Assembly: GCA_024697945.1 (NCBI GenBank)
Contig: JAILRU010000016.1
Span: 4,588-68,587, forward strand
From: Bacteroidaceae bacterium
GTDB taxonomy: Bacteria > Bacteroidota > Bacteroidia > Bacteroidales > Bacteroidaceae
Direction of reading: 5' to 3'
Length of the DNA: 64,000 bases
Shown here: positions 1 to 64,000 of the stretch, one piece after another
Position numbering within the stretch: the first letter of the stretch is position 1
Layout of the letters: each line of letters opens with the position of its first letter
Made by a program: the position numbers and the translations under genes
Notes under the pieces: generated by a model
What the model was told of the DNA's origin: nothing
The model's input: the letters and a program-made list of their open reading frames with translations, nothing else
Database searches by the model: none

Positions 1-324
1 TTGTTTTTCGGCGAGATTCGTACTTGCCAAGTCAATAACCAAATCATGTTCGTGGGCAGCGATGTTGCCAATGCCTTAGGATACAGCAATCCTCATAAGG
101 CTGTGCGCGACCACATAGATGACGAAGACAAGCTGACCGAACGATTCGTTCAGTCAGGTCAGAAAAGAAACGTTATCATCATCAACGAGTCTGGCCTCTA
201 CGCCCTCATTCTCTCCTCCAAGCTTCCGCAGGCGAAGGCCTTCAATCGCCAGGTAACGGTGTTTTTGCTTTTTCCAGTTTTTTTCTTTATTTCAATCTGT
301 AAGCAAACAGGGATGTGCAAGTGA
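1..324 (+). pseudogene. BRO-N (phage antirepressor N-terminal) domain gene fragment; 5' end outside window, C-terminal part missing
   Basis: Translation ..FVGSDVANALGYSNPHKAVRDHIDDEDK..INESGLYALILSSKLPQAKAFNRQVT follows the BRO-N pattern. Right after ..VT it degenerates into VFLLFPVFFFISICK and stops. Confidence 0.55.
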
Positions 325-1064
325 GCTGTTTTGGGGTGGAATAAGGTGTTTTTTGAACTAACTTTTTGGGGGCGGAAAATGCCGTTTTTGGCGAAAAATG
401 CACCAAAATACCCCCTCGGAGGGTGAAAAAACGGTACAAAAGTACGAATTTTTGGTACAGTCTTTAAAATTTCGGTACAAAAATGTTAAATTTCGGTAGA
501 ATTTTTGAAAATGCATTTAATGATAAATTTTTCCCATTTAATGATAACAACTATTCGGGCAAAAGTACGTAAATTTGACGCGGCAAAATTTATAAAAATG
601 TAGAATGGAACAATTCCGCGACTACAATCGCGACTTGGTGCTGAAGCATCCAAGAAGTAAAAATGGGAGTAAAGCGCTACGCGCAGGACAATACCTGTGG
701 CAGCTGCCAAGACTGTCGTCCATGAGCAAGATGATGATGACACAACCATCCCATAGTAACTTCCAGCTACCCCCCCCCTCAACAGCTTCATAATCAGCTT
801 GTTGGCGGCTTTCTGCCGTTCAAATTCCCTTTAATTCCGTTTTTGGGGCTTTCATTGGCCTTGCCTTTGCGTGCACTATCGAAAGGAGGTGAGCAGATGA
901 AGTGTCTTCGCTCGGTTAGTGAGCGAAGACGCTTTAGCGTCATGCATGTGCAAAACAACAAATAATTGAAACAACGAAATAAAACAAATTAATTAACCTT
1001 AAAAACTTTAAAATTTCAAACAAACCAATTAACCTTAATTATTAACAAAAAAAAACAAACAAAC

Positions 1065-4000
1065 ATGAAGAAAAAGTTACTTCTGCTCTTGTGCCTGATA
1101 GTGACGGCAGGGAGCACCAGTGCCCAAAATGGCACGTGCAAGAACGGAACATGGAAGATTGACGACAACAAACTGACCGTTGACGTCAATGGTAAAATGG
1201 CCAACTACAAGGTTGTAGATGAAGGTACTAATGCACCATGGTATCAATACCGCGAAAATTTTAAGTCCATCCACATTTCATCCAATACCAAGACCATCGG
1301 AGAACGGGCTTTTTCGCTTTTATATATCAGTCGTGTAGTATCTGGAGGCGAGAATGTAGAACTCATCAAAGATTACGGTTTTAGTTCTTTTGATAATGTG
1401 AAAGTCCGTTTTCCTAAGGTCAAGGAAGTAGAGGAGCATGGCATCAGAGCAGGTTTTATCACTTTGCCGGTTGTGGAAACATTAGGCGAATATGCTTTAT
1501 CAAATTGTTCATATATTGACCTTGGCAGCAAAATCAAGACTTTGCAGCCGGGTTGCATGATATCAGAATCCCTGTGGAAAAGCGACGGCAGACCTTCCGT
1601 GTTCATGAGCAATCCCACACCTCCCGAATATACAATACGACACGACAGACCTTGGTATGAGGATATTGCTAATTTTTTCGGGAATGGTATAGGTGGTTTA
1701 GTTCAAGACCGGTTCTTTGAGTGCGATTTCCCTTTCGGCGACCAACCCAAAGACAATCCAGACGCGGGTATTATCATTGTTATTCCCGAGCAGTACTATG
1801 ATAACTATTTATCTCATTACAATACTCCCGGAGAGCCATATCATATGATACCAACGTGGAGCGATTATATGGCCGCGTACTATGTCAATAAAAACGACCA
1901 TACAGGTTGGTACGCAGAAACCAAGCCTTGTGGTAGAATGGAGAGAGGCGAACCCATCTACAATTCTTCTGATGAGTTCATAGGCTGGTGGTATTATTCC
2001 TGGGACATTAACAAAGGTGCTCCTGAAGATCTTCACGTCGGCTTCGTCGATGGCAAGGCGGTAAAGTATATGAGTTCCAATGTCGTCCCCTGGAAGAGTA
2101 TTCTTGGCAAGGTAACAACCATGTATCTGCATGGCGATGGCGATGAGGTCTTCACCATTCCTAGCGAGTGCTTTAAGGACGGTAAGGGTCTACAAGGCAT
2201 CAAGACCCTCTATTTAGAAAGTGCGACGGGCTTTGACATTGGCGAAGGAGCCTTTGAGGGTTGCACTGGCTTGAACATTGTGTCTGCCAACGACCATGAG
2301 GTTACTGTCGGTGCAAACGCCTTCAAGGGCTGCACGGCACTGTCTTCTGTTAAGGCATCGAAACTCACTGTTGGCGAAAATGCATTCAGCGGCTGCGCGG
2401 CACTTACCTCTGTTTCTGCGGATGTTGCCTTCGACGGACCCTCCGCCTTCCAGGGTTGCAATTTGGCGAACAGTAGGAACTTGAAGATTAAAGGCAGTAG
2501 CATTCCCGACTACACATTCAAAGGCAGCTCGATTTATAATGTTGACCTCAAGTATATAAAGAACATCGGCAAGGAGGCATTCTACGGCACGGGCATTAAG
2601 GATGTGAACTTGTCCAATTTCAAACAGTTGGGGGACCAGGCTTTTGCTAACAGCAAGGTGAAGACGCTGACGTTGGGAAATCAGACTCCCACAATCGGCA
2701 GCAAGGTATTCATGAACTGTACTAGTTTGACCGACATATATGTCACCGCAAACATCCCTGCCAACACCTATCCTTCGGATATGTTCGACGGTGTGAAGGT
2801 CGAGAACATTACCCTGCACGCCTCGCCCGAAGACTATGCCAACGGCTACGAAGGACACCCCGTCTGGGGCAAGATGATCGTCGATAAGCAGTTCACCTTC
2901 CCTGTGACAGGCTATTTCGCCGGTTACCCCTGGTCGCTGTCGTCCGACGGCGTCCTGAAGCTTGGTTGCAGTGACCAAAGCTGGGTCAGTGAATATAATG
3001 AAGGGGAATTGCCTTGGTCTCTCTATAGTGACTACATTACGGATGTTGTCATCGAAGACGGGTCTATCACCATCGACAAGAATGTGTTTGCAGGCTTGAA
3101 GAACCTGGTGAATGTCAGCATACCGCGCACCGTCAGGAATATCGGCGACAATGCCTTCAGGGGCTGTACCTCGCTGAAGAATGTCTATATCACCCGCGTA
3201 GAGACTCTGGGCAACAGCGTGTTCGAGGATTGTTCGTCGCTCGAGACCATCGAGCTTGGCGTGACGCTGAAGAGTGCTGGCGACTATGTCTTCCGCAACT
3301 GCAAAAACCTGATCTATATCGACAATATTACCGATACGCCTGCGAAGGTGACCGACCTGACCTTCAAGGACATCAAGAGCAGCGTCTATAACCAGCGCCG
3401 CAATGCACCAGCGAAGGTATCGGAAGAGGATGCAGCACAGTACAGCGTGACGCTGAAGATACCCGATGCCTACGTGACGAAGTACATGATGGACACCAAC
3501 TGGGGCAAGTTCCATATCCCATACGCCGACGACCGCGGCACATGGAAGAAGTGCGGCCAATTCGGCGACGGCATGTGGATTCTCTATGACGACGGCACGC
3601 TGCTCATCGCTGCTGACCAGGGACCTGGCGACAACTATGATGCAAGCCAGCCAAGCGTACTGGGCTTCAGCACCAGCCTGAACAATCCCGATGACCCCAT
3701 CAACTTCACCAAGGAGATTGAGATTACGGGCAACATCACCCACCTGAGCTGCTGCTTCCAGGACTTCAAGAACCTGGAAAGTGTAACGCTCTGCCCGTCG
3801 GTGAAGTCGCTCAACACCACCTTCATGGGCTGCACCAACCTGACCAACATCAATTTGGAGAACATAGAGACCATCGCTTACCAGACATTCGCAAACACGG
3901 GCCTCACCAGTCTCTCCCTTCCCAATACCAAGTCTATTGGCGAGGCTGCATTCACTGGCTGCACGAAGCTTGTCGCTGTCGCTTTAGGCTCCGGCTGTCA

Positions 4001-6356
4001 GGTAGGAAAGACAGCATTTGGCGGCTGTACGGCTCTTACCACCGTTGGCCTGAATGATGCCAACCTCGACAAAGCTGACAACTGCTTCAACGGTTGCACC
4101 AGCCTGACCAATGTCTATTACAATGGTGCCAACCTGCCACTTACCATCTTCAAGAACTGTAAGAAGCTGGAGAAGGTTGACCTTGGTACAGAAGTGAAGA
4201 CCATCCAGTGGAGCGCCTTCGAAGGTTGCACCGCCCTCAATAATGTATATTGCAACGCTATGACTCCGCCGACACTCGTCAAGGGTACGAAGCACGTCAT
4301 CGACTACTGGGACGGCGACGTGGCTTTCGGTCACGATGAAGATGCCTACGCCTTCGACGGTCTGATGCTCTCCAGCATCAACCTCCTTGTGCCTGCCGAC
4401 CTTATTCCTATATATAAGAAGGAGAATGTCTGGAAGGACATGCACATCGTGGGCGACGAAAGCTACGAAGAGCCGATGTTCCCCGTTGGCGGCAGTTTAG
4501 GCGAAATCGCTTGGTGGCAACTCGACGAAAAGGGCACGCTCACCATTACAGGTGAAGGCGAAATACCTTGGACGGACAATGGTTATGGCTGGTATCACAA
4601 GCTCGACCCGTGGGCATCGTTCACCAAGCACGTTATCTACACTGACGGCATCACCACTATCGCACCTGACATTACAAGCAAAAATACCGATTACAGTACG
4701 GTAGAGACCGTGGAGATTGGTGCCGACGTGACACGTATGAATACTGGCTCTATGCTCTATACCGACCTGACCGACATCTATTGCTTCGCCATCGAACCGC
4801 CGACATTCGGCAACCAAGGTTTTGGCGGATGCTTCAACGTGGAAGCTCTGAAAGCAAAAGGCACAACTCTGCACGTTCCCGACTTCTACGGCACACTGGA
4901 GAAGTACAAGAACAGTACGGGATGGGGATGGTTCATACGCATCGTTGCCGACCTGCCCACACGCAAGCCCGGCACCATCTATGTGGAGAGCCTCGCCCTC
5001 AAGCCCGACGCAAAGCACCTCGCCATCTTGCCCGACGAGCTTGGCAGCTACACCTACCAGATTGAGCCTGTCATCTATCCCGCTTGTGCCGACAACAAGG
5101 TGCTGACATGGACATCGGATGACGAGAGCGTCGCTACCGTCGATGAGAACGGACTTGTCACCATCCTTGCCTATCCCATTGACTACAACATTGTGACCAT
5201 TTCCGCCGTCACCACCGACGGTTCGAACAAGCGGGCAACGTGCGAGTTGTTCATCTACAATCCCGAAGAAGTGCAAGGTGGCATTCCCGCCACAGACCTC
5301 GCCATAAACCGCACCAGCATCACCTTGCTGAAGTCGTCGAAATCGACAGTAAAGGTATCGCTCACACCCGCCAACTCCAACTCGTATGTCTCCACTATGA
5401 TAGAAGGTCAGGGCACAATCGATGTCTTCGAGATGTTTGACCCGATGACTGGTGTCACCCAGAGGAATGTCTTCGAAATCACGCCGAGAGACTTGGGCAC
5501 CTTCGTCATCACCTTCCAAGCAACAGATGTTGATTGGGAACAGGTGAGCGAATACCCGACGGCAGTGCTTACCGTGAACGTCATTGACGACGTCATCTTC
5601 ACGGAGAAGAGCGCGGAAGGTGTGCCCGTGACCTATATCGTTAACAGCCTTGATGAGAACACCTGCTCGCTTTACGGCAAAAGGGAGCAAGAAATTTGGG
5701 TTGACCCCGAGACGGGTATCCCAACATGGGGTGAAGAGACATATTACACAGCCGTTGACACAGAGACAAAGGGCGACGTGACCATTCCTACGAAGGCAGG
5801 CGGCTACTTTGTGGTAGGCGTTAGCAACCTGGCTTTCAGGAACTGCAACAATCTGACGGCAGTCGGCTTCGACGAAGGCATCCAGTTCATCGGCGATCAA
5901 GCCTTCGAAGGCTGCGAATCGCTCCGCGAAGTCTATCTGCCCAGCACCATCCAGGGCTTCGGCATCAACTGCTTTGCTATGCTGAGCGAGTTGGGCGACG
6001 TCTATGTCTTTGGCCAGACACCTCCAGTTGGTGGCTTCGAGTATAACAACTATTGGTATGGAGAGGCAGAGAGCAGCATGGCCTTCGACGGCATCTACAC
6101 CATAGATGAAGAGAAGGGCGCAACGCTCCACGTTCCCGTTGGCTGCCGTGAAGCATGGGACATCTATCCCTGGAACATGTGGTTCAGGAACATCGTAGAA
6201 GATGCAATAGATGGCATTGGAACAATTGACAATGGACAGTTGATAATTGATAATCAGACTGACAGCTGGTACGACCTGAGTGGTCGCAAGCTCGGCAGCA
6301 AGCCCACAAAGTCTGGCCTCTACATCATGAATGGAAAGAAAATCGTGATTAAATAA
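1065..6356 (+). CDS. BspA-type leucine-rich-repeat surface protein with Big_2-like domains and T9SS C-terminal sorting domain (1763 aa)
   Basis: Signal peptide MKKKLLLLLCLIVTAGSTSAQ. Many IGE.AF.GCT.L LRR_5-type units. VATVDENGLVTILA Big_2-like segment. C-terminus WYDLSGRKLGSKPTKSGLYIMNGKKIVIK is a typical T9SS CTD. Confidence 0.85.
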   Translation: MKKKLLLLLCLIVTAGSTSAQNGTCKNGTWKIDDNKLTVDVNGKMANYKVVDEGTNAPWYQYRENFKSIHISSNTKTIGERAFSLLYISRVVSGGENVELIKDYGFSSFDNVKVRFPKVKEVEEHGIRAGFITLPVVETLGEYALSNCSYIDLGSKIKTLQPGCMISESLWKSDGRPSVFMSNPTPPEYTIRHDRPWYEDIANFFGNGIGGLVQDRFFECDFPFGDQPKDNPDAGIIIVIPEQYYDNYLSHYNTPGEPYHMIPTWSDYMAAYYVNKNDHTGWYAETKPCGRMERGEPIYNSSDEFIGWWYYSWDINKGAPEDLHVGFVDGKAVKYMSSNVVPWKSILGKVTTMYLHGDGDEVFTIPSECFKDGKGLQGIKTLYLESATGFDIGEGAFEGCTGLNIVSANDHEVTVGANAFKGCTALSSVKASKLTVGENAFSGCAALTSVSADVAFDGPSAFQGCNLANSRNLKIKGSSIPDYTFKGSSIYNVDLKYIKNIGKEAFYGTGIKDVNLSNFKQLGDQAFANSKVKTLTLGNQTPTIGSKVFMNCTSLTDIYVTANIPANTYPSDMFDGVKVENITLHASPEDYANGYEGHPVWGKMIVDKQFTFPVTGYFAGYPWSLSSDGVLKLGCSDQSWVSEYNEGELPWSLYSDYITDVVIEDGSITIDKNVFAGLKNLVNVSIPRTVRNIGDNAFRGCTSLKNVYITRVETLGNSVFEDCSSLETIELGVTLKSAGDYVFRNCKNLIYIDNITDTPAKVTDLTFKDIKSSVYNQRRNAPAKVSEEDAAQYSVTLKIPDAYVTKYMMDTNWGKFHIPYADDRGTWKKCGQFGDGMWILYDDGTLLIAADQGPGDNYDASQPSVLGFSTSLNNPDDPINFTKEIEITGNITHLSCCFQDFKNLESVTLCPSVKSLNTTFMGCTNLTNINLENIETIAYQTFANTGLTSLSLPNTKSIGEAAFTGCTKLVAVALGSGCQVGKTAFGGCTALTTVGLNDANLDKADNCFNGCTSLTNVYYNGANLPLTIFKNCKKLEKVDLGTEVKTIQWSAFEGCTALNNVYCNAMTPPTLVKGTKHVIDYWDGDVAFGHDEDAYAFDGLMLSSINLLVPADLIPIYKKENVWKDMHIVGDESYEEPMFPVGGSLGEIAWWQLDEKGTLTITGEGEIPWTDNGYGWYHKLDPWASFTKHVIYTDGITTIAPDITSKNTDYSTVETVEIGADVTRMNTGSMLYTDLTDIYCFAIEPPTFGNQGFGGCFNVEALKAKGTTLHVPDFYGTLEKYKNSTGWGWFIRIVADLPTRKPGTIYVESLALKPDAKHLAILPDELGSYTYQIEPVIYPACADNKVLTWTSDDESVATVDENGLVTILAYPIDYNIVTISAVTTDGSNKRATCELFIYNPEEVQGGIPATDLAINRTSITLLKSSKSTVKVSLTPANSNSYVSTMIEGQGTIDVFEMFDPMTGVTQRNVFEITPRDLGTFVITFQATDVDWEQVSEYPTAVLTVNVIDDVIFTEKSAEGVPVTYIVNSLDENTCSLYGKREQEIWVDPETGIPTWGEETYYTAVDTETKGDVTIPTKAGGYFVVGVSNLAFRNCNNLTAVGFDEGIQFIGDQAFEGCESLREVYLPSTIQGFGINCFAMLSELGDVYVFGQTPPVGGFEYNNYWYGEAESSMAFDGIYTIDEEKGATLHVPVGCREAWDIYPWNMWFRNIVEDAIDGIGTIDNGQLIIDNQTDSWYDLSGRKLGSKPTKSGLYIMNGKKIVIK
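6224..6258 (+). repeat. degenerate AATTGAT heptamer run inside the CDS, just before the T9SS CTD
   Basis: aattgac aatggac agttgat aattgat aatcaga encodes IDNGQLIIDNQ directly upstream of WYDLSGRK. Confidence 0.7.
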
Positions 6357-6455
6357 GAACCTCCGTTGATAACGACAATGCTTTCCTAGGGTATTAATTA
6401 ATAATGTTGTTTTAGAGTTAAGGAACACGTTGTCTGCATCGACAAACTAACAGAA

Positions 6456-6491
6456 AATGGGTGTGTCATACGAAATGACGCGCCCATTTTT
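6456..6491 (+). terminator. rho-independent terminator-like hairpin after the LRR gene
   Basis: aatgggtgtgtcat / atgacgcgcccatt stem (G-T wobbles), 5-nt loop, followed by a T run. Confidence 0.6.
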
Positions 6492-6545
6492 CGTAGTATA
6501 TAAAAAGAAAAACGAGCTTTTCTTTGTATTTCTCTCACTTATTCG

Positions 6546-6553
6546 TACCTTTG
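6546..6553 (+). promoter_or_regulatory. Bacteroidota -7 box TAccTTTG upstream of ddh
   Basis: Matches TAnnTTTG; 84 nt upstream of the ATG. Confidence 0.5.
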
Positions 6554-6636
6554 TCACCGATTTCAGGATAAACGCAAGCAAAAAGTAACATAATTCATCA
6601 ATATTTTAACTTTTAACTCTTAAACATTCCTAAGTT

Positions 6637-7536
6637 ATGGACAAATTGAGAATCGCCGTAGTGGGCTACGGAAACATCGGTAAATATGCTCTGCAGGCTT
6701 TGCAGGCTGCTCCAGATATGGAAATAGCAGGCATAGTGCGCCGCAACGGCGCTGCCAACAAACCAGCCGAACTGGCTGACTATGCCGTGGTGAAGGATAT
6801 CAAGGAACTGGGCAAGGTGGACGTCGCCATCCTGGCCACGCCGACACGCTCGGTTGAGGAACACGCCCTGAAATGTCTGGCATTGGGTATCAACACGGTC
6901 GATAGCTTCGACATCCATACCTCCATCCTCGACCTGCGCCGCAGTCTCTCGGCTGCCGCCAAGGAGCATGGGGCTGTAAGCATCATCTCAGCCGGATGGG
7001 ACCCAGGCAGCGACAGCATCGTCCGCACGCTGATGGAGAGCCTCGCGCCCAAGGGCATCACCTATACGAATTTCGGTCCGGGCCGCAGCATGGGACACAG
7101 CGTCTGCGTCCGCAGCAAGGCGGGCGTGAAGGATGCGCTCTCGATGACTATCCCCGTGGGCGAAGGCATCCACCGCCGCATGGTGTATGTGGAACTGGAA
7201 GAGGGTGCGAGTCTGGAAGAGGTGACGAAAGCTATCAAGGCCGACCCCTACTTCGCCAACGACGAGACGCACGTCTTCCAGGTGGAAAGCGTTGATGCAC
7301 TGAACGATGTCGGCCACGGCGTGAACCTGGTCCGCAAGGGTGTGAGCGGTCAGACGCACAACCAGCTCTTCGAGTTCAACATGAAGATTAACAACCCCGC
7401 CCTCACGGCTCAGGTGCTCGTCAATGCGGCCCGTGCCACGATGAAGCAGCAGCCCGGTGCTTATACGATGATTGAGATTCCCGTCATCGACTATCTCCCA
7501 GGCAATAGGGAGGAAATCATTGCACACCTTGTGTAA
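6637..7536 (+). CDS. ddh: meso-diaminopimelate D-dehydrogenase
   Basis: 299 aa. N-terminal Rossmann IAVVGYGNIGK. ISAGWDPG and FGPGRSMGHS motifs typical of Ddh. Confidence 0.9.
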   Translation: MDKLRIAVVGYGNIGKYALQALQAAPDMEIAGIVRRNGAANKPAELADYAVVKDIKELGKVDVAILATPTRSVEEHALKCLALGINTVDSFDIHTSILDLRRSLSAAAKEHGAVSIISAGWDPGSDSIVRTLMESLAPKGITYTNFGPGRSMGHSVCVRSKAGVKDALSMTIPVGEGIHRRMVYVELEEGASLEEVTKAIKADPYFANDETHVFQVESVDALNDVGHGVNLVRKGVSGQTHNQLFEFNMKINNPALTAQVLVNAARATMKQQPGAYTMIEIPVIDYLPGNREEIIAHLV

Positions 7537-7568
7537 TTGATAATTGACAATTGATAATTGATAATTGG
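7534..7568 (+). repeat. tandem heptamer array (TAATTGA)x5 starting on the ddh stop codon
   Basis: taattga taattga caattga taattga taattgg; the first TAA is the ddh stop. Confidence 0.9.
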
Positions 7569-7672
7569 CTCCTTCCGTAAACGGAAGGGGCTTTTTTGTA
7601 CTGTGGAGCTTCACGAAACGGCAAATAAGAACATTTATTTGGCAAAAAAACGCGAATCTCACAAAAAAGCAT

Positions 7673-7680
7673 TATCTTTG
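7673..7680 (+). promoter_or_regulatory. -7 box TAtcTTTG upstream of miaB
   Basis: TAnnTTTG match 29 nt upstream of the start. Confidence 0.55.
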
Positions 7681-7708
7681 CGGCGAAAATGGGATGTTGT
7701 GCCCCTAA

Positions 7709-9085
7709 ATGAAGATGAAGAAACTGCTAATAGAGACTTACGGATGCCAGATGAATGTGGCCGATAGCGAGGTCGTGGCCAGCGTGATGGGCATGGCAGG
7801 CTATGAGGTGACTGAGAACATGGACGAGGCAGACGCTGTCTTCCTGAACACTTGTTCTGTGCGCGATAATGCCGAGCAGAAGATTATTCACCGCTTGGAA
7901 GCGCTGAAAAGTGAAAAGGTTAAAAGGCTAAAAGGCAAAAAAGACGGGGCTGTCAATCCCTTCATCATCGGTGTGCTTGGCTGTATGGCTGAGCGTGTGC
8001 GTGAGCAACTCATCGAGGAATACAACGCGGACATTGTGGTTGGGCCAGATGCTTACTTGTCGCTGCCCGACCTCATCGCACAGGTGGAGTGCGGCCACAA
8101 GGCCATCAACGTGGAACTCTCGACGACAGAGACCTATCGCGACATCATTCCCATGCGCATCTGCGGCCCGCACATCAGCGGTTTCGTCAGCATCATGCGC
8201 GGATGCAACAACTTCTGCCACTACTGCATCGTGCCCTACACAAGGGGACGTGAACGCAGCCGCGACGTGGAGAGCATCCTGCGCGAATGCCGTGACCTGA
8301 GAGAGCATGGCTACAAGGAAGTGACACTGCTGGGGCAGAATGTGAACAGCTGGACCCCCTCTAACTCCCCCGTGAAGGGGGAGAACAAAGGGTGCTTCCC
8401 TGAACTTTTGCGAGCTGTGGCGCGGGAGGTTCCTGAGATGCGGGTTCGGTTTACCACCTCGCACCCTAAGGATATGAGCGACGAGACGCTCCGTGTCATT
8501 GCGGAAGAGCCGAACATCTGCCACCACATTCACTTGCCGGTGCAGAGCGGCAGCAACCGCATCCTGAAGCTCATGAACCGCAAATATACGCGAGAGTGGT
8601 ATCTGGACCGCGTGGATGCCATACGTCGCATCATTCCCGACTGCGCCATCTCGACCGACATCTTCGTAGGCTACTGCAGCGAGACAGAGGAGGACCATCA
8701 GCAAAGCCTCTCCCTCATGCGTGAGGTGGGGTACGACAGCGCCTTCATGTTCAAGTACAGCGAACGCCCGGGCACGTATGCCAGCAAGCATCTGCCCGAT
8801 GATGTGCCCGAGGAAGTGAAGATACGTCGGCTGAACGAAATCATCGCCCTCCAGAACGAGCTCTCCGCAGAAGCCAACCGCCGCTGTATCGGCAAGGAGT
8901 ATGAGGTCCTCATCGAAGGCGTCAGCAAGCGCAGCCGCGAGGAACTCTTCGGCAGAACAGGGCAGAACAAGGTGGTCATCGTGCCGCGTGGCAGCCTCCG
9001 CATCGGACAAACGGTTCCTGTCGTCATCACGGAGAGCAGCAGCGCAACGCTGAAAGGAAAGGGGAAAGCGAAAAATGAAAAGTGA
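7709..9085 (+). CDS. miaB: tRNA-2-methylthio-N6-dimethylallyladenosine synthase (radical SAM methylthiotransferase)
   Basis: LIETYGCQMNVADSE UPF0004 N-domain, radical SAM CNNFCHYC, TRAM-like C-terminus. Start could also be Met3 (7715). Confidence 0.9.
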   Translation: MKMKKLLIETYGCQMNVADSEVVASVMGMAGYEVTENMDEADAVFLNTCSVRDNAEQKIIHRLEALKSEKVKRLKGKKDGAVNPFIIGVLGCMAERVREQLIEEYNADIVVGPDAYLSLPDLIAQVECGHKAINVELSTTETYRDIIPMRICGPHISGFVSIMRGCNNFCHYCIVPYTRGRERSRDVESILRECRDLREHGYKEVTLLGQNVNSWTPSNSPVKGENKGCFPELLRAVAREVPEMRVRFTTSHPKDMSDETLRVIAEEPNICHHIHLPVQSGSNRILKLMNRKYTREWYLDRVDAIRRIIPDCAISTDIFVGYCSETEEDHQQSLSLMREVGYDSAFMFKYSERPGTYASKHLPDDVPEEVKIRRLNEIIALQNELSAEANRRCIGKEYEVLIEGVSKRSREELFGRTGQNKVVIVPRGSLRIGQTVPVVITESSSATLKGKGKAKNEK

Positions 9086-9094
9086 AAAGTGAAG
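9074..9094 (+). repeat. heptamer run AATGAAA AGTGAAA AGTGAAG spanning the miaB stop codon
   Basis: Period-7 units; the TGA of unit 2 (9083-9085) is the miaB stop. Confidence 0.8.
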
Positions 9095-9141
9095 GCTGCG
9101 GAAGCAGTCCCGACGAAGTCAAAAATTAAAAAAAATAAAAA

Positions 9142-10011
9142 TTGAATACTAGAAGTAGAAAGAAGGTATCTTGGGTTCTTCAGGGCATCACCAGTACCAT
9201 CAGTACGAGTATGGTGCTTGTCCTCATTGGACTGGTCGTGTTGCTTTCGCTGACGGCGCGCGTTGTGGCTGACAGCGTGAAGGAGAACCTGACCGTCACC
9301 ATCGTACTTGACGATGATGTGCAGACGGCAGAAGCTCAAAGCCTGCGAGATTCGCTCAACGTCAAACACTACATCAGCAGCGTCGAATACATCAGCCGAG
9401 AGCAGGCCCTGCAGGAACAGATAGAGAGCATGGGCATCGACCCTTCCGATTTCCTCGGCGCCAATCCTTTCTCCATCTCGATGGAGATAAAGGTGAAGCC
9501 CGATTATTCCTCGAACGACAGCCTGCAGTGGATTAGTAAGGAACTGCGCGAGTCGAAGTATGTGGCCGACGTCATGTATCAGAAGGACCTTGTGGAAAGT
9601 CTCAACCGCAACCTGCATCGTGCCTCGTTCTTCCTGTTAGGCATCGCCCTGCTGCTTGTCATCATTTCGCTGAGCCTCATCAACAACACCGTACGCCTGA
9701 GCGTCTTCAACCACCGTTTCGTGATTCACACGATGAAACTGGTGGGTGCCAAGTGGAGTTTCATCCGATGGCCTTTCCTGGTACGCGGTTTCTGGATTGG
9801 CATTGCCTCGGCACTCATTGCCGACGCCGTCATCTTCTTTGGCGTACACTGGGCGGCCGTCTATGACGCTGGCGTCCTGAACTATATCACGCAGCAAAAC
9901 ATGGTCATCACAGCGGTATCGGTACTCTGTATCGGCCTTGTCCTGACCGTTGTCTGCACCTTCTTCTCCGTGACGCATTGCCTGAACATGCGTGGCTCGG
10001 AACTTTATTAA
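9142..10011 (+). CDS. ftsX: cell division protein FtsX (TTG start)
   Basis: 289 aa. N-terminal TM helix, periplasmic domain, three C-terminal TM helices of the FtsX-like permease fold. Conserved position before DUF3098-uppP. Confidence 0.8.
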   Translation: MNTRSRKKVSWVLQGITSTISTSMVLVLIGLVVLLSLTARVVADSVKENLTVTIVLDDDVQTAEAQSLRDSLNVKHYISSVEYISREQALQEQIESMGIDPSDFLGANPFSISMEIKVKPDYSSNDSLQWISKELRESKYVADVMYQKDLVESLNRNLHRASFFLLGIALLLVIISLSLINNTVRLSVFNHRFVIHTMKLVGAKWSFIRWPFLVRGFWIGIASALIADAVIFFGVHWAAVYDAGVLNYITQQNMVITAVSVLCIGLVLTVVCTFFSVTHCLNMRGSELY

Positions 10012-10038
10012 TGGTAAATCGTCAAAAAGTAAATCAAT

Positions 10039-10263
10039 ATGGCTTTTAGTAAAAAGAACTACATCCTGTTGGCCATCGGAATGGCCATTGTCATCATCGG
10101 TCTTGTCCTAATGTCGGGCAAAGGCAGTGCCGAGGGCGTGTTTAATCCCGACATCTTCAGTGCCCGCCGCATCAAGGTGGCACCCCTCGTGAGCCTCTTC
10201 GGCTTCGTCTTCATCATGTTCGCCATTATGTATAAGCCCAAGGCCAAGAAGCTGGAGGAATAA
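10039..10263 (+). CDS. DUF3098 family small membrane protein
   Basis: 74 aa with two TM helices (MAFSKKNYILLAIGMAIVIIGLVLMSG...). Canonical Bacteroidota position between ftsX and uppP. Confidence 0.7.
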   Translation: MAFSKKNYILLAIGMAIVIIGLVLMSGKGSAEGVFNPDIFSARRIKVAPLVSLFGFVFIMFAIMYKPKAKKLEE

Positions 10264-10275
10264 GGAGGTACGGGC

Positions 10276-11139
10276 ATGACTGCATTCGAAACAATTATCA
10301 TTGCCATTGTGGAGGGACTCACGGAGTTCCTGCCTGTGTCCTCGACGGGACACATGATTATCACGCAGAACCTGTTGGGCGTTGAGAGTACGCCTTTCGT
10401 AAAGGCATTCACCATCATCATCCAGTTCGGTGCCATCCTCTCTGTCGTGTGTCTATACTGGAACCGCTTCTTCCGTCTGAACCAAACGCCGGCTCCACAG
10501 GGCAGCACACCGCTGCAGAGTTTCCTGCACAAATGGGATTTCTACTGGAAACTCCTTGTGGCCTTCGTGCCAGCCATCGTCATCGGCTTTATCGGCAAAA
10601 TGTCCGGCCTGATAGACCGCTTCCTTGAGAACGTAGAGGTGGTGGCCTTGATGTTGGTCATTGGTGGCATCTTCATGCTCTTCTGCGACCGCATCTTCAA
10701 CAAGGGCAGCGAGCAGACAGAACTGACGGAGGGTCGTGCTTTCCGCATCGGTCTGTTCCAGTGCATCGCCATGATACCAGGTGTTTCGCGCTCGATGGCA
10801 ACCATTGTCGGCGGTATGGCTCAGAAGCTGACACGCCGTGCCGCTGCCGAGTTCTCGTTCTTCCTGGCTGTCCCCACGATGGCCGCAGCTACAGCTCTGG
10901 ACGTGTTGCAGCTCTTCTTCGGCGACGAGGCGGATGCCAGCTGGGCAACGCGCGACAATCTGTTGATGCTGGCGCTGGGATGCGTGGTAGCCTTCGTGGT
11001 GGCTCTGATGGCCATGAAATGGTTCGTCAGCTTCCTCACCAAGTACGGCTTCAAGGCCTTTGGCGTCTATCGCATCATCGTTGGTATCATCATCCTTGGC
11101 CTCCTATGGACAGGCCACTCACTCGTAATGGTTGACTGA
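10276..11139 (+). CDS. uppP: undecaprenyl-diphosphate phosphatase
   Basis: [14 protein letters not shown] motif, multi-TM, 287 aa. Confidence 0.9.
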
Positions 11140-11855
11140 TGGATTTCATCAACGGAGAGATACTTTGCTTTGACAAGCCGCTGACGTGGACCAGCTTTAA
11201 CCTCGTCAACAAGATACGCGGACATTTGTGCCGCCGCCTCGGCGTGAAGAAGCTCAAGGTGGGACATGCAGGTACCCTCGACCCTTTGGCTACAGGCGTC
11301 ATGGTCATTTGCACAGGACATGCCACAAAGCGCATCGAAGAACTCCAAGCACATGTCAAGGAGTATGTCGCCACGTTGCAGCTCGGAGCCACAACGCCCA
11401 GCTACGACCTTGAGAAACCCATCGACCAGACCTACCCTACGGCGCACATCACCGAGTCTTTGGTGCGCGAGGTACTGGCTCGCTTCCTCGGACGCATCGA
11501 ACAGGTGCCGCCAGCCTTCTCGGCTTGCAAGATAGACGGCCATCGTGCGTATGACCTTGCCAGGAAGGGTAAGGAGGTAGAGCTCAAGCCCAAGGTGCTG
11601 GTCATCGATGAGATAGAGCTCCTCGACTTCAACCAGGAGAAGATGCAGGCCACCATCCGCGTCGTGTGCAGCAAAGGGACATACATACGTGCCTTGGCCC
11701 GCGACATCGGCCTTGCCCTCGACAGCGGTGCACACCTCATCGCTCTGCGACGTACCCGCGTCGGGGACATCCGTGTGGAGGACTGCATGAAGGTTGAGGA
11801 CTTCCCAACCTGGCTGGAGAAACAATACATCTCGAATAACAATATAACGAAATAA
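11139..11855 (+). CDS. truB: tRNA pseudouridine(55) synthase
   Basis: [15 protein letters not shown] catalytic-Asp motif. Start overlaps the uppP stop (TGATG). Confidence 0.9.
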
Positions 11856-11872
11856 CGACAATTCCAACAAAT

Positions 11873-12955
11873 ATGAAACTACAACAATTCAAGTACAGAC
11901 TTCCTGAAGACCGTATTGCACAGGTACCTACGCCTTTCCGCGACGATTGCCGCCTCATGGTCATACATACCCAACGAGGTGTCATCGAGCATCATGAATC
12001 CTTCCGTGATGTCATCAACTATTTCGACGAGAAGGATGTCTTCGTGTTCAACGACACCAAGGTCTTTCCTGCACGTCTCTATGGCAACAAGGAAAAGACA
12101 GGTGCAAAGATTGAGGTCTTCCTGTTGCGTGAGCTCAACAGGGATATGCGCCTCTGGGATGTGCTGGTCGATCCCGCCCGCAAGATACGTATCGGCAACA
12201 AACTCTATTTCGGCGAGGACGAGTCGATGGTAGCAGAAGTTATCGACAACACCACCAGTCGCGGCCGTACCCTGCGTTTCCTCTTCGACGGAACGCACGA
12301 GGAGTTCAAGCGTGCACTCTATGCTCTCGGCGAGTCTCCCATCCCAAAGGAAATACTCAAGCGTGACGTCCTCCCTGAGGATGCCGAGAACTTCCAGACC
12401 ATATTCGCCGAGAAGGAAGGCGCCGTCACGGCTCCCACAGCGGGCCTGCATTTCTCACCCCAGCTGATGAAGATGATGGAAATCAAGGGCATTGACTTCG
12501 CCTTCGTCACCCTGCACTGCGGCCTGAGCAATTTCCGCGAGATAGACGTCGAGGACCTGACGAAGCACAAGATGGACAGCGAGGAGATGCACGTTGACCA
12601 GAAGGCATGCGACATCATCAACCGCGCCCGTCAGGAGAAACACAAGATTGTCGCCGTCGGAACTACGGTACAGCGCGTACTCGAGACGGCAGTCTCCACC
12701 GACGGCCAGCTCAAGGAGTATCATGGATGGACGAACCGCTTCATCTTCCCGCCCTTCGACTTCCATCTGGCTGATGCCATGATAGCCAACTTCTACCTGC
12801 CCTATAGCACTCTGCTCATGCTGACCTGTGCCTTCGGTGGCTACGACCTCATCATGAAGGCCTACAAGGAGGCGCTTCGCTACAACGAGAGCGACCCTGA
12901 AAAGCGCTATCGCTTCGGCACCTACGGCGATGCTATGCTGATACTGAATGACTAA
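11873..12955 (+). CDS. queA: S-adenosylmethionine:tRNA ribosyltransferase-isomerase
   Basis: [18 protein letters not shown], ...TAPTAGLHF..., VGTT..R.LE; 360 aa. Confidence 0.9.
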
Positions 12956-13424
12956 AAGCCCCATTCCAAGCAAGGCTCGACGACCAAAGGGAAAGTCAAC
13001 CTCCCCCAAGGAGGAGAAACTCTTCCTTTCCTTGGGAAGCAACCTTGGAGATAGAGAAGAGCTGTTGCACCGTGCTATTGCGCTGATTGGTGAGCGCATC
13101 GGCACGGTGAAGCGTGTCTCGTCGTTCATCGAGACAGAGCCTTGGGGCTTCCAAAGCGAGCATCCTTTCCTCAATGCCGCTTGTATGGTGCTGACGACAC
13201 TTTCACCCAGGCAGTGTCTGAAAGCGACACAGCAGATAGAGCGCGAACTGGGACGCACCACAAAGTCGAAGGACGGTGTATATCACGACCGCCCCATCGA
13301 CATAGACTTACTTCTATACGGAGACCATAGGCTTTCCACACCCACTCTCACACTGCCGCATCCCCACATGTATGAACGCGACTTCGTCATGATTCCCCTA
13401 CGTGAAATCATGGAAAAGCCCTGA
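12948..13424 (+). CDS. folK: 2-amino-4-hydroxy-6-hydroxymethyldihydropteridine diphosphokinase
   Basis: [30 protein letters not shown] motifs. Has a basic ~24-aa N-terminal extension. Confidence 0.85.
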
Positions 13425-13435
13425 GTATAAGCAAC

Positions 13436-16327
13436 TCACCTGATGACTTTCTTGCCATCAATAATGTAAATGCCCCTTGGCAATTTTGAATTTTGATTAT
13501 TGATTTTTGCTCCGCCTGCGCCTGAGCTTTGCGAAGAATTATCAAAGCGGCGTCCGCTTACGTCATAGACGGCATCCTCATTTCGAATTGTGAATTGTGA
13601 ATTATGAATTAATTTTATTCCGTCCTCGATGTCGCTGAACTTCAGTACAAGGCTTTGGATGTCGGGATTCTCGAGTGTAAGGTAGGCCTGATTAGGCTCG
13701 ATTGTCTCGTCGGTAGGGGCATAGAAACCCGGAATGTCGTTCTGACCTTGCAACGTAAGCACGTTAGTGGGACTGGCGGGCATGAAGAGACCCTGAAGAG
13801 CAGTGGCTGTGGAGGGTTGTGCCGTGAAACCTTCACCGTATGTCAGTGAGGCTGTTTCACTTTCACCCCACAGCACGACAGGTGTGCCGGCAGGCACGGC
13901 GTTCCCGACATTCGTGAGGAGCACATAGCCCTCACTGATAGCATCCTCTCCTTTTTCGAGGATATAGACCTTGGCATCGCCCACCGTCACGTCGTAGGGA
14001 AAGCAAAGCGTCGTATAGAATCCTTCACCGATAGGCGTCAACGTTACTGGTGCAGTGGGCACTGTCTCCGCGATGATTTGCGAGCCCAGGTCGGTCTTGG
14101 CATTCTCGCTTTCCCATACTTGCAGATAGCCGTGGGGACCTCCGTGAGTATTGACATAATAGTCTTTTTGGTCCATGAGGCTAAGAGAGAAACCGTCGTT
14201 GTTGGCGTGTACTGTCCAACGGAAGTCCCCTTCACGCAGGACGGTATTCTTGATGTCCGAGACGCCTTGCACGGAAGTGGCCGTACCGTCAACCGTCAGC
14301 GAATAGTCCTCCCCCATGAGCTTGTTGACAATCTTGAAACCCTCAATAGGATTCCCTTTGAATGCCCACTGATAAGCATCGCTGGCACGCACGAGGTCTG
14401 TGGCATAGAGTTCCTCCTCCGGATACTCCCCTACAGATGCTTCGTCGTAAGCGTGAGGGTGGTACGGCTCACGGCCTTCCCATCCGACATAGCGGCCAAG
14501 ACACCCTGCCTTGAGGTTGTACCAGGTATCCGTATCGGAGCTTATCTTGAAAGGGGCGCTGCCAGCCCACGTGACGGTGACTTTGATGGATGTGGAGGTG
14601 ATGTTCTTGGGCGAATAGGCGTAGTTGCAGAAGTCGCGAATATAGGCTTCGGGGAGTGCCGCTGCGGTGCTCAGCTCGCCCGGGACGATGGCTTCGCCGC
14701 ATTTCTCGCCTCCGAAGTAGAGGTTGTAGGTGACGTTGATGGTGTTCTCTATTTCCCAGATGTACTGCATGTCGCTGGCATACTCGGCCACGGGACCCTC
14801 GTCGCCCGTGTTCACCGTCCAGAAGGCCTGCGATGCCGCCTCCTGGTTGCCCGTCCCCTTGGCATTGGTGGCACGGACGGCATACTTGCCCTCGCTGTCC
14901 ATGAAGAAGACCTGTGCCTCCCAGTCCTTGCGCTTGCTGCTCATGTTGGTCCGGAGGCGTCCGGAGTTGTACACCACGCTACCGCTGCTCACCTGAGGGC
15001 TGGTGAAGTAGGCGTTTTGCAGGTTGAAGCCGTAGGTATAGGCTGCACCCTCGACACGCGAGAAGGAGAAGATGCTGGCACCCGACGCGTCGGCAGTCAG
15101 GAGTCCGCGGGTGGTGAGGTAGTACTTCGTGTCGCCGACAGTAGTGGAGACCACATACTTGTTCCCAGGCGTGATGGAGGCCAGGGCGCGGAAATAGTCG
15201 GCATGGGGACTTTCCTTGAAGTTGTTGGCGATGATGGCGTCGGTCAGCGCCTGTCCCTTCACCTGGTAATTGCCGGAAACATCCTCGGCAGCATAGTCCA
15301 TCAACACGATGCCCGTGGAACCCGTATGGCTGTTCAGATAGTCGATGACAACAGGATTCTGCGTGGCTGCATTGTCGCGATACCCGTCGCTGGTTGCTAC
15401 CGTGTTTCCGAAAATCGATGCAGTCTTTGAATAGCCCGATGTCTGATTGACCACCCACAAGCTGGGGTTCGTATTCTCCGTGCAGGAGAACTGCAGCATG
15501 CGCTGGATGCTCGCACTCTTTGTGGCGGGAGCATCGCTGGCCGAGACATCATAGAAGTCCTGCACATACAGTGGACCTTGCGTGCCGATACCATTAATCT
15601 TGGCACCTTGCTGATTGGCGAAGTTCGGATTGAAGCCCCAACCAGAGATGTAGCCACCGACAGGATTGGTGCCGTAGTTATCACGGCAAAGGATAAGGAG
15701 CTTACCCCGCATGTCGCCAAGCTTGGCATCCGGATTGAAGTTCACGGCATGGCTCTTCGTAGGATTGCTGTTGAGCAGTTCCTTCATCTTCGTGCCCCAA
15801 GAATCGTTGTTGTCGTCGCCTTCCGACTCATGGCGGATAAAGATGATACAAGTTTCCGTAGGATGACTGTCCAATAGGCCACAGAGCGTGGTAAGGGCAT
15901 CGTCGAAGTAAAGGTTCGTCGAGATGAGGCCATGATAGATACGCAGGCGGGAGCCATCCACGGCCGGACGCAGGTCGAAAGCACGAATGCCGCTGTTCCA
16001 CTGCTCGGTCAATGTCTTTTCCTGCGTAACCGCGTAAGTCTTGCCGCTCACAATCACATAAGCGTTGTTCACGCCGTGTCCAGTCCCCGCATCGTGAGTG
16101 CCTGGGATGGATATCTGACTGATAAACGTGTCATCCGACACCCCCCCCATCCAGGCTGCATTGTCGGCCAGCATCCGAAGCGTGCCCATTCCCTGTAGAA
16201 GGATTACCATCAAGGCGACAAGGCTTGAACCTCTTAAACCCCTTGAACCCCTTGAACCCCTTGAACCTCTTAAACCTCTTAAACCCCTTGAACCTCTTAT
16301 ACCCCTTTCACTTTTCATAGTATTCAT
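13436..16327 (-). CDS. secreted PI-PLC X-domain-like phospholipase C family protein with T9SS C-terminal sorting domain (963 aa)
   Basis: ISIPGTHDAGT...RAFDLRP...RIYHG pattern of PLC-like phosphodiesterases near the N-terminus. C-terminus AVYDVSGRR...LPRGIYIIDGKKVIR. Confidence 0.75.
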   Translation of the reverse strand: MNTMKSERGIRGSRGLRGLRGSRGSRGSRGLRGSSLVALMVILLQGMGTLRMLADNAAWMGGVSDDTFISQISIPGTHDAGTGHGVNNAYVIVSGKTYAVTQEKTLTEQWNSGIRAFDLRPAVDGSRLRIYHGLISTNLYFDDALTTLCGLLDSHPTETCIIFIRHESEGDDNNDSWGTKMKELLNSNPTKSHAVNFNPDAKLGDMRGKLLILCRDNYGTNPVGGYISGWGFNPNFANQQGAKINGIGTQGPLYVQDFYDVSASDAPATKSASIQRMLQFSCTENTNPSLWVVNQTSGYSKTASIFGNTVATSDGYRDNAATQNPVVIDYLNSHTGSTGIVLMDYAAEDVSGNYQVKGQALTDAIIANNFKESPHADYFRALASITPGNKYVVSTTVGDTKYYLTTRGLLTADASGASIFSFSRVEGAAYTYGFNLQNAYFTSPQVSSGSVVYNSGRLRTNMSSKRKDWEAQVFFMDSEGKYAVRATNAKGTGNQEAASQAFWTVNTGDEGPVAEYASDMQYIWEIENTINVTYNLYFGGEKCGEAIVPGELSTAAALPEAYIRDFCNYAYSPKNITSTSIKVTVTWAGSAPFKISSDTDTWYNLKAGCLGRYVGWEGREPYHPHAYDEASVGEYPEEELYATDLVRASDAYQWAFKGNPIEGFKIVNKLMGEDYSLTVDGTATSVQGVSDIKNTVLREGDFRWTVHANNDGFSLSLMDQKDYYVNTHGGPHGYLQVWESENAKTDLGSQIIAETVPTAPVTLTPIGEGFYTTLCFPYDVTVGDAKVYILEKGEDAISEGYVLLTNVGNAVPAGTPVVLWGESETASLTYGEGFTAQPSTATALQGLFMPASPTNVLTLQGQNDIPGFYAPTDETIEPNQAYLTLENPDIQSLVLKFSDIEDGIKLIHNSQFTIRNEDAVYDVSGRRFDNSSQSSGAGGAKINNQNSKLPRGIYIIDGKKVIR
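13477..13545 (-). repeat. 69-nt block shared with 27779-27847, inserted inside the T9SS CTD
   Basis: Reverse complement is ttgataattcttcgcaaagctcaggcgcaggcggagcaaaa + heptamers + ttgccaa. It encodes FDNSSQSSGAGGAKINNQNSKLP. Confidence 0.85.
13584..13611 (-). repeat. heptamer run (AATTCAC family) in the pre-CTD linker
   Basis: Plus strand cgaattg tgaattg tgaatta tgaatta; encodes LIHNSQFTIRN. Confidence 0.8.
16223..16303 (-). repeat. nine tandem 9-mers (CCTTGAACC / TCTTAAACC) encoding (RGS/RGL)n at the N-terminus of the PI-PLC-like protein
   Basis: Direct reading: 9 consecutive 9-nt units. Protein is MNTMKSERGIRGSRGLRGLRGSRGSRGSRGLRGSS followed by the hydrophobic signal core. Confidence 0.9.
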
Positions 16328-16483
16328 AGATTAGTCATTAAACCGTAACAAAGTTACACACATTCTTTAAAAAATAGCGTTCTCATCAGTCAAACATTTG
16401 TTAAACTGTGTTAAATATGCGGTATTGCGGACAAATTGTAAGGGAAAAAATGTTTTAATCTTGCAGGAAAGTCAGAAAAGTTC

Positions 16484-16491
16484 TACCTTTG
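16484..16491 (+). promoter_or_regulatory. -7 box TAccTTTG upstream of tRNA-Gln
   Basis: TAnnTTTG match 34 nt upstream of the tRNA 5' end. Confidence 0.55.
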
Positions 16492-16524
16492 CAGCCGCAA
16501 TCGATAAAAAGGTTGCTTTTGGAT

Positions 16525-16595
16525 TGGGCTATGGTGTAATGGTAGCACAAGAGGTTTTGGTTCTCTTAGTCTTGGTTCGAACCCAGGTAGTCCAA
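16525..16595 (+). tRNA. tRNA-Gln (anticodon UUG)
   Basis: Acceptor TGGGCTA/TAGTCCA. Anticodon stem AGAGG/TCTCT with loop TTTTGGT. T-arm GGTTCGAACCC. No encoded CCA. Confidence 0.85.
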
Positions 16596-16611
16596 CGTTT
16601 ACTCTCACGAA

Positions 16612-16643
16612 GCGGGTGTGTCAAAACTGACACACCCGCTTTT
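16612..16643 (+). terminator. perfect 12-bp hairpin plus T run after tRNA-Gln
   Basis: gcgggtgtgtca aaac tgacacacccgc tttt. Confidence 0.75.
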
Positions 16644-16669
16644 CATTTCATTTATCATTTCTCATTTAG
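16628..16669 (+). repeat. outer inverted repeat, left arm
   Basis: tgacacacccgcttttcatttcatttatcatttctcatttag. Confidence 0.85.
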
Positions 16670-16805
16670 CCCGCAGGCCGCCATCATCCATCATACATCT
16701 CTTTTCCCCTTTAATTTTTAATTTCCCTTTCATTTTCTTTTCCCCCTTTCATTTTCTTTTTTCCCCTTTCATTCTTTCATTTTTTTATTCTTTCATTCTT
16801 TATTG

Positions 16806-16842
16806 GGGGGGGTCGACCACCGAAAAAGTACAAAGTACAAAA
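16806..16842 (+). repeat. inner inverted repeat, left arm (G7-ACCACCGAAAAA-GTACAAA words)
   Basis: gggggggtcgaccaccgaaaaagtacaaagtacaaaa. Confidence 0.85.
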
Positions 16843-16892
16843 GTACAAAAGTACATTTCAAACCGAAAAGCCTTGCTTCACGGTGATGAAGG

Positions 16893-17141
16893 TCACCTGA
16901 TCGCCGCGCTCTTTGCTCCCATAGTGACACCCTCGAAGGAGTGGTCACAGATGCTCTTGAAGGCCTTGTACATGAGGCCCGTTTGAGCGATGATGACCCT
17001 TTGCAGAGTCTGGGCAGTGGTCTTGGGGTTCTTCGGAGTCACCTTCTCACGAACACCAGTCTTGCCACTTGAGGTGCGGTAATAGACCTGATTGCCTATC
17101 TTACCGCTTGCGCCGTAGTTTTGAATATTAGCTTCTGCCAT
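16893..17141 (-). CDS. hypothetical 82-aa protein, possibly a truncated DUF6266-like gene
   Basis: The only ORF of 60 aa or more inside the segment, apart from 16618..16986(+) which I reject as repeat-derived. N-terminus MAEANIQNYGASGKIGNQVYYRTSSGKTGVREKVTPKNPKTTAQTLQR resembles, from memory only, the G.SGK.GN.V.Y...G....R....NP.T..Q motif of a Bacteroidota DUF family. Confidence 0.35.
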   Translation of the reverse strand: MAEANIQNYGASGKIGNQVYYRTSSGKTGVREKVTPKNPKTTAQTLQRVIIAQTGLMYKAFKSICDHSFEGVTMGAKSAAIR

Positions 17142-17179
17142 AGTTGTTTAAATTTAAATTTTCTTTGGTGTCTCGGTCT

Positions 17180-17283
17180 CGGAATTGAAGGGAAGTTAAA
17201 GAGAAGTTATCGCTTCGCTTGGAAATTATAGGGACGATAGCTTAGGGCCCAGTAGTATTGTCCTTTTAACTTCATTTCCATTC
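17180..17283 (+). repeat. about 100-nt dispersed element, copy 1 (carries a 19-nt insertion relative to copy 2)
   Basis: cggaattgaagggaagttaaagagaagtta..agggacgatagcttagggcccagtagtattgtccttttaacttcatttccattc; matches 27916-28001. Confidence 0.85.
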
Positions 17284-17389
17284 TTTTCTTAAACTTCAAC
17301 TTTTTACTTCGGCCGTTTCCCTGGGCTTTATCTGACCTCCCTTTGCCCTTCATCTGACCTGCATCTGTGTCTCATTTGAGACAATGCCT

Positions 17390-17450
17390 CAGAGCTAGAA
17401 CAGAGCTAGAACAGAGGTAGAACAGAGGTAGAACAGAGCTAGACCAGAGC
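17390..17450 (+). repeat. tandem 11-mer (CAGAGCTAGAA) x5.5
   Basis: cagagctagaa cagagctagaa cagaggtagaa cagaggtagaa cagagctagac cagagc. Confidence 0.9.
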
Positions 17451-17507
17451 GGTTCCTTCATAGAAGGAAGGTGTTGTCATTGGGCCATCATTCGACGTCC
17501 GACGGTG

Positions 17508-17515
17508 CAAAGATA
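17508..17515 (-). promoter_or_regulatory. orphan -7 box TAtcTTTG on the minus strand
   Basis: Plus strand reads caaagata within ggtgcaaagatacgaa, the same context as the minus-strand promoters at 53554 and 59174. It points toward the 11-mers, the 100-nt element and the small ORF. Confidence 0.45.
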
Positions 17516-17580
17516 CGAAGGTATGGGTGATATTTCCAAAAAAAATCGCAAAAATCGTATTTTGTGGCAACCGTTGCCAA

Positions 17581-17614
17581 TTTTGTACTTTTGTACTTTG
17601 TACTTTTCGAGTGG
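17581..17614 (-). repeat. GTACAAA-word motif, copy B (inverted)
   Basis: Reverse complement is ccactcgaaaagtacaaagtacaaaagtacaaaa. Confidence 0.8.
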
Positions 17615-17722
17615 CTTGGGGGTATGGAGTGGGGCAGAAGTTGATAATATTTATTAATACATTATTAATTTTTAATAATATATAAAGAATACATTATAAA
17701 CACGCGAGACCCGCGTCTGGAA

Positions 17723-17752
17723 CCACACGAAAAGTACAAAGTACAAAAGTAC
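17723..17752 (+). repeat. GTACAAA-word motif, copy C (direct)
   Basis: ccacacgaaaagtacaaagtacaaaagtac. Confidence 0.8.
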
Positions 17753-17960
17753 TTTTTTATAAGCATAATATACTCCATACGCATTTTTTTGCCTAAAGAA
17801 TGAGAACTATGGGAATAATGGCCAAGCCAGCAGCAACCCGCCTACTTCAAGACACGGAACAAGCAGGCACTTGATGTTGCCAAAGACCTGGAGAAAGAAC
17901 TCGACGAAATGCTAAGCGACCTAATCTGTAGATATCATCTGTCATGGAAATCCTAAGAGA

Positions 17961-17986
17961 AACGGGCGCGATTTGCGCCCGTTTTC
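17961..17986 (+). terminator. hairpin plus T run
   Basis: aacgggcgc gattt gcgcccgtt ttc. Confidence 0.55.
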
Positions 17987-17990
17987 TTAA

Positions 17991-18027
17991 TTTTGTACTT
18001 TGTACTTTTTCGGTGGTTTACCCCCCC
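17991..18027 (-). repeat. inner inverted repeat, right arm
   Basis: Reverse complement is gggggggtaaaccaccgaaaaagtacaaagtacaaaa. Confidence 0.85.
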
Positions 18028-18132
18028 AAAAAAGCGGCCTGCTGCCCCAAAACAATTCATAATTCTTGGATGCTTTAGCACCACGGCGCAATGTTAGTTG
18101 CGGATTCCCCCACCCTCAAAAGCGGGCTTTGC

Positions 18133-18174
18133 CCTAAATGATAAATGATAAATGAAATGAAAAGAGGGTGTGTC
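18133..18174 (-). repeat. outer inverted repeat, right arm
   Basis: Reverse complement is tgacacaccctcttttcatttcatttatcatttatcatttag. Confidence 0.85.
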
Positions 18175-18307
18175 AAAATACAATTAATATATAATATAAA
18201 CAACGGATTACACGGATTTGACGGATTTAAGCCACGCTGATAATCAGCATTTAAGATAATCCGTTGAATCAGTGTAATCCGTTGTTGTTAATTATGACAC
18301 ACCCTCT
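18162..18307. other. 146-nt composite palindrome (possible structured RNA or nested MITE-like insert)
   Basis: Outer stem agagggtgtgtca / tgacacaccctct. Inner arms aacaacggattacac (18198-18212) / gtgtaatccgttgtt (18272-18286). Central gctga taa tcagc. Confidence 0.5.
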
Positions 18308-18448
18308 TCTTGTTTTCATTTTCGCGCGTGCGTGTCCGCATGTCGCGTTATAATAAAAAGGTAGGTAGAAGTCATAGTTCTAAGGAAGTTTTTTTGTGAG
18401 GAAATAAATTTTTCTATATAAATAATGTGTAGTTTAAATAAAAAGCCT

Positions 18449-18456
18449 TACCTTTG
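18449..18456 (+). promoter_or_regulatory. -7 box TAccTTTG upstream of topA
   Basis: TAnnTTTG match 42 nt upstream of the ATG. Confidence 0.55.
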
Positions 18457-18497
18457 CAGTCAAAATTTGGATGACCAAACGACTAAACGACTAAAGC

Positions 18498-20843
18498 ATG
18501 AAAGATAATCTGGTAATCGTGGAGAGCCCTGCAAAGGCTAAGACTATCGAGAAATTCCTGGGAGACAAATATGCAGTCCTGTCCAGTTATGGACATATTC
18601 GCGACTTGAAGAAGAAATCGTTCAGCGTAGATGAAAAGACTTTCGCGCCTCAATATGAAGTTCCCGCCGACAAGGTAAAGGTGGTGAGTCTGCTGAAGGA
18701 ACAGGCGAAAGGTGCTTCTATGGTGTGGTTAGCATCCGATGAAGACCGCGAGGGAGAAGCCATCAGCTGGCACCTCTATGAGGTGCTTGGCCTCAAGCCA
18801 GAGAAAACGCGCCGCATCGTCTTCCACGAAATCACTAAGCCTGCCATCCTGGATGCCATAGAGCACCCAAGGCAGATAGACCTCAATCTGGTAAACGCCC
18901 AACAGGCACGCCGAGTACTGGACCGCATCGTCGGTTTCAAACTTAGTCCTGTGCTTTGGCGAAAGGTTAAGCCAAGCCTCTCTGCAGGTCGTGTACAGAG
19001 TGTTGCCGTGCGCCTCATCGTGGAACGCGAACGTGAGATACAGGACTTCCGTCTGGAAAACAACTACCGTATCACCGCTATCTTCCACAACACTGACGGC
19101 AGCGAGGTGAAAGCGGAACTTAGCCGTCGTTTCCCCACGGCTGAAGAGGCACGCGCTTTCTTGGAGAGCTGTAAGGACAGTCACTTCAGCGTTCAGGATA
19201 TTCTTACGAAGCCTGTCAAGCGCTCACCGGCTCCTCCCTTTACCACCAGTACCCTCCAGCAGGAAGCCGCACACAAGCTCGGTTTTACCGTGGCGCAGAC
19301 CATGATGGTGGCCCAGCATCTCTATGAGAGCGGACGCATCACCTACATGCGTACGGATAGTGTCAACCTGAGTAACCTCTGTCTGGGTGCCAGCAAGAAG
19401 GTCATCGCCGAACAGATGGGCAAGGAGTATGTCAAGACACGCCAGTACCATACCAGTTCAAAGGGCGCTCAGGAGGCTCACGAGGCCATCCGTCCGACCT
19501 ACATGGACCAGCCCCAGATTGAGGGCAACCAACAGGAGCGCCGCCTCTACGACCTCATTTGGAAACGCACTATCGCCAGCCAGATGGCTGATGCAGAACT
19601 GGAACGGACACAGGTGACTATCAGCATCGACGGCAAGGAAGAGACGTTCTTGGCCGATGGTCAGGTCATCAAATTCGACGGTTTCCTGCGTGTATATAGC
19701 GACATGGGCATCGAGGCTCTCAATGACACCGATGGTGACAATGAGAACCTGAGCACTCTGCCCGCCATGACTATTGGCGAGAGTCTTAGCCGCGAACAAA
19801 TTGTAGCCACTCAACGTTTCTCACAGCGTCCTGTCCGTTACAACGAAGCAAGTTTGGTGCGCAAGCTGGAGGAACTCGGCATCGGCCGTCCCAGCACATA
19901 CGCTACCACCATCACCACCATACAGCAACGCGAATATGTGGAGAAGGGGGACAAACCTGGTGAAGAACGCTCCTATCAAACGATTACATTGAACGGAGAT
20001 GAGATAAATGTAGAATTGCATACCACCTTGGTGGGACAAGAGCGAGGCAAATTGCTGCCCACCGACATAGGCATTGTCGTAAATGATTTCCTCAAGGAGA
20101 ATTTCCCCGAAATCATGGACTACAACTTCACGGCTGACATCGAAAAGGAATTCGACGACATTGCTGAAGGTAAGACCGCCTGGGAAGTCGTGGTACGTAA
20201 ATTCTACGACGAATTTGAGCCTCTGGTCGAGAAGTCCGTCAACACCCATACCGAACACAAGGTGGGTGAGCGCCTCTTAGGCAACGACCCTGCAACTGGT
20301 GTGCCAGTCACGGTAAAGATAGGCCGTTTTGGTCCTGTGGTACAGTTAGGCGGTACATCAACCGGAAAGAGACCCCGTTTTGCTCAGCTCGCCACCGGAC
20401 AGAAACTTGAGACCATCACGCTGGAGGAAGCGCTCGAGCTGTTCAGACTTCCTCGTAAGCTGGGTACATACGAAGGTGAGCCCGTCATCATCGGCGCAGG
20501 CAAATTTGGTCCCTACATCTCGCACAAAGGCTCGTATGTATCCATTCCGAAGGACACCGACCCAATGGAGGTAACTTTCGAGCAGGCCGTTATCATGGTG
20601 CACCGCAAGCACGTGGAAGAAGCCGAACGCCATCTTAGGACTTTCTCTGAAGATGCAGAGTTGGAAGTCCTCAATGGTCGCTATGGTCCCTATATCATCT
20701 ACAAGGGCAACAACTATCGTCTGCCAAAGGCTATGCACGAACGCGCAAAGGAACTGACCTACGAGGAGTGCATGCAGATTGTAAATGAGCAAGGCGAGAA
20801 GTCTGCCGAGAAACCTGCAAAACGTCGCTTCTCACGCAAATGA
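18498..20843 (+). CDS. topA: DNA topoisomerase I
   Basis: TOPRIM start LVIVESPAKAKTIEKFLG, DEDREGEAISWH, active-site region ITYMRTDS; 781 aa. Confidence 0.95.
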   Translation: MKDNLVIVESPAKAKTIEKFLGDKYAVLSSYGHIRDLKKKSFSVDEKTFAPQYEVPADKVKVVSLLKEQAKGASMVWLASDEDREGEAISWHLYEVLGLKPEKTRRIVFHEITKPAILDAIEHPRQIDLNLVNAQQARRVLDRIVGFKLSPVLWRKVKPSLSAGRVQSVAVRLIVEREREIQDFRLENNYRITAIFHNTDGSEVKAELSRRFPTAEEARAFLESCKDSHFSVQDILTKPVKRSPAPPFTTSTLQQEAAHKLGFTVAQTMMVAQHLYESGRITYMRTDSVNLSNLCLGASKKVIAEQMGKEYVKTRQYHTSSKGAQEAHEAIRPTYMDQPQIEGNQQERRLYDLIWKRTIASQMADAELERTQVTISIDGKEETFLADGQVIKFDGFLRVYSDMGIEALNDTDGDNENLSTLPAMTIGESLSREQIVATQRFSQRPVRYNEASLVRKLEELGIGRPSTYATTITTIQQREYVEKGDKPGEERSYQTITLNGDEINVELHTTLVGQERGKLLPTDIGIVVNDFLKENFPEIMDYNFTADIEKEFDDIAEGKTAWEVVVRKFYDEFEPLVEKSVNTHTEHKVGERLLGNDPATGVPVTVKIGRFGPVVQLGGTSTGKRPRFAQLATGQKLETITLEEALELFRLPRKLGTYEGEPVIIGAGKFGPYISHKGSYVSIPKDTDPMEVTFEQAVIMVHRKHVEEAERHLRTFSEDAELEVLNGRYGPYIIYKGNNYRLPKAMHERAKELTYEECMQIVNEQGEKSAEKPAKRRFSRK

Positions 20844-21367
20844 AAAGCATCATCCTGATTGGCTACATGGGCTCGGGCAAGACGACCGTCGGACGTCAGC
20901 TCGCCATGGCTCTGGGACGCACCTTCTACGACCTTGACTGGTACATCGAGATGCGTTACCACCGCTCTGTAGCACAGATCTTTGCCGAAAGAGGCGAGGA
21001 GGGCTTTCGCGAAATGGAACGCAACATGCTGCACGAGGCAGCGGAATTCGAGGACATCGTACTCAGTTGCGGCGGCGGAACGCCCTGCTTCTTCGACAAT
21101 ATGGCATACATCCGCAGCGTCAGCGAAAGCGTCTATCTGAAAGCAACGCCGGAGGTACTCGCCCAACATCTTCAGATGGGGCGTGTGGAACGTCCGCTCA
21201 TCAAGGGCAAGAGTCCGGAAGAACTGCTCGCATATATTCGCTCTTCGCTTCAGGAGCGGGAACCCTTCTACCTTCAGGCGCAGCACGTCATTGATGTGAC
21301 GTTGCTCGACAATTACGACAAACTACAAACCAGTGTCCAACTCATAAGAAAAGAATTAGGACTATGA
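20840..21367 (+). CDS. aroK: shikimate kinase
   Basis: P-loop GYMGSGKTTVGR; ATGA overlap with the topA stop. Confidence 0.9.
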   Translation: MKSIILIGYMGSGKTTVGRQLAMALGRTFYDLDWYIEMRYHRSVAQIFAERGEEGFREMERNMLHEAAEFEDIVLSCGGGTPCFFDNMAYIRSVSESVYLKATPEVLAQHLQMGRVERPLIKGKSPEELLAYIRSSLQEREPFYLQAQHVIDVTLLDNYDKLQTSVQLIRKELGL

Positions 21368-23256
21368 AAAAGTGGCGTATTGAGGACTCCGAGGAACTCT
21401 ACAACATCAAGGGATGGGGAGTCAATTATTTTGGCATCAACGAAAAAGGGCATGTCTATGTTACGCCCAAGAAGAATAGCGTTCAGGTTGACCTCAAGGA
21501 GGTGGTAGATCATTTGGCCACTCGCCACGTGACGGCTCCTGTGCTGCTTCGTTTCCCGGACATCCTTGACAATCGCATCGAGAAGACCGACGAATGCTTC
21601 CGCAAGGCGGGCAAGGAGTACGAGTACAAGGGCGAACACTTCATCATCTTCCCTGTCAAGGTCAACCAGATGCGTCCCGTGGTCGAGGAGATTATCAGCC
21701 ACGGCAAACGCTACAACCTTGGGTTGGAGGCAGGTTCGAAGCCCGAACTCCATGCAGTGCTCGCTACAAACATGGACAGCGACAGCCTCATCATCTGCAA
21801 CGGCCACAAGGACCAGAACTTCATCGAGCTGGCATTGCTGGCGCAGAAGATGGGCAAACGAGTGTTCCTCGTCATTGAGAAGCTTCCCGAGCTGGCCATC
21901 ATTGCCGAGACAGCAAAGAAACTTGGCGTACATCCCAACCTCGGTATCCGAATCAAGCTGGCAAGTAATGGCAGCGGCAAATGGAGCGAGAGTGGCGGTG
22001 ACGCCTCAAAGTTCGGACTGAACAGCTCCGAGCTATTGATGGCGTTGCAGATGCTCGACGAGCTGGGCCTGCGCGACTGTCTGCGCCTCATCCATTTCCA
22101 CATCGGCAGCCAAATCAACAAGATTCGCCGCATCAGCACCGCCCTTCGCGAGGCAGCACAATACTATGTGCAGCTCCACGCCATGGGTTTCGACATCAAG
22201 TTTGTGGATTGCGGCGGCGGGCTGGGCGTCGATTATGACGGAACGCGCAGCAGCAATAGCGAGAGCAGCGTGAACTACAGCATCCAAGAATACGTCAACG
22301 ACTGCGTATATACTTTCGTCGAAGCCGCAAACAAGAACGAGATTCCGCACCCAGACATCATCACCGAGGGCGGCCGTTCGCTTACGGCGCACCACAGCGT
22401 GCTCATCATCGACGTACTGGAGAGCGTTTCGGCGCCGCAGATGCCGGAGGACTTCGAGCCCGGTCCCGACGACCACAAGCTCGTTCACGATTTGACCGAT
22501 ATCTGGGACCACCTCTCCCAGCGCAGCTTGCTAGAGGACTGGCACGATGCGGAGGACATTCGCGAGGAAGCGCTCGACCTCTTCCGCCACGGTATCATCG
22601 ACTTGAAGACACGTGCGCAAATCGAGTCGCTCTATTGGGCCATCAGCCACGAAGTAGCGGAGCTTGCCCATCACCAGAAGCACGTTCCCGATGAACTCCG
22701 TAAACTTGACAAGCAAATGGCGGACAAGTATTTCTGCAACTTCTCGCTGTTCCAGAGCATGCCTGATTCATGGGGCATCGACCAGTTGTTCCCCATCATG
22801 CCCATCGCACGGCTCGAGGAGCAACCCACACGCAGCGCTACCTTGCAAGACATCACATGCGACAGCGACGGCAAGATATCGGCCTACGTCAACGGCGGAC
22901 AGCAGACGAACTACATCCCGCTGCATCCCGTCCGGCAGGGCGAACATTACTACATCGGCGTCTTCTTGGTTGGTGCCTATCAGGAGATACTGGGCAACAT
23001 GCACAATCTCTTCGGCGACACCAATGCTGTGCACATCAGCGTGGACAAGGACTCCTACAACATCGAGCAGTTCATCGACGGCGAAACTGTTGCCGATGTG
23101 CTCGAATACGTGCAGTACGACCCGAAGAAGCTCGTCCGTCGCTTAGAGATTTGGGTCAGCAAGGCCATCAAGGACGGAAAGATTACGCCGAGCGAGGGCA
23201 AGGAGTTCATCAGCAACTACCGCGCCGGCCTATATGGATATACATACCTTGAGTAG
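21364..23256 (+). CDS. speA: biosynthetic arginine decarboxylase
   Basis: 630 aa. WRIEDSEELYNIKGWG N-terminus and PLP-fold FPVKVNQ motif. ATGA overlap with aroK. Confidence 0.95.
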   Translation: MKKWRIEDSEELYNIKGWGVNYFGINEKGHVYVTPKKNSVQVDLKEVVDHLATRHVTAPVLLRFPDILDNRIEKTDECFRKAGKEYEYKGEHFIIFPVKVNQMRPVVEEIISHGKRYNLGLEAGSKPELHAVLATNMDSDSLIICNGHKDQNFIELALLAQKMGKRVFLVIEKLPELAIIAETAKKLGVHPNLGIRIKLASNGSGKWSESGGDASKFGLNSSELLMALQMLDELGLRDCLRLIHFHIGSQINKIRRISTALREAAQYYVQLHAMGFDIKFVDCGGGLGVDYDGTRSSNSESSVNYSIQEYVNDCVYTFVEAANKNEIPHPDIITEGGRSLTAHHSVLIIDVLESVSAPQMPEDFEPGPDDHKLVHDLTDIWDHLSQRSLLEDWHDAEDIREEALDLFRHGIIDLKTRAQIESLYWAISHEVAELAHHQKHVPDELRKLDKQMADKYFCNFSLFQSMPDSWGIDQLFPIMPIARLEEQPTRSATLQDITCDSDGKISAYVNGGQQTNYIPLHPVRQGEHYYIGVFLVGAYQEILGNMHNLFGDTNAVHISVDKDSYNIEQFIDGETVADVLEYVQYDPKKLVRRLEIWVSKAIKDGKITPSEGKEFISNYRAGLYGYTYLE

Positions 23257-23288
23257 TCCATAGTCCATAGTTAATAGTCCATAGTTAT
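23254..23288 (+). repeat. tandem heptamer array (TAGTCCA)x5 starting on the speA stop codon
   Basis: tagtcca tagtcca tagttaa tagtcca tagttat. Confidence 0.9.
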
Positions 23289-23312
23289 TTTTGAATTTAT
23301 ATATTTTGAATT

Positions 23313-24467
23313 ATGCAAAGCATTAAGTATATTGGTGTTGACGACCTCGACATCGACCTTTTCGAGAGCCAATATGTTGTGCCGGAAGGCATGAGTTACA
23401 ACTCCTATCTCATCGAGGATGAAAAGATAGCCATCATGGACACTGCTGACCGTCGCAAGGGCGAGGAATGGAAGGCGAATCTTGCCGAAGCTCTTGCCGG
23501 CCGCAAGCCCGACTACCTCGTTTCTCATCACATGGAACCCGACCACGCATCGCTGATTGCAGACGTGCTCTCGGCATATCCTGACTGCAAGCTCGTCTGC
23601 AGCGCACAAGCCATGAAGATGCTGCCGAACTTCTTCGACGGATTCGACTTCACGGGACGGGTAATGACTGTGAAGGAGGGCGACACGCTCGATTTGGGTA
23701 GCCACACCCTGCACTTCATTGGTGCTCCGATGGTCCACTGGCCTGAGGTCATCATGAGCTACGAGAGCACCGAGAAAGTTCTCTTCGCCGCCGATGGCTT
23801 CGGCAAGTTCGGTGCACAGGTGAACGAGACTGACGATTGGGCTTGCGAGGCACGCCGCTACTACTTCAACATCTGCGGCAAGTATGGCGTGCAGGTGCAG
23901 AACGTGCTGAAGAAGGCAGCCGCCTTCGACATACAGGCCATCTGCCCCCTGCATGGTCCCGTCCTCACAGGAGAAGCCATGAAGGAAGCCCTCAGACTTT
24001 ATGACATCTGGAGCCGTTACGAACCGGAGAGCGAGGGAGTGCTCGTAGCATACGCCAGCATCCACGGCGGCACGACAGCGGCAGCCGAGCGTCTCGGAGA
24101 AATGCTCCGAAAAAAAGGCGCACCAAAGGTCGTTGTGAGCGACCTGAGCCGCGATGATATGGCGGAGGTCATCGAGGACGCATTCCGCTATCCCAATATC
24201 GTGGTGTGTGCGGCAAGCTACGACGGCGGAGTCTTCCCCGTCATGCACGACTTCCTGTACCATCTGCAAATCAAGGCCTACCAGAAGCGCCGCTTCGGAA
24301 TAGTGGAGAATGGTAGCTGGGCACCGAGTGCAGGCCGCGTCATGCGCGAAATGATTGAGTCGATGAAGGATTGCGAGATTGTCGAGCCCTTGGTGACGAT
24401 ACGCTCCCGCATGAAACCCGCCGACGAGGAACAGCTCACAAAGCTGGCAGAAGCAATGCTAAGTTAA
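23313..24467 (+). CDS. FprA-family A-type flavoprotein (metallo-beta-lactamase-like plus flavodoxin-like domains)
   Basis: SYNSYLI, HMEPDH metal motif, C-terminal flavodoxin-like YASIHGGT; 384 aa. Confidence 0.8.
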   Translation: MQSIKYIGVDDLDIDLFESQYVVPEGMSYNSYLIEDEKIAIMDTADRRKGEEWKANLAEALAGRKPDYLVSHHMEPDHASLIADVLSAYPDCKLVCSAQAMKMLPNFFDGFDFTGRVMTVKEGDTLDLGSHTLHFIGAPMVHWPEVIMSYESTEKVLFAADGFGKFGAQVNETDDWACEARRYYFNICGKYGVQVQNVLKKAAAFDIQAICPLHGPVLTGEAMKEALRLYDIWSRYEPESEGVLVAYASIHGGTTAAAERLGEMLRKKGAPKVVVSDLSRDDMAEVIEDAFRYPNIVVCAASYDGGVFPVMHDFLYHLQIKAYQKRRFGIVENGSWAPSAGRVMREMIESMKDCEIVEPLVTIRSRMKPADEEQLTKLAEAMLS

Positions 24468-24486
24468 GAGAATAATATATAAAAAC

Positions 24487-27400
24487 ATGAAAACCACCAA
24501 TCTTGTAAGGCTGTTCACCGCAGCCTTATTTTATCTCGCTGCAACGAACAACTGGGCAGCAACAGAGATTCACGTTGAGACGGCTGGTACGCTGTCCTCG
24601 CTCCTGACATCGACGGAAAAGGAACTCAAGGTAACGGGCTTCATCAACGGCTCCGACATCAAGTATATCCGTCAGTTGGTCACCGCAGGAACGGTCACTA
24701 GCCTTGACTGGTCCGAAGTCCGCATCGTCAGTGGCGGTACGGCATACTTCGAGAGCTACAAGACAACCGATGACATCATCGGCGAGAAGATGTTCTACAA
24801 ATGCTCGCAGCTCCAGCAGATGGTACTGCCTTCCACAGCGACAGAAATCAAGAGCAACGCCTTTGCCAACACAGGGTTGAAGTCCATCGACATTCCGAAT
24901 AGCGTCAGGTCGTTGGGCGAGGATGCCTTCGCCTACTGCGGTTCACTGGCAACCGTCGTCATCGGTAAGAAGGTCAACAAACTGAGCAAGGGTTCCTTTT
25001 ATGCTTCCGAGGTTCAGAGAGCATACGTGAAGCCCCTGACGCCGCCCAGTCCACCGTCGTATCTCTTCTCCACAAACCCGAAAATCTATGTCTATGCCGA
25101 GGCTTTGGCAGACTACAGGGAGTTAGGCTGGTCGAGCTACGGCACGCTCTACGGCACGCTGGAGAACTACTATCCCCAGGAGTCCGATGAGGACAGTTCC
25201 TTGGCAGCGCTCTGCACCCAGTTCTTCGAGGATGCCGCATGCACCCAACTCAAGGCTGAGTATCAGGCGATGAGCGACGAAGATCTGAATGAAGAGTTAA
25301 GAGTTAAGAGTGAAGAATTAACGGACGACGGACAATTATCCATGTTCACCGCGATGATCCTCAAGATCAAGAACAACACTTGGGCTGCCTACGAGCAGGA
25401 GTTCCGTATCCACGACTACCAGGCCTACAGCGACGCCAAGACATGGAACCAGAAGCTGTGGGCACGTTGTGCATCCTACATGGGCAATCCCACAGGCATC
25501 CTCACCCGTAGCGACGGCGAGCAGCTGTATGTCTTCGTCGATGAGGACGTACCAGCAGACGCCACGCTCTACTGCGCCGGTATAGGCATGGACCAGATGT
25601 TCAACACAGGCAAGGCCGGGCAGAAACTCAAGAAAGGGCTCAACATCATCGATGGAGAGGCAAACAAACTCTACTACATCCTCTACACGGCGGACACGAA
25701 GACCATGACAAAGCGCGTCAGCGAATGGCCCGCGATGAAGATTCACATCGAAGGCGGCAAGGTAGATGGCTATTTCGACGCTTCCCGTCACAAGGATGCC
25801 GACTACAAGAAGCTGCTGAACGCGGCGGCAAACACAACCTTTGTCGTCAAGGGCAAGCACTCCGTCATGAACATTCGCACGTCCGTCCTGAAGCAGACCT
25901 ATCCGAACAAGATTGCCAAGGCCATCGAGGCGCTAGACAGCCTGTCGGTCTGGGAGAAAGACCTCTTCGGCATCAGCGAGGCTGTGGCAAACGGCGAGAA
26001 AGCAGGCGCTCCCTATTACCTGACGGGCGGCGATGCCTTCTACCCTGGCTACTTCAACAACCCCACCTACGTCGATAACGACTCGCCCGGGTCTGTGGCA
26101 CACTCCACCGAGTACGGCATACACATCTCACTCGATGCCAGCAAGACCTTCCTCAATCCCTATGCCACCAACTACGACGAGAGCGGTACGGCGCACGAGT
26201 TCGGACATCAGCTCCAGTCGCCCATCATGCTGGAGGGCACCACGGAGGGCAGCAACGACCTCTTCTCCTGCTACTGCCGCCTGTTCATGGGACACCGGTC
26301 GTCGATGGGCGAACCCCTGAGCTCGATGATGGAGAGGTACGTCGAGGGCGAGCCTTTCTACTGGCGAGGCCCCAACTACGGCATCATCCGCATGTATTAC
26401 TCCCTCTACCTCTACTACCACCAGGCGCAGAAGAACACCTCCTTCTTCCCCGAGCTCTTCAAGGAGCTCCGCCGCGACAAGATAGCGCCCTACGGCTCCA
26501 ACACCAACAACTCCGGCCTGAAGTTCGTCCGGAAAGTCTGCGAGATAGCGCAGGAGGACCTCACCGACTTCTTCACCGTCTATGGCTTTTTCGAACCGAC
26601 CAGCAACCGCTACCTGGAGTGCTACGGCGACCATTACGTGACCACGAGAAAAGCAGACATCGCGACCACGAAGAAGAAGATTGCCCAGTACGAGAAGAAA
26701 AACCGCGAGATAATCTTCATCGAAGACCGCGTGGAGCACGTGCCGACCACGAACTACATCCCCAGGGACGGCCAGTACAGAATCGGCGAATCCATCGGGA
26801 CCTACGGCGACGTGGGACAGTTCACCAGCTATCTGCCAGGAGCCTGTGAGCCGTCGGACTACGTCTATTACCAGTCCGACTCGCTCCTTTCCATGGTGGG
26901 CACAGGCGGCGTGGGCTTCCTCGTGCTCGACGAGGAGGGAAACATCAAGTATGCCGCCAACAGCCGCAGCTTCTGCCTGCCATCCACTCTTCACTCTTCC
27001 CCCCTCACTCTTTACTCCTGCGATGCCGACGGCACACTCCACGAGGTGGAACGACGGGCAGGCGGGACGGAGGCCGTGGAGCTTGAGGCACCGGGCAGAC
27101 TAGAATCAGCATTGCAGAACGAGAATGTCATCAAGCTAATACTAAAGGGCCGCATACACGGCAAGGACATCAAGTACATGCGGCAGCTCATCCAGGACAA
27201 CTGCCTCCAGGCCATCGACCTCGACCAGGCACAAATCATCGGGAACAACACCTACGCCTACTATCAGAGCTACAAGACCACAAAGGACGTCATGGGCGAA
27301 TACGCCTTCCACGGCTTCCGCAAGCTCGTCTTCATGAGGCTGCCCCAGACCATCACCACTATCGGAACGAATGCCTTCTCCAAATCAGGTCTGCGGATGA

Positions 27401-27888
27401 TTGAGGTGCCCGACAAGGTGACGTCCATCGGTGAGGACGCCTTCGCCTATTGCGGTTCGCTGCAGACGGTGATAATCGGCAAGGGAACAAAGACATTGTC
27501 GAAGGGTGCCTTCTACGACTCGAAGGTCAAGGACGTCTATGTCAAGGCCTTGACACCGCCAAGCACCAGCAGCTATCTCTTCAGCAGCAATCCCGTCATC
27601 CACGTCTATGCCAGCGCCCTCGACAAGTACAAGGCCTCCGGATGGGCAGAATTCGGCACCATCGTGGGCGACCTCGACGACGACTTCGTGGATGCCATCA
27701 GGGAAGTTCCAGAGTACTCCGAGAGCTCTGAGAGCTCTGAGAGCTCAGGCCGTTGCTACGATCTCAGCGGCCGCCGCATTGATAATTCTTCGCAAAGCTC
27801 AGGCGCAGGCGGAGCAAAATTCAAAATTCAAAATTCAAAATTGCCAAAAGGAATCTACATCCAGGACGGCAGAAAGATACTTCGCTAA
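24487..27888 (+). CDS. M60-like (enhancin-type) zinc metallopeptidase flanked by two BspA-LRR modules, with T9SS CTD (1133 aa)
   Basis: HEXXH as GTAHEFGHQLQS in the central domain. LRR modules at about aa 45-235 and 880-1075. C-terminus CYDLSGRR...LPKGIYIQDGRKILR. Confidence 0.8.
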   Translation: MKTTNLVRLFTAALFYLAATNNWAATEIHVETAGTLSSLLTSTEKELKVTGFINGSDIKYIRQLVTAGTVTSLDWSEVRIVSGGTAYFESYKTTDDIIGEKMFYKCSQLQQMVLPSTATEIKSNAFANTGLKSIDIPNSVRSLGEDAFAYCGSLATVVIGKKVNKLSKGSFYASEVQRAYVKPLTPPSPPSYLFSTNPKIYVYAEALADYRELGWSSYGTLYGTLENYYPQESDEDSSLAALCTQFFEDAACTQLKAEYQAMSDEDLNEELRVKSEELTDDGQLSMFTAMILKIKNNTWAAYEQEFRIHDYQAYSDAKTWNQKLWARCASYMGNPTGILTRSDGEQLYVFVDEDVPADATLYCAGIGMDQMFNTGKAGQKLKKGLNIIDGEANKLYYILYTADTKTMTKRVSEWPAMKIHIEGGKVDGYFDASRHKDADYKKLLNAAANTTFVVKGKHSVMNIRTSVLKQTYPNKIAKAIEALDSLSVWEKDLFGISEAVANGEKAGAPYYLTGGDAFYPGYFNNPTYVDNDSPGSVAHSTEYGIHISLDASKTFLNPYATNYDESGTAHEFGHQLQSPIMLEGTTEGSNDLFSCYCRLFMGHRSSMGEPLSSMMERYVEGEPFYWRGPNYGIIRMYYSLYLYYHQAQKNTSFFPELFKELRRDKIAPYGSNTNNSGLKFVRKVCEIAQEDLTDFFTVYGFFEPTSNRYLECYGDHYVTTRKADIATTKKKIAQYEKKNREIIFIEDRVEHVPTTNYIPRDGQYRIGESIGTYGDVGQFTSYLPGACEPSDYVYYQSDSLLSMVGTGGVGFLVLDEEGNIKYAANSRSFCLPSTLHSSPLTLYSCDADGTLHEVERRAGGTEAVELEAPGRLESALQNENVIKLILKGRIHGKDIKYMRQLIQDNCLQAIDLDQAQIIGNNTYAYYQSYKTTKDVMGEYAFHGFRKLVFMRLPQTITTIGTNAFSKSGLRMIEVPDKVTSIGEDAFAYCGSLQTVIIGKGTKTLSKGAFYDSKVKDVYVKALTPPSTSSYLFSSNPVIHVYASALDKYKASGWAEFGTIVGDLDDDFVDAIREVPEYSESSESSESSGRCYDLSGRRIDNSSQSSGAGGAKFKIQNSKLPKGIYIQDGRKILR
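25294..25321 (+). repeat. in-frame heptamer run GAGTTAA GAGTTAA GAGTGAA GAATTAA
   Basis: Encodes ELRVKSEEL. The third unit carries a T-to-G change at 25312, exactly where TAA would be in frame. Confidence 0.85.
27721..27747 (+). repeat. three tandem 9-mers GAGAGCTCT encoding SESSESSES before the CTD
   Basis: Direct reading. Confidence 0.9.
27779..27847 (+). repeat. 69-nt block shared with 13477-13545, inside the T9SS CTD, ending in (TTCAAAA)x3
   Basis: ttgataattcttcgcaaagctcaggcgcaggcggagcaaaa ttcaaaa ttcaaaa ttcaaaa ttgccaa encodes IDNSSQSSGAGGAKFKIQNSKLP. Confidence 0.85.
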
Positions 27889-27915
27889 CACCAAGGCGGA
27901 GCTTTTTCACTTTTT

Positions 27916-28001
27916 CGGAATTGAAAGGAAGTTAAAGAGAAGTTAAAGGGACGATAGTTTTAGGACCCAATAGTATTGTCCTTTTAACTTCATTTCCATT
28001 C
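27916..28001 (+). repeat. about 100-nt dispersed element, copy 2
   Basis: cggaattgaaaggaagttaaagagaagttaaagggacgatagttttaggacccaatagtattgtccttttaacttcatttccattc. Confidence 0.85.
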
Positions 28002-28063
28002 CTTTTAACTTCTTCCATTCCATTTTTCATTTTAATTGTTAATTTTTTTCGTTTTGTTTAGTT

Positions 28064-28096
28064 CCCCTCCCATCAAGGGGAGGACAGGGGTGGAGC
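28064..28096 (+). terminator. GC-rich hairpin cccctcc/ggggagg followed by a T-rich run (possible terminator of the M60 gene)
   Basis: cccctcc catcaa ggggagg acaggggtggagcc tttctttttt. Confidence 0.45.
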
Positions 28097-28195
28097 CTTT
28101 CTTTTTTCATTTATTTTTTCCTCTTCGGCTGAAAGGAAAAATTTGCTCCGCTGAGCATTTTATTGCTTAAGCCATGTCTTTCCGAATTGACGTTG

Positions 28196-28203
28196 CAAAA
28201 ATA
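28196..28203 (-). promoter_or_regulatory. orphan -7 box TAttTTTG on the minus strand
   Basis: Plus strand reads caaaaata in gttgcaaaaatacgac. It points toward the GC hairpin and copy 2 of the 100-nt element, with no ORF downstream. Confidence 0.4.
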
Positions 28204-28426
28204 CGACATGTCCACTGCGGTGTACGAATTTTTCATAAACTTTTATTGTCTAGTTATTTGCGACGCGGTCATGCTAGTCATTTGGTCATTTGTCAAAATC
28301 GATTTCGGATTGCAAAAAAGTGCCACTATATAGTGAGCCCCAAACGGATTTGAAAATCGAAAATGACCACTTTGACCTTGACCACTTTGACCACGCCGAG
28401 GTCAAGGAAAACGGCACAATGTTATC

Positions 28427-30535
28427 TTACCAAATATCCTCAGGATGTTCGGGGTTGTCATAGACTTCCTTCGGGCACCACTCAAGGTAATCGACGAAGA
28501 GCTGCTTTGTGGTGTAGTCCGGCTGCACGGTCTTGAAGCGCATGTAATAGACCTCGTCGGGCGACATGGGTTCGCGCACCACGATGCGTCGTGTTGAACC
28601 TGCATTCATGCGGTTTGTCTCCCTGCCGCCTGCATTGGCCACGATGTACTCAGGCCCCTTCATGAAGCCGTTGTTTCGCATCTTCTTATCAACCTCGGCA
28701 TCGTAGTCGTCGTCATCTGTGTCGCGCTCCCAACCGAGGATGTTGTTTGTGCTGTTACCGCCCAACTGCATATTGACGGGGATACCCTCGGCAATGAGCT
28801 GGTCTTTGCGGGAGCCCCAATAGACCTGGCAGATGCCGCGCGTGCCACTATAAGTGGAAACACCCATGCGAATCTCGTAAATACCGAACTTTGGTACAGG
28901 AGGCAATGTGAAGGTTATGTCATAGACTCCTTCGGCCAGCACCTCGTCGCCCTGATAGTTGGGCCAACTCTGGTCGCGACCGCTCAGGAGCATGAACCTG
29001 GTCTGCTTGCTGTTGACGACCATATTATCGAAGTACTGTTTGTCGGGGTCGCTGGAGAAGTACCAGCAGGCATCGGTCTTGGACGTAAGGCGCAAGTCAT
29101 TGTTCATGGCTTCGGGCTGGAACTCCCATGAATCGTAGCGGAGGCGAACCTTGCCGAGTTCGTTGCGGACATGTTCCGTATAGGCGATGGGTTCGTTGAT
29201 GGGATAGATGATGGCATTGATTAGCTTGACGATGCCGGATGTCTCGTCGGTAACGATTTTTACTCCCTTGTTTGCTTCGGAACATTCTTTCTCATGGTAG
29301 TTGTCGTGTCGTCCGTTGTTGAGTTTAGGGAAGCGGTTGAGGCATGGTCCGTCGCTCTCGGCACTTTCCCAGATACGCAAGAGACGGCGCTTGCCCATCG
29401 TCACGTAGTGTGCCCAGACGGGAATGACGGGTGAGGCGTTCTTATTCTTGTAGTTGTAGCCTCTCTCGTTATAGTGTAGGGCAAGCTTATCCACGGGGAT
29501 GCGTTGGGGCAACAGGTGATAGGTGACAAAAAGATTGAGAAGGTTTTTCTCGTTGGAGAAATTGCCATCCTTGATGCCATCAGGATAGTAGTCCTGACCC
29601 TCCACCCAGTCCATTACGTCCTGCACGGTGATACTCCTGCGGTCCTTGCCAAGCTCTCTCTCCCAGAACTCGTCTTTCTCGGCAAAGAGGGTAAAGCCAT
29701 ACTTGCGATGCTCTGGTGGGGGAATCGGCCAACTGCGTAGCTGCCAGTTGAAATCGGGGAATGCTCCCGTCTTGTAGAGCATTTCGTAGCGCTCGTCCCT
29801 CACCGCCGTAAGGGTGTCTATCAGGCCACAGGCTTCCACACATCGTGCCATTACACTGAGGTTGCAGGTGGAATCTGCTGCAAACTTGTGGAGGGTGCTG
29901 CCGAGCGTCTCGTTACTGGGATTGATGACGTAGCCCACCTGATGGATGAATCCGTTGATGGTCTCTATGTCGCGATTGGTCAACGAAATGGGGCAGATGC
30001 CGTCGATGGAGCAGCTGTCGAGGTTGTTCCTATAATAGGTGACGCTTATCTTACGGTCTGCCATCGTATTGATTTCAAACTCTTCGTTGGTCTTTGGGAA
30101 CTCTGCTGTTATGAATGTCCTTTCGTACTTCGTTCCGTCGATGATACTGTTAAGGACTATGACGGCACGGATGCTGTCCCTTGCCCTATCATCGGGGAAG
30201 GCATCCCAAGTGGCCTGTGGGATGATGCCCTTGATGACGAGGGAGTCCATGTAGAGCTGGATGGCATCGTTGGTCGGAGCGAAACAGGTGTAGTAGCCGT
30301 AAGCGGTCATCAACTGATAGACCGAGGTCTCGCTGATATCGCTGACCTTTTGTTCCTTCAGAAGTCGCACATACTCGCTGTATTGTTCATGGCTGGTAAG
30401 GTAACTGGCGATGGTCCGTTCCTTAAACACGTAGCGTGCCGAGGTGTCAATGTGCTCAGTACAACCAACTATAAGCAGCGAAAATGTAAGAACAATGCTT
30501 AGAAAGAATGTAAATTGTCGTCCCAAAGTCTTCAT
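28427..30535 (-). CDS. fasciclin (FAS1) domain-containing lipoprotein (702 aa)
   Basis: Lipobox LLIVGC. N-terminal segment ..YYTCFAPTNDAIQLY.. typical of FAS1 domains. The remainder is unassigned. Confidence 0.55.
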   Translation of the reverse strand: MKTLGRQFTFFLSIVLTFSLLIVGCTEHIDTSARYVFKERTIASYLTSHEQYSEYVRLLKEQKVSDISETSVYQLMTAYGYYTCFAPTNDAIQLYMDSLVIKGIIPQATWDAFPDDRARDSIRAVIVLNSIIDGTKYERTFITAEFPKTNEEFEINTMADRKISVTYYRNNLDSCSIDGICPISLTNRDIETINGFIHQVGYVINPSNETLGSTLHKFAADSTCNLSVMARCVEACGLIDTLTAVRDERYEMLYKTGAFPDFNWQLRSWPIPPPEHRKYGFTLFAEKDEFWERELGKDRRSITVQDVMDWVEGQDYYPDGIKDGNFSNEKNLLNLFVTYHLLPQRIPVDKLALHYNERGYNYKNKNASPVIPVWAHYVTMGKRRLLRIWESAESDGPCLNRFPKLNNGRHDNYHEKECSEANKGVKIVTDETSGIVKLINAIIYPINEPIAYTEHVRNELGKVRLRYDSWEFQPEAMNNDLRLTSKTDACWYFSSDPDKQYFDNMVVNSKQTRFMLLSGRDQSWPNYQGDEVLAEGVYDITFTLPPVPKFGIYEIRMGVSTYSGTRGICQVYWGSRKDQLIAEGIPVNMQLGGNSTNNILGWERDTDDDDYDAEVDKKMRNNGFMKGPEYIVANAGGRETNRMNAGSTRRIVVREPMSPDEVYYMRFKTVQPDYTTKQLFVDYLEWCPKEVYDNPEHPEDIW

Positions 30536-30570
30536 AACTAATTCTTTAATCCTTTAAACCCTAAACCATG

Positions 30571-30652
30571 TACGCCTGATAAGACTCGAACTTACACGCC
30601 TCTCGGCACCAGATCCTAAGTCTGGCGTGTCTACCAATTCCACCACAAGCGC
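30571..30652 (-). tRNA. tRNA-Leu (anticodon UAG), class II with long variable arm
   Basis: Reverse complement is GCGCTTGTGGTGGAATTGGTAGACACGCCAGACTTAGGATCTGGTGCCGAGAGGCGTGTAAGTTCGAGTCTTATCAGGCGTA. Anticodon loop CTTAGGA. G1-U72 wobble noted. Confidence 0.8.
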
Positions 30653-30665
30653 ATGATGTCAGGGG

Positions 30666-30673
30666 CAAAGGTA
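30666..30673 (-). promoter_or_regulatory. -7 box TAccTTTG for tRNA-Leu
   Basis: Plus strand reads caaaggta, 14 nt from the tRNA 5' end. Confidence 0.5.
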
Positions 30674-30682
30674 CAATAAAAA

Positions 30683-30752
30683 GTGAAAAGTGAAAAATTA
30701 TTGAGAAAAATTATTGAGAAAAAAGTAAAAAAATAAAAATCAAAAATCAAAA
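30683..30752. repeat. stack of short AT-rich tandem words between divergent promoters
   Basis: gtgaaaa gtgaaaa; attattgagaaaa x2; aaaatca-type units. Confidence 0.7.
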
Positions 30753-30860
30753 TTATGATAAAATATGAAAAAAACAATCACTTTACTGCTGTTTTTGCAT
30801 TTATTATTCATTCTTTACTCATTTTGAATTTATAAATTTTGATTTTTGAATTAACCTTTG

Positions 30861-30868
30861 TATCTTTG
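30861..30868 (+). promoter_or_regulatory. -7 box TAtcTTTG upstream of pepC
   Basis: 25 nt upstream of the ATG at 30893. Confidence 0.6.
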
Positions 30869-30892
30869 CGCACAAAAATAAAAATAACAGAT

Positions 30893-32272
30893 ATGAAAAG
30901 AACGATTTTATGTGCCCTGTTCGTTGGAATGGCAGGTGTACAATGCTCAATCATCCATGCTCAGACGAGCATCACGCCCGATGTGCTCAAGCAATTGGGA
31001 GGTAGCTATACAGGAACTCCCGCAGAAAAGGCGCTCCGCAACGCCATCAGCAACGTAGGCCTCGCAAAGATGGCTATCAACCAGGAGAATGTCGGCGCGA
31101 AGGACAAGGATTTCACCATCGAGGTGAAGAACACGGGTATTACCGACCAGAAGAGCAGCGGCCGTTGCTGGCTCTTCACGGGACTGAACATCCTGCGCGG
31201 CAGGGCGATGCGCAAGCTCGGCACAAAGGACCTCGTCCTCAGCCAGTGCTACCTGTTTTTCTATGACCAGTTGGAGAAGAGCAACCTCTTCCTGCAGGGC
31301 ATCATCGACACACGCAAGCAGCCCATCGACAGCGAGATGGTGCGCTGGCTCTTCCAGCATCCGCTCTCGGACGGCGGCACCTACACGGGCGTGGCAGACC
31401 TCGCCACGAAGTATGGCGTAGTGCCAGCAGACATCATGCCAGAGACCTACGTCAGCAACAGCACCAGCGAGTTCTGCGGACATCTGAAGAGGAAGCTCCG
31501 CGAGTTCGGCATCACCCTTCGTGAGAAGAGCGAGGCAGGCATGAGCGAAAAGCAGCTTCAGGCTCTCAAGGTGGAACAGCTCGGTACAGTGTATAAGATG
31601 CTCGTGATGGCTTATGGTGTGCCTCCAAAAAATTTTACTTGGAAAGACAAGAGCTACACTCCACAGGAGTTTTTCAAGACTTATTGTATCGACGAGGGCG
31701 AGGACCTCAACAGGGATTATGTGATGCTGATGAACGACCCGAGCCGTCCCTACAACACAGTCTTCGAGATTGACTACGACCGCCACGTCTATGACGGACA
31801 CAACTGGCTCTACGTCAACCTGCCCATTGAGGATTTGAAGGGTATTGCCATTGCCTCCCTCAAAGACAGCTGCCAGATGTACTTCAGCTGCGACGTCAAT
31901 AAGTTCCTCGACCGTAGCACAGGCATCGCCGACTTGGGCAACTTCGACTACGGAAGCCTGCTGGGAACGACCTTCGGCATGAACAAGAAGCAACGCATCC
32001 AGACTCTCGACAGCGGCAGCACGCATGCTATGACCCTGATGGCTGTTGACCTCGACAACGAGGGCAAAGCGAAGAAGTGGAAGGTGGAGAACAGCTGGGG
32101 TTCGGACAGCGGCATGAACGGCTACATCATGATGACCGACGAATGGTTCCGCGAATACATGTTCCGTGTGGTAGCGAACCGCCGCTATTGTCCAGCCTCC
32201 GTCCTAGAAATGTTGAAGCAGAAGCCAATCCGTCTCCCCGCTTGGGACCCAATGTTTAGCGAAGAGGATTAG
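30893..32272 (+). CDS. pepC: aminopeptidase C / bleomycin hydrolase-type C1B cysteine peptidase
   Basis: Signal-like N-terminus, QKSSGRCWLF active-site Cys motif, length and C-terminus typical of PepC. Start moved to the ATG at 30893, downstream of the promoter box. Confidence 0.85.
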   Translation: MKRTILCALFVGMAGVQCSIIHAQTSITPDVLKQLGGSYTGTPAEKALRNAISNVGLAKMAINQENVGAKDKDFTIEVKNTGITDQKSSGRCWLFTGLNILRGRAMRKLGTKDLVLSQCYLFFYDQLEKSNLFLQGIIDTRKQPIDSEMVRWLFQHPLSDGGTYTGVADLATKYGVVPADIMPETYVSNSTSEFCGHLKRKLREFGITLREKSEAGMSEKQLQALKVEQLGTVYKMLVMAYGVPPKNFTWKDKSYTPQEFFKTYCIDEGEDLNRDYVMLMNDPSRPYNTVFEIDYDRHVYDGHNWLYVNLPIEDLKGIAIASLKDSCQMYFSCDVNKFLDRSTGIADLGNFDYGSLLGTTFGMNKKQRIQTLDSGSTHAMTLMAVDLDNEGKAKKWKVENSWGSDSGMNGYIMMTDEWFREYMFRVVANRRYCPASVLEMLKQKPIRLPAWDPMFSEED

Positions 32273-32311
32273 TGTTTCTGGCAAATTCAAAATTAATAAA
32301 TTCAAAATTAA

Positions 32312-32647
32312 GTGGAAACTACAAGACAAAATAAAATTGCACGTCTCATTCAGAAGGAATTGAGCGATATCTTCCAGAAGCAGACAAGCGCCATGCATGG
32401 TGTTCTGGTCAGCGTCAGTGTCTGCCGCATCAGTCCCGACTTGAGCGTTTGTCGCGTTTATCTCAGCGTCTTCCCCAGCGAGAAAGCGCAGGAGATTGTG
32501 CAGAACATCAACACCAACCAGCGTCAGGTTCGCTACGAACTCGGCACACGCGTCGGCAAGCAGCTTCGCATTATCCCCGAGCTCAAGTTCTTTATCGACG
32601 ACAGTCTGGACTATGTGGAACATATTGATGAGCTTTTGAAACAGTGA
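32312..32647 (+). CDS. rbfA: ribosome-binding factor A (GTG start)
   Basis: R.NKIARLIQKELSDIF and LRIIPEL.F..D motifs; 111 aa. Confidence 0.85.
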   Translation: METTRQNKIARLIQKELSDIFQKQTSAMHGVLVSVSVCRISPDLSVCRVYLSVFPSEKAQEIVQNINTNQRQVRYELGTRVGKQLRIIPELKFFIDDSLDYVEHIDELLKQ

Positions 32648-33882
32648 ATTATGAATTGTTCATAGCCCGTCGGTACCTTTTTGCCAAAAAGAGCCATCAT
32701 GCCATCAACATCATCAGTGGCATATCGGTACTTGGCATAGCCATTGCTACGATGGCAATGGTGGTCACGCTGAGCGTCTTCAACGGCTTTCAGGACCTGG
32801 TGGCAGACCTCTTTACAGCCTTCGACCCCGAATTGCGCGTCACACCCAAAGACGGACAGGCGGTCAATGCCAAAGACACGGCCCTGCTGAAGCTCAAACG
32901 CAGCGAAGTGGTGGATGTCTATACACCGACCCTTGAAGGACAGGCGCTTGTAGTGCAAAACGGCAGGCAGCAAGTTGTGACCATCAGAGGTGTGGCAGAC
33001 AATATCACAGAGCAGTCGCACATCGAGGACATCCTATATGGTGATGGGACCTTCTGTCTGCATGCCGATGTGTTGGAATATGGTATATTGGGCATACAGT
33101 TGGCACAACAGTTGGGACTCTCCGCTTTCTTTGAGAATCCGTTGCAGGTATATGCTCCCAAGCCTGGTGAGCGTGTCAACATCGGCAATCCGCTTTCTTC
33201 TTTCAACCACGACGAGCTGCAAAGCCCAGGTGTTGTCTTTATGGTCAGGCAGGCAAGGTATGATGCAGGGTACATCATCACTAGCTTGCAGTTTGCTCAG
33301 CAACTCTTTGACCGAGAAGGCATGGTGTCGTCCATAGACCTGAAACTCAAGGATGGCGTCAATACTGACAAGGCAAAGCATCAGATACAGGCTCAGGTCG
33401 GTGAGCGTTTCAAGGTGGAGGACCGCTATGAGCAGCAGAACGACATTTTCCGCGTCATGCGTATTGAGAAGTTCATCTCCTATTGCTTCCTCTCCTTCAT
33501 TCTTCTAGTGGCATGCTTCAACATCATCGGCTCACTTTCGATGCTCATGATTGATAAACGGCAAGACATCCAGACTCTTAGAAGTCTCGGAGCAACCGAT
33601 GCGCAAATATGCACCATCTTCCGCCTTGAAGGACACATCATCAGCTTGGCGGGAGCATTGCTTGGACTGACACTTGGAGCTGTTCTCTGTTGGATACAGC
33701 AGGAGTTTGGTCTGGTCAGCATGGGAGGCAGCGAAGGGAGTTTCATCGTAGAGGCTTACCCTGTCAGTGTCTATCTGACGGATATTCTGCTTGTCCTTAT
33801 CACGGCTCTCGCTGTAGGTTGGATAGCAATATGGTATCCAGTGAAATATCTTGTTGGTAAGATATTAAAGATTAAGGATTAA
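32644..33882 (+). CDS. FtsX-like ABC transporter permease (LolC/E family)
   Basis: FIARRYLF N-terminus, MacB-like periplasmic domain, FtsX C-terminal TM bundle; 412 aa. Confidence 0.75.
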   Translation: MNYELFIARRYLFAKKSHHAINIISGISVLGIAIATMAMVVTLSVFNGFQDLVADLFTAFDPELRVTPKDGQAVNAKDTALLKLKRSEVVDVYTPTLEGQALVVQNGRQQVVTIRGVADNITEQSHIEDILYGDGTFCLHADVLEYGILGIQLAQQLGLSAFFENPLQVYAPKPGERVNIGNPLSSFNHDELQSPGVVFMVRQARYDAGYIITSLQFAQQLFDREGMVSSIDLKLKDGVNTDKAKHQIQAQVGERFKVEDRYEQQNDIFRVMRIEKFISYCFLSFILLVACFNIIGSLSMLMIDKRQDIQTLRSLGATDAQICTIFRLEGHIISLAGALLGLTLGAVLCWIQQEFGLVSMGGSEGSFIVEAYPVSVYLTDILLVLITALAVGWIAIWYPVKYLVGKILKIKD

Positions 33883-33884
33883 AG
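33864..33884 (+). repeat. heptamer run ATTAAAG ATTAAGG ATTAAAG providing the C-terminus and stop of the permease gene
   Basis: Encodes ..LKIKD*. The TAA of unit 3 is the in-frame stop. Confidence 0.8.
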
Positions 33885-33887
33885 ATA

Positions 33888-35117
33888 ATGCCAACGGCAT
33901 ATCCATACGCCCGACCACTTTATGTAATGGCAAAGCCAGCAGGTCCATTGTGTAACCTACGTTGCCAATACTGCTATTATTTGGAGAAGCAACATCTGGT
34001 TAATTCAAAATTCAAAATTCAAAATTCAAAAGAGTGGGGCATGAGTTCTTCGCTCCTGGAGCAATTTACACGTGATTATATTCAATTACAGCAGACACCT
34101 GATGTGCTTTTCACTTGGCACGGGGGAGAACCGATGCTCAAACCGCTCAGTTTCTACAGGCAGGCAGTTAGGCTCCAGCAGTACTATGGGCGCAGCAAGC
34201 GCATCAGTAACAGCATACAGACCAACGGACTCTTCCTGACACCCGAATGGTGCCAATTCCTGCACGATGAAGGCTGGCTTGTTGGTATCAGCATCGACGG
34301 AACACAGGAACAGCACGACGCCTATCGCATTGATGCACAAGGACAAGGCACTTTCGAGCGGGTTATGGAGGGTATTCGAATGCTCAATGAGTACGGAGTA
34401 GAGTGGAATGCAATGGCAACTGCCAACCATCACAATGCCCAAGACCCTATTGCCTTCTATCGCTTCTTCCGCGATGAGTTGCATTGCAAGTACCTGCAGA
34501 TTAGTCCTGTCGTGGAACGCATCAGGGAGCATAGCGACGGCAGGCATTTGGCACAACTCTTCGACGAGGACTGCCCCATCGCTCCATTCAGCATACGTCC
34601 TGAGGAATGGGGACATTTCATGTGCGCTATCTTCGACGAGTGGGTTCGGCACGATGTGGGAGAAATGTTTGTGCAGCTCTTCGATGCGACACTTGCCGGC
34701 TGGATGGGCGTGGAGCCTGGTGTCTGCGTCTATGCCGAAGAGTGCGGGCATGCGGCCGTCATGGAGAAAAACGGCGACGTGTATTCCTGCGACCACTTCG
34801 TTTTTCCACAATATAAATTAGGTAACATACGCGAAAACGGCCTGCCGCAGATGCTCTACGGCGCAAAACAAAATCGCTTCAGCCGATTGAAGAAAGAGGC
34901 TCTTCCACGTCAGTGTCGCGAGTGTCAATGGCTCAAGGCTTGTCACGGAGAATGTCCGCGTCTTCGCTTCCTTCATACAGCCGACGGAGAACCAGGACTA
35001 AATTATCTCTGTGCGGGCTACCGCATTTTCTTCCAACATGTGGCACCTTACATGGATTATATGCGTCAAGAACTCCTTGCAGGTCGTTCCGCAAGCGGAG
35101 TGATGAAACTTTTCTGA
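33888..35117 (+). CDS. anaerobic sulfatase-maturating enzyme (radical SAM / SPASM)
   Basis: CNLRCQYCYY cluster motif, FTWHGGEP, C-terminal SPASM cysteines CDHF...C.EC....C.GEC; 409 aa. Confidence 0.85.
   Translation: MPTAYPYARPLYVMAKPAGPLCNLRCQYCYYLEKQHLVNSKFKIQNSKEWGMSSSLLEQFTRDYIQLQQTPDVLFTWHGGEPMLKPLSFYRQAVRLQQYYGRSKRISNSIQTNGLFLTPEWCQFLHDEGWLVGISIDGTQEQHDAYRIDAQGQGTFERVMEGIRMLNEYGVEWNAMATANHHNAQDPIAFYRFFRDELHCKYLQISPVVERIREHSDGRHLAQLFDEDCPIAPFSIRPEEWGHFMCAIFDEWVRHDVGEMFVQLFDATLAGWMGVEPGVCVYAEECGHAAVMEKNGDVYSCDHFVFPQYKLGNIRENGLPQMLYGAKQNRFSRLKKEALPRQCRECQWLKACHGECPRLRFLHTADGEPGLNYLCAGYRIFFQHVAPYMDYMRQELLAGRSASGVMKLF
34004..34031 (+). repeat. in-frame (TTCAAAA)x4 inside the anSME gene
   Basis: Encodes NSKFKIQNSK right after the radical SAM cysteine motif. 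Confidence 0.9.
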
Positions 35118-35233
35118 TGTTTTCTTTACACGAAGTTTGCAATTCCGCTCAAAAAATTGTATCTTTACGCCGCAAAAATAAAAAATTCAAGAAAAATACA
35201 TATAAAACCTTTTAAATTCATACCATAAATAGC

Positions 35234-36112
35234 ATGACAGACAGAGTTATTACAGAAGTCACGCCGTTGGGAGAAAAAGACTGTTTCCTGATGGTGGATC
35301 GAGAAAAAGACTCTTTCACCTATCCCTTACACAAACATGAGGAGATGGAGTTGAATTTTGTAGAGAATTGCGACGGTGCACGTCGAATAGTAGGTGACAG
35401 CATTGAGGTGCTCGGCAAGTACGACCTGGTACTCGTGGGCAGCGGATTGGAGCACATGTGGGATCAGTACGACTGTACGAGCCATTCCATTCATGAGATT
35501 ACCATTCAGTTCCCACCTGACCTGCTTGGCGAACAGTTCCTGCAGAAGAACCAATTAAGCAGCTTGCGCACACTCTTCGAGAATGCCAAGCGCGGTATTG
35601 CCTTCGAGTTACCTGCCATCATGGAACTGTACGGCAAGATTAACGGTATCACATCGGCTCAGCCAGGCTTCTATCGTATGCTATCGCTGCTTGAGATCCT
35701 CTATGAACTCTCATTGCAAGAAAACTATCACCTATTGGCCAGCAAATCGTTTGCCAACGTGAAGAACCAACCCGAAAGCCGCCGTGTTCGTGCTGTCGAG
35801 GAACATATCGACCAGAATTTCAAGAAGGAGATACGCCTCAAGACACTTGCCGACATAGCCGGCATGACACCTGCTGCCTTCAGCCGCTTCTTCCGTACTC
35901 GTACAGGCAAGACCGTCTCTGACTACATCATCGACATCCGCCTGGGCTATGCTGCCCGCCTTCTTGTCGATACGCATACCAGTGTGGCTGAAATCTGCTA
36001 CAGTTGCGGTTTCAACAATATCAGCAACTTCAACCGCATCTTCAAGAAGAAGAAAGGTTGTTCGCCTACTGCCTTCCGCGACAACTACCATAAGAGCAAG
36101 ATTATTATCTAA
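35234..36112 (+). CDS. AraC family transcriptional regulator (cupin-like N-domain plus HTH)
   Basis: C-terminal ..IAGMTPAAFSRFF...VAEICYSCGFNNISNFNRIFKK.. HTH_18 pattern. Confidence 0.8.
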   Translation: MTDRVITEVTPLGEKDCFLMVDREKDSFTYPLHKHEEMELNFVENCDGARRIVGDSIEVLGKYDLVLVGSGLEHMWDQYDCTSHSIHEITIQFPPDLLGEQFLQKNQLSSLRTLFENAKRGIAFELPAIMELYGKINGITSAQPGFYRMLSLLEILYELSLQENYHLLASKSFANVKNQPESRRVRAVEEHIDQNFKKEIRLKTLADIAGMTPAAFSRFFRTRTGKTVSDYIIDIRLGYAARLLVDTHTSVAEICYSCGFNNISNFNRIFKKKKGCSPTAFRDNYHKSKIII

Positions 36113-36136
36113 TTCATAAACTAAAGATTCAAAATT

Positions 36137-37498
36137 ATGAGGCGTTTCGCTTATCTCCTTTGGACGGTTGCATTGGCTGGGCTTTTTGCCTGTCAGGGTG
36201 AGAAGTCAGACAATACTTCCAAATTCGTAACGGTACAGAATGGGAAGTTCTATCGCGGCACAGAAGAGTACAAGTTCATCGGTGCGAACTTCTGGTTCGG
36301 TGCCATACTGGCCAGCGAAGGTCAAGGCGGTGACCGCGAACGTCTCACGAAGGAACTCGACCTGATGCAGGAGGTAGGAATAAATAATGTACGCGTTCTG
36401 GTGGGCGGCGAAGGTCCGGACACAGTGGCTTCACATGTTGTTCCTATTCTACAGCCTGAGCCAGGTGTCTATAACGACACGATACTACAAGGTTTGGATT
36501 ACCTCATTGCTGAACTTGAGAAACGAGAGATGACGGCTGTCCTTTTCCTTAACAACTCCTGGGAATGGAGTGGAGGCTATGGCGCTTATCTTGAATGGGC
36601 AGGTTGCGGACCTGTGCCTGAATGGTCGGATTGGGATGCCGCCCAACGTTATCACTGCCAGTTCGTTAAGAACGACAAGGCAAAGGAGATGGCGGAGAAC
36701 CATGTCCGCTTTATTGTCTCGCGTACCAATACCGTCACAGGCAAGCCTTATACCGAATCGCCTGCCATCATGGCTTGGGAGCTCGCCAATGAGCCTCGTG
36801 CCTTTGCTCGCGACCCTGAGACGAAGACCTGCTTTGCGAACTGGATTGAATCGCAGGCAAAACTCATCAAGAGCCTTGACAGCAACCATCTTGTGACGAC
36901 AGGCAGCGAGGGCATCGTGGGTTGTGAGGAAGATTCCGCCCTCTTCCGTAAGATACATGCCTTCCCCGAGATTGACTACATTTGCATCCATATCTGGCCC
37001 TACAACTGGCATTGGATTGGCCCTGCAAGCGGTCCGCTTGAAACAGCAAAGGACATCAACGGACCTACTTCCATGATTGATAATCTGGACAATGCAAGCA
37101 GTAAAACGTACCAGTACATCAACGAATGCTACCACGCTGTATGGGATTTGGACAAACCTATCGTGATAGAGGAGTTCGGTTATCCCAGGGACAACTATTC
37201 CATTACACCTGGATCGCCTACGGTAGGCAGAGACCGTTATTATTGGGATATGTTCGCCACGATAGATATGCTCAGTAAGCAAGATGTCGTTGGCGGTAAG
37301 GTGGTTGGTTGCTGTTTCTGGGCTTGGGGCGGTTATGCTCAGCCTCAGCACACCCGATGGGAGTGTTGGGATGATTATGTAGGCGACCCAGCACAGGAAG
37401 AGCAGGGGCTCAATGCCGTCTTCGCATGTGACACGACCACACTCAACATCATCCGCAAAGCAGCAGAAAGCCTCATATCGTCAACCCCAAACAAGTAA
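36137..37498 (+). CDS. glycoside hydrolase family 5 lipoprotein (mannanase-like)
   Basis: Lipobox LFAC. GANFWFG, NNVRVL and WELANEPR (acid/base Glu) motifs. Confidence 0.7.
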   Translation: MRRFAYLLWTVALAGLFACQGEKSDNTSKFVTVQNGKFYRGTEEYKFIGANFWFGAILASEGQGGDRERLTKELDLMQEVGINNVRVLVGGEGPDTVASHVVPILQPEPGVYNDTILQGLDYLIAELEKREMTAVLFLNNSWEWSGGYGAYLEWAGCGPVPEWSDWDAAQRYHCQFVKNDKAKEMAENHVRFIVSRTNTVTGKPYTESPAIMAWELANEPRAFARDPETKTCFANWIESQAKLIKSLDSNHLVTTGSEGIVGCEEDSALFRKIHAFPEIDYICIHIWPYNWHWIGPASGPLETAKDINGPTSMIDNLDNASSKTYQYINECYHAVWDLDKPIVIEEFGYPRDNYSITPGSPTVGRDRYYWDMFATIDMLSKQDVVGGKVVGCCFWAWGGYAQPQHTRWECWDDYVGDPAQEEQGLNAVFACDTTTLNIIRKAAESLISSTPNK

Positions 37499-37528
37499 TA
37501 ATTAAATAGTATATCGTAAATTACAGAG

Positions 37529-38893
37529 ATGTTATTCGACAAGAACACATACATTGAGCGGCGAAAACTGCTCAAGGAGCGCATCGGCTCGGGCATCATA
37601 TTGCTCATGGGCAACAATGACTCACCTGCCAACTATCCGAACAATGTCTATCGATTCCGTCAGGACAGCTCTTTCCTCTATTTCTACGGGCAACACCGTG
37701 AGGGCCTGGCCGGCATCATTGATGTGGATAACAACCAGGAGTATCTCGTGGGCGATGATATTGACATAGACGACATCGTTTGGTTTGGCTCTGTCGATAG
37801 TGTAGCTGACATGGCTGCAGAGTGCGGAGTCGCACATTCCATGCCAATGAAGGCTCTTTCTGACTTCCTTCAGAAGGCCAAAGCCGCAGGTCAGCGCATC
37901 CACTTCCTGCCGCCTTACCGTCACGATACCATGATTCAGCTTATGGACATGCTGGGCATTCACCCCTCTAAGCAGCGCGAGGCAGCCAGCGTGGAACTCA
38001 TCAAGGCTGTCGTTGACCAGCGTGCCGTGAAGAGTGCAGGCGAGATTGCGGAGATAGAGCGTGCTTGTGCCATCGGTTACGAAATGCATACCACCGCCAT
38101 GGAGATGTGTCGCCCTGGTGTTACCGAGCAGGAGATTGCCGGTCGCATCAGCGGCATTGCCAGCAGTCGAGGCTGCATGGTCAGCTTCCCGCCTATCGTC
38201 ACGATGCACGGAGAAATCATGCACGGCTACCCAAGCCCCCGACCTCTTGAAGCAGGACGGCTCTTTCTTTGCGATGCAGGAGCCGAAACAAACGAGAACT
38301 ATTGCAGTGACAATACGCGCACTATGCCCATCAGCGGGAACTTCACCCAGCGCCAGAAGGAGATATACGACATCGTTGTAGAATGTCACGACTATGCACT
38401 GACACTTGCTGCACCTGGCGTCAAATGGTGGGACGTGCACTTTGGCGTCTGCCGCCTTATGACTGAGCGTCTCAAGGAACTTGGCCTGATGAAAGGTGAT
38501 ACTGATGAGGCCGTTCGTGCTGGAGCACATGCCATGTTCATGCCACACGGATTGGGTCACATGATGGGTATGGATGTACACGATATGGAAGGGCTCGGAC
38601 AGACCTACGTCGGATTCGACGATGAGGTGCGGCCTAACCTTGAGCAGTTCGGAACGAATTGCCTGCGCTGTGGACGCCGCCTGCAGGAAGGCTTTGTCAT
38701 GACCGACGAGCCAGGCATCTACTTCATTCCCGCACTTATCGACGAATGGCGCAGCAAGAAGCATTGTGCCGAGTTCTTAAACTTCAACCTTCTCGGAACC
38801 TACAAGGATTTCGGTGGCATCCGTATCGAGGACGATATCCTTATCACAAAGGAAGGCTGCCGTGTCTTGGGAGAAAAAAAGATTCCATATTAA
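37529..38893 (+). CDS. Xaa-Pro aminopeptidase family (M24B) peptidase
   Basis: FRQDS.F.Y N-domain. HGLGHMMGMDVHD and IEDDILIT metal-ligand motifs. Confidence 0.8.
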   Translation: MLFDKNTYIERRKLLKERIGSGIILLMGNNDSPANYPNNVYRFRQDSSFLYFYGQHREGLAGIIDVDNNQEYLVGDDIDIDDIVWFGSVDSVADMAAECGVAHSMPMKALSDFLQKAKAAGQRIHFLPPYRHDTMIQLMDMLGIHPSKQREAASVELIKAVVDQRAVKSAGEIAEIERACAIGYEMHTTAMEMCRPGVTEQEIAGRISGIASSRGCMVSFPPIVTMHGEIMHGYPSPRPLEAGRLFLCDAGAETNENYCSDNTRTMPISGNFTQRQKEIYDIVVECHDYALTLAAPGVKWWDVHFGVCRLMTERLKELGLMKGDTDEAVRAGAHAMFMPHGLGHMMGMDVHDMEGLGQTYVGFDDEVRPNLEQFGTNCLRCGRRLQEGFVMTDEPGIYFIPALIDEWRSKKHCAEFLNFNLLGTYKDFGGIRIEDDILITKEGCRVLGEKKIPY

Positions 38894-38925
38894 GCCCATA
38901 AAACCAATTAACTCTATAAAACAAA

Positions 38926-40146
38926 ATGAAAAAGATTATCTTACTTGCTGCAACGGCTTTGCTTTGCCTTCCTGCAGTAGCAAAGGACAAGGACAAGAAG
39001 GAAGATTCTAAGGATTCCCTCATCTTCACCACCATCATCGAGCATCCTGTAACAAGCATCAAGAACCAGAACAGTAGCGGTACTTGCTGGGCATACTCAT
39101 CTCTGGCTTTCCTGGAGAGTGAGGCTATCAAGAAGCATCCTGAATTGAAGGACGACCTTGACCTCTGCGAGTCGTTCCTCATCAGTAAGACCTACGTGGA
39201 CCGTGCAGACAAGCACATCCGCACTCATGGTGACGCAAGCTTCGCTCAGGGCGGTTCCTTCGAGGATGCCCTATACTGCATGGAGAACTATGGCCTCATT
39301 CCCGAAGGCATCATGCCTTATCCCATCACCGAGTACGGCGACTCACTCTTCAACTTCGGTCAGCTCTTTCCTCCGATGACTGCTTACCTGCAGAGCATCT
39401 CCAAGAGCAGTGCTAAGAAGATTTACCCCAAGGCATGGAAGTCGGCTCTTCAGGCTATGCTTGACGGCTATTTCGGCAAGTGCCCTACCGAGTTCGAGTA
39501 CAAGGGCAAACGCTATACACCGCAGTCCTTCGTCAAGGATTATCTCACACTCGACCCGAACGACTATGTCAGCTTGACCAGCTACACACATCATCCCTAT
39601 TGGAGCACCTTCATCCTTGAGATTGAGGACAACTGGCGCTGGGCAAGCAGTTACAACCTGCCTCTGGATGACTTTATGCGTGTTATGTTCGAGGCCGTGA
39701 AGAATGGTTGGACCTTTGCTTGGGGTGCAGATGTCAGCGAAGAGGGTTTCAGTCGTCGCAGCGGCAAGAACAAGAGTGTGGCAATGGTGCCCGACACCAA
39801 GTTCAAGGCTGGCGTGGGTAGCGACCAAGCTCGCTGGACAGGCGAAACGGCTTCTGAGAAAGTCGAAATCGTCAGCGCTAATGCAGAGAAGACCATTACT
39901 CCCGAGATGCGTCAGGAAGGCTACGACAACTGGGAAACGACCGACGACCACGGCATGCAGATTTATGGTCTCGCCAAGGACCAGTATGGCAAGGAGTATT
40001 TCATGATGAAGAACTCTTGGGGCGAGAGCGGTCCCTTCAAGGGCTTCTGGTATGTCAGCCCGGCATACGTAGCCTACAAGACCATGAACATCGTCATCAA
40101 CAAGAACGCCGTACCTGCTGACATCCGTCAAAAACTCGGGTTCTAA
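38926..40146 (+). CDS. C1 family cysteine peptidase (aminopeptidase C-like), secreted
   Basis: Signal peptide. NQNSSGTCWAYS active-site Cys motif, ..DHGMQIYG.. His region, KNSWG. Confidence 0.75.
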   Translation: MKKIILLAATALLCLPAVAKDKDKKEDSKDSLIFTTIIEHPVTSIKNQNSSGTCWAYSSLAFLESEAIKKHPELKDDLDLCESFLISKTYVDRADKHIRTHGDASFAQGGSFEDALYCMENYGLIPEGIMPYPITEYGDSLFNFGQLFPPMTAYLQSISKSSAKKIYPKAWKSALQAMLDGYFGKCPTEFEYKGKRYTPQSFVKDYLTLDPNDYVSLTSYTHHPYWSTFILEIEDNWRWASSYNLPLDDFMRVMFEAVKNGWTFAWGADVSEEGFSRRSGKNKSVAMVPDTKFKAGVGSDQARWTGETASEKVEIVSANAEKTITPEMRQEGYDNWETTDDHGMQIYGLAKDQYGKEYFMMKNSWGESGPFKGFWYVSPAYVAYKTMNIVINKNAVPADIRQKLGF

Positions 40147-40225
40147 GGAATAGACAACAGACCACGGACAACAGACAAGAAGCGGCATATCGTTCGAATG
40201 GTATGTCGCTTCTACGCATATTGCG

Positions 40226-41122
40226 ATGGACAGAAATAGTCAAATTTACCGAGTAACGTTGTGGGGCGGAGCGATGAATGCGCTGCTACTGCTCTTCAAG
40301 TTCGTAGCAGGCATCATGGGCCATAGTGCTGCGATGGTAGCGGATGCTGTCCATTCGCTTAGCGACTTCGTGACCGATGTCATTGTGCTCGTCTTCGTAC
40401 ACATCAGTGGCAAACCCAAAGACAAGTCGCACGACTATGGTCACGGCAAATACGAGACGCTGGCATTGACATTTATCGGCCTGGCGTTGCTCGTCGTTGC
40501 AATAGGTATCGTCTATGAAGGTCTGGTGAAGATTTCTGCCTGGGCAGGAGGAGGACAACTGGAGACTCCAGGCATGCTGGCACTTTGGGCGGCCCTACTG
40601 TCTGTCGTAATAAAGGAAGCCACCTTCCGATATTCGATAGTGAAAGCCCGGCAGTTGAAATCCCAGGCCGTTGAAGCCAATGCCTGGCATCATCGTAGCG
40701 ATGCGCTATCTTCTGTTGGCACAGCTCTCGGCATAGGCGGAGCTATCTTCCTGGGACAAAGATGGGCGGTGCTCGACCCTTTGGCCTCAGTTCTCGTGGG
40801 TCTGTTCATCGTGAAGGTGTCCATCGAACTACTGAGAAATGGTTTCGGAGATTTGATGGAACAGTCATTGCCCGACGAAGTGGAGCAGGAGATATTGCGA
40901 CTGGCAGCCTCTGTCCCAGATGTAGTAGAGCCACATGATCTCCGTACCCGTCGTATCGGCAACCATTATGCCATAGAGCTCCATATCCTCATGGACGGCG
41001 ACATCCCATTGCGGGAGGCACACGACAGAGCCTCGGAAATAGAGGAACTGCTTCGGCAACATTATGGGAATGAAACCCATGTGGCAATACATGTAGAGCC
41101 TCGCGGGCAGAGTCCTAAATGA
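40226..41122 (+). CDS. cation diffusion facilitator family transporter
   Basis: ADAVHSLSDF and HHRSDALSS metal-site motifs, 6 TM helices plus cytoplasmic domain. Confidence 0.85.
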   Translation: MDRNSQIYRVTLWGGAMNALLLLFKFVAGIMGHSAAMVADAVHSLSDFVTDVIVLVFVHISGKPKDKSHDYGHGKYETLALTFIGLALLVVAIGIVYEGLVKISAWAGGGQLETPGMLALWAALLSVVIKEATFRYSIVKARQLKSQAVEANAWHHRSDALSSVGTALGIGGAIFLGQRWAVLDPLASVLVGLFIVKVSIELLRNGFGDLMEQSLPDEVEQEILRLAASVPDVVEPHDLRTRRIGNHYAIELHILMDGDIPLREAHDRASEIEELLRQHYGNETHVAIHVEPRGQSPK

Positions 41123-41158
41123 AGAATAATAAAGAAAATAAAGAACTAATATTTAATA

Positions 41159-42481
41159 ATGTATAAAGTTATGAGAAAAAACAATTGGCAAAGAATAATG
41201 AGAGTGACATGTTTTTCTTTTATCATTTGTCATTTATCATTTAGCCCTGCAGGGGCGCTATGGGCTCAAGATATGACGCACTACAAACAGGTTGTGAAGG
41301 AGCTGAGTTCTGCCAAGTACCAAGGCCGTGGCTATGCGAAGGGCGGAGCCAACAAGGCAGGAAAGTTCCTGCAAAAGGAATACCAGAAGGTTGGCGTGGA
41401 CGAGGTGACATTGCAGCCTTTCACACTCGACGTTCAGACGTTTGCAGGCAAGATGGAAGCAAGATGTATGATGGAAGATGGAAGATGGAAGAAGATGGAG
41501 CCCGGCGTTGACTTCTCAATGCGCGAATACTCTCCTGGCGTCAAAGGCGAGTTCCCTGTCTATCATGTCGATACGCTCAACTTTGATGCCGACAGGCTCT
41601 TTGCTGACCTCGCGAAACCTGAGTACAAGAACTGTCTGGTGGCTTGCGAGTTCTGGTTCACCTACAAGCACAGCGACGTCTTCTCCCGTCTGCAAAAGGC
41701 TGGCGAGTGTCCCAATGCAGGTCTTCTCTTCACTTGGCCCGCTCCAATTAAGTTCTTCAAGGCATACGCAAGCAAAGTCGTCGATAAGCCCATAGTTTGG
41801 GTGACGCCGGAAGCCATCGAGGGCGTGAAGCGCGTCCGTCTTAATGTCGATGCCAAGTTCCTGAAGGACTACGAGTGTTTCAACGTCATTTCGAAGATTG
41901 AAGGCGAGAGGCACGACAGCTGCTATGTCTTTACCGCCCATTACGACCACCTTGGCAACCTCGGAAAGAAGGTATTCTATGCTGGGGCTAACGACAATGC
42001 TTCGGGGTCTGCATGTATCGTGACACTTGCCGCATACTATGCCAAGCATCGCCCAAAGTACGACATGTACTTCCTGGCGCTTTCCGGTGAGGACACCAAC
42101 CTGAACGGCTCAAAATGGTTCGTGAAGAATCCTATCGTGCCGCTCTCTCAGATCAAGTACCTCTTCAACATCGACATGATTGGCGACAACAGTCCTGTCC
42201 AATATTGCGAAGTGAGCGATGAAGGCATGAAGGCATTCCCGCTCTTCGAGAAGATAAACGCTGAGAAGCACTACTTCAAGGCTCTCGACCGAGGCAAACT
42301 GGCAGCAAACAGCGACCACTATCCCTTTGCAATGCAGCATGTGCCTTGCATCTTCCTCGAGAACGAGAAGGGCGACGCCTTCCAGTACTACCACACCATC
42401 TACGACAACTGGGACCATGTCGTCACCGACAGCTACGAACCCGTCTTCTGCCTCGTCCGCGACTTTATAGAGCAGTACTAA
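41159..42481 (+). CDS. M28 family peptidase, secreted
   Basis: FTAHYDHLG, GANDNASGSA and EDTNLNGSKW motifs. Start uncertain (41159, 41171 or 41198). Confidence 0.8.
   Translation: MYKVMRKNNWQRIMRVTCFSFIICHLSFSPAGALWAQDMTHYKQVVKELSSAKYQGRGYAKGGANKAGKFLQKEYQKVGVDEVTLQPFTLDVQTFAGKMEARCMMEDGRWKKMEPGVDFSMREYSPGVKGEFPVYHVDTLNFDADRLFADLAKPEYKNCLVACEFWFTYKHSDVFSRLQKAGECPNAGLLFTWPAPIKFFKAYASKVVDKPIVWVTPEAIEGVKRVRLNVDAKFLKDYECFNVISKIEGERHDSCYVFTAHYDHLGNLGKKVFYAGANDNASGSACIVTLAAYYAKHRPKYDMYFLALSGEDTNLNGSKWFVKNPIVPLSQIKYLFNIDMIGDNSPVQYCEVSDEGMKAFPLFEKINAEKHYFKALDRGKLAANSDHYPFAMQHVPCIFLENEKGDAFQYYHTIYDNWDHVVTDSYEPVFCLVRDFIEQY
41218..41245 (+). repeat. TCATTTN heptamer run ending TCATTTAG, encoding the signal-peptide core FIICHLSFS
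   Basis: cttttatcatttgtcatttatcatttag. Confidence 0.85.
41470..41497 (+). repeat. in-frame (GATGGAA)x3 plus a partial unit in the M28 gene
   Basis: gatggaa gatggaa gatggaa gaagatg encodes MEDGRWKKM. Confidence 0.85.
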
Positions 42482-42543
42482 TTGGGGGCGATTATTTCCA
42501 AAGCCATCAGGTTCATCTGAGTGCACTGATGGGCAGTGAGTTT

Positions 42544-43620
42544 TCACTTGTCGTTATGATGCTCCCAGGGGGACAGCATCAACAGCAGTCCTTTTGCACA
42601 AGCATAGAACTGCTCTCCATGTGGCTTCGACAAGGGCGTAAAGCCATTCTCCATAATTACAATGGTGGGGAAACCTGCATCAAAAGCAGCCCGCATCACA
42701 CGCTTCTCCCCAGGCGAGATGGCTGGTGAAACGAGAACACACCCCTGTCTGGCTTCTTCAAGATAGCGCGCCACCTCTTCTGCTATCTCGGCTTCATTCA
42801 GCCGGCGTGATATCCGCACAGCCTTACGCTTCGCAGCAGTCAACAACCCTCTGTTGCCGATGCCGCTATAGCAATGCTCTCCTATTTGGAGGTTAAAGAA
42901 CGGTCGCAACCATTCAGGCCGCATTCGCTTCATCATCAGGCGGCGAGGGTTATCGCGCAGGTAGTTTAGCCATGTATGTAGCTCATCATAAGAGCGCAGT
43001 ATCAGGTCGTTATAGCCCCTCGCAAATAAAGGGCGATAAGGCTCTTGCGACGGCAAAGCCGCCACCTGCAGAGAATCGACTTCCTGCATTTTCCCCACAG
43101 GCTGCGGCTCTGCCTTCTCCGTAGGCTGCGGCTCTGCCGTAACTGTAACCTCCGGCCCGATCTTCTCCGTAGGCTGCGGCTCTGCCGCAGCTATAGCCAG
43201 TGGCTTTGCCGCAGCAACCAAACCCCTTTCCGCCCTTCTGCATCCAGCTTTAAAGCCAGAAATCACCTGCCCCAAATGCACGGGCAACCTGTCGCGCACA
43301 AAAAGAATGCCATGCAAATGGTCTGGCATCATCTGAACGGCCTTTACCTCTATCTGCGGGTAATAGCTGGAAATGCCCAGCCACTCACTTTCGACAGCCT
43401 TTCCCAGTTCGGTCAGCTCCATGCGAGGTTCATCCTTGCTTCCCTTGGGTGCAAAGGCATTGCCTACTATCCGCCCAAAAAGTGGTCTCCGCCCCTCCAC
43501 CTCCAAGGTGATCATATACATACGTCGCTCGCTATAGTCATGATGGTCGTCACGACGTTTCATCGAAGCCTTCTTCTCTCCCGCATGTTCTTTCTTCGCT
43601 GCAATCTGTTCCTCTGTCAT
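42544..43620 (-). CDS. Y1/HUH (IS200-like, RAYT-like) transposase-family protein with an internal repeat insert and an extra C-terminal alpha/beta domain (358 aa)
   Basis: HDYSERRMYMITLEV..RPLFG; HUH as MMPDHLHGILF; PLFARGYNDLILRS...LHTWLNYLRDNPRRL parallels FWEHAIRN...VDYIYINPV of E. coli RayT (from memory). About 65 aa of AAEPQPTEK repeats lie between the HUH and Tyr motifs. Residues about 250-358 are not part of a canonical Y1 domain. Confidence 0.65.
   Translation of the reverse strand: MTEEQIAAKKEHAGEKKASMKRRDDHHDYSERRMYMITLEVEGRRPLFGRIVGNAFAPKGSKDEPRMELTELGKAVESEWLGISSYYPQIEVKAVQMMPDHLHGILFVRDRLPVHLGQVISGFKAGCRRAERGLVAAAKPLAIAAAEPQPTEKIGPEVTVTAEPQPTEKAEPQPVGKMQEVDSLQVAALPSQEPYRPLFARGYNDLILRSYDELHTWLNYLRDNPRRLMMKRMRPEWLRPFFNLQIGEHCYSGIGNRGLLTAAKRKAVRISRRLNEAEIAEEVARYLEEARQGCVLVSPAISPGEKRVMRAAFDAGFPTIVIMENGFTPLSKPHGEQFYACAKGLLLMLSPWEHHNDK
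43095..43194 (+). repeat. REP-like units (GTAG plus GCTGCGG-CTCTG-CCGCAGC hairpin) inside the Y1 gene
   Basis: Three consecutive aggctgcggctctgcc units. GTAG at 43120 and 43168. Full hairpin at 43172-43190. Confidence 0.8.
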
Positions 43621-43657
43621 CCCTATCTAACCTTGCTGTTTATTGTTATTTCGCAAG

Positions 43658-43665
43658 CAAAGGTA
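43658..43665 (-). promoter_or_regulatory. -7 box TAccTTTG for the Y1 gene
   Basis: Plus strand reads caaaggta, about 40 nt upstream of the ATG at 43620. Confidence 0.5.
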
Positions 43666-43735
43666 AGGAAACAAGACCAAACCACCAAGAAAAAGCCCAA
43701 GAAGTTTCCACTCCATAAGGTGCATACAGTATCTT

Positions 43736-43786
43736 CACAGGCTGCGGCCCTACCTTCTCCGTAGGCTGTGGCTTTGCCGCAGCTAT
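43736..43786 (+). repeat. REP-like unit pair upstream of the Y1 gene (copy of 43095-43138 / 43161-43193)
   Basis: cacaggctgcggccctaccttctccgtaggctgtggctttgccgcagctat. 40/44 identity to the intragenic copy and 31/33 to 43161-43193. Confidence 0.8.
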
Positions 43787-43817
43787 TGTCGTGAAGTCCG
43801 ATGCATTTCAAAGTCCA

Positions 43818-43853
43818 CAGCAGCGATGACCCCACATGTGGTCATCGCTGCTG
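43818..43853. repeat. 36-nt near-perfect palindrome
   Basis: cagcagcgatgacc ccacatgt ggtcatcgctgctg (14-bp stem). Confidence 0.85.
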
Positions 43854-43860
43854 TCATCAT

Positions 43861-43929
43861 TTAGGATTGCGCCTGCCCTGTTACTACAACGAGGGCGAGC
43901 AGGATGGTGATGATGGTCTGTTTTGTGTT
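43861..43929 (-). pseudogene. remnant of a second tlpA-like gene: signal-peptide coding fragment without ATG, stopped after about 20 codons
   Basis: Minus strand aaacagaccatcatcaccatcctgctcgccctc...cagggcaggcgcaatcctaa is about 85 percent identical to the 5' end of the gene at 44990 (KQTIITILLAL..GQAQ). Confidence 0.55.
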
Positions 43930-43934
43930 TGTTT

Positions 43935-44990
43935 TTATTCTCCGAAGATTTTCTCCAATTCCTTTTCGATGTTCTCTCCGCGCAGGCCGCGCTTCAATAT
44001 CTTGCCATCGGGGGCAAAGAGGATAATCTCGGGGATGAATCTGATGCCGTAGAGGTCGGTGGCTATTTTCTGCGAGTTGATGATTTGCGGATAGGGAATC
44101 TTCTCGTCCTCGATGGCTTTCAGCGTCGCTTCGGGCTTGTCCCATGCAGCGATGCCAAGAACTTGGAGGCCCTGGTCTTTGTGCTTGTTGTAAGCGGCAA
44201 TGAGGTTGGGAATCTCGGCTCGGCATGGACCGCACCATGATGCCCAGAAATCGACGAGCACATACTGCCCCTTGCCCACATAGTCAGAGAGCTTCGTTGT
44301 CTTGCCCTCGTACTCAACGGCGAAGTCCACGAACATACTACCGATGCTGGTTACGGGTTGTGCTTTCAGCTTGTCGTATATCCGTTTTAAATCGCCAGAG
44401 AGATAGGGCGTCTTGCTGATGTATTCTCCATTGTCGCGCATCATCTTGTCGTAAAGTTCAATCCACCGGGCAGCATCTAAATACATGCGTCCTTCGTTGA
44501 CAAGGAGGATAATGCCATAGACATCGTGTGTATGACGAGAGATAACATCATAGACAACTGCCGCCTTATCCTCCGTCTCGTCCATACGCCGGTTGAAGGC
44601 AGCTATTTCGTCGCTGATAGGTGTGCCGCTCTGCTGCAACCAGTTTCCTTTCAGCCCTTCCACTCGGGTTGTTCCGTTGTCAATGAAAAGCCAACTCAAC
44701 GACAATTTGCTTGTTGTATATGGCACAGAGTCTGTCTGCACGAGTATGGTCGTCGTATCATTTAGGTTGCATAATGCCATTTCAGGCAAATCACCTTCTT
44801 TAGGTGTGATGATGCCGTTCACCACTTCTATCGTGGCGATTTCCTGTGCCTTCAGAAGATCTACCACAGACATGATGCCCGTGAATTCAGGATGCCCAAT
44901 GTTTCCCTCAAGGCGGTAATGTATTTGCGCCTGCCCTGCAACTGCGCAGAGGGCAAGCAGGATGGTGATGATGGTTTGTTTCATGTGCAA
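43935..44990 (-). CDS. TlpA-family thiol:disulfide oxidoreductase (thioredoxin fold), secreted
   Basis: Signal peptide, then DFWASWCGPCRAEIPNL CxxC motif; 351 aa with an N-terminal accessory domain. Confidence 0.8.
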   Translation of the reverse strand: MHMKQTIITILLALCAVAGQAQIHYRLEGNIGHPEFTGIMSVVDLLKAQEIATIEVVNGIITPKEGDLPEMALCNLNDTTTILVQTDSVPYTTSKLSLSWLFIDNGTTRVEGLKGNWLQQSGTPISDEIAAFNRRMDETEDKAAVVYDVISRHTHDVYGIILLVNEGRMYLDAARWIELYDKMMRDNGEYISKTPYLSGDLKRIYDKLKAQPVTSIGSMFVDFAVEYEGKTTKLSDYVGKGQYVLVDFWASWCGPCRAEIPNLIAAYNKHKDQGLQVLGIAAWDKPEATLKAIEDEKIPYPQIINSQKIATDLYGIRFIPEIILFAPDGKILKRGLRGENIEKELEKIFGE

Positions 44991-45157
44991 ATAACTTTTT
45001 ACCTTTATATATTTATATAACGTACGAGAGGACGAAATGTTAACTGATTTTGAGTTAAAATTTCTTAAAGCTGTGGTATTTTGTTTATTTTGTCTTTTTT
45101 GGTAACGGGCAGGGTGTGTTTTGATGTACTATATGTATGTTCCATCATGCAAAAAGT

Positions 45158-45267
45158 GTATGCTCAATGAGAAGAAAGTGCACGCTCAATGAGAAGAAAG
45201 TGCGTACTGAATAGGACGAATGAGCAGGGTCAATAGGGGAAAAGAGTCTGCTGAATAGGGAGAAAGA
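45158..45267. repeat. five tandem 22-bp units (two near-identical, three degenerate)
   Basis: gctcaatgagaagaaagtgc occurs twice exactly (45162, 45184). This is followed by tactgaataggacgaatgagc, gggtcaataggggaaaagag and ctgctgaatagggagaaagag in 22-nt phase. Confidence 0.8.
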
Positions 45268-45306
45268 GCGGGGTGTTCTGGGAGAGTCACCGCGGTCAGT
45301 TGATCT

Positions 45307-45394
45307 TGCGGCGGGCGGTGAAAACATTTTCAGCGGCCGCTGAAAATATCCGCAGCGCCCGCCGAAAAGAATTGCAGCGCCCGCTGAAAACCTA
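45307..45394. repeat. four 22-bp-phased GC(A/G)GCGCCCGC(T/C)GAAAA units, including a 20-nt perfect palindrome
   Basis: ttttcagcggccgctgaaaa (45329-45348) is a perfect palindrome. gcagcgcccgccgaaaag and gcagcgcccgctgaaaac follow. The last unit reaches the stop of the HU-like gene. Confidence 0.8.
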
Positions 45395-46021
45395 TTTTTG
45401 TGTAGTCAGTATGACATAGTGCCACGTGTGCCCTTCTTTGTGGCGCTCCAGACGTGGTTCCTTGCCCCAACAGAGGCTGTCGAGGTAATCTTTTGCCGAA
45501 TGGTACTTCAGGCCACTATGACGCATAAAGGTGCTGATGGTGATGTAACCATAACGCGTGCTGCGACGCAGAGCCTCATCCATTGCCTTGGAGTCGTACA
45601 TCTGACTGTTGCCTACACTTATCCTCAGTTTGCGGAATCCGTCGCGCGAACAGTCGGCATCGTTCACAAACTGTTTATTGGGGATAAACTCTATACCATT
45701 ATATATAATATCGCGTCCCGTCACCTTGTCGGGGTTGGTGTGTTCTCCAACCAACTTCAGTTTGGGAGCAAGGGAACCGAAGGGCGTTTCCACACGGTAG
45801 CCTTTGCGAAGCCACATCGTGACGACCTCTTCCAGCAGATAGAAGAGCCGCTGCATCTCTCCCTTGCTCGTATGCCGATATTTGGCACAAAAATCATCGA
45901 TATCATCAAGCTCATACTTACGCTCTATCACGGGCTGGGCGTAGAGCAAAGGCTTGCCGTCGTCACCCTTGGTGGGACGCGGTTGCAGTTCAAAGAGTAT
46001 TCCGTCAGTCTTACGTGGCAT
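45392..46021 (-). CDS. HU-like (Bacteroidota histone-like, HU_HIG-type) DNA-binding domain protein
   Basis: From MPRKTDG: ..LLYAQPVIERKYELDDIDDFCAKYRHTSKGEMQRLFYLLEEVVTMWLRKGYRVETPFGSL.. fits the N-terminal HU-like pattern. Start set at the ATG at 46021, downstream of a -7 box. Confidence 0.55.
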   Translation of the reverse strand: MPRKTDGILFELQPRPTKGDDGKPLLYAQPVIERKYELDDIDDFCAKYRHTSKGEMQRLFYLLEEVVTMWLRKGYRVETPFGSLAPKLKLVGEHTNPDKVTGRDIIYNGIEFIPNKQFVNDADCSRDGFRKLRISVGNSQMYDSKAMDEALRRSTRYGYITISTFMRHSGLKYHSAKDYLDSLCWGKEPRLERHKEGHTWHYVILTTQK

Positions 46022-46048
46022 ATTTGTTCCTTTTAGGTAATTATGGTG

Positions 46049-46056
46049 CAAATATA
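46049..46056 (-). promoter_or_regulatory. -7 box TAtaTTTG for the HU-like gene
   Basis: Plus strand reads caaatata, 28 nt upstream of the ATG. Confidence 0.55.
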
Positions 46057-46093
46057 CTGAATTTAATTCAAAAATATCCATGCGGTTGCAAAT

Positions 46094-46141
46094 TTTTCAC
46101 TTTTCACTATAATTCTTCATTCTTCATTCTTCATTCTTCAT
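46094..46141. repeat. (TTTTCAC)x2 and (ATTCTTC)x4 between divergent promoters
   Basis: ttttcac ttttcac tataa ttcttca ttcttca ttcttca ttcttca. Confidence 0.85.
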
Positions 46142-46150
46142 TTTTTGTCG

Positions 46151-46158
46151 TACCTTTG
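46151..46158 (+). promoter_or_regulatory. -7 box TAccTTTG upstream of etfB
   Basis: 56 nt upstream of the ATG. Confidence 0.55.
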
Positions 46159-46213
46159 CACGGATTTTGCAAAAGTGTGCAATATTTGAGTAAATAAAAC
46201 CAATCGAAATAAT

Positions 46214-47113
46214 ATGAGTTTAAAAATCGTTGTACTTGCCAAACAAGTACCTGACACGCGCAACGTCGGTCCGGATGCCATGACTCCGGAAGGGACCATA
46301 AACCGTAGCGCTCTGCCTGCTATCTTCAATCCCGAGGACTTGAATGCTCTGGAGCAGGCTCTCCGACTGAAAGACCAATTCCCTGGCACTACGGTGACCG
46401 TCATTACGATGGGACCAGGCCGTGCTGCCGAGGTGATACGCGAGGCTATGTACCGTGGTGCTGATGGTGGCTACCTGCTGACCGACCGTGCCTTTGCCGG
46501 TGCCGATACATTGGCAACCAGCTATGCGCTGGCTACTGCCATCAAGCATGTCTGCCCAGATGTTGATCTCATCATTGGCGGTCGTCAGGCTATCGATGGG
46601 GATACTGCTCAGGTAGGACCACAGGTGGCTGAGAAGCTGGGACTGAACCAGATAACTTATGTAGAAGGAGTTAAAGAAGTTAAGGAAGTTAAAGGAGTTA
46701 AGGAAGTCATCGCTACGCGTCACATCGATGGTGGTGTGGAGACGGTGGAAAGCCCTCTGCCCTGTGTGTTGACTGTTAACGGAAGTGCTGCGCCCTGTCG
46801 TCCTCGCAACGTGAAGCGCGTGATGAAGTACAAACGTTGCCTGGCTCCTATGGAGTTGGCTCCCGATACTACGTTTGCCGAGTTGCCATACGCTGAGCAG
46901 TACGAGAAGAAGCCTTACCTGAAGCTGGGTCAACTGACCTGTGCCGACGTGAATGCCGACCTGCAGCAATGTGGTTTGGCAGGCTCGCCCACCAAGGTGA
47001 AGAACGTGGAGAACATCGTCTTCAAGGCAAAGGAAAGTAAAGTATTAAGCGGTAGCGACGAGGATGTGAACGGCTTAATAAAGGAATTGTTGAATGATAG
47101 ATTAATAGGATAG
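46214..47113 (+). CDS. etfB: electron transfer flavoprotein subunit beta
   Basis: IVVLAKQVPDTRNV, TMGPGRA, DRAFAGADTLATSYALA, GRQAIDGDTAQVGPQVAEKLG. Confidence 0.9.
   Translation: MSLKIVVLAKQVPDTRNVGPDAMTPEGTINRSALPAIFNPEDLNALEQALRLKDQFPGTTVTVITMGPGRAAEVIREAMYRGADGGYLLTDRAFAGADTLATSYALATAIKHVCPDVDLIIGGRQAIDGDTAQVGPQVAEKLGLNQITYVEGVKEVKEVKGVKEVIATRHIDGGVETVESPLPCVLTVNGSAAPCRPRNVKRVMKYKRCLAPMELAPDTTFAELPYAEQYEKKPYLKLGQLTCADVNADLQQCGLAGSPTKVKNVENIVFKAKESKVLSGSDEDVNGLIKELLNDRLIG
46670..46705 (+). repeat. in-frame tandem 9-mers (GTTAAAGAA)x4 in etfB
   Basis: gttaaagaa gttaaggaa gttaaagga gttaaggaa encodes VKEVKEVKGVKE. Confidence 0.9.
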
Positions 47114-47119
47114 CAAGAT

Positions 47120-48142
47120 ATGAACAACGTTTTTGTATATTGTGAAATAGAAGGTACGCAGGTACAGGAAGTGTCCCAGGAACTCCTGACGAAGGGTCGC
47201 AAGCTGGCCAATACACTGGGCGTACAACTGGAAGCCGTGGCTGCAGGTAGCGGCATTACGGGTAAGGTGGAGAGTCAGATTCTGCCTTATGGTGTAGATA
47301 AGTTGCATATCTTTGACGCTGAGGGTTTGGCTCCCTATACGAGCAAGCCTCATACGGCTGTCCTTGTGAACCTGTTCAAGCAGGAACAGCCCCAAATCTG
47401 TCTGATGGGTGCCGATGTGGTAGGTCGTGACCTCGGACCTCGCGTCTCCTCTGCATTGCATAGCGGCCTTACAGCTGACTGCACAAGCCTGGAGATTGGT
47501 CCTCACGATGACAAGAAGACTGGCAAGCACTACGACAATCTGCTCTATCAGATTCGTCCTGCCTTTGGCGGTAACATCGTGGCAACGATTGTGAACCCCG
47601 AGAACCGTCCGCAGATGGCAACCGTCCGCTCTGGTGTGATGAAGGCCGAGGTGCTCGACCCCAACTACAAGGGCGAGGTCGTCATAGAGGATGTGGCGAA
47701 GTTCGTACCTGAGACGGAGTACGTCACCAAGGTTCTGGACCGTCACGTGCAGGCAGCGAAGAACAACCTGAAGGGAGCCAGCATCATCGTGGCTGGCGGC
47801 TATGGTGTGGGAAGTAAGGAAGGCTTCGAGCAGCTCTACGAACTGGCGAAAGTGCTTCATGCAGAGGTAGGTGCCTCTCGTGCTGCTGTCGATGCAGGCT
47901 TTGCCGACCACGACCTGCAGATTGGTCAGACTGGTGTCACCGTTCGCCCGAAGGTCTATATTGCCTGCGGCATCAGCGGAGCCATCCAGCATGTGGCAGG
48001 TATGAAGGAGTCGGGCATCATCATCTCTATCAACAGCGACGAGAACGCCCCCATCAACACCATTGCCGACTACGTCATCAACGGCACAGTAGAAGAAGTG
48101 GTTCCAAAGTTGATTAAGTATTATAAACAAAATAGTAAGTAA
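47120..48142 (+). CDS. etfA: electron transfer flavoprotein subunit alpha
   Basis: C-terminal FAD-binding region ..VGASRAAVDAG..QIGQTG..V.PK.YIACGISGAIQH..G. Confidence 0.9.
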   Translation: MNNVFVYCEIEGTQVQEVSQELLTKGRKLANTLGVQLEAVAAGSGITGKVESQILPYGVDKLHIFDAEGLAPYTSKPHTAVLVNLFKQEQPQICLMGADVVGRDLGPRVSSALHSGLTADCTSLEIGPHDDKKTGKHYDNLLYQIRPAFGGNIVATIVNPENRPQMATVRSGVMKAEVLDPNYKGEVVIEDVAKFVPETEYVTKVLDRHVQAAKNNLKGASIIVAGGYGVGSKEGFEQLYELAKVLHAEVGASRAAVDAGFADHDLQIGQTGVTVRPKVYIACGISGAIQHVAGMKESGIIISINSDENAPINTIADYVINGTVEEVVPKLIKYYKQNSK

Positions 48143-48143
48143 C

Positions 48144-49856
48144 ATGGCTAACTATTATAACGACATAAAAGAGATTAAGTTCGAGCTCGAGAACAGCCCG
48201 CTCATGGAGCGTATTGTTGAACTCAAGGAACGTTCATTCGAAGACAAGGACCAATATGACGAGGCTCCGCAGGACTTTGCCGATGCTATGGACAGCTACG
48301 ACAAGGTACTTGACATCGTGGGCGACATCACAGCCAATGTGGTTGCCCCAAATGCTGAGGACGTAGATGCCGAGGGTCCCCACTTGGAGAAAGGTCGCGT
48401 CAGCTATGCCTCGAAGACCTACGAGAACCTTAATGCCATGCGGAGTGCTGGCATGAACGGCATGACGATGCCCCGTCGCTACGGCGGCTTGAACCTGCCT
48501 GTCACGGTCTATACCGCCGCCAACGAGATTGTCTCCACGGGTGACGCTGGCTTCGAGAACATCTGGAGCCTGCAGGACTGCATTGAGACACTCTACTGCT
48601 TTGGCAACGAGGAACAGCGCCAGAAGTACATCCCCCGTGTCTGTGCAGGTGAGACCATGAGTATGGACCTTACTGAGCCTGATGCCGGCAGCGACCTGCA
48701 GAGCGTCATGCTCAAAGCCACCTTCGACGAGGAGAACAACTGCTGGCGCCTGAATGGTGCAAAACGTTTCATTACCAACGGCGACAGCGACATCCATCTT
48801 GTACTGGCTCGTTCTGAGGCAGGCACTCGCGATGGCCGTGGTCTGTCCATGTTCATATACGACAAACGAGACGGCGGTGTGGATGTACGTCGCATCGAGA
48901 ACAAGTTGGGTATTCACGGCAGTCCAACCTGCGAGCTGGTCTATAAGAACGCCAAGTGCGAACTATGTGGCGACCGCAAGCTGGGCCTTATTAAATATGT
49001 AATGTCTCTGATGAACGGTGCCCGTTTGGGTATAGCTGCCCAGAGCGTAGGCCTCAGTCAGGCTGCCTACAACGAGGCCATTGCCTATGCTCGTGACCGT
49101 AAGCAGTTCGGCAAAGCCATCATCGAGTTCCCCGCTGTGGCTGAGATGATTAGCAACATCAAGGCTCGCCTCGATGCCGGTCGTGCTCTGCTCTATCAGA
49201 CTGCCCGCTATGTGGATATCTACAAAGCCTTGGAGGATATCAGCCGCGACCGTAAACTGGAGCCAGAAGAGCGTGCAGAGTTGAAGCAGTACAGCCGCTT
49301 GGCAGATGCCTTTACGCCTCTGGCAAAGGGTATGAACTCTGAGTATGCCAACCAGAACGGCTACGACTGCATACAGGTGCATGGTGGTTCTGGCTTCATG
49401 CTGGAGTATGCCTGCCAGCGCATCTACCGCGACGCTCGTATAACCAGCATCTACGAAGGTACCACACAGTTGCAGACCGTGGCAGCTATCCGCTACGTCA
49501 CCAATGGCTTCTACAGTCAGGTGATTGCTGATTATGAGCAGTTGCCTTACGCTCCCGAGTACGAGACCGTTATGGCTCGTATCAAGGCAATGGCTGAGAA
49601 GTTCAACGCTTGCACGACGGCTGTCAAGGAAGCCGAGAACCAGGACCTGCACGACCTTTGTGCCCGTCACCTCTACGAGATGGCAGCCGACGTCATAATG
49701 TGCCACCTCCTGCTACAGAACGCCTCGAAGGCTCCCGAACTCTTCGGTAAGAGTCTTCAGGTCTATGTCAACCTCGCAGAGGCTGAGGTGGAGAAGCATG
49801 CTTCCCTGCTCAGCAAGATGAATGTAGAACAATTGGAGAATTACAGACAACAATAA
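48144..49856 (+). CDS. acyl-CoA dehydrogenase family protein (long, 570 aa)
   Basis: LTEPDAGSDL, FITNG and IYEGT.Q.Q motifs; adjacent to etfBA. Confidence 0.85.
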   Translation: MANYYNDIKEIKFELENSPLMERIVELKERSFEDKDQYDEAPQDFADAMDSYDKVLDIVGDITANVVAPNAEDVDAEGPHLEKGRVSYASKTYENLNAMRSAGMNGMTMPRRYGGLNLPVTVYTAANEIVSTGDAGFENIWSLQDCIETLYCFGNEEQRQKYIPRVCAGETMSMDLTEPDAGSDLQSVMLKATFDEENNCWRLNGAKRFITNGDSDIHLVLARSEAGTRDGRGLSMFIYDKRDGGVDVRRIENKLGIHGSPTCELVYKNAKCELCGDRKLGLIKYVMSLMNGARLGIAAQSVGLSQAAYNEAIAYARDRKQFGKAIIEFPAVAEMISNIKARLDAGRALLYQTARYVDIYKALEDISRDRKLEPEERAELKQYSRLADAFTPLAKGMNSEYANQNGYDCIQVHGGSGFMLEYACQRIYRDARITSIYEGTTQLQTVAAIRYVTNGFYSQVIADYEQLPYAPEYETVMARIKAMAEKFNACTTAVKEAENQDLHDLCARHLYEMAADVIMCHLLLQNASKAPELFGKSLQVYVNLAEAEVEKHASLLSKMNVEQLENYRQQ

Positions 49857-49870
49857 AAAAAAGAACCACC

Positions 49871-52219
49871 ATGAGACAATATCTTTTGTCCTTCCTGCTG
49901 ATGATGCTCGGTGCCTTGCAGCTGCAAGCTACCGACGTCATCTATGGAAACTGTCACTACCGCGAGATAGACGGGCGCTATGCAGGTTACCGCAAGACGG
50001 AGAGCTATACCACCTTCGAGACCGACGACCGTATCATTCTGGTCTATTGTCTGCGCATCCCCCGCGCCACCGTGTCGGGTTCAGCCAGAATTATTCCCAA
50101 AGTGACAGGCGACGTTACGCTCAATGTTCGTGTCAAGAATTGCGAAACCGACGAAGTGCTTCTTGAACACAGCGTCACACAGGCTTGCACAAGAAATCAG
50201 GCAGTTAGTTTACAGATAATCCCAGAGATGAGTTTCCCTGCAGACACATGGTATCGCGTTGAGATTCAGGCTCCAAATGGTTACAGCCGCATTATACGTC
50301 TCAATGAGCTTGACTTCGAACGCTCGGGCGGACAACCCGTCATCGATGCCCACCTGCGCGGCTTCCCCACACCTGCCACTCACCTCTGGTTTGGACACTC
50401 AACGGCAACCAATGCGCCGCAGAACGAGTCCTACGAGTGGTGCTACCAGGAGGTGCTCATGCCCAAGCAATGGGCAACCATCAACACCTACCTCATGACG
50501 CTTGGCATCACAGGCGGCTATATGGGCATACAGATGTGCGGACAGACGGTGAAGAACGAGAATGGCCAGTCTACCGACACCATTCCTTCGTCCTATCAGC
50601 ATCGGGTCCTCTTCTCCATTTGGGACAATGGCGACACAGACGTCACGCCTAACCTCGCCACATACCTCCGCGCTGGCGCTTTGGCTTATGGCGACGATGT
50701 CACCATCAATCGCTTCGGCAACGAGGGTACTGGCTGCCAGTCAATGGTATATAATGGTAAGTGGGAACCAGGAGAATGGGTACAGTTCCTGACCTGTGCA
50801 CGTCCTGAGGAACGTGCCATCACCCTGAAGGACAAGGACGGCAACGACAGCATCATCCGCTATCCATGCTCCCTGCTCTCTACATGGTACAAGGCCATAG
50901 ATGACCCCGAGTGGCACTACATGGCCACTATCCGCCACAGTGGCGAGTCGCACTACTGGAACACCTGGTATTCCTTTATAGAGAACTGGGCAGACACCGG
51001 TGGCGAACTCTTCCGCCGTGCCTACTACCGCAACAACTACCAGCGTTCCGTTGGTAGCGGCAAGTGGTACTTCGTCAATAAAGTTGATCTCTTCAGCCAG
51101 ACCGATTACCAGAGTTTCATCAACAGCGGAGAGATTACCACTCGCCATCGTCGTATGGACTACGGACACGGACTTGCCAGCGACGTGCCCCGTGCTTTCT
51201 ACATGCAGGCAGGAGGCTACGGACAGCCCAAGGACTCTGCCAACGTACTGCCATTGGTCGAAGACCACAGCTGCGTGGAGAGCATTAACCTCGACTCTCT
51301 CATTGCCACCTTGCAGAATGCCTATCAGGCCGACTCCAGGGCATCGATGACGACACTCGTCTCCACTCGTAGCTCACTGAAATCTATGAAAGAGCTGGTA
51401 GATGACCTCATTGCCAAGACCAACCGCTTCGAAGGCTATACAGAAGAAGCTATGGCTCCCATCCGCGAATTGGCTCAGACGGAATACACTCTGTCGGAGA
51501 TGAAGCAAGCATTGAAGACGATGGCAACGAACAATCAAGTCCTGCGCTACGGCAATACCGTCAAGATTACCCACATCTGCTCCTTCCGTGCCTATCTGAT
51601 AGGAACTGGTGAAGAAGTCCTGGCCATGCGAGGTAACGAGGTAGTCTGCGTACCTCAGAATGAAGCTGACGTCACAGACCCTAACAACCATTGGATTGTG
51701 CTGCGTCACGACGACACGAGCTACTACTGCCTCTACAATCTCGGCACTGGTCTTTATCTCACTATCGGTTCGAAGTTGGCAGCGGAAGACATCCCCCATA
51801 AGCTAAACATCAACTTCACCGGTGGTAAGTTCTTGATTCGCGAGGGCGGCAACAAGTACGTTGGCTTCAGTCCCGACAAAGAGGCCATCTCTGTAGGCGC
51901 AGCCAAGGCAGCCCGCTTCGAACTGCTCGATAACTACTATCTCACGCCGCAGACCGAGCTCGTGAACGAACTGCTCGAGAAAACGACTCCCGATGGGGTT
52001 GCCACAGGCATTGATGAAATTCACAATTCACAATTCACAATTCATAATGATGGTGAGGTCGAAGGAGAGGCTTCTCTTGCCGACGACATCGTTGCAGTCT
52101 ATTATTACGACCTCAATGGCCAGCGCGTAGGCTACGACCTTCAGCCCGGCAAGCCCGTCATCGCCCACATCATCCTCCGCAACGGCGCCTCCATCGTCAG
52201 AAAGATTGTAGCAAAGTAA
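49871..52219 (+). CDS. secreted DUF3472-like domain protein with a divergent T9SS-type C-terminal domain (782 aa)
   Basis: Signal peptide. GGYMGIQ...VLFSIWDNGDTD resembles the DUF3472 core (from memory). C-terminus VAVYYYDLNGQRV...VRKIVAK. Confidence 0.5.
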   Translation: MRQYLLSFLLMMLGALQLQATDVIYGNCHYREIDGRYAGYRKTESYTTFETDDRIILVYCLRIPRATVSGSARIIPKVTGDVTLNVRVKNCETDEVLLEHSVTQACTRNQAVSLQIIPEMSFPADTWYRVEIQAPNGYSRIIRLNELDFERSGGQPVIDAHLRGFPTPATHLWFGHSTATNAPQNESYEWCYQEVLMPKQWATINTYLMTLGITGGYMGIQMCGQTVKNENGQSTDTIPSSYQHRVLFSIWDNGDTDVTPNLATYLRAGALAYGDDVTINRFGNEGTGCQSMVYNGKWEPGEWVQFLTCARPEERAITLKDKDGNDSIIRYPCSLLSTWYKAIDDPEWHYMATIRHSGESHYWNTWYSFIENWADTGGELFRRAYYRNNYQRSVGSGKWYFVNKVDLFSQTDYQSFINSGEITTRHRRMDYGHGLASDVPRAFYMQAGGYGQPKDSANVLPLVEDHSCVESINLDSLIATLQNAYQADSRASMTTLVSTRSSLKSMKELVDDLIAKTNRFEGYTEEAMAPIRELAQTEYTLSEMKQALKTMATNNQVLRYGNTVKITHICSFRAYLIGTGEEVLAMRGNEVVCVPQNEADVTDPNNHWIVLRHDDTSYYCLYNLGTGLYLTIGSKLAAEDIPHKLNINFTGGKFLIREGGNKYVGFSPDKEAISVGAAKAARFELLDNYYLTPQTELVNELLEKTTPDGVATGIDEIHNSQFTIHNDGEVEGEASLADDIVAVYYYDLNGQRVGYDLQPGKPVIAHIILRNGASIVRKIVAK
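52017..52046 (+). repeat. in-frame (ATTCACA)x3 plus ATTCATA in the pre-CTD linker
   Basis: Encodes IHNSQFTIHN. Confidence 0.9.
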
Positions 52220-52248
52220 GAGCTTCCGATTCCTGTACACTGGTTTTT

Positions 52249-52310
52249 AATCGGTGTACGCCAATCTCTGAATCGGTGTACGCCGATTATAGAATTGGTG
52301 TACGCCAATT
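52249..52310. repeat. three 22-nt-phased imperfect palindromes AAT(C/T)GGTGTACGCC(A/G)ATT between convergent genes
   Basis: aatcggtgtacgccaat / aatcggtgtacgccgatt / aattggtgtacgccaatt at 52249, 52271 and 52293. Confidence 0.85.
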
Positions 52311-52341
52311 AAAATGGGGTTAATTCGTTGTTTGGGAAAAA

Positions 52342-52369
52342 GGGCGTGCCAGAGTGAACTGACACGCCC
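52342..52369 (-). terminator. hairpin gggcgtgcca/tgacacgccc; on the minus strand it is followed by TTTTT
   Basis: A 10-bp stem with one mismatch and an 8-nt loop. It lies 27 nt past the stop of the minus-strand kinase gene. Confidence 0.65.
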
Positions 52370-52395
52370 GCTTTGTCATTTAGGCCGAAGGCTGC

Positions 52396-53499
52396 TTACT
52401 TGAGGCAGGTGGCGATAAATGCCTGCATCTCGGGGTAGTGCTTCTCGATGCTCAGCAGGAGGTGCAGCTGGTTGTTGGCACGGACGAAGTTGTGGTCGGG
52501 GTACTGGCACTTCCAGTACTTGTCGCCGCTGAGGTAGTCCCAGAGGAAGCGGACGCACTGCATGTAGGGGAAGAGGGCAGTGGCGTAGGGCAGGTTCTCT
52601 ATCTCGACGGGCAGGAGGAAGCTGCGGGCGCTCTCGAGATAGCCTTCAGTGAAGGCCTTGAAGATGTCCATGCGGAACTCCACCTTGTCCATGTCGGGAC
52701 AATCCTCAGCAACCTTGTTGGCACCAGTGCGCAGGAAATCGCCGTAGTCGGAGAAAATGAAGTTGGGCATCACGGTGTCGAGGTCGATGACGCAGAGCAC
52801 ATTGTCCTCCTTGTCGAACATCATATTGTTGACCTTCGTGTCACAGTGGCAGACGCGCTTAGGCAGTGTCCCCTCGCGTCCCATCCGTTCGGCTTTGCAC
52901 ATCTCATCGGCACGCTTCTCAATCTCGGCGAGCATGTTCTGTACCTTCTCTTCCTTGACACGACCAGCTGGGTCGCGCTTCACAACCTCGCGCAGCTGCT
53001 GCAGGCGGAACTCCATGTTGTGGAAGTCCTTGATGGTCTCGCCCAGCTGTACGGGAATATCGGCAAGCATGGCCTGGAAGTTACCGAAGGCACGTCCGGC
53101 GGCACGGCTGCTTTCAGGGTCAACAGCCTGCTTCGTGATGGCATTGTCGATGAAAACCATCAGGCGCCAGTAGGACCCGTCGTCCATGATGGTATAGAGC
53201 TTGTCACTCTCCTTGGCGGGAATGAAGTGCAATACGCGGCGGTCGATGTCGTGTGTGCCCTGTGCGGCAAGCTTCTTACGGATGTGCGATGTGACGGCAT
53301 CGATGTTGCGCATCACCATATCCACGTCGGGGAAGACCACGTGGTTGACGCGTTGCAGCACGTAGTCGGGCTTGTCCTGTTCTACGGTCTTAACTTTGTA
53401 GGTGTCGTTGATGAGTCCCTCGCCCAGCGGCTTAATCTCGCTGACGGTTCCTTCGTAAGCAAAACGGCCCACGATGGCGGATAATTGTTCTGAATTCAT
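52396..53499 (-). CDS. APH-fold sugar anomeric kinase, N-acetylhexosamine 1-kinase (NahK)-like
   Basis: FAYEGTVSEIKPLGEGLINDTYKV, VCHCDTKVNNMMFD, VIDLDTVMP, KYPDHNFVRA parallel Bifidobacterium NahK as I recall it. Confidence 0.6.
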   Translation of the reverse strand: MNSEQLSAIVGRFAYEGTVSEIKPLGEGLINDTYKVKTVEQDKPDYVLQRVNHVVFPDVDMVMRNIDAVTSHIRKKLAAQGTHDIDRRVLHFIPAKESDKLYTIMDDGSYWRLMVFIDNAITKQAVDPESSRAAGRAFGNFQAMLADIPVQLGETIKDFHNMEFRLQQLREVVKRDPAGRVKEEKVQNMLAEIEKRADEMCKAERMGREGTLPKRVCHCDTKVNNMMFDKEDNVLCVIDLDTVMPNFIFSDYGDFLRTGANKVAEDCPDMDKVEFRMDIFKAFTEGYLESARSFLLPVEIENLPYATALFPYMQCVRFLWDYLSGDKYWKCQYPDHNFVRANNQLHLLLSIEKHYPEMQAFIATCLK

Positions 53500-53553
53500 A
53501 GTTATGAAGGTTAAAATGTTTAAGAGTTAAAATGTTTAGAGGTTATTGTTGTG

Positions 53554-53561
53554 CAAAGATA
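53554..53561 (-). promoter_or_regulatory. -7 box TAtcTTTG for the kinase gene
   Basis: Plus strand reads caaagata in gtgcaaagatacgaaaaaaa. Confidence 0.55.
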
Positions 53562-53605
53562 CGAAAAAAATGAAGAATGAAGCATGAAGAGTGAAGAATA
53601 TTTTG

Positions 53606-53613
53606 TATTTTTG
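53606..53613 (+). promoter_or_regulatory. -7 box TAttTTTG upstream of the MG2-like gene
   Basis: 27 nt upstream of the ATG. Confidence 0.55.
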
Positions 53614-53639
53614 CAGGCGAAACCATATAAAGGGATAAC

Positions 53640-56516
53640 ATGAAACGTCTATTCATCATTATTCATTTATCATTTGTCATTTGTTATTTAGCGTTAGCGC
53701 AGTCTCCTACCACACTGGAGGGCTGGGCGGACAGGCTCGACAAGTTCGGCAAGTCCATTCCGCAGGAACAAGTCTTCGTCCACATGGACAATACTTGCTA
53801 TTTCCTGGGCGACACCATCTACTACAAGGCCTACGTGCGCCGAAGCGATACTGGCACACCGAGCCGCATCAGCGGTGTGCTCTATGCCGAGTTGCTGAAC
53901 CAGGACGGCTACCTCGTACAGCGGCAACAACTGGAACTAAAGAACGGACAGGTGCACGGCAGCTTCGTCCTGCAGGACACGCTCTACGGTGGTTACTACG
54001 AGTTGCGGGCCTATACACGGTGGCAGCTCAACTGGGGCATCACGGAGCATGCCCACAACCATTTCTCCGAGCAATGGTTCTACAACAAGCGCATGGCGAA
54101 GGAGTACTATCGCGACTATGAGAAACTCTACAGCCGCGTTTTCCCCGTCTTCGACAAGCCCAAGGAGCCGGGCGATTTCTTCCACGAGATGACGCTTCGC
54201 CCGCTACGCCGTCAGTCCAAGATTGACGAGACTTCGCCCAAGCCCAAGCTGCAGCTCTTCCCCGAAGGCGGTAACCTCGTGGCTGGTGTGGAGAACCGCG
54301 TAGCCTTCGAGGCAACGAGCAACGAGGGCTTGCATCTGGAAGGAAAAGTCCAGGTGACCGAAGGCTCAAGCAATGTAGTGGCTGAGGCTGACATCGAGCA
54401 TCGAGGCCGTGGTTCCTTTACCTTCACGCCTCAGAGCGGCAAGAGCTATAGCGTCATATATACCGGTAAGAAGGGTACGGTGAATGAGAACCTGCCCAGC
54501 CCTGACAAGGATGGCTGCGCAGTGCAGATGAAGCAAGAGAACGGGCAGACACAGGTGCAGGTTGCAGCTGCTGGTGTTGCTGCGACAGAGCCGCTCGGCA
54601 TGACGGTGATGCACGACGGTGTGCTCCTCGACTTCCAGAACATTCCCATAGGAGCATCCGCAACCCTTACCCTTGATGAGGCAAAACTGAAGACCGGCGT
54701 CTGCCAGATTACCATATTCAATAAGGAAGGACGTGTCTATGCCGACCGCCTCTTCTTCTGCCGCAAGGGTGACTTCGCACCAAGCACTCTTCGCTTCACT
54801 GGTCTCAGCAAGAATCCTACTGAACCTTTCGCTCCTATCAGCCTGTCTGTTGAAGGCGGGAAGCCCAGCACCACAGTCAGCGTCTCCGTATGCGATGCAA
54901 CGCACTCCGAGTATATCTACGACAATGGTAACATCCTGACCGAGATGCTTTTGGCAAGCCAGATACGCGGCTTCGTGGAGAACCCGGGCTACTTCTTCGA
55001 GAAGGACGATGCAGAGCATAATCGTGCCCTTGACCTCCTGCTCATGATACAAGGTTGGCGCCGCTACGATTGGCACACGATGACCACGCCTGGTGCCTTC
55101 GAACTGAACCACAAGCCCGAACAGACACCGCTCCTCGTAGGTGAAGTCAACAAGTACATGGCTATCGAACAGGAGTCGCAATTCGCAGACAATTACACTG
55201 CAGTGAGTGCAGGAACCAATGCGACAGATGAAGTCAGCCTGACGGGCAATGAGAATATCGCATCCAACTTAGACAGCGATACCAAGGAGGCTGAGGACGG
55301 CGGTAGCGTGACGGATTCCCGCGCCCTTACCGAAACCACTGGGCGTGACATCCCCGTGCAGAACGATGCCCTTGCCCGCCGTATGCAGAGCGAAGGCACA
55401 ATGAAGCATGAGGTACTGGTCAATGCCCAGTTCTTCAAGCCTGGTGCAGACCAGAAGGTCGATGGCGAGATGATGACCGAGAAGTTCTCGTTCTCCATCC
55501 CCTCACCGCGTTTCTACGAGGGCTGCATCTTCAACCTCGCTGCCAGCGACAGCACCAAGTGGGGAGACAAGAAGCATGTGTGGATTATACCAAGCACGGA
55601 CCGTAACGATAAGCTCAACTATCCTGAGTTCTACGTCCGCCTGCGTCCCTTCTATCCTCGCTTCGTGAAACCCTACGACTGGTACCAATGCCATTTGGCG
55701 GAGGCTCCGAAGGGTTCCGTCATTACTCCCGATTGGGTGATGGATGGCTCGCGCTTGCTCGATGAGGTTACCGTTGGTATTAAGCGTGCCCGCCTGGGCA
55801 AATTCGATCCAACGAAGCCCGCCTATGTCATCGATGCCTACGAAGCCTTCAACGCGGTTTGCGATGCCGGATTCTGTCCGGGTGTATATTATGGCGGCAA
55901 CCGCTTCGTCCGCGACGTTTCACGTACCTATATTGGTGACATGAACCTCTCGCGAGACTATGACCTTGATTTCCGGATGGACGGCAAACGACAGGCCAAT
56001 CAGTCTGCCGTCACGCAGAACCGCACTGACTACGGTGTCAAAGCCAATATCAGCGCAATGCCCGTGGAAACGTTCAACATCTCCTCCAAAAAGAAGGACG
56101 AATACAACCTCTTGAAGAACCTCGGCAAGGTCTATATCTATACCGACTACAGTCCGCGACGTGAGGGCAATTCGCTTTATGATGGCGAGGACATCCCGGA
56201 TGTTACCGTTGACCTTCATCTCATCGATGACATTGGTACACAGCGAACCACCTCCCGCGACCGCCGCTACATCCTGCCAGGATTCTCTGCCCCTGAGAAA
56301 TTCTATCAGCCCAACTATAGCAACAAGCCCTTGCCCGAGGTGAAGGACTACCGCCGCACGCTCTATTGGAACCCCGACCTCGAACTCGATAACAACGGTA
56401 AGGCCGAGTTCAGTTTCTACGGCAATGGCAAACAGACACATTTGACCGTCAGAGCTGAGGGTATCGCTAACGACGGCACACTCCTTACGGGCAAGAGCAT
56501 GCCAGAGGACAGGTGA
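53640..56516 (+). CDS. large secreted protein with N-terminal MG2 (alpha-2-macroglobulin-like) type domains (958 aa)
   Basis: EQVFVHMDNTCYFLGDTIYYKAYV...LYAELLNQDGYLV...GGYYELRAYT and LFPEGGNLVAGVENRVAFEA fit the MG2-domain pattern. The remainder is unassigned. Confidence 0.5.
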   Translation: MKRLFIIIHLSFVICYLALAQSPTTLEGWADRLDKFGKSIPQEQVFVHMDNTCYFLGDTIYYKAYVRRSDTGTPSRISGVLYAELLNQDGYLVQRQQLELKNGQVHGSFVLQDTLYGGYYELRAYTRWQLNWGITEHAHNHFSEQWFYNKRMAKEYYRDYEKLYSRVFPVFDKPKEPGDFFHEMTLRPLRRQSKIDETSPKPKLQLFPEGGNLVAGVENRVAFEATSNEGLHLEGKVQVTEGSSNVVAEADIEHRGRGSFTFTPQSGKSYSVIYTGKKGTVNENLPSPDKDGCAVQMKQENGQTQVQVAAAGVAATEPLGMTVMHDGVLLDFQNIPIGASATLTLDEAKLKTGVCQITIFNKEGRVYADRLFFCRKGDFAPSTLRFTGLSKNPTEPFAPISLSVEGGKPSTTVSVSVCDATHSEYIYDNGNILTEMLLASQIRGFVENPGYFFEKDDAEHNRALDLLLMIQGWRRYDWHTMTTPGAFELNHKPEQTPLLVGEVNKYMAIEQESQFADNYTAVSAGTNATDEVSLTGNENIASNLDSDTKEAEDGGSVTDSRALTETTGRDIPVQNDALARRMQSEGTMKHEVLVNAQFFKPGADQKVDGEMMTEKFSFSIPSPRFYEGCIFNLAASDSTKWGDKKHVWIIPSTDRNDKLNYPEFYVRLRPFYPRFVKPYDWYQCHLAEAPKGSVITPDWVMDGSRLLDEVTVGIKRARLGKFDPTKPAYVIDAYEAFNAVCDAGFCPGVYYGGNRFVRDVSRTYIGDMNLSRDYDLDFRMDGKRQANQSAVTQNRTDYGVKANISAMPVETFNISSKKKDEYNLLKNLGKVYIYTDYSPRREGNSLYDGEDIPDVTVDLHLIDDIGTQRTTSRDRRYILPGFSAPEKFYQPNYSNKPLPEVKDYRRTLYWNPDLELDNNGKAEFSFYGNGKQTHLTVRAEGIANDGTLLTGKSMPEDR
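53662..53691 (+). repeat. TCATTTN heptamer run ending TTATTTAG, encoding the signal-peptide core IHLSFVICYL
   Basis: ttcatttatcatttgtcatttgttatttag. Confidence 0.85.
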
Positions 56517-56522
56517 TTAAAA

Positions 56523-56543
56523 GTTGAGAGTTGAGAGTTATAG
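56523..56543 (+). repeat. GTTGAGA GTTGAGA GTTATAG spanning the TTG start of the methyltransferase gene
   Basis: Direct reading. The same word in reverse complement occurs at 62576. Confidence 0.85.
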
Positions 56544-57358
56544 AGGTCACATCGCTTGATGCTTCTGGACTGGATGTCTATGGTACGCTCACAGAGGCTC
56601 AGCTGCGCAACAGGTTGGAACCGGAAAAGGGACTCTTCATTGCGGAGAGTCCCAAGGTGATAAGTGTTGCCCTCGATACCGGGATGGAGCCGGTGTCACT
56701 GCTTTGTGAACGCAAGCATATCGAAGGTGATGCGCGGTGTATCATTGAACGTTGCCCAGAGGATATGCCTATCTATACAGGCAGCCGTGAATTGTTGGCA
56801 AAGTTGACAGGCTACACTTTGACGCGTGGCGTGCTCTGTGCCATGCGTCGTTCTAAACCGCTTTCACCGGAAAAGATTTGCCAGAAAGCACATCGCATTG
56901 TTGTACTACACGGTGTAGTGGATACGACAAACGTTGGTGCCATCTTCCGTTCGGCTGCAGCACTTGGTATGGATGCCGTACTGATGACGCGTGATTCATG
57001 CGACCCACTAAATCGTCGTGCCGTTCGTGTCTCAATGGGCAGTGTCTTTCTTGTGCCTTGGACGTGGCTCGATGCTGACGATGGCATACCCGCCAGCACC
57101 ATTCATAAACTGAAGAAGATGGGCTTTTCGACGGCTGCGATGGCGCTGCGTCACGATGATATCAGCATCGACGACCCAAAACTAAAGGCCACCGACCGCT
57201 TGGCTCTCATCATGGGAACCGAGGGCGATGGCCTGCCTGAAGCAATCATTGATGCTGCTGATTATGTCGTGAAGATTCCCATGCATCACGGTGTCGATAG
57301 TCTCAACGTAGGCAATGCCGCCGCAATTGCTTTTTGGGAGCTTACATATCGTACTTAA
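56531..57358 (+). CDS. TrmH/SpoU family RNA 2'-O-methyltransferase (TTG start)
   Basis: VVDTTNVGAIFRSAAALG, LIMGTEGDGL, IPMHHGVDSLNVGNAAAI. Confidence 0.8.
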   Translation: MRVIEVTSLDASGLDVYGTLTEAQLRNRLEPEKGLFIAESPKVISVALDTGMEPVSLLCERKHIEGDARCIIERCPEDMPIYTGSRELLAKLTGYTLTRGVLCAMRRSKPLSPEKICQKAHRIVVLHGVVDTTNVGAIFRSAAALGMDAVLMTRDSCDPLNRRAVRVSMGSVFLVPWTWLDADDGIPASTIHKLKKMGFSTAAMALRHDDISIDDPKLKATDRLALIMGTEGDGLPEAIIDAADYVVKIPMHHGVDSLNVGNAAAIAFWELTYRT

Positions 57359-59132
57359 GATTCTCCCACTCTGTCTCCTGGTCGAGCTGAGCCATGAAGT
57401 CGTCAAGAACCGACTGGTCTATGTCGCCAAGTTCGAACTCCTTCTGTGCATCTTTCCGTATCTCGGCAATCCAGGCACGGCGAGCCTTGATGTAATCTTC
57501 GTGAACCTGAGCCGCTGTCTCCTCCGTAATCTCATCGATACCATAGTACTCGCAGATGAGTCGGTAGCTCCATGCCCAGCGATATTCTGCATAGTTGTCA
57601 TTGGCACGGACGAACTCCTCGCGGATGTCGTGGATGTTGCTCAGTGAGCCGTCCTTGATGGCGGCAACGATGCGCTGCTCTTCGCTTAGGGGGATGAGCA
57701 GGCCGCTCAGATCGCTCCACTTGCCTGTACCTGTGGAAGAGGCCGGACGCTCCAAACGGTGACGCTTCATGACAGCTCCCATATAGATACGCAGGGCAAT
57801 GTCGTAGTACTTGATGCCCTTCTTGAGCGACGAGTTCTTGATGACATAGTCGTGGAAGTTGTACGTCTCCACATCGCCCGACACCTCGCGCAATGCCTCT
57901 AGTGTGCGCTTAGCCACCATGATGCCACCCACGGAGAAGGGGGAGAGCCAGTCGAAGTTGACGATGGAATTCTTGCCCTTACTCTCACGCCTGTCGCGCT
58001 TGGGCCACTTGCGGATATCGCGGTAAAGACCGACGGTAGTGAGATTGCGTCCAGGTACCAAGTACATATCGTCGCCATAGGCAATGAGGTAGGAGAAAGG
58101 CAGCTTGCGTGTGTCAGGATGGTGCATCAGTTTGCCGAAGCAGACACTGAAAGTTCCTATTTGTGCCGGCATAAGGATATAGCCGCCACTGGCTGTCTTA
58201 GTGCCGCGTTCCAGTACACCCCAGTGCATGGGCCCCATCTTGTAGGCATGATTGGAGAAATTCGTACCGGAGCCTGCATTGTAGAACGAAAACATACCAC
58301 CGATGAGCAGCGAGCTCTTGTGGTGAGAAGCGGAGAATGGGCCGCAGAAGGCAGCACAGGCCTCGCCGTTGCTCATGTAGCAGTTAGCGAAAAAGAGGCT
58401 GTTCTCAGCAGTAAAGCCATCAGCTATCTTGCAGGCCTCGCCCACGAAGCAATTCTCTATCTTAGTGGCATTGGTGATGCTGGAACCGTTGTAGATGACC
58501 GAGTTCAGGCAGATGACACCTACTCCGATGGTGACAGCAGCACTGGGAATGCTCTTGAGTGTACAGTCGCGTAGGCGTAAAGCTCCGTCGATGATGCAAC
58601 CGTCGCTGATATGACAGTTGGTGATGTCGTGGGTGGCAGTGATACGCACATTGTTGCCGATAGTGGTGACGGCAAGGCTGTGGTCTGCAATGTCCTTCGT
58701 GATGAGGCGGCGCACGATGTCGGTGAACTCGCGGTCCTGCTCGTACTTGACCATGAGGGCAGCAAGCTGGGAATTGAGACCGTCGAATATCATTACATTG
58801 CCATCGCCCACCTCATTGAGGACGGAAATAACGCATCCCTCGCCGAAAGAGGCATCGGGTGTGGTGTTAATACAGCTTACGTCCTCGATGAGACAGTCGT
58901 CACCGATGACGCAGTTGCGCAACGTAGAACGACGTATGCCGCTATGCTTGATGAAACCGTCGGTCACTTCTATTGCCTTGTTGAAAGTGCCGAGCGTCAC
59001 CTCTCCAAAGAAATTCGTCTGCTGAATATGGTCGGTGCAGAAGTCGTTAGCCACTGTGATATTTTGCCAGTCTTCTGCTGTGCAGCCTTGAAGCTTGAGG
59101 GCCGCAATCTCGTTTTCATTAAGTTTCCTCAT
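57342..59132 (-). CDS. DUF4954-like left-handed beta-helix protein (596 aa)
   Basis: N-terminus L.ENEIAALKLQGCTAEDWQNI.V followed by hexapeptide-like repeats. Family name from memory. Confidence 0.5.
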   Translation of the reverse strand: MRKLNENEIAALKLQGCTAEDWQNITVANDFCTDHIQQTNFFGEVTLGTFNKAIEVTDGFIKHSGIRRSTLRNCVIGDDCLIEDVSCINTTPDASFGEGCVISVLNEVGDGNVMIFDGLNSQLAALMVKYEQDREFTDIVRRLITKDIADHSLAVTTIGNNVRITATHDITNCHISDGCIIDGALRLRDCTLKSIPSAAVTIGVGVICLNSVIYNGSSITNATKIENCFVGEACKIADGFTAENSLFFANCYMSNGEACAAFCGPFSASHHKSSLLIGGMFSFYNAGSGTNFSNHAYKMGPMHWGVLERGTKTASGGYILMPAQIGTFSVCFGKLMHHPDTRKLPFSYLIAYGDDMYLVPGRNLTTVGLYRDIRKWPKRDRRESKGKNSIVNFDWLSPFSVGGIMVAKRTLEALREVSGDVETYNFHDYVIKNSSLKKGIKYYDIALRIYMGAVMKRHRLERPASSTGTGKWSDLSGLLIPLSEEQRIVAAIKDGSLSNIHDIREEFVRANDNYAEYRWAWSYRLICEYYGIDEITEETAAQVHEDYIKARRAWIAEIRKDAQKEFELGDIDQSVLDDFMAQLDQETEWENLKYDM

Positions 59133-59173
59133 AAAATGTTATCCTTATTTACCTTATATACTATTTCGGGGTG

Positions 59174-59181
59174 CAAAGGTA
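59174..59181 (-). promoter_or_regulatory. -7 box TAccTTTG for the DUF4954-like gene
   Basis: Plus strand reads caaaggta in gtgcaaaggtacgaaaaaaa. Confidence 0.55.
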
Positions 59182-59190
59182 CGAAAAAAA

Positions 59191-59289
59191 GTTGAAAAGT
59201 TGAAAAGTTAAAAAGTTAAAAAAGTGAAGAGTTAAGGATAATTCTTCATTCTTCTTTATAATTTTGAATTTTGAATTTTGAATTTTGAA
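59191..59289. repeat. about 100 nt of consecutive word arrays between divergent promoters
   Basis: gttgaaaa x2, gttaaaaa x2, gtgaagagttaagg, attcttc x2, (attttga)x4. Confidence 0.85.
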
Positions 59290-59299
59290 TTATATGTTG

Positions 59300-59307
59300 T
59301 ATCTTTG
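59300..59307 (+). promoter_or_regulatory. -7 box TAtcTTTG upstream of queD
   Basis: 35 nt upstream of the ATG at 59342. Confidence 0.55.
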
Positions 59308-59341
59308 CACAACAATAACCTCAAAACATTTTAACCTTCTC

Positions 59342-59674
59342 ATGTATTACATTAGCAAAAGATTGGTGATATCTGCCAGCCACCGATTGGAACTGTCATA
59401 CCCCAGCAAGTGTAGTCAGTTGCACGGTCACAATTGGACCATCACCGTTTACTGCAAGGCCTTGGAACTTAATGCCGACGGGATGGTTGTTGATTTCAAG
59501 ATTATCAAGCAACGTATAGAGTCACAGCTCGACCACGCTAACCTGAACGAGGTGCTGCCCTGCAACCCCACTGCCGAGAACATTGCACGCTGGGTGTGCG
59601 ATCAGATTCCCGAATGCTACCGCGTTGATGTGCAGGAAAGCGAGGGCAACATGGCAACGTACGAAGAGGAATGA
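59342..59674 (+). CDS. queD: 6-carboxy-5,6,7,8-tetrahydropterin synthase
   Basis: SASHRL......C..LHGHNW.. motif. Start set at the ATG at 59342, after the promoter box. Confidence 0.85.
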   Translation: MYYISKRLVISASHRLELSYPSKCSQLHGHNWTITVYCKALELNADGMVVDFKIIKQRIESQLDHANLNEVLPCNPTAENIARWVCDQIPECYRVDVQESEGNMATYEEE

Positions 59675-60282
59675 AAGTTAACGAGACTTTCCTGTCATTG
59701 CAGGGCGAGGGTTACTTCACTGGGACTCCTGCTTTCTTCCTGCGTTTCTCAGGATGCAACCTGCAATGCCCTTTCTGCGACACCCGCCATCAGTCCTTCG
59801 CTGAGATGAATGAGGAGGAGATTGTTTGTGAGGCAAGTCGCCATGAGCCGCGCCACATTGTCATTACCGGTGGCGAACCAGCCTTGCAACTCACACAGTC
59901 CCTTGTTGATAAGCTCCACGAGGCGGGTTTCTTCATTCAGGTGGAGACCAATGGAACTCTGCCGCTCCCTGAAGGCATCGATTGGGTAACATGTTCACCG
60001 AAGGGAGCCCCACAGACCCTCCAGCCCCCCCTAGAGGGAGGACTTATGGGGAGGGAGTATCCTCATGAGCTGAAGGTGCTATATATGGGCGATGGCAGTG
60101 ACCCTGAAGTCTATCTTCTCTGTGGGAGGTATGGAGGAGGTCCAGCCCTATACCTACAGCCCCTCGACACGGGCAACGAAGAGCGTAACCGTGCCATCCT
60201 ACATGAAACCATCGCCTACATATTGAAGCACCCCAAGTGGTCGCTTTCGTTGCAGACACACAAGTTCTTGGGCATAAAGTAA
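59671..60282 (+). CDS. queE: 7-carboxy-7-deazaguanine synthase (radical SAM)
   Basis: F.SLQGEG.FTGTPA.FLRFSGCNLQCPFCDT, TGGEPALQ, ETNGT, LSLQTHK. About 20 aa longer than I expect for Bacteroidota QueE. Confidence 0.8.
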   Translation: MKVNETFLSLQGEGYFTGTPAFFLRFSGCNLQCPFCDTRHQSFAEMNEEEIVCEASRHEPRHIVITGGEPALQLTQSLVDKLHEAGFFIQVETNGTLPLPEGIDWVTCSPKGAPQTLQPPLEGGLMGREYPHELKVLYMGDGSDPEVYLLCGRYGGGPALYLQPLDTGNEERNRAILHETIAYILKHPKWSLSLQTHKFLGIK

Positions 60283-60294
60283 ATATTATACAAC

Positions 60295-61508
60295 ATGACA
60301 ACTACCATTCAAGCAAACCCTGGCGAGGTGATTATCAGCCTCGACGGACGTTTAGACACAGCCACATCGGCAGATGCCAGTGCCAAGATTAACTCACAAC
60401 TGTCAAAATGCGAATTGTCGGATTGCAGATTAACCGTAGATGCTTCGCGTTTAGAATACATCTCCAGTTCAGGACTGCGCATCCTACTCTCGCTGGTGAA
60501 GCGCTATAAAGACTTCCGCGTGATTGATGTTCAACCACAGGTCTATGAGGTGCTCGAGACTACGGGATTCACCAAGATTATGACCGTAGAGCGAGCCATG
60601 CGTCAGCTGAGCGTGGAGGGTTGCCGGCTCATAGGAATCGGAGGAGTGGGAAAGGTTTACAGGCTGGACGGCGACACCATCATCAAGGTGTTCCGTGAGG
60701 GAACCACGATGGACGAGGTACGCCGCGAGATAACGCTCTCCAAGGAAGCTTTCCTACTGGGTATGCCCACGGCCATCTCGTTCGATGTGGTCAGGGTGGC
60801 TCCGTCATCGGAAAACCCTGCAGAGTGTTACGGTCTGGTCTATGAATTGCTGACAGCCCAAACGCTGAGCACCTACGTGAAGCAGCACCCCGATGAGCTT
60901 GACTCCTGCGCGAGGAAGTATGCCAATCTCTTCCTCGGAATGCATCAGATAGAAGTGCCCGCAGGTGGAAAAGTGCCTTCCGCCATAGAACACGAGCGGA
61001 AACAAGTGGAACACATACGCCGCTACTTCCCCGACGAAAGCATCGACATGATGCTGCGCATTATTGACAGTATCCCTGCGGGGAACCGCCTGCTCCATTT
61101 GGACCTGCAGACGAAGAATGCCATGATGCAGGACGGCGAGCTCATGCTCATCGACATGGGCGAGGTGGCATACGGACACCCCATGCTCGATTTGGGGCAT
61201 GCCTACTCAGCCATGGTGAGCCTCGTCGGAGACTATGAGAAGATAATCGGTCTGCCGCAAAATTTGGGACAGCGCCTTTGGAACAAGGCGATGGATTATT
61301 ATTTCGAGGGCCTTCCTGCAGACGTGGTAGCAGAGCGCAAGGCGCAGATAGAAGTCGTTTCGTGCATCAGGAACTTCAGTTGGCTATCGCTGTCCGACTC
61401 TTTCCCCGAACCGGTGATTCAGGAGTGCAAGTCCCTATTCGACGAGCGCATAGCACGACGTTTCGACCACATCATGGACGTATGTAAGACGTTCAATCAT
61501 TGGACACT

Positions 61509-61512
<4 letters not shown>
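60295..61512 (+). CDS. STAS (anti-sigma-antagonist-like) domain fused to a protein-kinase-like / APH-fold domain (405 aa)
   Basis: N-terminal ..ISLDGRLDTATS...LEYISSSGLRILL...VLETTGF STAS pattern. Then G-rich loop GIGGVGKVY, IIKVF Lys, catalytic HLDLQTKN and IDMGE. Confidence 0.65.
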
Positions 61513-63293
<1,781 letters not shown>

Positions 63294-63338
63294 AACCACT
63301 CAGGGATACTTGCAAGTGCCCTCAGCGAACTTCGATTC

Positions 63339-64000
63339 TCACTCAACCGTGAATTTTTTCCCGTTCTCGATGTAGATTCCACGTGCAGGTTTGCCAGAGA
63401 GACGACGGCCCTGAAGGTCATAGACGGCATCATCATTTATCATTTGTCCTTTATCATTTAGACATGGAGCGTCGCTGATTCCATCTACCATTTCGTCCGT
63501 GAGGTCGCCAACGATGGTGCCGTACTTGGCCCAGTTTGAGGCCTTGTACTTCTCAAGGGCACTGGCATAGACATGAATAGTGGGATTGCTATTGAAGATG
63601 TAATCCCCGAGGGTCGGAGGCATGAGAGCCTTCACGTATGCATCCTTGACAGGAGAATTATAGAAGACTCCCTGGCTCATTGTCTTGACCTTTTTGCCGA
63701 TAATGACCGTGGCGAGGGTGCTGCTGCCACCGAAAGCTTCGAGACCGATACTGGTCACAGCATCGGGAATATCTATCATCCTAAGTCCAGAGAAGCGGAA
63801 GGAGCGGTCTCCTATCGTGGTTGTCTTCAGGGGCAGACGCATGGAGATGAGCTTCTTGAAACTGTCGAAGGCATAGGGTCCTATCTCGTTGAGCGATGTC
63901 GTATAGCTCTGGTAATAGGCATAATTGCCCGATACAATCTTGGCTTCGGAGAGGTCGATGGATGCGAGGTTTCCTTCCGCGATGAGCTTGCGCAGGTAGC
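63339..64000 (-). CDS. BspA-type LRR protein with T9SS CTD, 5' end outside the window
   Basis: The frame stays open to the window edge. The module is about 60 percent identical to the C-terminal LRR module of the M60 protein. C-terminus AVYDLQGRRLSGKPARGIYIENGKKFTVE. Confidence 0.8.
   Translation of the reverse strand, partial: YLRKLIAEGNLASIDLSEAKIVSGNYAYYQSYTTSLNEIGPYAFDSFKKLISMRLPLKTTTIGDRSFRFSGLRMIDIPDAVTSIGLEAFGGSSTLATVIIGKKVKTMSQGVFYNSPVKDAYVKALMPPTLGDYIFNSNPTIHVYASALEKYKASNWAKYGTIVGDLTDEMVDGISDAPCLNDKGQMINDDAVYDLQGRRLSGKPARGIYIENGKKFTVE
63434..63462 (-). repeat. TCATTTA-family heptamer run in the pre-CTD linker
   Basis: Plus strand tcattta tcatttg tccttta tcatttag; encodes LNDKGQMINDD. 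Confidence 0.85.

Follow-up and report, generated by a model that had tools for sequence, protein, structure and literature searches.

The window (the whole 64-kb stretch of DNA analysed here) carries genes for, among others, an LRR/Big_2 surface protein, MiaB, TruB, a topoisomerase, arginine decarboxylase, LRR-M60 proteins, C1 and M28 peptidases, a radical SAM/SPASM protein and ETF-beta, and short tandem arrays lie at their ends, between them and inside them (Table 1). Tandem Repeats Finder (TRF) returns about 35 period-7 rows, and removal of overlaps leaves 22 period-7 arrays with 2.8 units or more, together with five arrays of period 8, four of period 9 and two of period 11. A strict census counts 10 arrays of period 7 in the window and 0 in 20 local-composition shuffles, which bears out the proposal of the first-pass annotation that the arrays are non-random with period 7 dominant. 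The same dominance is seen over 629 kb of the clade, with 158 arrays of period 7, 23 of period 9, 21 of period 8 and 6 of period 6. The arrays average approximately 29% GC; the window itself, at 51.6% GC, had been described with some overstatement as GC-rich.

Table 1. Tandem arrays and array-bearing elements of the window (xN, number of units).
Coordinates	Strand	Feature	Evidence or remark
6222..6254	+	(AATTGAC/AATTGAT) x4.7, in-frame near C-terminus of LRR/Big_2 surface protein 1065-6356	TRF, sequence, Pfam
6604..6623		(TTTTAAC) x2.9, 14 nt 5' of diaminopimelate dehydrogenase start (6637)	
7534..7567	+	(TAATTGA) x4.9, begins on stop of gene 6637-7536; then terminator-like hairpin 7568-7597	TRF, sequence, fold
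7914..7941	+	Period-8 (AAAAGGCT) x3.5, in-frame, MiaB linker	TRF, sequence
9065..9093	+	(AAAGTGA) x4.1 across MiaB stop codon (9083-9085)	TRF, sequence
11835..11858	+	Period-8 (AATAACGA) x3, TruB stop codon	Identical in 2 other strains
13482..13509	-	Degenerate (CAAAATT) x4, C-terminal tail of protein 13436-16327	Paralogous copy of 27815-27842, 94% over 82 nt
13585..13610	-	(AATTCAC) x3.7, in-frame, C-terminal tail of protein 13436-16327	
16628..16681		Outer inverted-repeat arm with (TCATTTA) x3 (16648-16668), adjoins tRNA-Gln	87% complementary to 18122-18175
16800..16855		Inner inverted-repeat arm with (AAAAGTAC) x4	
17179..17283		Dispersed hairpin element, GAAGTTAAAG / CTTTTAACTTC inverted arrays	Self-BLAST, fold
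17581..17752		Hairpin of inverted GTACAAA arrays, 108-nt loop	
17983..18033		Partner arm of 16800-16850, with (TTTGTAC) x2.4	
18122..18175		Partner arm of 16628-16681, with (TAAATGA) x3 (18135-18155)	
18473..18495	+	Period-8 (GACTAAAC) x2.9, ends 2 nt 5' of topoisomerase start codon	
23254..23287	+	(TAGTCCA) x4.6, begins on arginine decarboxylase stop codon	
25287..25321	+	(GAGTTAA)-type array, in-frame, LRR-M60 protein	
26985..27017	+	(CACTCTT) x4.7, in-frame, LRR-M60 protein	
27815..27842	+	Perfect (CAAAATT) x4, in-frame (KFKIQNSK), LRR-M60 C-terminal tail	
27915..28030		Second copy of GAAGTTAAAG hairpin element (27915-28001), 3' of gene 24487-27888	Fold z = -5.9
30679..30696		(AAAAGTG) x2.6, then period-13 and A-rich repeats, 5' of C1 peptidase gene	
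30821..30846		ATTTTGAATTTATAAATTTTGATTTT, inverted partner (92%) of 32283-32308; pair flanks C1 peptidase gene	
32283..32311	+	(AAATTCAAAATTAAT) x1.9, C1 peptidase stop to RbfA start	Identical in 9 strains
33864..33886	+	(ATTAAAG) x3.3, covers FtsX-like stop, ends at radical-SAM start	
34002..34031	+	Perfect (AATTCAA) x4.3, in-frame (+7 residues), loop of radical SAM/SPASM protein	
40152..40178	+	(AGACAAC) x3.9, directly 3' of C1-peptidase stop codon	
41219..41243	+	(TTTATCA) x3.6, codes hydrophobic core of M28 peptidase N-terminal signal-like segment	
41461..41492	+	(AAGATGG) x4.6, in-frame, M28 peptidase	Local seed still visible in L029 orthologue
46094..46142		(TTTTCAC) x2.1 and perfect (ATTCTTC) x4.4, between divergent HU-HIG and ETF-beta genes	
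46665..46707	+	Period-9 (AAGAAGTTA) x4.8, in-frame, ETF-beta	Ancestral EEILSLKDGK overwritten
52018..52048	+	(AATTCAC) x4.4, in-frame, DUF3472 protein	
53569..53599		(AATGAAG) x4.4, 5' of promoter-like motif, minus-strand kinase gene	Module copy of 46112-46161
53651..53690	+	(ATTTATC) x5.7, codes signal-like N-terminus of protein 53640-56516	
56522..56539	+	(AGTTGAG) x2.6, fills spacer from stop at 56516 to next gene	
59186..59291		Three-array composite 5' of promoter-like motif: period-8 (AAAAGTTG) x5.9, (ATTCTTC) x2, perfect (AATTTTG) x4.6	
62572..62604	+	(AACTCTC) x4.7, in-frame, dCache/SpoIIE protein 61500-63293	
63432..63460	-	(TAAATGA) x4.1, degenerate, in-frame, tail of LRR-M60 paralogue	

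Nearly all of the sites listed in the first-pass annotation are present in the sequence, namely TTCAAAA (13482, 27815, 30821, 32283, 34002 and 59260), TAATTGA (7534), GTGAAAA (9065, 30679 and 46094), ATTCTTC (46112, 53569 and 59241), TCATTTA (16648, 18135, 41219, 53651 and 63432), AATTCAC (13585 and 52018), GTTGAGA (56522 and 62572) and the GATGGAA, GTACAAA and TAGTCCA sites. Three listed items are weak: AATTGAT near 27779 has no more than about 1.5 units, the TTCAAAA site at 23289 is an imperfect pair, and most of the GTTAAAG sites have period 9-11. Dozens of different words occur, and the claimed sharing of words between unlinked loci stands: with paralogous and module copies excluded beforehand, 26 window arrays form 15 identical-word pairs where three null models predict 0.6-1.5, an approximately 10-fold excess reached in 0 of 5000 simulations. 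Because a stop-free filter still leaves about 370 effective words, it cannot account for this reuse. Array length, whether the context is coding or non-coding, has its mode at 30-33 nt, with a steep drop beyond, and the longest perfect run is 33 nt or less without exception, unlike period-8 and period-9 arrays, whose length distribution decays monotonically; this peak and limit are not predicted by simple slippage. Additionally, an exact 32-mer, (AATTCAA)4AATT, is found at unrelated loci that include several phage contigs, and the (AATTTTG) run of the composite at 59186..59291 is the exact 32-mer that phage contigs share.

The suggested association with gene termini is borne out, as 30% of arrays lie at stops against 4.4% under random placement (7-fold) and 19% at starts against 3.5% (5-fold), whereas 33% lie within genes against 83% expected. 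Specifically, arrays sit, as had been claimed, on stop codons (7534, 9065, 23254 and 33864), directly ahead of starts (18473 and 33864), between divergent genes (46094-46142), by inspection only in signal-peptide-like N-termini (41219 and 53651), and in-frame within enzymes (34002, radical SAM/SPASM; 7914, MiaB; 46665, ETF-beta; 41461, M28 peptidase); their placing in linkers before T9SS domains is weakly supported, by one sub-threshold TIGR04183 match. Words at stop junctions carry a stop in 41 of 48 cases when read on the sense strand and in 27 of 48 when read on the antisense strand, a content that is partly circular since the array includes the stop codon itself. Start-junction words carry ATG, and arrays adjoin promoter-like TAnnTTTGCA boxes. 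Within genes, 44 of 52 arrays are free of stops on the sense strand, and all are in-frame in every strain compared. Coding arrays lengthen the gene by 21 nt (7 residues) and are placed in tolerant loops; in line with the earlier view of three units as a frame-neutral step, those in the radical-SAM loop all add exactly 7 residues. One and the same protein loop was the independent target of three heptamer words and of several GC-rich palindromes.

Some arrays clearly form the arms of hairpin elements that are either dispersed or strain-specific, or are carried along with promoter modules. Arrays related to AAAAGTAC recur at 17581-17607 (reverse complement), 17730-17752 and 17992-18008 (reverse complement). 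The hairpin at 17585-17752 is precisely absent in strain L116, where the deletion leaves a solo array, and the array-armed hairpin element at 18165-18305 is absent in 7 strains. The 46094-46142 array, together with the promoter-like TAnnTTTGCAC, is copied at 53551-53599, and a (TGAAGAA)n-AATTTGCTRCCGC module stands at five non-orthologous gene ends. Other arrays have grown step by step out of local seeds: the seed of the GATGGAA array at 41461 is seen as ATGGAAATGGAAGCAGATGG in the L029 orthologue, and L027 and L141-144 have one AATTCAAAA unit at the place where the window has four. The suggested templated-insertion or mobile process is supported for the former subset only.

Among same-species assemblies (98.7-99.8% identity), heptamer length is unchanged in 74 of 74 array-by-strain comparisons and octamer unit number changes in 0 of 20 (approximately 1% divergence), while SNPs occur within the arrays at a normal rate. 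Longer arrays of period 9, 11 and 27 do vary among strains, and the non-coding GTACAAA array at 17992 has one additional unit in L112/L114. The unit-number polymorphism sought in orthologous alignments is absent from these 74 heptamer comparisons within the species and present between species, where both unit numbers and words differ. In the AraC-to-GH5 spacer, TAGTTCA occurs as 2, 3 or 4+ units (14/15, 21/23 and 30/33 nt) across species. One and the same junction may hold other words or other orientations in different species, as at 33864, and many species have a spacer of just 1-4 nt where sister species carry arrays; the TAGTTCA and AAATAGT word families are retained at the same junction in many highly diverged species. 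The coding array at 34002 is identical at 30 of 30 positions between the window and L121, with flanks that are about 18% diverged by our count, which implies homogenisation, selection or transfer.

In an uncultured rumen Prevotellaceae clade, to which the genome of the window belongs, array density amounts to 2.4-3.4 per 10 kb; relatives of about 71% identity have 0.15 per 10 kb, as do other phyla. Phages have such arrays too: in contigs that encode a terminase, a portal protein and a tape-measure protein they stand at gene junctions as well as within the terminase and portal genes, and in phage L088 nearly all gene junctions have them. The arrays are likely to be a genome-wide trait of this clade and of phages of similar sequence.

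We favour, as fairly probable, the reading that the arrays are heptanucleotide simple sequence repeats (SSRs) of the "long SSR"/STRR kind, made by lineage-biased slippage and then filtered by selection. A lineage-specific replication or repair bias would make AT-rich 7-mers prone to slippage and to duplication in tandem, with units gained or lost, per array, at about the order of point substitution per site; such slow change would leave arrays fixed within species and turned over between species. Selection would set where they persist, as the positional data largely show. Arrays would survive directly 5' of promoters and in intergenic spacers, where the amplified 7-mer often would hold the stop or start codon itself, a stop-codon 7-mer giving stops in all three frames; within genes they would survive only where a loop, a linker or a signal-peptide core tolerates them, only in stop-free orientation and only in +21-nt (three-unit) steps. 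The shared vocabulary would stem from paralogous protein tails, from dispersed hairpin and promoter modules bearing arrays, from seeding on stop and start codons, and, for the remainder, from a bias towards a small set of AT-rich words that these sources do not explain. That no described element class fits, as had been stated, does not hold: heptameric SSRs are an over-represented class in many bacteria (Mrazek 2007, as related in PMC4679880 and PMC4692102), and what these two articles relate includes a polymerase-footprint slippage hypothesis, differences between close species and occurrence as inverted pairs. These "long simple sequence repeats" are the closest class in that literature, and the cyanobacterial STRR, Xanthomonas GGGAATC and Beggiatoaceae TAACTGA repeats are among the nearest described heptamer cases. 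The window arrays belong to a known yet unexplained class of bacterial repeat.

Three other readings were weighed. Hypermutable contingency loci, whose unit number would switch genes on and off, are hardly credible: a period indivisible by 3, the presence of arrays close to promoters and in the 5' part of coding sequences (signal peptides), and the one-unit GTACAAA difference speak for them, but tracts have 3-5 units only, intragenic arrays stay in-frame, and the 0 of 74 heptamer unit changes within species contradict the idea, as do the 0 of 20 for octamers. The arrays are not phase-variation switches; their unit number is stable within species. It is also rather unlikely that they are selected cis-elements of gene expression, with slippage merely their origin. 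At junctions they might then be AT-rich, structure-poor spacers that halt all three frames and offer Shine-Dalgarno-less Bacteroidota ribosomes an open landing or re-initiation site, and 5' of promoters they might act as UP-like or -33-supplying tracts. The enrichment at stops and starts, the sense-strand bias of stop-carrying words, the ATG in start-junction words, the abutting promoter-like boxes, the two retained word families and phage L088 all agree with this, and 30-33 nt suits a size-constrained element; yet sister species hold opposite orientations and unrelated words at the same junction, many species have only 1-4 nt there, one third of arrays lie within coding sequence, the words number dozens, and the stop content is in part circular.

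A dedicated templated or insertional process, writing approximately 3-4 units at once into host and phage DNA from limited heptamer templates, seems quite improbable; its candidates would be a recombinase, a polymerase or primase, or footprints left when hairpin elements whose arms are arrays are excised. It would accommodate word reuse far over chance, a length quantised at about 4-5 units in all contexts with a hard limit of 33 nt, the 32-mer shared by unrelated host and phage loci, the array-armed hairpins present or absent between strains, the AATTTGCTRCCGC module and the repeatedly struck protein loop. Against it, private words derive from local sequence, orthologous junctions show intermediate unit numbers, simple arrays are flanked by no target-site duplications or terminal signatures, the Pfam matches in the window include no candidate enzyme, and frame constraint alone (one seed plus three units) explains the 4.x units of coding arrays. 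Slippage with selection, in turn, is strained by the word reuse, the length peak and limit, the 32-mer, the 34002 identity and the arrays that travel in larger modules or strain-specific hairpins.

In strains L065/L066, the spacer at 23254 is swapped for a recombination patch, and the GACTAAAC word also precedes the start of another gene.

Tandem Repeats Finder returns 107 rows for the 64-kb window, of which approximately 35 have period 7 and lie at the array sites listed in the first-pass annotation. After overlap removal, the window holds 22 arrays of period 7 with 2.8 or more units, together with five of period 8, four of period 9 and two of period 11. In a stricter census, array density clearly exceeds that of shuffled controls, with 10 period-7 arrays in the window vs 0 in 20 shuffles preserving local composition. 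The GC content of the arrays is only ~26–29%, compared with 51.6% for the window. Reading the arrays together with their flanks bears out the words and most of the contexts proposed in that annotation, except that "AATTGAT near 27779" amounts to 1.5 units and that the "GTTAAAG" group is mostly of period 9–11. The genes of the window form a typical Bacteroidales set, including BspA-type LRR/M60 surface proteins, meso-diaminopimelate dehydrogenase, MiaB, TruB, QueA, topoisomerase I, arginine decarboxylase, C1 peptidases and ETF. An Rfam search of the window detects two tRNAs only, and none of the arrays falls within an RNA family.

A search with the window's radical SAM/SPASM protein against species-representative genomes identifies 63 loci, the 31 closest of which (77–90% identity) all belong to uncultured rumen or herbivore-gut "Prevotellaceae/Bacteroidaceae" MAGs. 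In the 629 kb comprising the window and these 31 relatives, period 7 accounts for 158 arrays, vs 6, 21, 23 and 3 for periods 6, 8, 9 and 10. Specifically, period-7 density, measured on the retrieved loci of related species, is 3.44 arrays per 10 kb in the window, 2.41 in the 31 close relatives (565 kb), 0.15 in relatives at 70–72% identity (132 kb, 55% GC), 1.03 with patchy distribution in more distant Bacteroidales, and 0.15 in other phyla. The difference between the 31 related loci and the outgroups marks the arrays as a trait of the lineage rather than a peculiarity of the window. An assembly artefact is ruled out by the presence of the same arrays in independent ENA, Logan and GenBank MAG assemblies; JGI and IMG/VR contigs carry arrays of the same kind. 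The arrays are a lineage-wide property and, at the level of the sampled loci, have the hallmarks of heptameric long simple sequence repeats (LSSR), namely head-to-tail tandem copies of a 7-nt unit, seen both by Tandem Repeats Finder and in the sequences, and over-representation of period 7 in the comparison with shuffles, the period spectrum and the tails of perfect runs.

Within the species, the heptamer arrays are stable. Exact-protein look-ups gave contigs of the same species from some ten independent metagenome assemblies; these cover 10.7–42.6 kb and 49.7–64 kb of the window at 98.7–99.8% identity, decreasing to 95–98% in the variable segment at 16.3–18.2 kb. The length of heptamer arrays is the same in 74 array-by-strain comparisons, a count that includes some contigs fetched twice and is therefore somewhat higher than the independent number, with 0 unit changes; octamer arrays keep their length in 20 of 20. 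Eight heptamer comparisons contain a SNP, indicating a normal point-mutation rate within the arrays, and two cases show a 1-nt difference in an adjacent A-run. The sole heptamer-type unit change is the gain of one unit in a short GTACAAA array. Given a mean strain divergence of ~0.7%, the unit-change rate per array does not exceed the substitution rate per site by more than a few-fold, a bound that contingency loci exceed by many orders of magnitude. The contingency SSRs of Haemophilus, Neisseria and Campylobacter are long tracts whose unit number varies between and within strains. The window arrays resemble them in that the unit is not a multiple of three and in lying in or near genes, including surface-protein genes, but differ in being short (mode 4–5 units, against tracts of >6–8 units) and invariant across strains; moreover, the intragenic arrays are in-frame in all strains. 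We therefore reject phase-variable contingency loci, and with them the "hypermutable contingency tract" reading of the first-pass annotation. Length does vary between strains in arrays of period 9, 11 and 12, and a 9/27-nt coding repeat in a surface protein is, unlike the heptamers, genuinely length-polymorphic.

Exact-protein look-ups for 49871–52219, 12948–13424, 46214–47113, 10276–11139 and 6637–7536 give no match, which leaves the arrays at 6222–9093 outside the strain comparison. Relatives of 91–98% identity are absent from the metagenome scan, and the birth of an array is accordingly not caught in the act. In the same-species contigs L065/L066, a patch of ~100 nt is wholly replaced between flanks of 100% identity; it takes in the spacer arrays, the end of the preceding arginine decarboxylase gene and the opening codons of the gene that follows. 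A local burst at 23254–23310 is ruled out as its cause, because synonymous changes have reached saturation in the final 8 codons of the upstream gene beside identical flanks, which instead indicates a short recombination patch from a diverged lineage.

Between species, the arrays turn over. Each gene junction of a syntenic block was followed by inspection across 20–38 species; clustering by 100-nt flanks into orthologous sites was dropped, since it linked adjacent junctions into a single cluster of 100 arrays. The AraC-to-GH5 spacer measures 14/15, 21/23 or 30/33 nt, corresponding to 2, 3 or 4+ units of TAGTTCA and hence to stepwise change. The GH5-to-M24 spacer holds AAATAGT, AAATCGT or AAATTGT arrays of varied length and is otherwise 3 nt long. 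In the FtsX-to-radical-SAM spacer, the window has ATTAAAG, many species have its reverse complement CCTTAAT, others have AACCCCT, GAATTAT (which supplies the ATG), GTGAAAA or CTTAACT, and ten species have none. Additionally, many junctions in the relatives carry arrays paired in inverted orientation about a central stem. On the time scale that separates species, arrays thus appear and disappear, and their words and orientation change.

The placement of the 158 heptamer arrays of the clade departs from random placement. Within 12 nt of a stop codon lie 30% (4.4% at random), at start codons 19% (3.5%), inside genes 33% (83%) and in other intergenic positions 18% (9%). The words follow the context. 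At stop junctions, 41 of 48 words contain a sense-strand stop, such as TAATTCA, TGAAGAA, TAGTTCA and TAAAGAT, and since 7 is not divisible by 3, a run of three units puts a stop in each reading frame; the words at start junctions include ATG (ATGAATT, ATGAACT). The sense strand is free of stops in 44 of 52 intragenic arrays and the antisense strand has one in 35 of 52, which implies that only the translatable orientation survives. In the radical SAM protein, a loop immediately following YYLEKQHL is an insertion hot spot that, depending on the species, is empty or holds (AATTCAA)3–4, (GGAGCAA)4, (AATGGTC)3 or any of several palindromic inserts rich in GC. The four-unit heptamer inserts counted there (window and the related loci L020 and L002/L036) add exactly 7 residues (21 nt) to the empty allele, explaining why coding arrays comprise 4.x units, as one seed plus three units. 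A lone AATTCAAAA unit occupies this loop in the related loci L027 and L141–144, and the GATGGAA array of the M28 peptidase corresponds to ATGGAAATGGAAGCAGATGG in the L029 orthologue, which is direct evidence of growth from a local seed. In ETF-beta, a period-9 array has replaced the ancestral EEILSLKDGK. The arrays shift start and stop calls and yield repeated heptapeptides in conserved enzymes.

The first-pass annotation stressed the recurrence of the same words at independent loci. Some of this reuse reflects copying: paralogous segments occur in LRR/M60 C-terminal tails, an element with array arms is repeated, and promoter-like modules are common to unrelated genes (ETF-beta, a kinase and a PTPS/QueD-like gene). 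The near-identity of these modules suggests promoter duplication or mobility. Inverted array pairs lie beside tRNA-Gln and around a C1 peptidase gene. A (TGAAGAA)n-AATTTGCTRCCGC module stands at five non-orthologous gene ends in different species; its AATTTGCTRCCGC motif, which resembles the Bacteroidetes -7 box and sequence upstream of tRNA-Gln, is also found 5' of the HU-HIG gene of the window. After removal of paralogues and module copies, the excess persists: 26 independent window arrays form 15 identical-word pairs vs 0.6–1.5 expected under three null models, a value reached in 0 of 5000 simulations. A stop-free constraint is ruled out as the cause, leaving ~370 effective words. Stop- and start-codon seeding restricts which words can arise, and a real preference for a few of them remains, with AATTCAA, TCATTTA, GTGAAAA and GAAGAAT favoured. 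A search for a single binding motif across the arrays yields no common consensus; AATT, TTAA and GTAC cores are common and not universal.

The alternative that the arrays are footprints of a mobile or templated process, also raised in the first-pass annotation, applies to a subset. Specifically, one hairpin element occurs in two copies, another is precisely deleted in one strain, and a 140-nt near-perfect hairpin is absent from 7 of 7 other same-species strains, in which a short unrelated hairpin takes its place, with a similar element at another junction in the related locus L005. These features recall MITE-like dispersed palindromic elements; no target-site duplications were found. The simple arrays, in contrast, lack both an inverted partner and conserved flanks, and local seeds exist for many of them. 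A minority of arrays thus form part of palindromic elements or are possibly their scars.

The length of the arrays bears on the same question. Heptamer arrays peak at 30–33 nt in every context (median 29 in genes, 31 at stops and 31.5 at starts), their counts drop sharply beyond 36 nt, and the longest perfect period-7 run in 629 kb is at most 33 nt; for periods 8 and 9, counts fall monotonically from the detection limit onward. This peak is not predicted by simple slippage, nor is the full conservation of one coding array in the related locus L121 between flanks that differ by ~18% in our own count. The peak may reflect frame constraint, for coding arrays only, a stability threshold beyond which out-of-register homology (length minus 7, ~26 nt) turns recombinogenic, a size-constrained function or a one-step writing process; block duplication (7 to 14 to 28 nt) may also account for it, and several arrays do have perfect period-14 structure. 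A dedicated, sequence-selective process that writes ~21–32-nt heptamer blocks from a small shared vocabulary into chromosome and phage DNA of the clade would fit the recurrence of one exact 32-mer, the length cap near 33 nt and the use of arrays as arms of mobile hairpins. We nevertheless judge such a process improbable; if it exists, it would constitute a novel mechanism of templated micro-insertion rather than a form of ordinary slippage.

Arrays also occur in phage DNA. The exact 28-mer (TTCAAAA)4 is present in 27 IMG/VR contigs, and several IMG/VR contigs of 45–60% GC carry multiple heptamer arrays with words common to the window or its relatives (AATTCAA, AGTCCAT, AGTTAAG). Among these contigs, L088, with genes for a large terminase, a tape-measure protein and an endolysin, has arrays at nearly every gene junction and within the terminase gene, and L085, with genes for a portal and for a major head protein, has one array within the portal gene. 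As a compositional signature, the arrays might tie phage contigs to hosts of this clade.

Coordinates of arrays, hairpins and associated features in the window
Position	Partner position	Feature	Observation
8354-8392		GC-rich palindrome	in MiaB
13436-13795 (-)		TIGR04183 / Por_Secre_tail (T9SS type A sorting domain)	sub-threshold, E = 0.003, 17.4 bits vs cut-off 23
13477-13558	27766-27847	LRR/M60 C-terminal tails	94% paralogue
16224-16307		in-frame 9/27-nt repeat, CTTGAACCC, 9.3 copies	near N-terminus of surface protein 13436-16327; 84, 93 or 111 nt by strain
16525-16596		tRNA-Gln	
16600-18180		nested inverted repeats	beside tRNA-Gln
16628-16681	18122-18175	inverted array pair	beside tRNA-Gln
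16800-16850	17983-18033	inverted array pair	beside tRNA-Gln
16893-17141 (-)		82-aa ORF	no family match
17179-17283	27915-28001	hairpin element, repeated	arms GAAGTTAAAG / CTTTTAACTTC arrays
17390		period-11 array	length varies between strains
17585-17752		hairpin	deleted in same-species strain L116, solo two-unit array left
17992		GTACAAA array, 2.4 units	non-coding; +1 unit
18165-18305		140-nt hairpin	stems GAGGGTGTGTCA/TGACACACCCTC, arms = inverted ACGGATT 9-mers
18160-18309		fold of this hairpin	-69 kcal/mol, z = -12.9
23232-23327		replaced spacer	L065/L066
24487-27888		LRR_5-Peptidase_M60 paralogue	
25137		period-12 array	length varies between strains
27604-27675	63501-63572	LRR/M60 C-terminal tails	paralogous
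27717		period-9 array	30 vs 21 nt between strains
28064-28090		GC-rich palindrome	intergenic
30821	32283	inverted array pair	flanks C1 peptidase gene
30839-40146		syntenic block	
33888-35117		radical SAM/SPASM gene	
34002		coding array	30/30 identical in L121
45153-45203		22-nt-unit array	downstream of gene
45319-45391		22-nt-unit array	downstream of gene
46112-46161	53551-53599	(ATTCTTC)4 + TAnnTTTGCAC promoter-like box	copied
52249-52311		22-nt-unit array	downstream of gene
53526-53562	59299-59335	37-nt promoter-plus-leader	97% identical
59260		exact 32-mer (AATTCAA)4AATT	also IMG/VR loci L086, L088, L093, L094/L099, L110
60017-60055		GC-rich palindrome	in QueE-like radical SAM gene 59671-60282
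63339-64000		LRR_5-Peptidase_M60 paralogue	

The first-pass annotation knew of no described element class that fits, a view we revise, because the arrays share the defining features of heptameric LSSR (PMC4679880, PMC4692102). Mrazek, Guo and Shah (2007; as cited in PMC4679880 and PMC4692102) reported that in many bacteria no LSSR class is more abundant than the heptameric one, and the suggested cause of period 7 is that 7 nt matches the DNA segment held by the polymerase (PMC4679880, PMC4692102). Both sets show dominance of period 7 among 5–11-nt repeats, lineage-specific enrichment, mostly non-coding position and no link to phase variation, and the proposed LSSR origin, slippage tied to the polymerase footprint, counts as a further likeness. 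Distinct from LSSR so described, the window arrays have many AT-rich words at ~52% GC, lie in-frame inside genes in one third of cases, peak sharply at 30–33 nt and occur in phage contigs.

Other described heptamers include those of Calothrix/Nostoc and Xanthomonas GGGAATC, which is intergenic, at times paired in inverted orientation, and of unequal length in sister species (PMC4692102). Cyanobacterial STRR/Nostoc GGGGA(T/C)T, Xanthomonas GGGAATC and the window arrays are all intergenic heptamer tandems, some in stem-loop-capable inverted pairs, and occupy the same gene junction in sister species with differing length and sequence (PMC4692102). STRR/Xanthomonas repeats, which are rich in G and could form G-quadruplexes, draw on one or few words in each genome and reach 26 units (PMC4692102), whereas the window arrays are AT-rich, of many words and 3–5 units. 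TAACTGA, known from marine Beggiatoaceae, where 2–6 copies stand just upstream of starts, and also from some Cyanobacteria and five Bacteroidetes, is like the window arrays a stop-containing heptamer lying before starts or after stops and seldom in ORFs (PMC4679880). It is a single word with proposed horizontal spread (PMC4679880), whereas the window vocabulary is broad and context-linked. The window contains 0 TAACTGA tandems, and GGGAATC and GGGGA(T/C)T are absent among its consensus units. The further STRR words CCCCAGT, TTGGTCA and CAACAGT are likewise absent among these units. Since their specific words are missing from the window, the STRR and TAACTGA families are best regarded as analogues only. 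A further possible analogy is with the omega-repressor heptads of inc18 plasmids (consensus WATCACW, 7–10 copies, bound by one ribbon-helix-helix protein), which are likewise 7-bp units in direct and inverted orientation beside promoters; for the window arrays, however, no ribbon-helix-helix protein and no single consensus is seen.

Taken together, the observation is real and statistically solid, and the arrays belong to a described, mechanistically unexplained class of heptameric SSR. The literature searched yielded no description for Prevotella, Prevotellaceae or rumen Bacteroidales. New here are the host lineage, the large AT-rich and context-linked vocabulary, the sharp characteristic length, the frequent in-frame 21-nt additions to conserved enzymes and the occurrence in phage contigs too. 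To our knowledge, the dominance of 7-nt units in bacterial long simple repeats, a question since 2007, has no established mechanism or function. This clade could suit its study, offering dozens of comparable words, hundreds of species-level rumen metagenome genomes, chromosomal and phage arrays, a clean selection filter (stop-free orientation, +21-nt steps in enzymes) and a characteristic length of ~31 nt.

Several further features accompany the arrays. LRR_5-Peptidase_M60 surface proteins of ~1100 residues have at least three paralogues with conserved C-terminal tails (two window segments and contigs L074–L077), and two more copies lie just past the right end of the window. For the T9SS context named in the first-pass annotation, the TIGR04183 / Por_Secre_tail search gives one sub-threshold match and no match in the other paralogous tails. 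Gene calls around arrays differ between the L064–L068 assemblies and the window (radical SAM 358 vs 409 aa; C1 peptidase 447, 459 or 477 aa; cation efflux 282 vs 298 aa), and arrays appear to disturb start-codon prediction. The segment beside tRNA-Gln, whose nested inverted repeats enclose several repeat arrays and an 82-aa ORF, is the most variable of the window between strains (95–98% identity, many indels) and may be a decayed insertion at a tRNA gene.

GC-rich palindromic hairpin elements, such as CCCCCTCTAACTCCCCC-GTGA-GGGGGAG, often with a GNRA-type loop, lie in-frame in conserved enzymes, recalling the likewise in-frame Rickettsia palindromic elements. The same type occurs in relatives (L001–L038, L122–L148) in the radical-SAM loop, where it alternates with heptamer arrays between species, and at intergenic junctions. 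Finally, the 22-nt-unit tandem arrays, whose unit is a small palindrome, e.g. AATCGGTGTACGCCGATT, are common in relatives too (29 in 629 kb) and look like clustered hairpins of REP/BIME type.

What the first reader, a model, noticed from the sequence alone, without database searches (positions are those of the whole stretch)
6224..6258. Every T9SS cargo in the window has a different word-repeat exactly at the passenger/CTD junction
The segment immediately upstream of the first CTD strand (..YDLxGR..) is always a repeat array, but a different one in each gene. IDNGQLIIDNQ comes from AATTGAT (6224). IHNSQFTIRN comes from AATTCAC (13584). SESSESSES comes from a 9-mer (27721). IHNSQFTIHN comes from ATTCACA (52017). 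LNDKGQMINDD comes from TCATTTA (63434). Five of five at the same architectural position is unlikely by chance. Inference: the arrays either act as flexible linkers or mark junctions where CTD cassettes were joined to passengers (microhomology-mediated shuffling).
Basis: partly seen in the sequence, partly recalled or inferred. Interest (0 to 1): 0.65.

Follow-up and report, generated by a model that had tools for sequence, protein, structure and literature searches.

The report
Heptamer repeats fill T9SS signal spacers
In a rumen Prevotella-like genome, the 7-base tandem repeats that litter the whole genome pile up 30-100 fold in the disordered spacer just ahead of the type IX secretion tail of surface proteins, most likely because that spacer accepts almost any in-frame filler; this is a real, tidy pattern but not a new kind of system.

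Summary
All five genes end in a short T9SS-type C-terminal signal. Each has a tandem array between the predicted PorU cleavage motif (D-G/A-I) and motif B (YDLxGR). Four arrays are heptanucleotide (about 4-4.7 copies) and one is a 9-mer. Chance of at least 4 of 5 is about 4e-8.

The arrays are not a CTD-specific device. Period-7 arrays are the dominant tandem-repeat class across the window, in 853 kb of related rumen loci, and in 891 kb from other gut Bacteroidales. The same units recur in intergenic DNA, on stop codons and in signal peptides.

Enrichment at the junction holds more widely but is not universal:
- 29/110 related tails versus 18/3539 control windows.
- 14/139 tails from an array-blind genome scan versus 4/3909 control windows.

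Close homologues keep both flanks but carry unrelated junction peptides. AlphaFold2 gives the spacer low confidence.

Best reading: a disordered, cleaved-off spacer that acts as a sink for the lineage's main in-frame indel type. It works as a linker, but this is not shown to be an adaptation.

I found no frameshifted OFF alleles, so phase variation is unsupported. Passenger ends and CTDs do have decoupled histories. However, arrays are not shown to be the recombination breakpoints, so cassette joining is unproven.

The parts
6222..6254 (+). Heptanucleotide array (AATTGAC/T-like, 4.7 copies, 80% match) encoding T-IDNGQLIIDN. The second unit is AATGGAC, which turns an in-frame TGA into GGA.
   Evidence: TRF; codon read
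6210..6218 (+). Gene 1 predicted PorU cleavage-site motif, D-G-I
   Evidence: Codon read; motif definition from PMC11969387
6270..6356 (+). Gene 1 short-CTD core: motif B YDLSGRK (6270-6290), motif D GLYI (6315-6326), motif E/basic tail GKKIVIK, then stop. G-I to the C-terminus is 47 aa.
   Evidence: short-CTD length range 40-51 aa
13585..13610 (-). Heptanucleotide array (AATTCAC on the coding strand, 3.7 copies) encoding IHNSQFTIRN in gene 2, which spans 13436-16327 on the minus strand. The D-G-I motif is at 13616-13624 and motif B at 13547-13567.
   Evidence: TRF
13481..13543 (-). Insert in the motif B-D loop of gene 2 (DNSSQSSGAGGAKINNQNSKL). It contains a second heptamer array (13482-13509, AATTCAA-like). 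It also contains a 39-nt patch (13505-13543) identical to one in gene 3.
27717..27746 (+). 9-nt array (3.3 copies) encoding SESSESSES in gene 3. The D-A-I motif is at 27691-27699 and motif B at 27757-27777.
   Evidence: TRF
27781..27843 (+). Insert in the motif B-D loop of gene 3. It has the identical 39-nt patch (27781-27819) and a perfect AATTCAA x4 array (27815-27842) encoding KFKIQNSK.
52018..52048 (+). Heptanucleotide array (AATTCAC, 4.4 copies, 95% match) encoding IHNSQFTIHN in gene 4. The T-G-I motif is at 52004-52012. Motif B (YDLNGQR) is at 52106-52126, 19 codons after the array. G-I to the C-terminus is 70 aa, so this is the long/medium CTD class.
   Evidence: TRF
63432..63460 (-). 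Heptanucleotide array (AAATGAT on the coding strand, 4.1 copies) encoding LNDKGQMINDD in gene 5, with an in-frame TGA replaced by GGA. The D-G-I motif is at 63477-63485, motif B at 63402-63422, motif D at 63369-63380, and the stop at 63339-63341.
   Evidence: TRF; AF2 model
7534..7567 (+). Same unit family as the gene 1 array (TAATTGA x4.9), but outside any CTD. It starts on the stop codon of gene 6637-7536 and has stops in all three frames. This shows the arrays are a genome-wide class.
59260..59291 (+). Perfect AATTTTG x4.6 array, the reverse complement of the AATTCAA unit used in the CTD loops of genes 2 and 3. It is intergenic, 3 nt before a start codon.

Best explanation
**What the genes are.** The five genes are type IX secretion cargo with Prevotella-type short C-terminal signals; gene 4 has a longer variant.

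**Where the arrays sit.** They lie in the spacer between the predicted PorU cleavage motif (x-G/A-I) and the first CTD strand (YDLxGR). This spacer is disordered. By inference from P. intermedia, it is removed together with the CTD. Its sequence therefore matters little, provided it stays in frame, has no stop codon and is hydrophilic.

**Where the arrays come from.** In this rumen Prevotella-like lineage the main source of small insertions is heptanucleotide tandem arrays, typically 3-5 copies. These are presumably made by replication slippage.

**How the pattern arises.** Selection removes arrays from folded protein regions. It leaves them in intergenic DNA, on gene ends, in signal-peptide cores, in the motif B-D loop and, above all, in the CTD spacer.
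- Only the open orientation survives in genes. In the CTD zone that is usually the A-rich strand, which gives N/K/Q/E/D/I-rich peptides.
- In-frame TGAs are found mutated to GGA.
- In the one clear pair compared, growth was by three units (21 nt = 7 aa).

**Result.** A hypervariable, repeat-derived linker whose length stays near 18-21 residues.

**Shown:**
- the position of the arrays;
- the enrichment;
- that the arrays are a genome-wide class;
- low model confidence in the spacer;
- hypervariability between conserved flanks;
- length stability among orthologues.

**Inferred:**
- PorU cleavage upstream of the arrays;
- slippage as the origin;
- near-neutrality of the spacer.
For: **Period 7 is specifically over-represented.**
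- Window: 8 stringent arrays, against 0 for periods 4-6 and 0 in shuffles.
- Rumen loci: 120 period-7 arrays, against 8 (period 6), 11 (period 8) and 18 (period 9).
- Other gut Bacteroidales: 65 period-7 arrays, against 14, 9 and 12.

**The same units occur inside and outside genes**.
- AATTCAA: 13482, 27815 and 34002 (coding); 32283 and 59260 (intergenic).
- AATTGAY: 6222 (coding); 7534 (after a stop codon).
- AAATGAT: 63432, 41219 and 53651 (coding); 16648 and 18135 (intergenic).

**Density by compartment, arrays per kb.**
- Metagenome set: intergenic 0.64, gene interior 0.048, first 40 codons 0.064, last 40 codons of non-CTD genes 0.054, CTD zone 1.63.
- Genome set: intergenic 0.32, coding 0.019, CTD zone 0.57.

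**Junction versus passenger windows.**
- 29/110 versus 18/3539 (p = 5e-34).
- 14/139 versus 4/3909 in a sample chosen without reference to arrays (p = 4e-18).

**Further support.**
- Loci with a junction array have 2.2 times the background array density (0.116 versus 0.053 per kb, p = 0.027).
- The spacer has pLDDT 46-52, against about 80 in the flanks. The CTD models as short strands at motifs B, D and E.
- Homologues 60-70% identical on both sides carry unrelated junction peptides. Among pairs with both flanks at least 75% identical, 37% have junctions below 35% identical.
- L079 (MVNGLRKG) versus L055 (MFNGQYSMVNGLRKG) differ by exactly 21 nt.
- CTD-zone arrays are 42% A on the sense strand, and 50 of 58 have A>T. 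The antisense strand of the coding arrays has stops in all three frames.
- The codons of IHNSQFTIHN follow the 7-nt period at all but one synonymous site. Protein-level selection alone would not produce that.
- Published work: the short-CTD architecture and its cleavage-site position (PMC11969387), and a disordered RgpB linker in which insertions and substitutions do not affect domain structure (PMC4804311).
- Heptanucleotide repeats are already reported as the commonest long SSR class in many bacteria, with polymerase slippage proposed as the cause (Mrazek 2007, as summarised in PMC4679880).
Against: - Array density in the CTD zone is 1.8-2.5 times higher than in intergenic DNA. This holds even though coding DNA allows only in-frame, stop-free events. 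Pure tolerance predicts at most parity. Part of the excess is shared descent among paralogues, but that was not corrected for.
- The same unit, in the same phase, after the same G-I-x-E context (IHNSQFTIHN) occurs in three unrelated passenger/CTD combinations: genes 2 and 4, and L010. Independent origin does not easily explain this.
- Spacer length clusters at 18 and 21 residues whether or not an array is present. Arrays therefore seem to replace sequence rather than add to it, which simple slippage does not explain.
- No disorder-matched control (other linkers in the same proteins) was run.
- Cleavage upstream of the arrays is inferred from P. intermedia, not measured here.
Confidence: 0.62

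Rival explanations
1. Portable recombination junctions. Identical or near-identical arrays at the passenger/CTD boundary provide homology or microhomology patches. Through these, CTD modules, or short patches of them, are exchanged between paralogues and unrelated passengers. On this view the arrays mark, and promote, module shuffling.
For: - Passenger-end and CTD similarities are uncorrelated in 83 LRR-family tails (Mantel r = 0.07, p = 0.12). CTD versus junction gives r = 0.36.
- Window gene 3 has a passenger end like gene 5, but a CTD-loop insert whose first 39 nt match unrelated gene 2 exactly.
- The same AATTCAC array sits at the junction of three unrelated genes.
- Assembly graphs break exactly at the arrays, because the same 31-mers occur at many loci.
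Against: - Genes that share an array share neither the passenger nor the CTD (gene 2 versus gene 4). Nothing is seen travelling with the array.
- The arrays belong to a class that is just as common in intergenic DNA, where no module joining is at stake.
- The longest exact match between the two AATTCAC arrays is about 19-20 nt, by my own reading of the sequences.
- The one chimera seen (L046) joins at the cleavage motif, not in an array.
- The Mantel result rests on a 27-aa CTD, and ordinary gene conversion among tandem paralogues would also produce it.
Confidence: 0.15
2. Phase variation of localisation. Slippage by one or two heptamer units shifts the reading frame just before the CTD. The cargo is still made but can no longer be exported or anchored by the T9SS. 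This would be a stochastic on/off switch for surface display.
For: - The unit length is not a multiple of three, and the arrays sit immediately upstream of the export signal.
- Several arrays are perfect (27815-27842; 52018-52048 at 95%).
- Some arrays at the same junction position in related genes show the same base change in several units. L005 has 3 of 4 units changed and L024 is a perfect ATGGCCA array. This implies some contraction and re-expansion over evolutionary time.
Against: - No CTD was found out of frame because of an array among 130 + 135 CTD matches searched in all frames.
- Six distinct junction sequences carrying the MVNGQWS array (eight loci) all have the same 4.6-copy length and differ only by point substitutions.
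- There is no indel at 6222-6254 in contigs from four metagenomes.
- Copy numbers are low (3-5) and many arrays are degenerate.
- The same arrays occur where no switch is possible.
Confidence: 0.07
3. A selected peptide motif. The junction peptide (for example I-x-N-x-Q-[FL]-x-I-x-N) is a conserved functional element of this CTD family, for instance a PorU or PorV contact. On this view the DNA periodicity is incidental.
For: - Four of the five window junctions can be aligned in the same phase.
- Similar peptides recur across homologues (IHNSQFT, IQNSEFR, IDNGQLT, IKNEKLK).
Against: - Close homologues replace the motif with unrelated sequences.
- The codons keep the 7-nt period at synonymous sites.
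- The same DNA units occur in non-coding DNA and, in the opposite orientation, as signal-peptide cores.
- The segment models as disordered.
- 74-90% of junctions have no detectable array.
Confidence: 0.06

Closest known systems
Short T9SS C-terminal domains of Prevotella intermedia (Ye et al. 2025, PMC11969387)
   Same: - C-terminal position.
- A cleavage motif ending in G-I.
- Motif B (Y-x-L-x-G-R/K), motif D (G-x-Y-I) and a basic motif E.
- Total length 40-51 aa; genes 1 and 5 are 47 aa.
- A predicted three-stranded sheet preceded by a flexible linker.
- LRR-rich cargo.
   Different: - In the sections of that paper I read, repeat-derived spacers are not mentioned.
- In this rumen lineage 10-26% of spacers, and 4-5 of 5 in the window, are recognisable tandem arrays.
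- Some motif B-D loops carry array inserts that lengthen the CTD to 61-64 aa.
- Cleavage and glycosylation are not measured here.
Long simple sequence repeats with heptanucleotide units in prokaryotes. Sources: Mrazek et al. 2007 as summarised in PMC4679880; TAACTGA repeats of Beggiatoaceae, Cyanobacteria and Bacteroidetes; cyanobacterial STRR heptamers (the last from my own knowledge).
   Same: - Period 7 is the favoured unit length.
- Short arrays of a few copies.
- Strong intergenic bias.
- Placement in genes is limited by stop codons in the unit. [quoted passage not shown]
   Different: - Many different A/T-rich units are used here (AATTCAA, AATTCAC, AATTGAY, AAATGAT, AATGGTC and others), not a single word.
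- There is a specific, quantified sink in the T9SS signal spacer.
- No link to start codons or to a regulator was examined.
Contingency loci: phase-variable simple sequence repeats in ORFs of Neisseria, Haemophilus, Moraxella and others
   Same: A tandem repeat whose unit is not a multiple of three, inside an ORF that encodes a surface protein.
   Different: - It sits at the 3' end, just before the export signal, rather than near the 5' end.
- Only 3-5 copies.
- No length polymorphism and no OFF alleles were seen in the data available.
IgSF-CTD interdomain linker of P. gingivalis RgpB (de Diego et al. 2016, PMC4804311)
   Same: A disordered linker between the last passenger domain and the CTD. 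[quoted passage not shown]
   Different: - That is a long (seven-strand) CTD in a different genus.
- Its linker is short and not repeat-derived.

Membership tests
T9SS type A sorting domain (TIGR04183 / Pfam PF18962 Por_Secre_tail) | Significant match to the curated HMM | tested here: not met
   The best match is TIGR04183 in gene 2: E = 0.53, 10.3 bits, cut-off 23. There is no PF18962 hit in any of the five genes. For comparison, Ye et al. built dedicated short- and long-CTD HMMs to predict P. intermedia cargo.
Prevotella short T9SS CTD (Ye et al. 2025) | At the extreme C-terminus, with motif B (Y-x-L-x-G-R/K), motif D (G-x-Y-I) and a basic motif E in order | tested here: met
   Genes 1, 2, 3 and 5 have YD[LV]xGR[RK] ... 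G[IL]YI ... [NDG]G[KR]K and then the stop. Gene 4 has motif B and a basic C-terminus, but its motif D is atypical and its CTD is 70 aa, so it belongs to the long/medium class.
Prevotella short T9SS CTD (Ye et al. 2025) | Cleavage-site motif (consensus PT/GI, with Ile most conserved) in a flexible linker upstream of motif B; 40-51 aa from the cleavage site to the C-terminus | tested here: met
   The motifs are D-G-I (genes 1, 2, 5), T-G-I (gene 4) and D-A-I (gene 3). Genes 1 and 5 have 47 aa from G-I to the end. Genes 2 and 3 have 61 and 64 aa because of loop inserts. In 102 related tails the G-I to Y distance peaks at 18 and 21 aa, with 26-28 aa after motif B. The linker has pLDDT below 50.
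Prevotella short T9SS CTD (Ye et al. 2025) | N-terminal signal peptide on the cargo | tested here: met
   Read by eye from the translations; no predictor was run. Gene 1 starts MKKKLLLLLCLIVTAGSTSAQ, gene 3 MKTTNLVRLFTAALFYLAATNNWA, and gene 4 MRQYLLSFLLMMLGALQLQA. Gene 2 has a hydrophobic stretch after a repeat-coded N-terminus. The N-terminus of gene 5 lies outside the window.
Prevotella short T9SS CTD (Ye et al. 2025) | Predicted small beta-sheet fold (three strands) | tested here: met
   AF2 on the gene 5 tail with 23 homologues gives pLDDT about 80 over residues 91-120. Strands fall at 93-94, 100-101, 108-112 and 115-119. Overall model quality is modest (mean pLDDT 67.5).
Prevotella short T9SS CTD (Ye et al. 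2025) | T9SS-dependent export, PorU cleavage and C-terminal glycan attachment; T9SS machinery present in the genome | not testable with these tools
   This needs proteomics or genetics. The machinery genes were not looked for outside the 64-kb window.
Heptanucleotide long simple sequence repeats (Mrazek-type LSSR) | Period 7 over-represented relative to neighbouring periods and to shuffled sequence, with an intergenic bias | tested here: met
   Searches show the excess of period 7. Intergenic density is 13-17 times coding density.
Phase-variable contingency locus | Repeat-number polymorphism between strains or within populations that produces ON and OFF reading frames | tested here: not met
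   No array-caused frameshifted CTD was found among 265 CTD matches in all frames. Orthologous arrays have constant length. There is no indel at 6222-6254 in four metagenomes. Caveat: only consensus contigs were available, they break at arrays, and there were no raw reads.

The most novel reading that the evidence does not exclude
The spacer arrays are not passive filler. The T9SS signal spacer would be a preferred site of heptamer-array birth and turnover because the arrays are useful there in one of three ways:
- as rewritable, length-preserving spacers;
- as shared homology patches that let CTD modules, or patches of them, move between cargo genes;
- as low-rate frameshift switches that uncouple a surface protein from export.

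Three observations leave room for this. Array density in the CTD zone exceeds that of intergenic DNA despite the in-frame constraint. The same array recurs in the same phase in unrelated genes. Passenger and CTD histories are decoupled.
Probability: 0.12. Interest if true: 0.65.

Novelty: new member of a known kind. Interest (0 to 1): 0.36.

Why it matters
**For T9SS biology.**
- The stretch between the sortase cleavage site and the first CTD strand appears to be essentially free sequence in a large group of gut and rumen Bacteroidales. That is useful when predicting cargo and cleavage sites, and when designing secretion tags.
- In this window the standard CTD models did not detect these short tails. 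In addition, repeat inserts lengthen the motif B-D loop in genes 2 and 3.

**For genome evolution.**
- This is a clean, quantified case of one lineage-specific mutational mode (7-nt tandem arrays) being filtered by protein architecture. The array map effectively marks where a protein tolerates insertions.

**For metagenomics.**
- These arrays are shared 31-mers at which Logan contigs end, in both the cargo genes (52018-52048) and intergenic DNA (46112-46142). This fragments assemblies.

If the minority readings (recombination patch or localisation switch) were true, it would matter more. It would be a new way of diversifying or switching surface display.

Tried and rejected
1. **Standard CTD HMMs** (TIGR04183, PF18962): not significant. 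I used the published short-CTD motif definition instead.
2. **Phase variation.**
   - I searched all frames for CTDs cut off from their ORFs. Two turned up in the metagenome set: one at a contig edge, and one (L046) a large out-of-frame deletion chimera whose joint is at the cleavage motif.
   - Three turned up in the genome set, none next to an array.
3. **Copy-number polymorphism from public runs.**
   - Only Logan contigs were available, with no raw reads.
   - The next call showed that contigs end at the arrays, so length variants cannot be read.
4. **'Concerted evolution' of arrays.** I first read ATGGTCA / ATGTTCA / ATGGCCA arrays as homogenised variants. The DNA alignment shows mostly single-unit point changes at constant length, with only L005 and L024 changed in several units. 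I therefore downgraded the idea to 'occasional re-expansion'.
5. **'Fixed array length of about 32 nt' as a sign of a one-step insertion mechanism.** Lengths are 7n + 3-5 nt, with n = 3 and 4 commonest. TRF's score threshold under-counts n = 3, and intergenic arrays have a longer tail. This is not compelling.
6. **The 39-nt patch shared by genes 2 and 3 as a mobile mini-element.** It is absent from all 79 related loci. Only a loosely similar 'SGAGG' segment was seen, in L045/L046.
7. **Exact-protein look-up of gene 4** to name the source genome: not on record.


Full report
**1. What is at the coordinates**

The window holds five ORFs whose products end in ...YDLxGR[RK]...G[IL]YIx[ND]GKKxxx*:
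- 1065-6356 (+), with BspA-type LRR and Big_2 domains;
- 13436-16327 (-);
- 24487-27888 (+), with LRR and peptidase M60 domains;
- 49871-52219 (+), with DUF3472 and a longer tail;
- 63339 to beyond 64000 (-), with LRR domains, cut by the window edge.

No other ORF in the window has such a tail.

- 6222-6254: period 7, 4.7 copies.
- 13585-13610: period 7, 3.7 copies.
- 27717-27746: period 9, 3.3 copies.
- 52018-52048: period 7, 4.4 copies.
- 63432-63460: period 7, 4.1 copies.

The codon-by-codon read gives the quoted peptides. Because 7 is not a multiple of 3, each heptamer array is read in all three frames in turn. It therefore yields a 7-residue peptide period; for example, ATTCACA gives IHNSQFT. 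The codons of IHNSQFTIHN follow the 7-nt period at every synonymous site but one. The repeat is therefore a property of the DNA, not a by-product of selection on the peptide.

**2. What the tails are**

TIGR04183 and PF18962 do not reach significance. The tails do match the 'short CTD' class defined experimentally in Prevotella intermedia (PMC11969387). That class has:
- a cleavage-site motif (consensus PT/GI);
- a short flexible stretch;
- motif B (Y..G[RK]), motif D (GxYI) and a basic motif E;
- 40-51 aa in all;
- a fold of a single three-stranded sheet.

In the window the motif is D-G-I, T-G-I or D-A-I, and each array starts 2-7 residues after it. Genes 1 and 5 measure 47 aa from G-I to the C-terminus.

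An AlphaFold2 model of the gene 5 tail, built with 23 homologues, gives pLDDT about 80 for the last LRR element and for the CTD. It gives 46-52 over residues 71-90, which cover the cleavage motif and the array-coded segment. Short strands fall at motifs B, D and E.

The arrays therefore lie in the disordered spacer. By inference from P. intermedia, that spacer leaves with the CTD.

**3. The arrays are a genome-wide class**

Across the window, period 7 is the only over-represented repeat period apart from a slight excess at period 3. There are 8 stringent period-7 arrays, against 0 for periods 4-6 and 0 in shuffles. TRF lists about 35 period-7 rows.

The arrays sit in several contexts:
- in intergenic DNA;
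- on or just after stop codons (7534 TAATTGA x4.9; 23254 TAGTCCA; 9065; 33864);
- in signal-peptide cores in the T-rich orientation (41219; 53651);
- in an N-terminal segment of a radical-SAM-like gene (34002);
- in the CTD zones.

The same units recur in and out of genes: AATTCAA, AATTGAY, AAATGAT, GAAGAAT and AGTTGAG.

The sequence is natural. It is held by many bovine and other ruminant gut metagenomes. The array words themselves have assembly depths in the hundreds to thousands, and contigs end at them.

Heptanucleotide repeats are already reported as the commonest long SSR class in many bacterial genomes, with polymerase slippage proposed as the cause (Mrazek 2007, as summarised in PMC4679880).

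**4. Is the junction special? Tests beyond the window**

*(a) Protein homologues.* I retrieved 81 homologues of the gene 5 tail. They keep the passenger end (...FGTIVGDLTDEIIDGI) and the CTD. Between them they carry very different peptides, many of which are translations of heptamer arrays:
- MVNGQWS = ATGGTCA
- IEHSTLT
- KNEKVKV
- IDNGQLT
- NSKFKIQ

A protein-level test asked how often a window of 10 residues matches a perfect heptamer-array peptide at 7 or more positions. This was true for 19 of 77 junctions, against 20 of 13,326 control windows.

*(b) Related rumen loci.* In 79 loci (853 kb), period 7 again dominates: 120 arrays, against 8, 11 and 18 for periods 6, 8 and 9. Among 110 non-redundant short-CTD tails:
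- 29 have a period-7 array in the 75 nt before motif B;
- 8 have one inside the CTD, mostly in the motif B-D loop;
- 18 of 3,539 control windows in the same ORFs have one (Fisher p = 5e-34).

*(c) Array-blind genome scan.* I scanned one genome per species with a DNA pattern that encodes only motifs B, D and E, so the sample was blind to arrays. It returned 120 loci, nearly all labelled Prevotella, Prevotellaceae, Bacteroidaceae, Bacteroidales, Muribaculaceae, Alloprevotella or Hallella, and mostly gut MAGs. In 139 tails attached to many different passengers, 14 junctions carry a period-7 array, against 4 of 3,909 control windows (p = 4e-18).

*Density by compartment (arrays per kb):*

| Compartment | Metagenome set | Genome set |
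|---|---|---|
| Intergenic | 0.64 | 0.32 |
| Gene interior / coding | 0.048 | 0.019 |
| First 40 codons | 0.064 | not computed |
| Last 40 codons, non-CTD genes | 0.054 | not computed |
| CTD zone | 1.63 | 0.57 |

Loci with a junction array have 2.2 times the background array density. The window is at the high end of background density, 0.27 per kb. This helps explain why 4-5 of 5 junctions are hit there. Within the window, the chance of at least 4 of 5 is about 4e-8.

**5. How the arrays behave**

- **Orientation.** In genes only the open orientation is found; the other strand has stops in all three frames. In CTD zones the sense strand is A-rich (42% A; 50 of 58 arrays have A>T). This gives hydrophilic N/K/Q/E/D/I peptides.
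- **Stop avoidance.** Where a perfect array would put TGA in frame, the sequence reads GGA instead (genes 1 and 5).
- **Growth step.** L079 and L055 differ by exactly 21 nt, that is three units or 7 aa, in the motif B-D loop.
- **Length stability.** Six distinct junction sequences carrying the MVNGQWS array all have 4.6 copies. They differ mostly by single-unit point changes; only L005 and L024 show changes in several units. Arrays are therefore inherited and stable in length, with occasional re-expansion.
- **No OFF alleles.** No CTD is thrown out of frame by an array in 265 CTD matches searched in all frames.
- **Spacer length.** It clusters at 18 and 21 residues whether or not an array is present.

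**6. Mosaicism**

- Within 83 LRR-family tails, passenger-end and CTD similarities are uncorrelated (Mantel r = 0.07, p = 0.12).
- The junction tracks the CTD (r = 0.36) more than the passenger (r = 0.20).
- Of pairs with both flanks at least 75% identical, 37% have junctions below 35% identical.
- In the window, gene 3 has a passenger end like gene 5. Its CTD-loop insert, however, matches unrelated gene 2 exactly over its first 39 nt, inside otherwise diverged CTDs.

Exchange across the junction therefore happens. Nothing shows that arrays are the breakpoints.

**7. Interpretation**

The best-supported account is a filter model. A lineage-wide slippage process makes heptamer arrays. Selection removes them from folded regions. 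The disordered, probably cleaved-off CTD spacer, and to a lesser degree the motif B-D loop, keeps them.

Three observations are not fully explained:
- Array density in the CTD zone exceeds the intergenic density.
- The same array occurs in the same phase in unrelated genes.
- Spacer length is preserved.

These keep a minority probability on recombination-patch or switch models.

**8. Verdict**

- The 'flexible linker' reading is supported as a description.
- 'CTD cassette joints' is unproven.
- The components (short CTDs, heptanucleotide SSRs) are known. I did not find their association described, but I did not search the literature for it specifically. It is a modest addition rather than a new system.

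Noticed in passing
window 6502-6555: A segment of about 54 nt upstream of gene 6637-7536 (ttctttgtatttctctcacttattcgtacctttgtcaccgatttcagg). Its assembly depth is in the thousands in four rumen metagenomes, against about 10 for its flanks. It is therefore a very widespread short element, possibly a promoter or leader module.
   Followed up: no
window 45153-45203, 45319-45391, 52249-52311; also 20 arrays in L001-L079: A second repeat class with period 22 (2.3-3.3 copies, with a different unit at each site) in intergenic DNA. One lies just downstream of the gene 4 stop codon. The nature of this class is unknown.
   Followed up: no
window 16224-16307 (minus strand, N-terminus of gene 13436-16327): A 9-nt/27-nt array (CTTGAACCC x9.3) encodes RGSRGLRGL... 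at the extreme N-terminus, ahead of the hydrophobic signal segment. It gives a weak collagen-like Pfam hit.
   Followed up: partly
window 41219-41243 and 53651-53690: Heptamer arrays of the AAATGAT family, in the T-rich orientation, form the hydrophobic cores of two signal peptides (FSFIICHLSF; FIIIHLSFVICYL). The same unit in the A-rich orientation makes the hydrophilic CTD spacer of gene 5.
   Followed up: partly
window 34002-34031: A perfect AATTCAA x4.3 array encodes NSKFKIQNSKF at about codon 38-48 of a radical-SAM-like gene (CNLRCQYCYY motif). This is an in-frame array insertion in a cytoplasmic enzyme.
   Followed up: no
window 7534-7567, 9065-9093, 23254-23285, 33864-33886, 56522-56539: Arrays that overlap or directly follow stop codons. 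At least 7534-7567, 9065-9093 and 33864-33886 have a stop in all three frames (TAATTGA, AAAGTGA, ATTAAAG). They may define gene ends or simply be tolerated there.
   Followed up: partly
window 16330-18497: A stretch of about 2.2 kb with only one small ORF and a very high density of short tandem arrays with periods 7, 8, 11, 20 and 37, including an 11-mer x5.5 at 17390-17450. It is unusually repeat-rich non-coding DNA.
   Followed up: no
window 13505-13543 and 27781-27819; L045 1-60, L046 about 830-900: An identical 39-nt patch (GATAATTCTTCGCAAAGCTCAGGCGCAGGCGGAGCAAAA) lies in the CTD loops of two unrelated genes. A related 'TCAGGCGCAGGCGGA' (SGAGG) segment lies in the pre-motif-B spacer of LRR genes from other metagenomes. 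It is a recurrent filler of unknown origin.
   Followed up: partly
L046 about 700-1010: The signal peptide and first ~95 residues of an LRR gene are joined out of frame to the cleavage-motif/spacer/CTD of a neighbouring gene. This is either a large-deletion pseudogene or an assembly chimera.
   Followed up: partly
L015, L016, L080 (CTD tails): One AAATGGT array family (13-16 copies at about 70% match) spans both the spacer and the motif B-D loop (…MVNGKWSNGKC-YDLTGK-MVNGKWLNGKWSNGKS-IKGIYI). Motif B therefore sits embedded in repeat sequence.
   Followed up: no

Follow-up and report, generated by a model that had tools for sequence, protein, structure and literature searches.

A putative RAYT-like and DprA-like fusion gene of Bacteroidales with a REPIN-like hairpin module in its own coding sequence

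We analysed a 64-kb stretch of DNA from a Bacteroidaceae bacterium (hereafter, the window). Our analysis points, with a probability of roughly 0.6, to a resident fusion gene in which a REPIN-like hairpin module encodes the protein's own alphaC-beta4 loop. By the same joint estimate, the gene belongs to a large and widespread family without a name, whose members join a RAYT-type Y1 HUH domain to a DprA-type Rossmann domain. The hairpins of the loop are preserved as nucleic-acid structures even where the encoded amino acids change.

The gene lies at 42478..43620 on the minus strand. Its open reading frame (42544..43620) ends at an in-frame TGA (42544-42546) and encodes 358 aa. All homologs have Arg at this position and extend about 22 residues further, and in the window the frame beyond the TGA is open for 21 codons as far as a TAG at 42478-42480. 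Because the premature TGA deletes the last conserved helix, the window's copy of the gene may be impaired. On the same strand, 38 nt upstream of the ATG, we read TAccTTTG (43658..43665) between the gene and an upstream copy of the hairpin element; it resembles the -7 box of Bacteroidetes promoters.

The window protein has more than 3134 homologs with 100% query coverage, and the family comprises 3689 clusters at 50% identity (E<=1e-3). It ranges over Prevotella/Bacteroidales and at least the Kiritimatiellia, and it is annotated as 'hypothetical protein' in every named record seen. Pfam, PHROGs and PADLOC gave no match for the window protein or its close relatives; a Pfam Gp5_trimer_C match of one family member (P0064) falls on octapeptide repeats and was rejected as spurious. 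A PDB sequence search with the window protein alone returned only noise (glucan synthase, E=0.85). The AF2 model of the window protein has a pLDDT of 85.9 with a disordered loop, and Foldseek matched this model to both Y1 transposases and DprA.

The Y1 HUH nuclease domain (42916..43545, minus strand, residues ~26-235) is split by the loop. Its HUH motif is PDHLHGILF, with H101 at 43318-43320 and H103 at 43312-43314, and its Tyr motif is WLNYLRDNPRR, with the catalytic-type Y220 at 42961-42963. The family alignment shows no variation at H101, H103, N224 and R227 and at least 90% conservation at Y220 and P225. The stretch YLRDNP carries the class-2 RAYT signature Y-x-x-x-N-P (Y220-x3-NP), which marks class 2 TnpA_REP against the Y-x-x-x-Q of IS200 (PMC6006769). 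The order of secondary structures in the AF2 model fits the beta-alpha-beta-beta-alpha-beta-alpha fold of Y1 HUH transposases. Foldseek matched 2xm3, 2a6m, 2f4f and 4er8 (ISDra2, IS608 and IS200 transposases and RAYT) with probability 1.0, 4er8 from E. coli RAYT with E=1.2e-3, and a spliced profile matched ISDra2 TnpA (E=9e-4).

The profile libraries gave matches below their cut-offs. NCBIfam REP_Tyr_transpos matched 49/49 family members tested (best E-value 1e-13, reported below cut-off), and the window protein scored 25.6 bits, over residues 89-128 only, against the NF047646 equivalog cut-off of 80 bits. Pfam Y1_Tnp (PF01797) matched 28/49 relatives at E<=0.1 (best 3e-7), also below threshold; two relatives scored individually had 13.9 and 20 bits against the 23-bit gathering cut-off, which the window protein, with no Pfam match at all, did not reach. 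From the aligned motifs, the family-wide REP_Tyr_transpos matches and the structural matches, the N-terminal part is assigned to the Y1 HUH transposase superfamily as a RAYT-like domain. The first-pass annotation of this DNA had called it a RAYT-like Y1 enzyme, and our result agrees.

That annotation had also suspected a DprA/SLOG-like alpha/beta domain at the C terminus, and here too model and profile point the same way. The domain (42478..42915, minus strand, residues ~236 to the end) is modelled with a pLDDT of 96.4, and the TGA removes its last helix (TRxQCxxLNxxA). A Foldseek search against the PDB gave ShosA or DprA for each of the top 14 matches (TMq 0.61-0.66), followed by a match with E=0.16. 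The domain profile matched PDB DprA chains at E=0.0066-0.015. Pfam PF02481 (DNA_processg_A) matched just two members, one with E=0.0011 and one with E=0.1, both below threshold (12.2 bits for the latter, cut-off 29.6). By fold, residues ~236-358 are a DprA-type Rossmann domain. The Rossmann-type fold is shared with DprA/Smf (4ljk, 3uqz, 3maj) and with ShosA of the Shosta defence system (8zva), and the DprA start signature (G[ND]xxLLxxPxxhxhxxSRxxxxxxxxxxxxhhxxhxxxGxxhVS) is common to the domain (aligned at E=0.007). In contrast to DprA, the AF2 model has no SAM, winged-helix or other extra DprA domains, SG[GA]AxGID has become SPxISxGE, and the domain is fused to a nuclease. Unlike ShosA, it has no ShosT-like partner and no PADLOC match.

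The disordered alphaC-beta4 loop (43027..43209, minus strand, residues 138-198, ~60 aa) lies within the HUH domain. Its residues 152-192 have a pLDDT <50, and its length is hypervariable across the family, from ~14 to >170 aa. The loop DNA holds, in order, a complete element (E1), degenerate half-units and an inverted element (E2). The design of these elements is REP-like, namely an 8-bp hairpin with a 5' TTCTCCGTAG foot. E1 (43162..43191, plus strand) reads CTTCTCCGTAG + GCTGCGGC-TCT-GCCGCAGC, with the hairpin at 43173-43191, and its coding strand encodes AAAEPQPTEK. A second, degenerate E1-type unit (43113..43148, plus strand) has the right arm CCGTAAC and lies inside a 24-nt tandem array (43099-43186; 3.7 copies, 65% matches, score 99). 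E2 (43047..43075, minus strand) reads TTCTCTGCAG + GTGGCGGC-TTT-GCCGTCGC on the coding strand and encodes SLQVAALPSQ; in its foot CAG replaces TAG, and an in-frame stop is thereby avoided. Three GTAG-hairpin units had been reported within the gene. One of them is a complete hairpin, but the second has the degenerate right arm, the third has ACAG in place of GTAG and no right arm, and the inverted E2 had been overlooked.

The repeat copy that had been noted upstream of the promoter is real. It is an E1-type copy (43753..43788, plus strand) composed of the foot + GCTGTGGC-TTT-GCCGCAGC, with one G.T wobble on the plus strand. It begins 134 nt upstream of the ATG, is oriented as E1, and matches at 90.9% over a stretch of 44 nt and at 83% over one of 58 nt. 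The 64 kb contain exactly three sites that match the 32-mer CTTCTCCGTAGGCTGCGGCTCTGCCGCAGCTA, where 0 are expected by chance: a perfect one at 43162-43193, one with 3 mismatches at 43114-43145 and one with 2 mismatches at 43754-43785. A covariance model derived from other genomes' E2 copies found exactly four sites in the window, with 35-47 bits: 43042-43077 on the minus strand (46.7 bits) and, on the plus strand, 43161-43196 (43.9 bits), 43113-43148 (35.1 bits) and 43753-43788 (35.6 bits). The next best site had 11.7 bits, and the model found no further copies elsewhere in the window. A generic window scan for GTAG followed by a 7-bp hairpin gave 9 sites against 7.4 in shuffles, which is no general enrichment.

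We calculated covariation and synonymous-site statistics for the hairpins in 55-68 relatives, with shuffled and slid controls for the covariation of both elements. In E1 (alignment A3), both partners change in 6/8 pairs (56 cells, 14.9±3 in shuffles). In E2 (alignment A4), 97.7% of the cells are paired and again 6/8 pairs change on both sides (66 cells, 16.9±6.7 in shuffles). The synonymous sites of the E1 stem are frozen (GCG 74/78, CCG 65/66), and third-position entropy in the stems is 0.37 and 0.11 bits, against 0.8-2.0 at the gene's other conserved-residue 4-fold sites. Elements of either orientation share the conserved foot TTCTC(C)G(T/C)AG. E2 has no true GTAG and carries GCAG or GTAT, and the foot also differs from GTAG in the Kiritimatiellia clade and in a 52%-identity clade. 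The elements show the features of REPs and REPINs, namely a short imperfect palindrome with a conserved 5' foot (GT[AG]G in REPs), pairing kept in evolution and an inverted doublet (E1/E2).

The wobble pairs differ by strand. Among the 50 non-Watson-Crick cells of E1, 33 are G.T on the plus (foot) strand and 4 are of the opposite wobble type, and for E2 the sense strand shows 37 G.T cells and a single C.A. The signs of the asymmetry are opposed (E1, 33 vs 4; E2, 1 vs 37), and in both elements G.T wobble is tolerated solely on the strand that bears the hairpin's 5' foot. Coding constraint was rejected as the source of the E1 asymmetry because E2, in the same frame relative to the hairpin, shows the opposite one. 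Covariation, frozen synonymous sites and foot-strand wobbles together indicate selection on the nucleic acid and not on the protein, and the earlier REP-like reading of the repeats gains support at this level.

Both hairpins sit at fixed codon positions in ~70 diverged genes, and E1 and E2 of one genome are about as different from each other as are those of different genomes. Only 3/68 genomes have identical E1 and E2 arms, which indicates that each hairpin is maintained in place. A long-range E1:E2 hairpin of the REPIN type was also considered and, L156 excepted, rejected; within a genome the two stems are not alike, and each shows covariation of its own, so that evolution has kept the local hairpins. 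In one Kiritimatiellia member the layout recurs with an unrelated stem (CCGGGGGC, a 33-nt inverted repeat that is 97% complementary).

Copies beyond the loop are few. E1-type copies upstream of the gene were found in the window and in L001, L025, L094 and L100 (5-7 of ~85 relatives in all), the L001 ortholog of the window's copy being at 5808-5843, and gene fragments in L076 and L156 end at E1. As regards a REPtron arrangement, in which cognate GTAG-hairpin REPs flank the gene, the window has one upstream copy and the intragenic copies with none downstream; L158 has a weak element-like site directly downstream. In other Prevotella genomes, in-frame copies occur in TrpF, CobQ and one secreted protein. 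The TrpF insert (8-9 aa) is present in some Prevotella and absent in others. The CobQ insert in L128 (~50 aa) is 87.7% identical over 65 nt to the loop DNA of the same genome and has the GCAG foot by which the gene's own E2 avoids a stop; this points to copying from the gene outward. The secreted-protein copy in L047 matches the L021 gene of the same MAG, and the extragenic L122 copy shares the GTAC foot specific to its lineage.

In ~520 kb of the relatives' flanking DNA, only 3 copies lie away from the gene's own promoter region, and another ~120 kb of 10-kb flanks contained none. No species genome has the exact 17-mer core at more than 2 loci. Its scan over the species genomes gave ~70 stretches, which equals the calculated chance expectation in 596 Gb; matches were counted as meaningful only in Prevotellaceae and where the left arm was also present. 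A classical high-copy, extragenic REP/REPIN population of tens to hundreds of copies per genome was seen neither in the window nor in the ~520 kb of flanks nor in the 17-mer scan. The very low copy number outside the gene makes the system unlike a classical REP/RAYT pair.

These observations bear on recurrent invasion, in which a genome's REP/REPIN pool would repeatedly hit a tolerant loop and the hairpins would be replaced instead of maintained in place. Quentin, Siguier, Chandler and Fichant (2018) documented in-frame REPs inside tnpA_REP genes of subclass 2.4 (PMC6006769). The module of L156, exceptionally, has E1 and E2 as near-identical inverted copies (97%), L157 has a second module in the protein's C-terminal tail, and the copies in TrpF, CobQ and intergenic DNA would also accord with such a process. 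However, we consider it unlikely, given the fixed codon positions in diverged genes, the rarity of identical arms, the lack of a visible pool in the ~520 kb of flanks or the 64-kb window, and the outward direction suggested by the CobQ foot.

The hairpins could also act in the mRNA, by pausing translation for folding of the split HUH domain or by affecting mRNA stability, with no relation to a substrate of the enzyme. E2 does pair best on the sense strand (97.7% paired, with the 37 cells of G.U type), and the loop's sense strand outperforms shuffled sequences in folding (z = -2.98). Single-stranded DNA folding of the whole loop gave only modest z-scores (-2.3 and -3.0). E1, however, pairs best on the antisense strand, and its sense strand would hold 33 C.A mismatches against 4 G.T. 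The foot sequence is identical in both orientations and in different reading frames. E1-type copies lie upstream of the promoter and also, in either orientation, within other genes, reversed in TrpF. Rfam gave nothing meaningful on 42300-44100 (mir-598, E=0.97, on a hairpin at 43817-43854). On this evidence an mRNA-level role is quite improbable.

An ordinary Pro/Ala-rich linker grown by replication slippage, with the palindrome as a by-product of Ala (GCN) and Pro/Gln codons, would account for a widely variable linker length and for the clear expansion and contraction of tandem half-units (units of 24 nt in the window, of 21 nt in L025 and of 84 nt in L021). It is very hard to reconcile with the compensatory double changes, which alter the peptide (AAAKPQP to TAAEPLS, ATAKPLP or VATQSQQ), with stem synonymous sites that are frozen while the remainder of the gene is saturated, and with the reversed TrpF element, which encodes a different peptide. 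Some family members have no loop module (e.g., P0183/L158 and P0176), which means that the protein's core job can do without the hairpins.

The neighbourhood of the gene was compared between relatives. In L001 (80% protein identity) the gene occupies the same cation-efflux / M28 ... ETF neighbourhood, and in a second clade it is kept between GlyRS and ECF-sigma / TopoIV. There is one fusion gene per contig. Conserved synteny in two clades and a single gene per contig mark the locus as a resident, single-copy, vertically inherited (domesticated) chromosomal gene and not a recent insertion. The unit had been read as an insertion between an M28 peptidase gene and a decapitated tlpA paralog, which does not fit the shared location in L001. 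The tlpA-like neighbour (43935-44990) is intact; a separate, orphan signal-peptide remnant (43861-43925) adjoins it and is older than the split between the window and L001. A recent landing of an active IS200/IS605-like element between the M28 peptidase and tlpA genes could appeal to the Y1 HUH fold, the direct E1-type repeats that flank the promoter and the gene's 5' half, and the nearby remnant, but it is extremely improbable in view of the position and upstream region common to L001, the conserved synteny, the age of the remnant and a single copy per contig with neither tnpB nor a downstream end hairpin found. IS200/IS605 insertion sequences are multi-copy, with subterminal hairpins at either end and often a tnpB gene.

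The preferred reading, a resident fusion gene with its own hairpin module, has partial parallels in known systems. Intragenic REPs were described by Di Nocera et al. 2013 (PMC3733652), and similar insertions in unrelated genes were noted in PMC6006769. Contrary to what had been supposed, in-frame REPs in RAYT genes are accordingly not new, whereas our literature searches for a fusion of RAYT, HUH or IS200 with DprA gave no description of one. Subclass 2.4 TnpA_REP shares with the fusion family the Y1 HUH fold, the class-2 Y---NP motif and a low gene copy number. Its HuH motif is NH[IFV]H against DH[LM]H in the fusion family, whose W motif ([FW]xxG[YF]xD) and Tyr motif (YL[RH]DNP) also differ, and the fusion protein is ~150 aa longer through the DprA-like domain. 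The family's intragenic hairpins, in contrast to those of subclass 2.4, are ancient, position-fixed and covarying, with no genome-wide REP population seen. Because the family fails the Pfam and NCBIfam thresholds, it was probably outside the survey of Quentin et al. 2018.

The E. coli RAYT (4er8) with its REPs and BIMEs and the Pseudomonas REPINs share the 5' GTAG, the GC-rich imperfect hairpin and inverted doublets, as well as an HUH gene that is single-copy, inherited vertically and has REP copies beside it. Classical REPs, however, are extragenic and number tens to hundreds per genome, whereas most elements of the fusion family lie in the gene or directly upstream, and the few others are mostly found in-frame in coding sequences. 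Among palindromes of short length, Rickettsia palindromic elements (RPEs) and other intragenic REPs (PMC3733652) also sit in-frame in tolerant loops of housekeeping genes, as the copies in TrpF, CobQ and the secreted protein do here. Compared with these, the elements here are much shorter (~30 nt, doublet ~65 nt) and very low in copy number, and an apparent master copy lies inside the gene of the putative mobilising enzyme. RAYT subclasses 2.1 and 2.3 (Bac_DnaA_C-like HTH; TIRYTs) share a class-2 Y1 core with a large C-terminal nucleic-acid-binding domain and a low-copy, domesticated-looking gene, but their C-terminal domains are helix-turn-helix and without associated REPs, whereas that of the fusion family is DprA-like and goes with hairpins.

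The loop module consists of the E1 hairpin with its 5' TTCTCCGTAG foot on the antisense strand, the inverted E2 on the sense strand and slippage-prone half-units between them. In the mechanism that we propose, the hairpins would be cognate single-strand DNA sites, bound and nicked by the encoded HUH domain in the way that E. coli RAYT acts on GTAG-REPs. In-frame carriage in a tolerant loop would let enzyme and substrate be inherited together, and occasional enzyme-mediated copying could give rise to the upstream and in-gene copies. The DprA-like domain might hold the single-stranded product and may pass it to RecA. Going further, we suggest only tentatively, as a possibility against which the odds still lie, that the family is a widespread and hitherto unrecognised domesticated HUH class whose 'master copy' hairpins, a REPIN-like pair within the enzyme's own gene, are nicked and whose strand is handed to RecA via the DprA-like domain. 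The module would then be pasted occasionally in-frame into other genes and would drive the length variation of its own loop.

The role of RAYTs and REPs is a long-standing question, and the fusion family gives an unusually clean handle on it. A putative enzyme and one to a few cognate hairpins lie together in ~1.1 kb, the strand-specific covariation signature of the hairpins tells which strand is read, and natural 'empty-loop' relatives serve as controls. The fused DprA-like domain suggests a putative downstream step, i.e., handling of single-stranded DNA and loading of RecA. This is a very abundant and entirely unannotated protein of rumen and gut Prevotella that passes no Pfam or NCBIfam threshold, and a name and domain model for the family would improve the annotation of thousands of genomes. 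More generally, the locus shows that selection acting on DNA structure, instead of on the peptide, can shape a protein's 'proline-rich linker'.

The fusion gene occupies 42544..43620 on the − strand and encodes a protein of 358 aa, with the HUH motif PDHLHGILF (H101, H103) and the motif WLNYLRDNPRR (Y220). Its sole NCBIfam match was REP_Tyr_transpos (25.6 bits, below the 80-bit cut-off), and a Pfam search of this protein gave no match. A word-index search returned more than 3134 homologs; the best 120 of them showed 68–96% identity with full-length coverage, were 345–431 aa long and, where names were given, were called "hypothetical protein [Prevotella sp.]". The exhaustive search yielded 3689 clusters at the 50%-identity level with E ≤ 1e-3; at E ≤ 1e-30 the number was 341. 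A Kiritimatiellia MAG belongs to a distant branch of the family. In a 49-sequence alignment H101, H103, N224, and R227 were invariant, and Y220 and P225 were at least 90% conserved. REP_Tyr_transpos was matched by 49/49 family members (best E = 1e-13) and Y1_Tnp by 28/49. Quentin et al. (2018, PMC6006769) have given Y---NP as the class-2 (RAYT) signature. The AF2 model of the window protein (pLDDT 85.9, disorder confined to residues 152–192) matched the ISDra2, IS608, and IS200 transposases as well as 4er8, the structure of the E. coli RAYT. When the loop was spliced out, the N-domain profile aligned with ISDra2 TnpA (E = 9e-4), the aligned stretch running from beta2 to beta4 and including HUH and alphaC.

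For the C-terminal domain, a DprA/SLOG-type fold had been guessed in the first-pass annotation, and this guess was right. Four DprA entries appeared at E about 0.1 with the whole-protein profile; with the C-domain-only profile DprA ranked first (E = 0.0066–0.015), and the characteristic start of its Rossmann domain was aligned. The AF2 model of the domain (pLDDT 96.4) found only ShosA or DprA among its first 14 PDB matches (TMq 0.61–0.66), and the next match had E = 0.16. Nearly every member of the family has this domain, which makes it a property of the family as a whole rather than the product of a local fusion. The literature searched for a RAYT-like plus DprA-like fusion gave no description of one; PADLOC and PHROGs searches gave nothing.

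The window ORF ends at an in-frame TGA (42544–42546), where every homolog has Arg. Beyond it, a further 21 codons (KLTAHQCTQMNLMALEIIAPN) stay open before a TAG at 42478 is reached, and this stretch (42478–42546, −) codes for the final helix of the DprA-like domain, which is conserved. The window copy is therefore truncated and has lost this helix. At the TGA position the homolog P0001 (96% identical) reads ...HHNDKRKLTAHQC..., and the TGA reflects either recent nonsense mutation or an error in sequencing.

The gene had been taken for part of an insertion between an M28 peptidase gene and a tlpA paralog. This view fails on the comparison with two relatives' loci (L001 and L002, 80% identity), in which the neighborhood is as in the window (cation efflux, M28, the gene, ETF) and the whole upstream region is orthologous, including a signal-peptide remnant, an 18-bp-arm hairpin, an element copy, and the promoter region. 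A second clade is syntenic too, with the gene between GlyRS and an ECF-sigma/TopoIV block. On this gene order, the fusion gene is resident and not a recent insertion.

Several other repeats were seen. An orphan copy of a tlpA-like signal peptide (KQTIITILLALVVVTGQAQS and stop; 43861–43925, −) lies directly after an intact tlpA-like gene (43935–44990) and is followed by a hairpin at 43817–43854 with 18-nt arms (94% complementary); both are kept in L001, where the tlpA gene is absent at the locus. A 9-nt unit (CTTGAACCC) is repeated 9.3 times at 16224–16307 within a long ORF (13436–16327, −), 22-nt-unit arrays at 45153–45203 and 45319–45391 are intergenic, upstream of a gene at 45392–46081 (−), and many 7-nt AT-rich arrays occur in intergenic DNA across the window. 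Downstream of a homolog of the P0056 clade, locus L003 has an intergenic 84-nt inverted repeat of AGACTGACAG-type units (7179–7497, 85% complementary), which is unrelated to the E1/E2 element.

The loop (residues 138–198), a disordered alphaC–beta4 segment of the HUH domain, is encoded by the REP-like DNA. TRF found a 24-nt array at 43099–43186, and a 32-mer motif occurred at 43162–43193, 43114–43145, and upstream at 43754–43785, with no further site in the 64-kb window. Three REP-like units had been claimed for the coding sequence. The repeats and the upstream copy are real, but only the first unit, E1 (43162..43191, +), has a full hairpin (GCTGCGGC-TCT-GCCGCAGC, preceded by CTTCTCCGTAG), and an inverted partner, E2 (43047–43075, −), had been overlooked. 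On the coding strand E2 reads TTCTCTGCAG-GTGGCGGC-TTT-GCCGTCGC and encodes SLQVAALPSQ; the TAG of its foot, the conserved 5′ sequence, is changed to CAG, by which an in-frame stop is avoided. The coding-strand layout is hairpin1-CTAC ... (G)CAG-hairpin2, so the feet of E1 and E2 point inward around a variable array.

We examined selection on the hairpins in 80 relatives' loci at 50–80% identity, with 84 distinct genes codon-aligned. At 4-fold sites of conserved residues elsewhere in the gene, third-position entropy was mostly 1.2–2.0 bits; in the E1 stem it was 0.37 bits for Ala GCG (74/78 G) and 0.11 bits for Pro CCG (65/66 G). Both sides changed in 6/8 pairs of E1 (68 sequences; 56 cells vs. 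14.9 ± 3 in shuffles) and in 6/8 pairs of E2 (55 sequences; 66 cells vs. 16.9 ± 6.7). Pairing was 91.5% in E1, against 18–48% with the partner slid, and 97.7% in E2. The compensatory changes alter the peptide (e.g., AAAKPQP to TAAEPLS, ATAKPLP, DAAKPRP, or VATQSQQ), and therefore the peptide is not what is conserved. Selection acts on the nucleic acid.

The non-Watson–Crick cells were 33 C.A (G.T on the antisense strand) vs. 4 G.T in E1 and 37 G.T vs. 1 C.A in E2. Each element pairs best on the strand bearing its own 5′ foot, as one would expect if a REP-like element has an orientation and is read in single-stranded form. It may be proposed that the hairpins act purely at the mRNA level; however, this fits poorly with the preferred strand being antisense for E1 and sense for E2. 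Coding constraint was ruled out as the cause of the wobble reversal because E1 and E2 share the same reading frame relative to the hairpin. The E1 and E2 arms were identical in only 3/68 genomes, and their identity within a genome (0.70) was barely above that between genomes (0.66). Thus, local pairing within each hairpin is preserved, not a long duplex of E1 with E2.

In a clade at about 52% identity the stem is GTTGCGAC-TCA-GTCGCAAC, with two compensated pairs. An inverted repeat of 33 nt (97% complementary), CCGGGGGC-TTGC-GCCCCCGG plus CACAGAACAAG and its inverse, bounds the loop in the Kiritimatiellia locus (L156); the architecture is shared and the stem unrelated. The loop is almost absent in some members (P0183 at L158, P0176, P0179, and P0260). 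At L157 4169–4381, a second module of an E1-array plus E2-like unit was seen in the protein's C-terminal tail (GTEQGSPGTEQGASGTEQG ... PVPEARASE); its stem variant is that of the L156 genome and differs from that of L157's own loop.

With a covariance model trained on E2 copies, exactly four sites were detected in the window: E2 on the − strand, and on the + strand E1 along with unit 2 and the copy upstream of the gene. In 462 kb of DNA from 88 relatives' loci, nearly all genes had one E2 and at least one E1. Extra sites, all in E1 orientation, lie just upstream of the start codon in L001, L025, L094, and L100 (two copies). In L076 and L156 the extra site is in a 260–300-nt upstream fragment of the gene's 5′ half that ends exactly at the E1 copy (L076 1957–2216, 260 nt, 92% identity; L156 2615–2959, 300 nt, 100% identity); the latter could be an assembly artefact. 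The L076 duplicate abuts a 633-aa ORF of unknown function.

Three further extra sites were in-frame in CobQ (L128), intergenic (L122), and in L130. Extra copies share lineage-specific E1 variants of their own genome; L122, for instance, has the GTAC foot and L100 the GGAGCGGC stem. CobQ (cobyric acid synthase, L128 1288–2997) is encoded next to the fusion gene, and its NCBIfam cobQ match is split by an in-frame insert, about 50 aa long and made up of two E1-type units plus a single E2-type unit. Over 65 nt this insert shows 87.7% identity to the loop DNA of the same genome, and it includes the stop-avoiding GCAG foot of E2. A possible second insert was seen further along (...AFTERRPTQNGETDREEGTPAPVACRPSLREG...).

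When 185,579 species genomes were scanned for the exact 17-mer, about 70 stretches matched, close to the calculated chance number, with at most two loci in any genome. The Prevotellaceae matches stand out because the left arm is present too; the genes that contain them are non-homologous, with sites in a secreted protein, in C-termini and in linkers. In TrpF (phosphoribosylanthranilate isomerase) of Prevotellaceae MAGs (L014 392–1021 and L058) the element is reversed and in-frame and encodes FSVGCGSAAAN; orthologs at 73–84% identity are without the 8–9-aa insert (alignment A5), and in two others (P0271, P0272) it is tandemly duplicated. No copies were present in roughly 120 kb more of flanking DNA, taken as 10-kb flanks. 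Copies thus exist elsewhere, yet they are few: the element moves, or at any rate is copied, at very low copy number.

Quentin et al. (PMC6006769) described in-frame REPs within the tnpA_REP genes of RAYT subclass 2.4 and noted REP insertions in unrelated genes, and Di Nocera et al. (2013, PMC3733652) catalogued intragenic GTAG REPs and RPEs. The presence of REPs within their own RAYT genes is therefore already known, and the in-frame case cannot be called new, as the first-pass annotation had it, although the observation itself is real and its main structural guesses were right. Unlike known RAYTs with intragenic REPs, the protein has a DprA-like fusion; its motifs (DHLH, [FW]xxG[YF]xD, YL[RH]DNP) fit none of the subclasses listed by Quentin et al. 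(PMC6006769), and the window protein and the individually checked members score below the cut-offs. A large REP population is apparently absent, and there is quantitative evidence that the hairpins, in contrast to known intragenic REPs, are of ancient origin and under strand-specific selection for structure. The best explanation, to which we give a probability of about 60%, is a domesticated RAYT–DprA enzyme with cognate hairpins. We infer both the enzyme–substrate link from protein to hairpins and a role of the DprA-like domain. The putative substrate hairpins of such an enzyme would be carried within the DNA that encodes its own loop.
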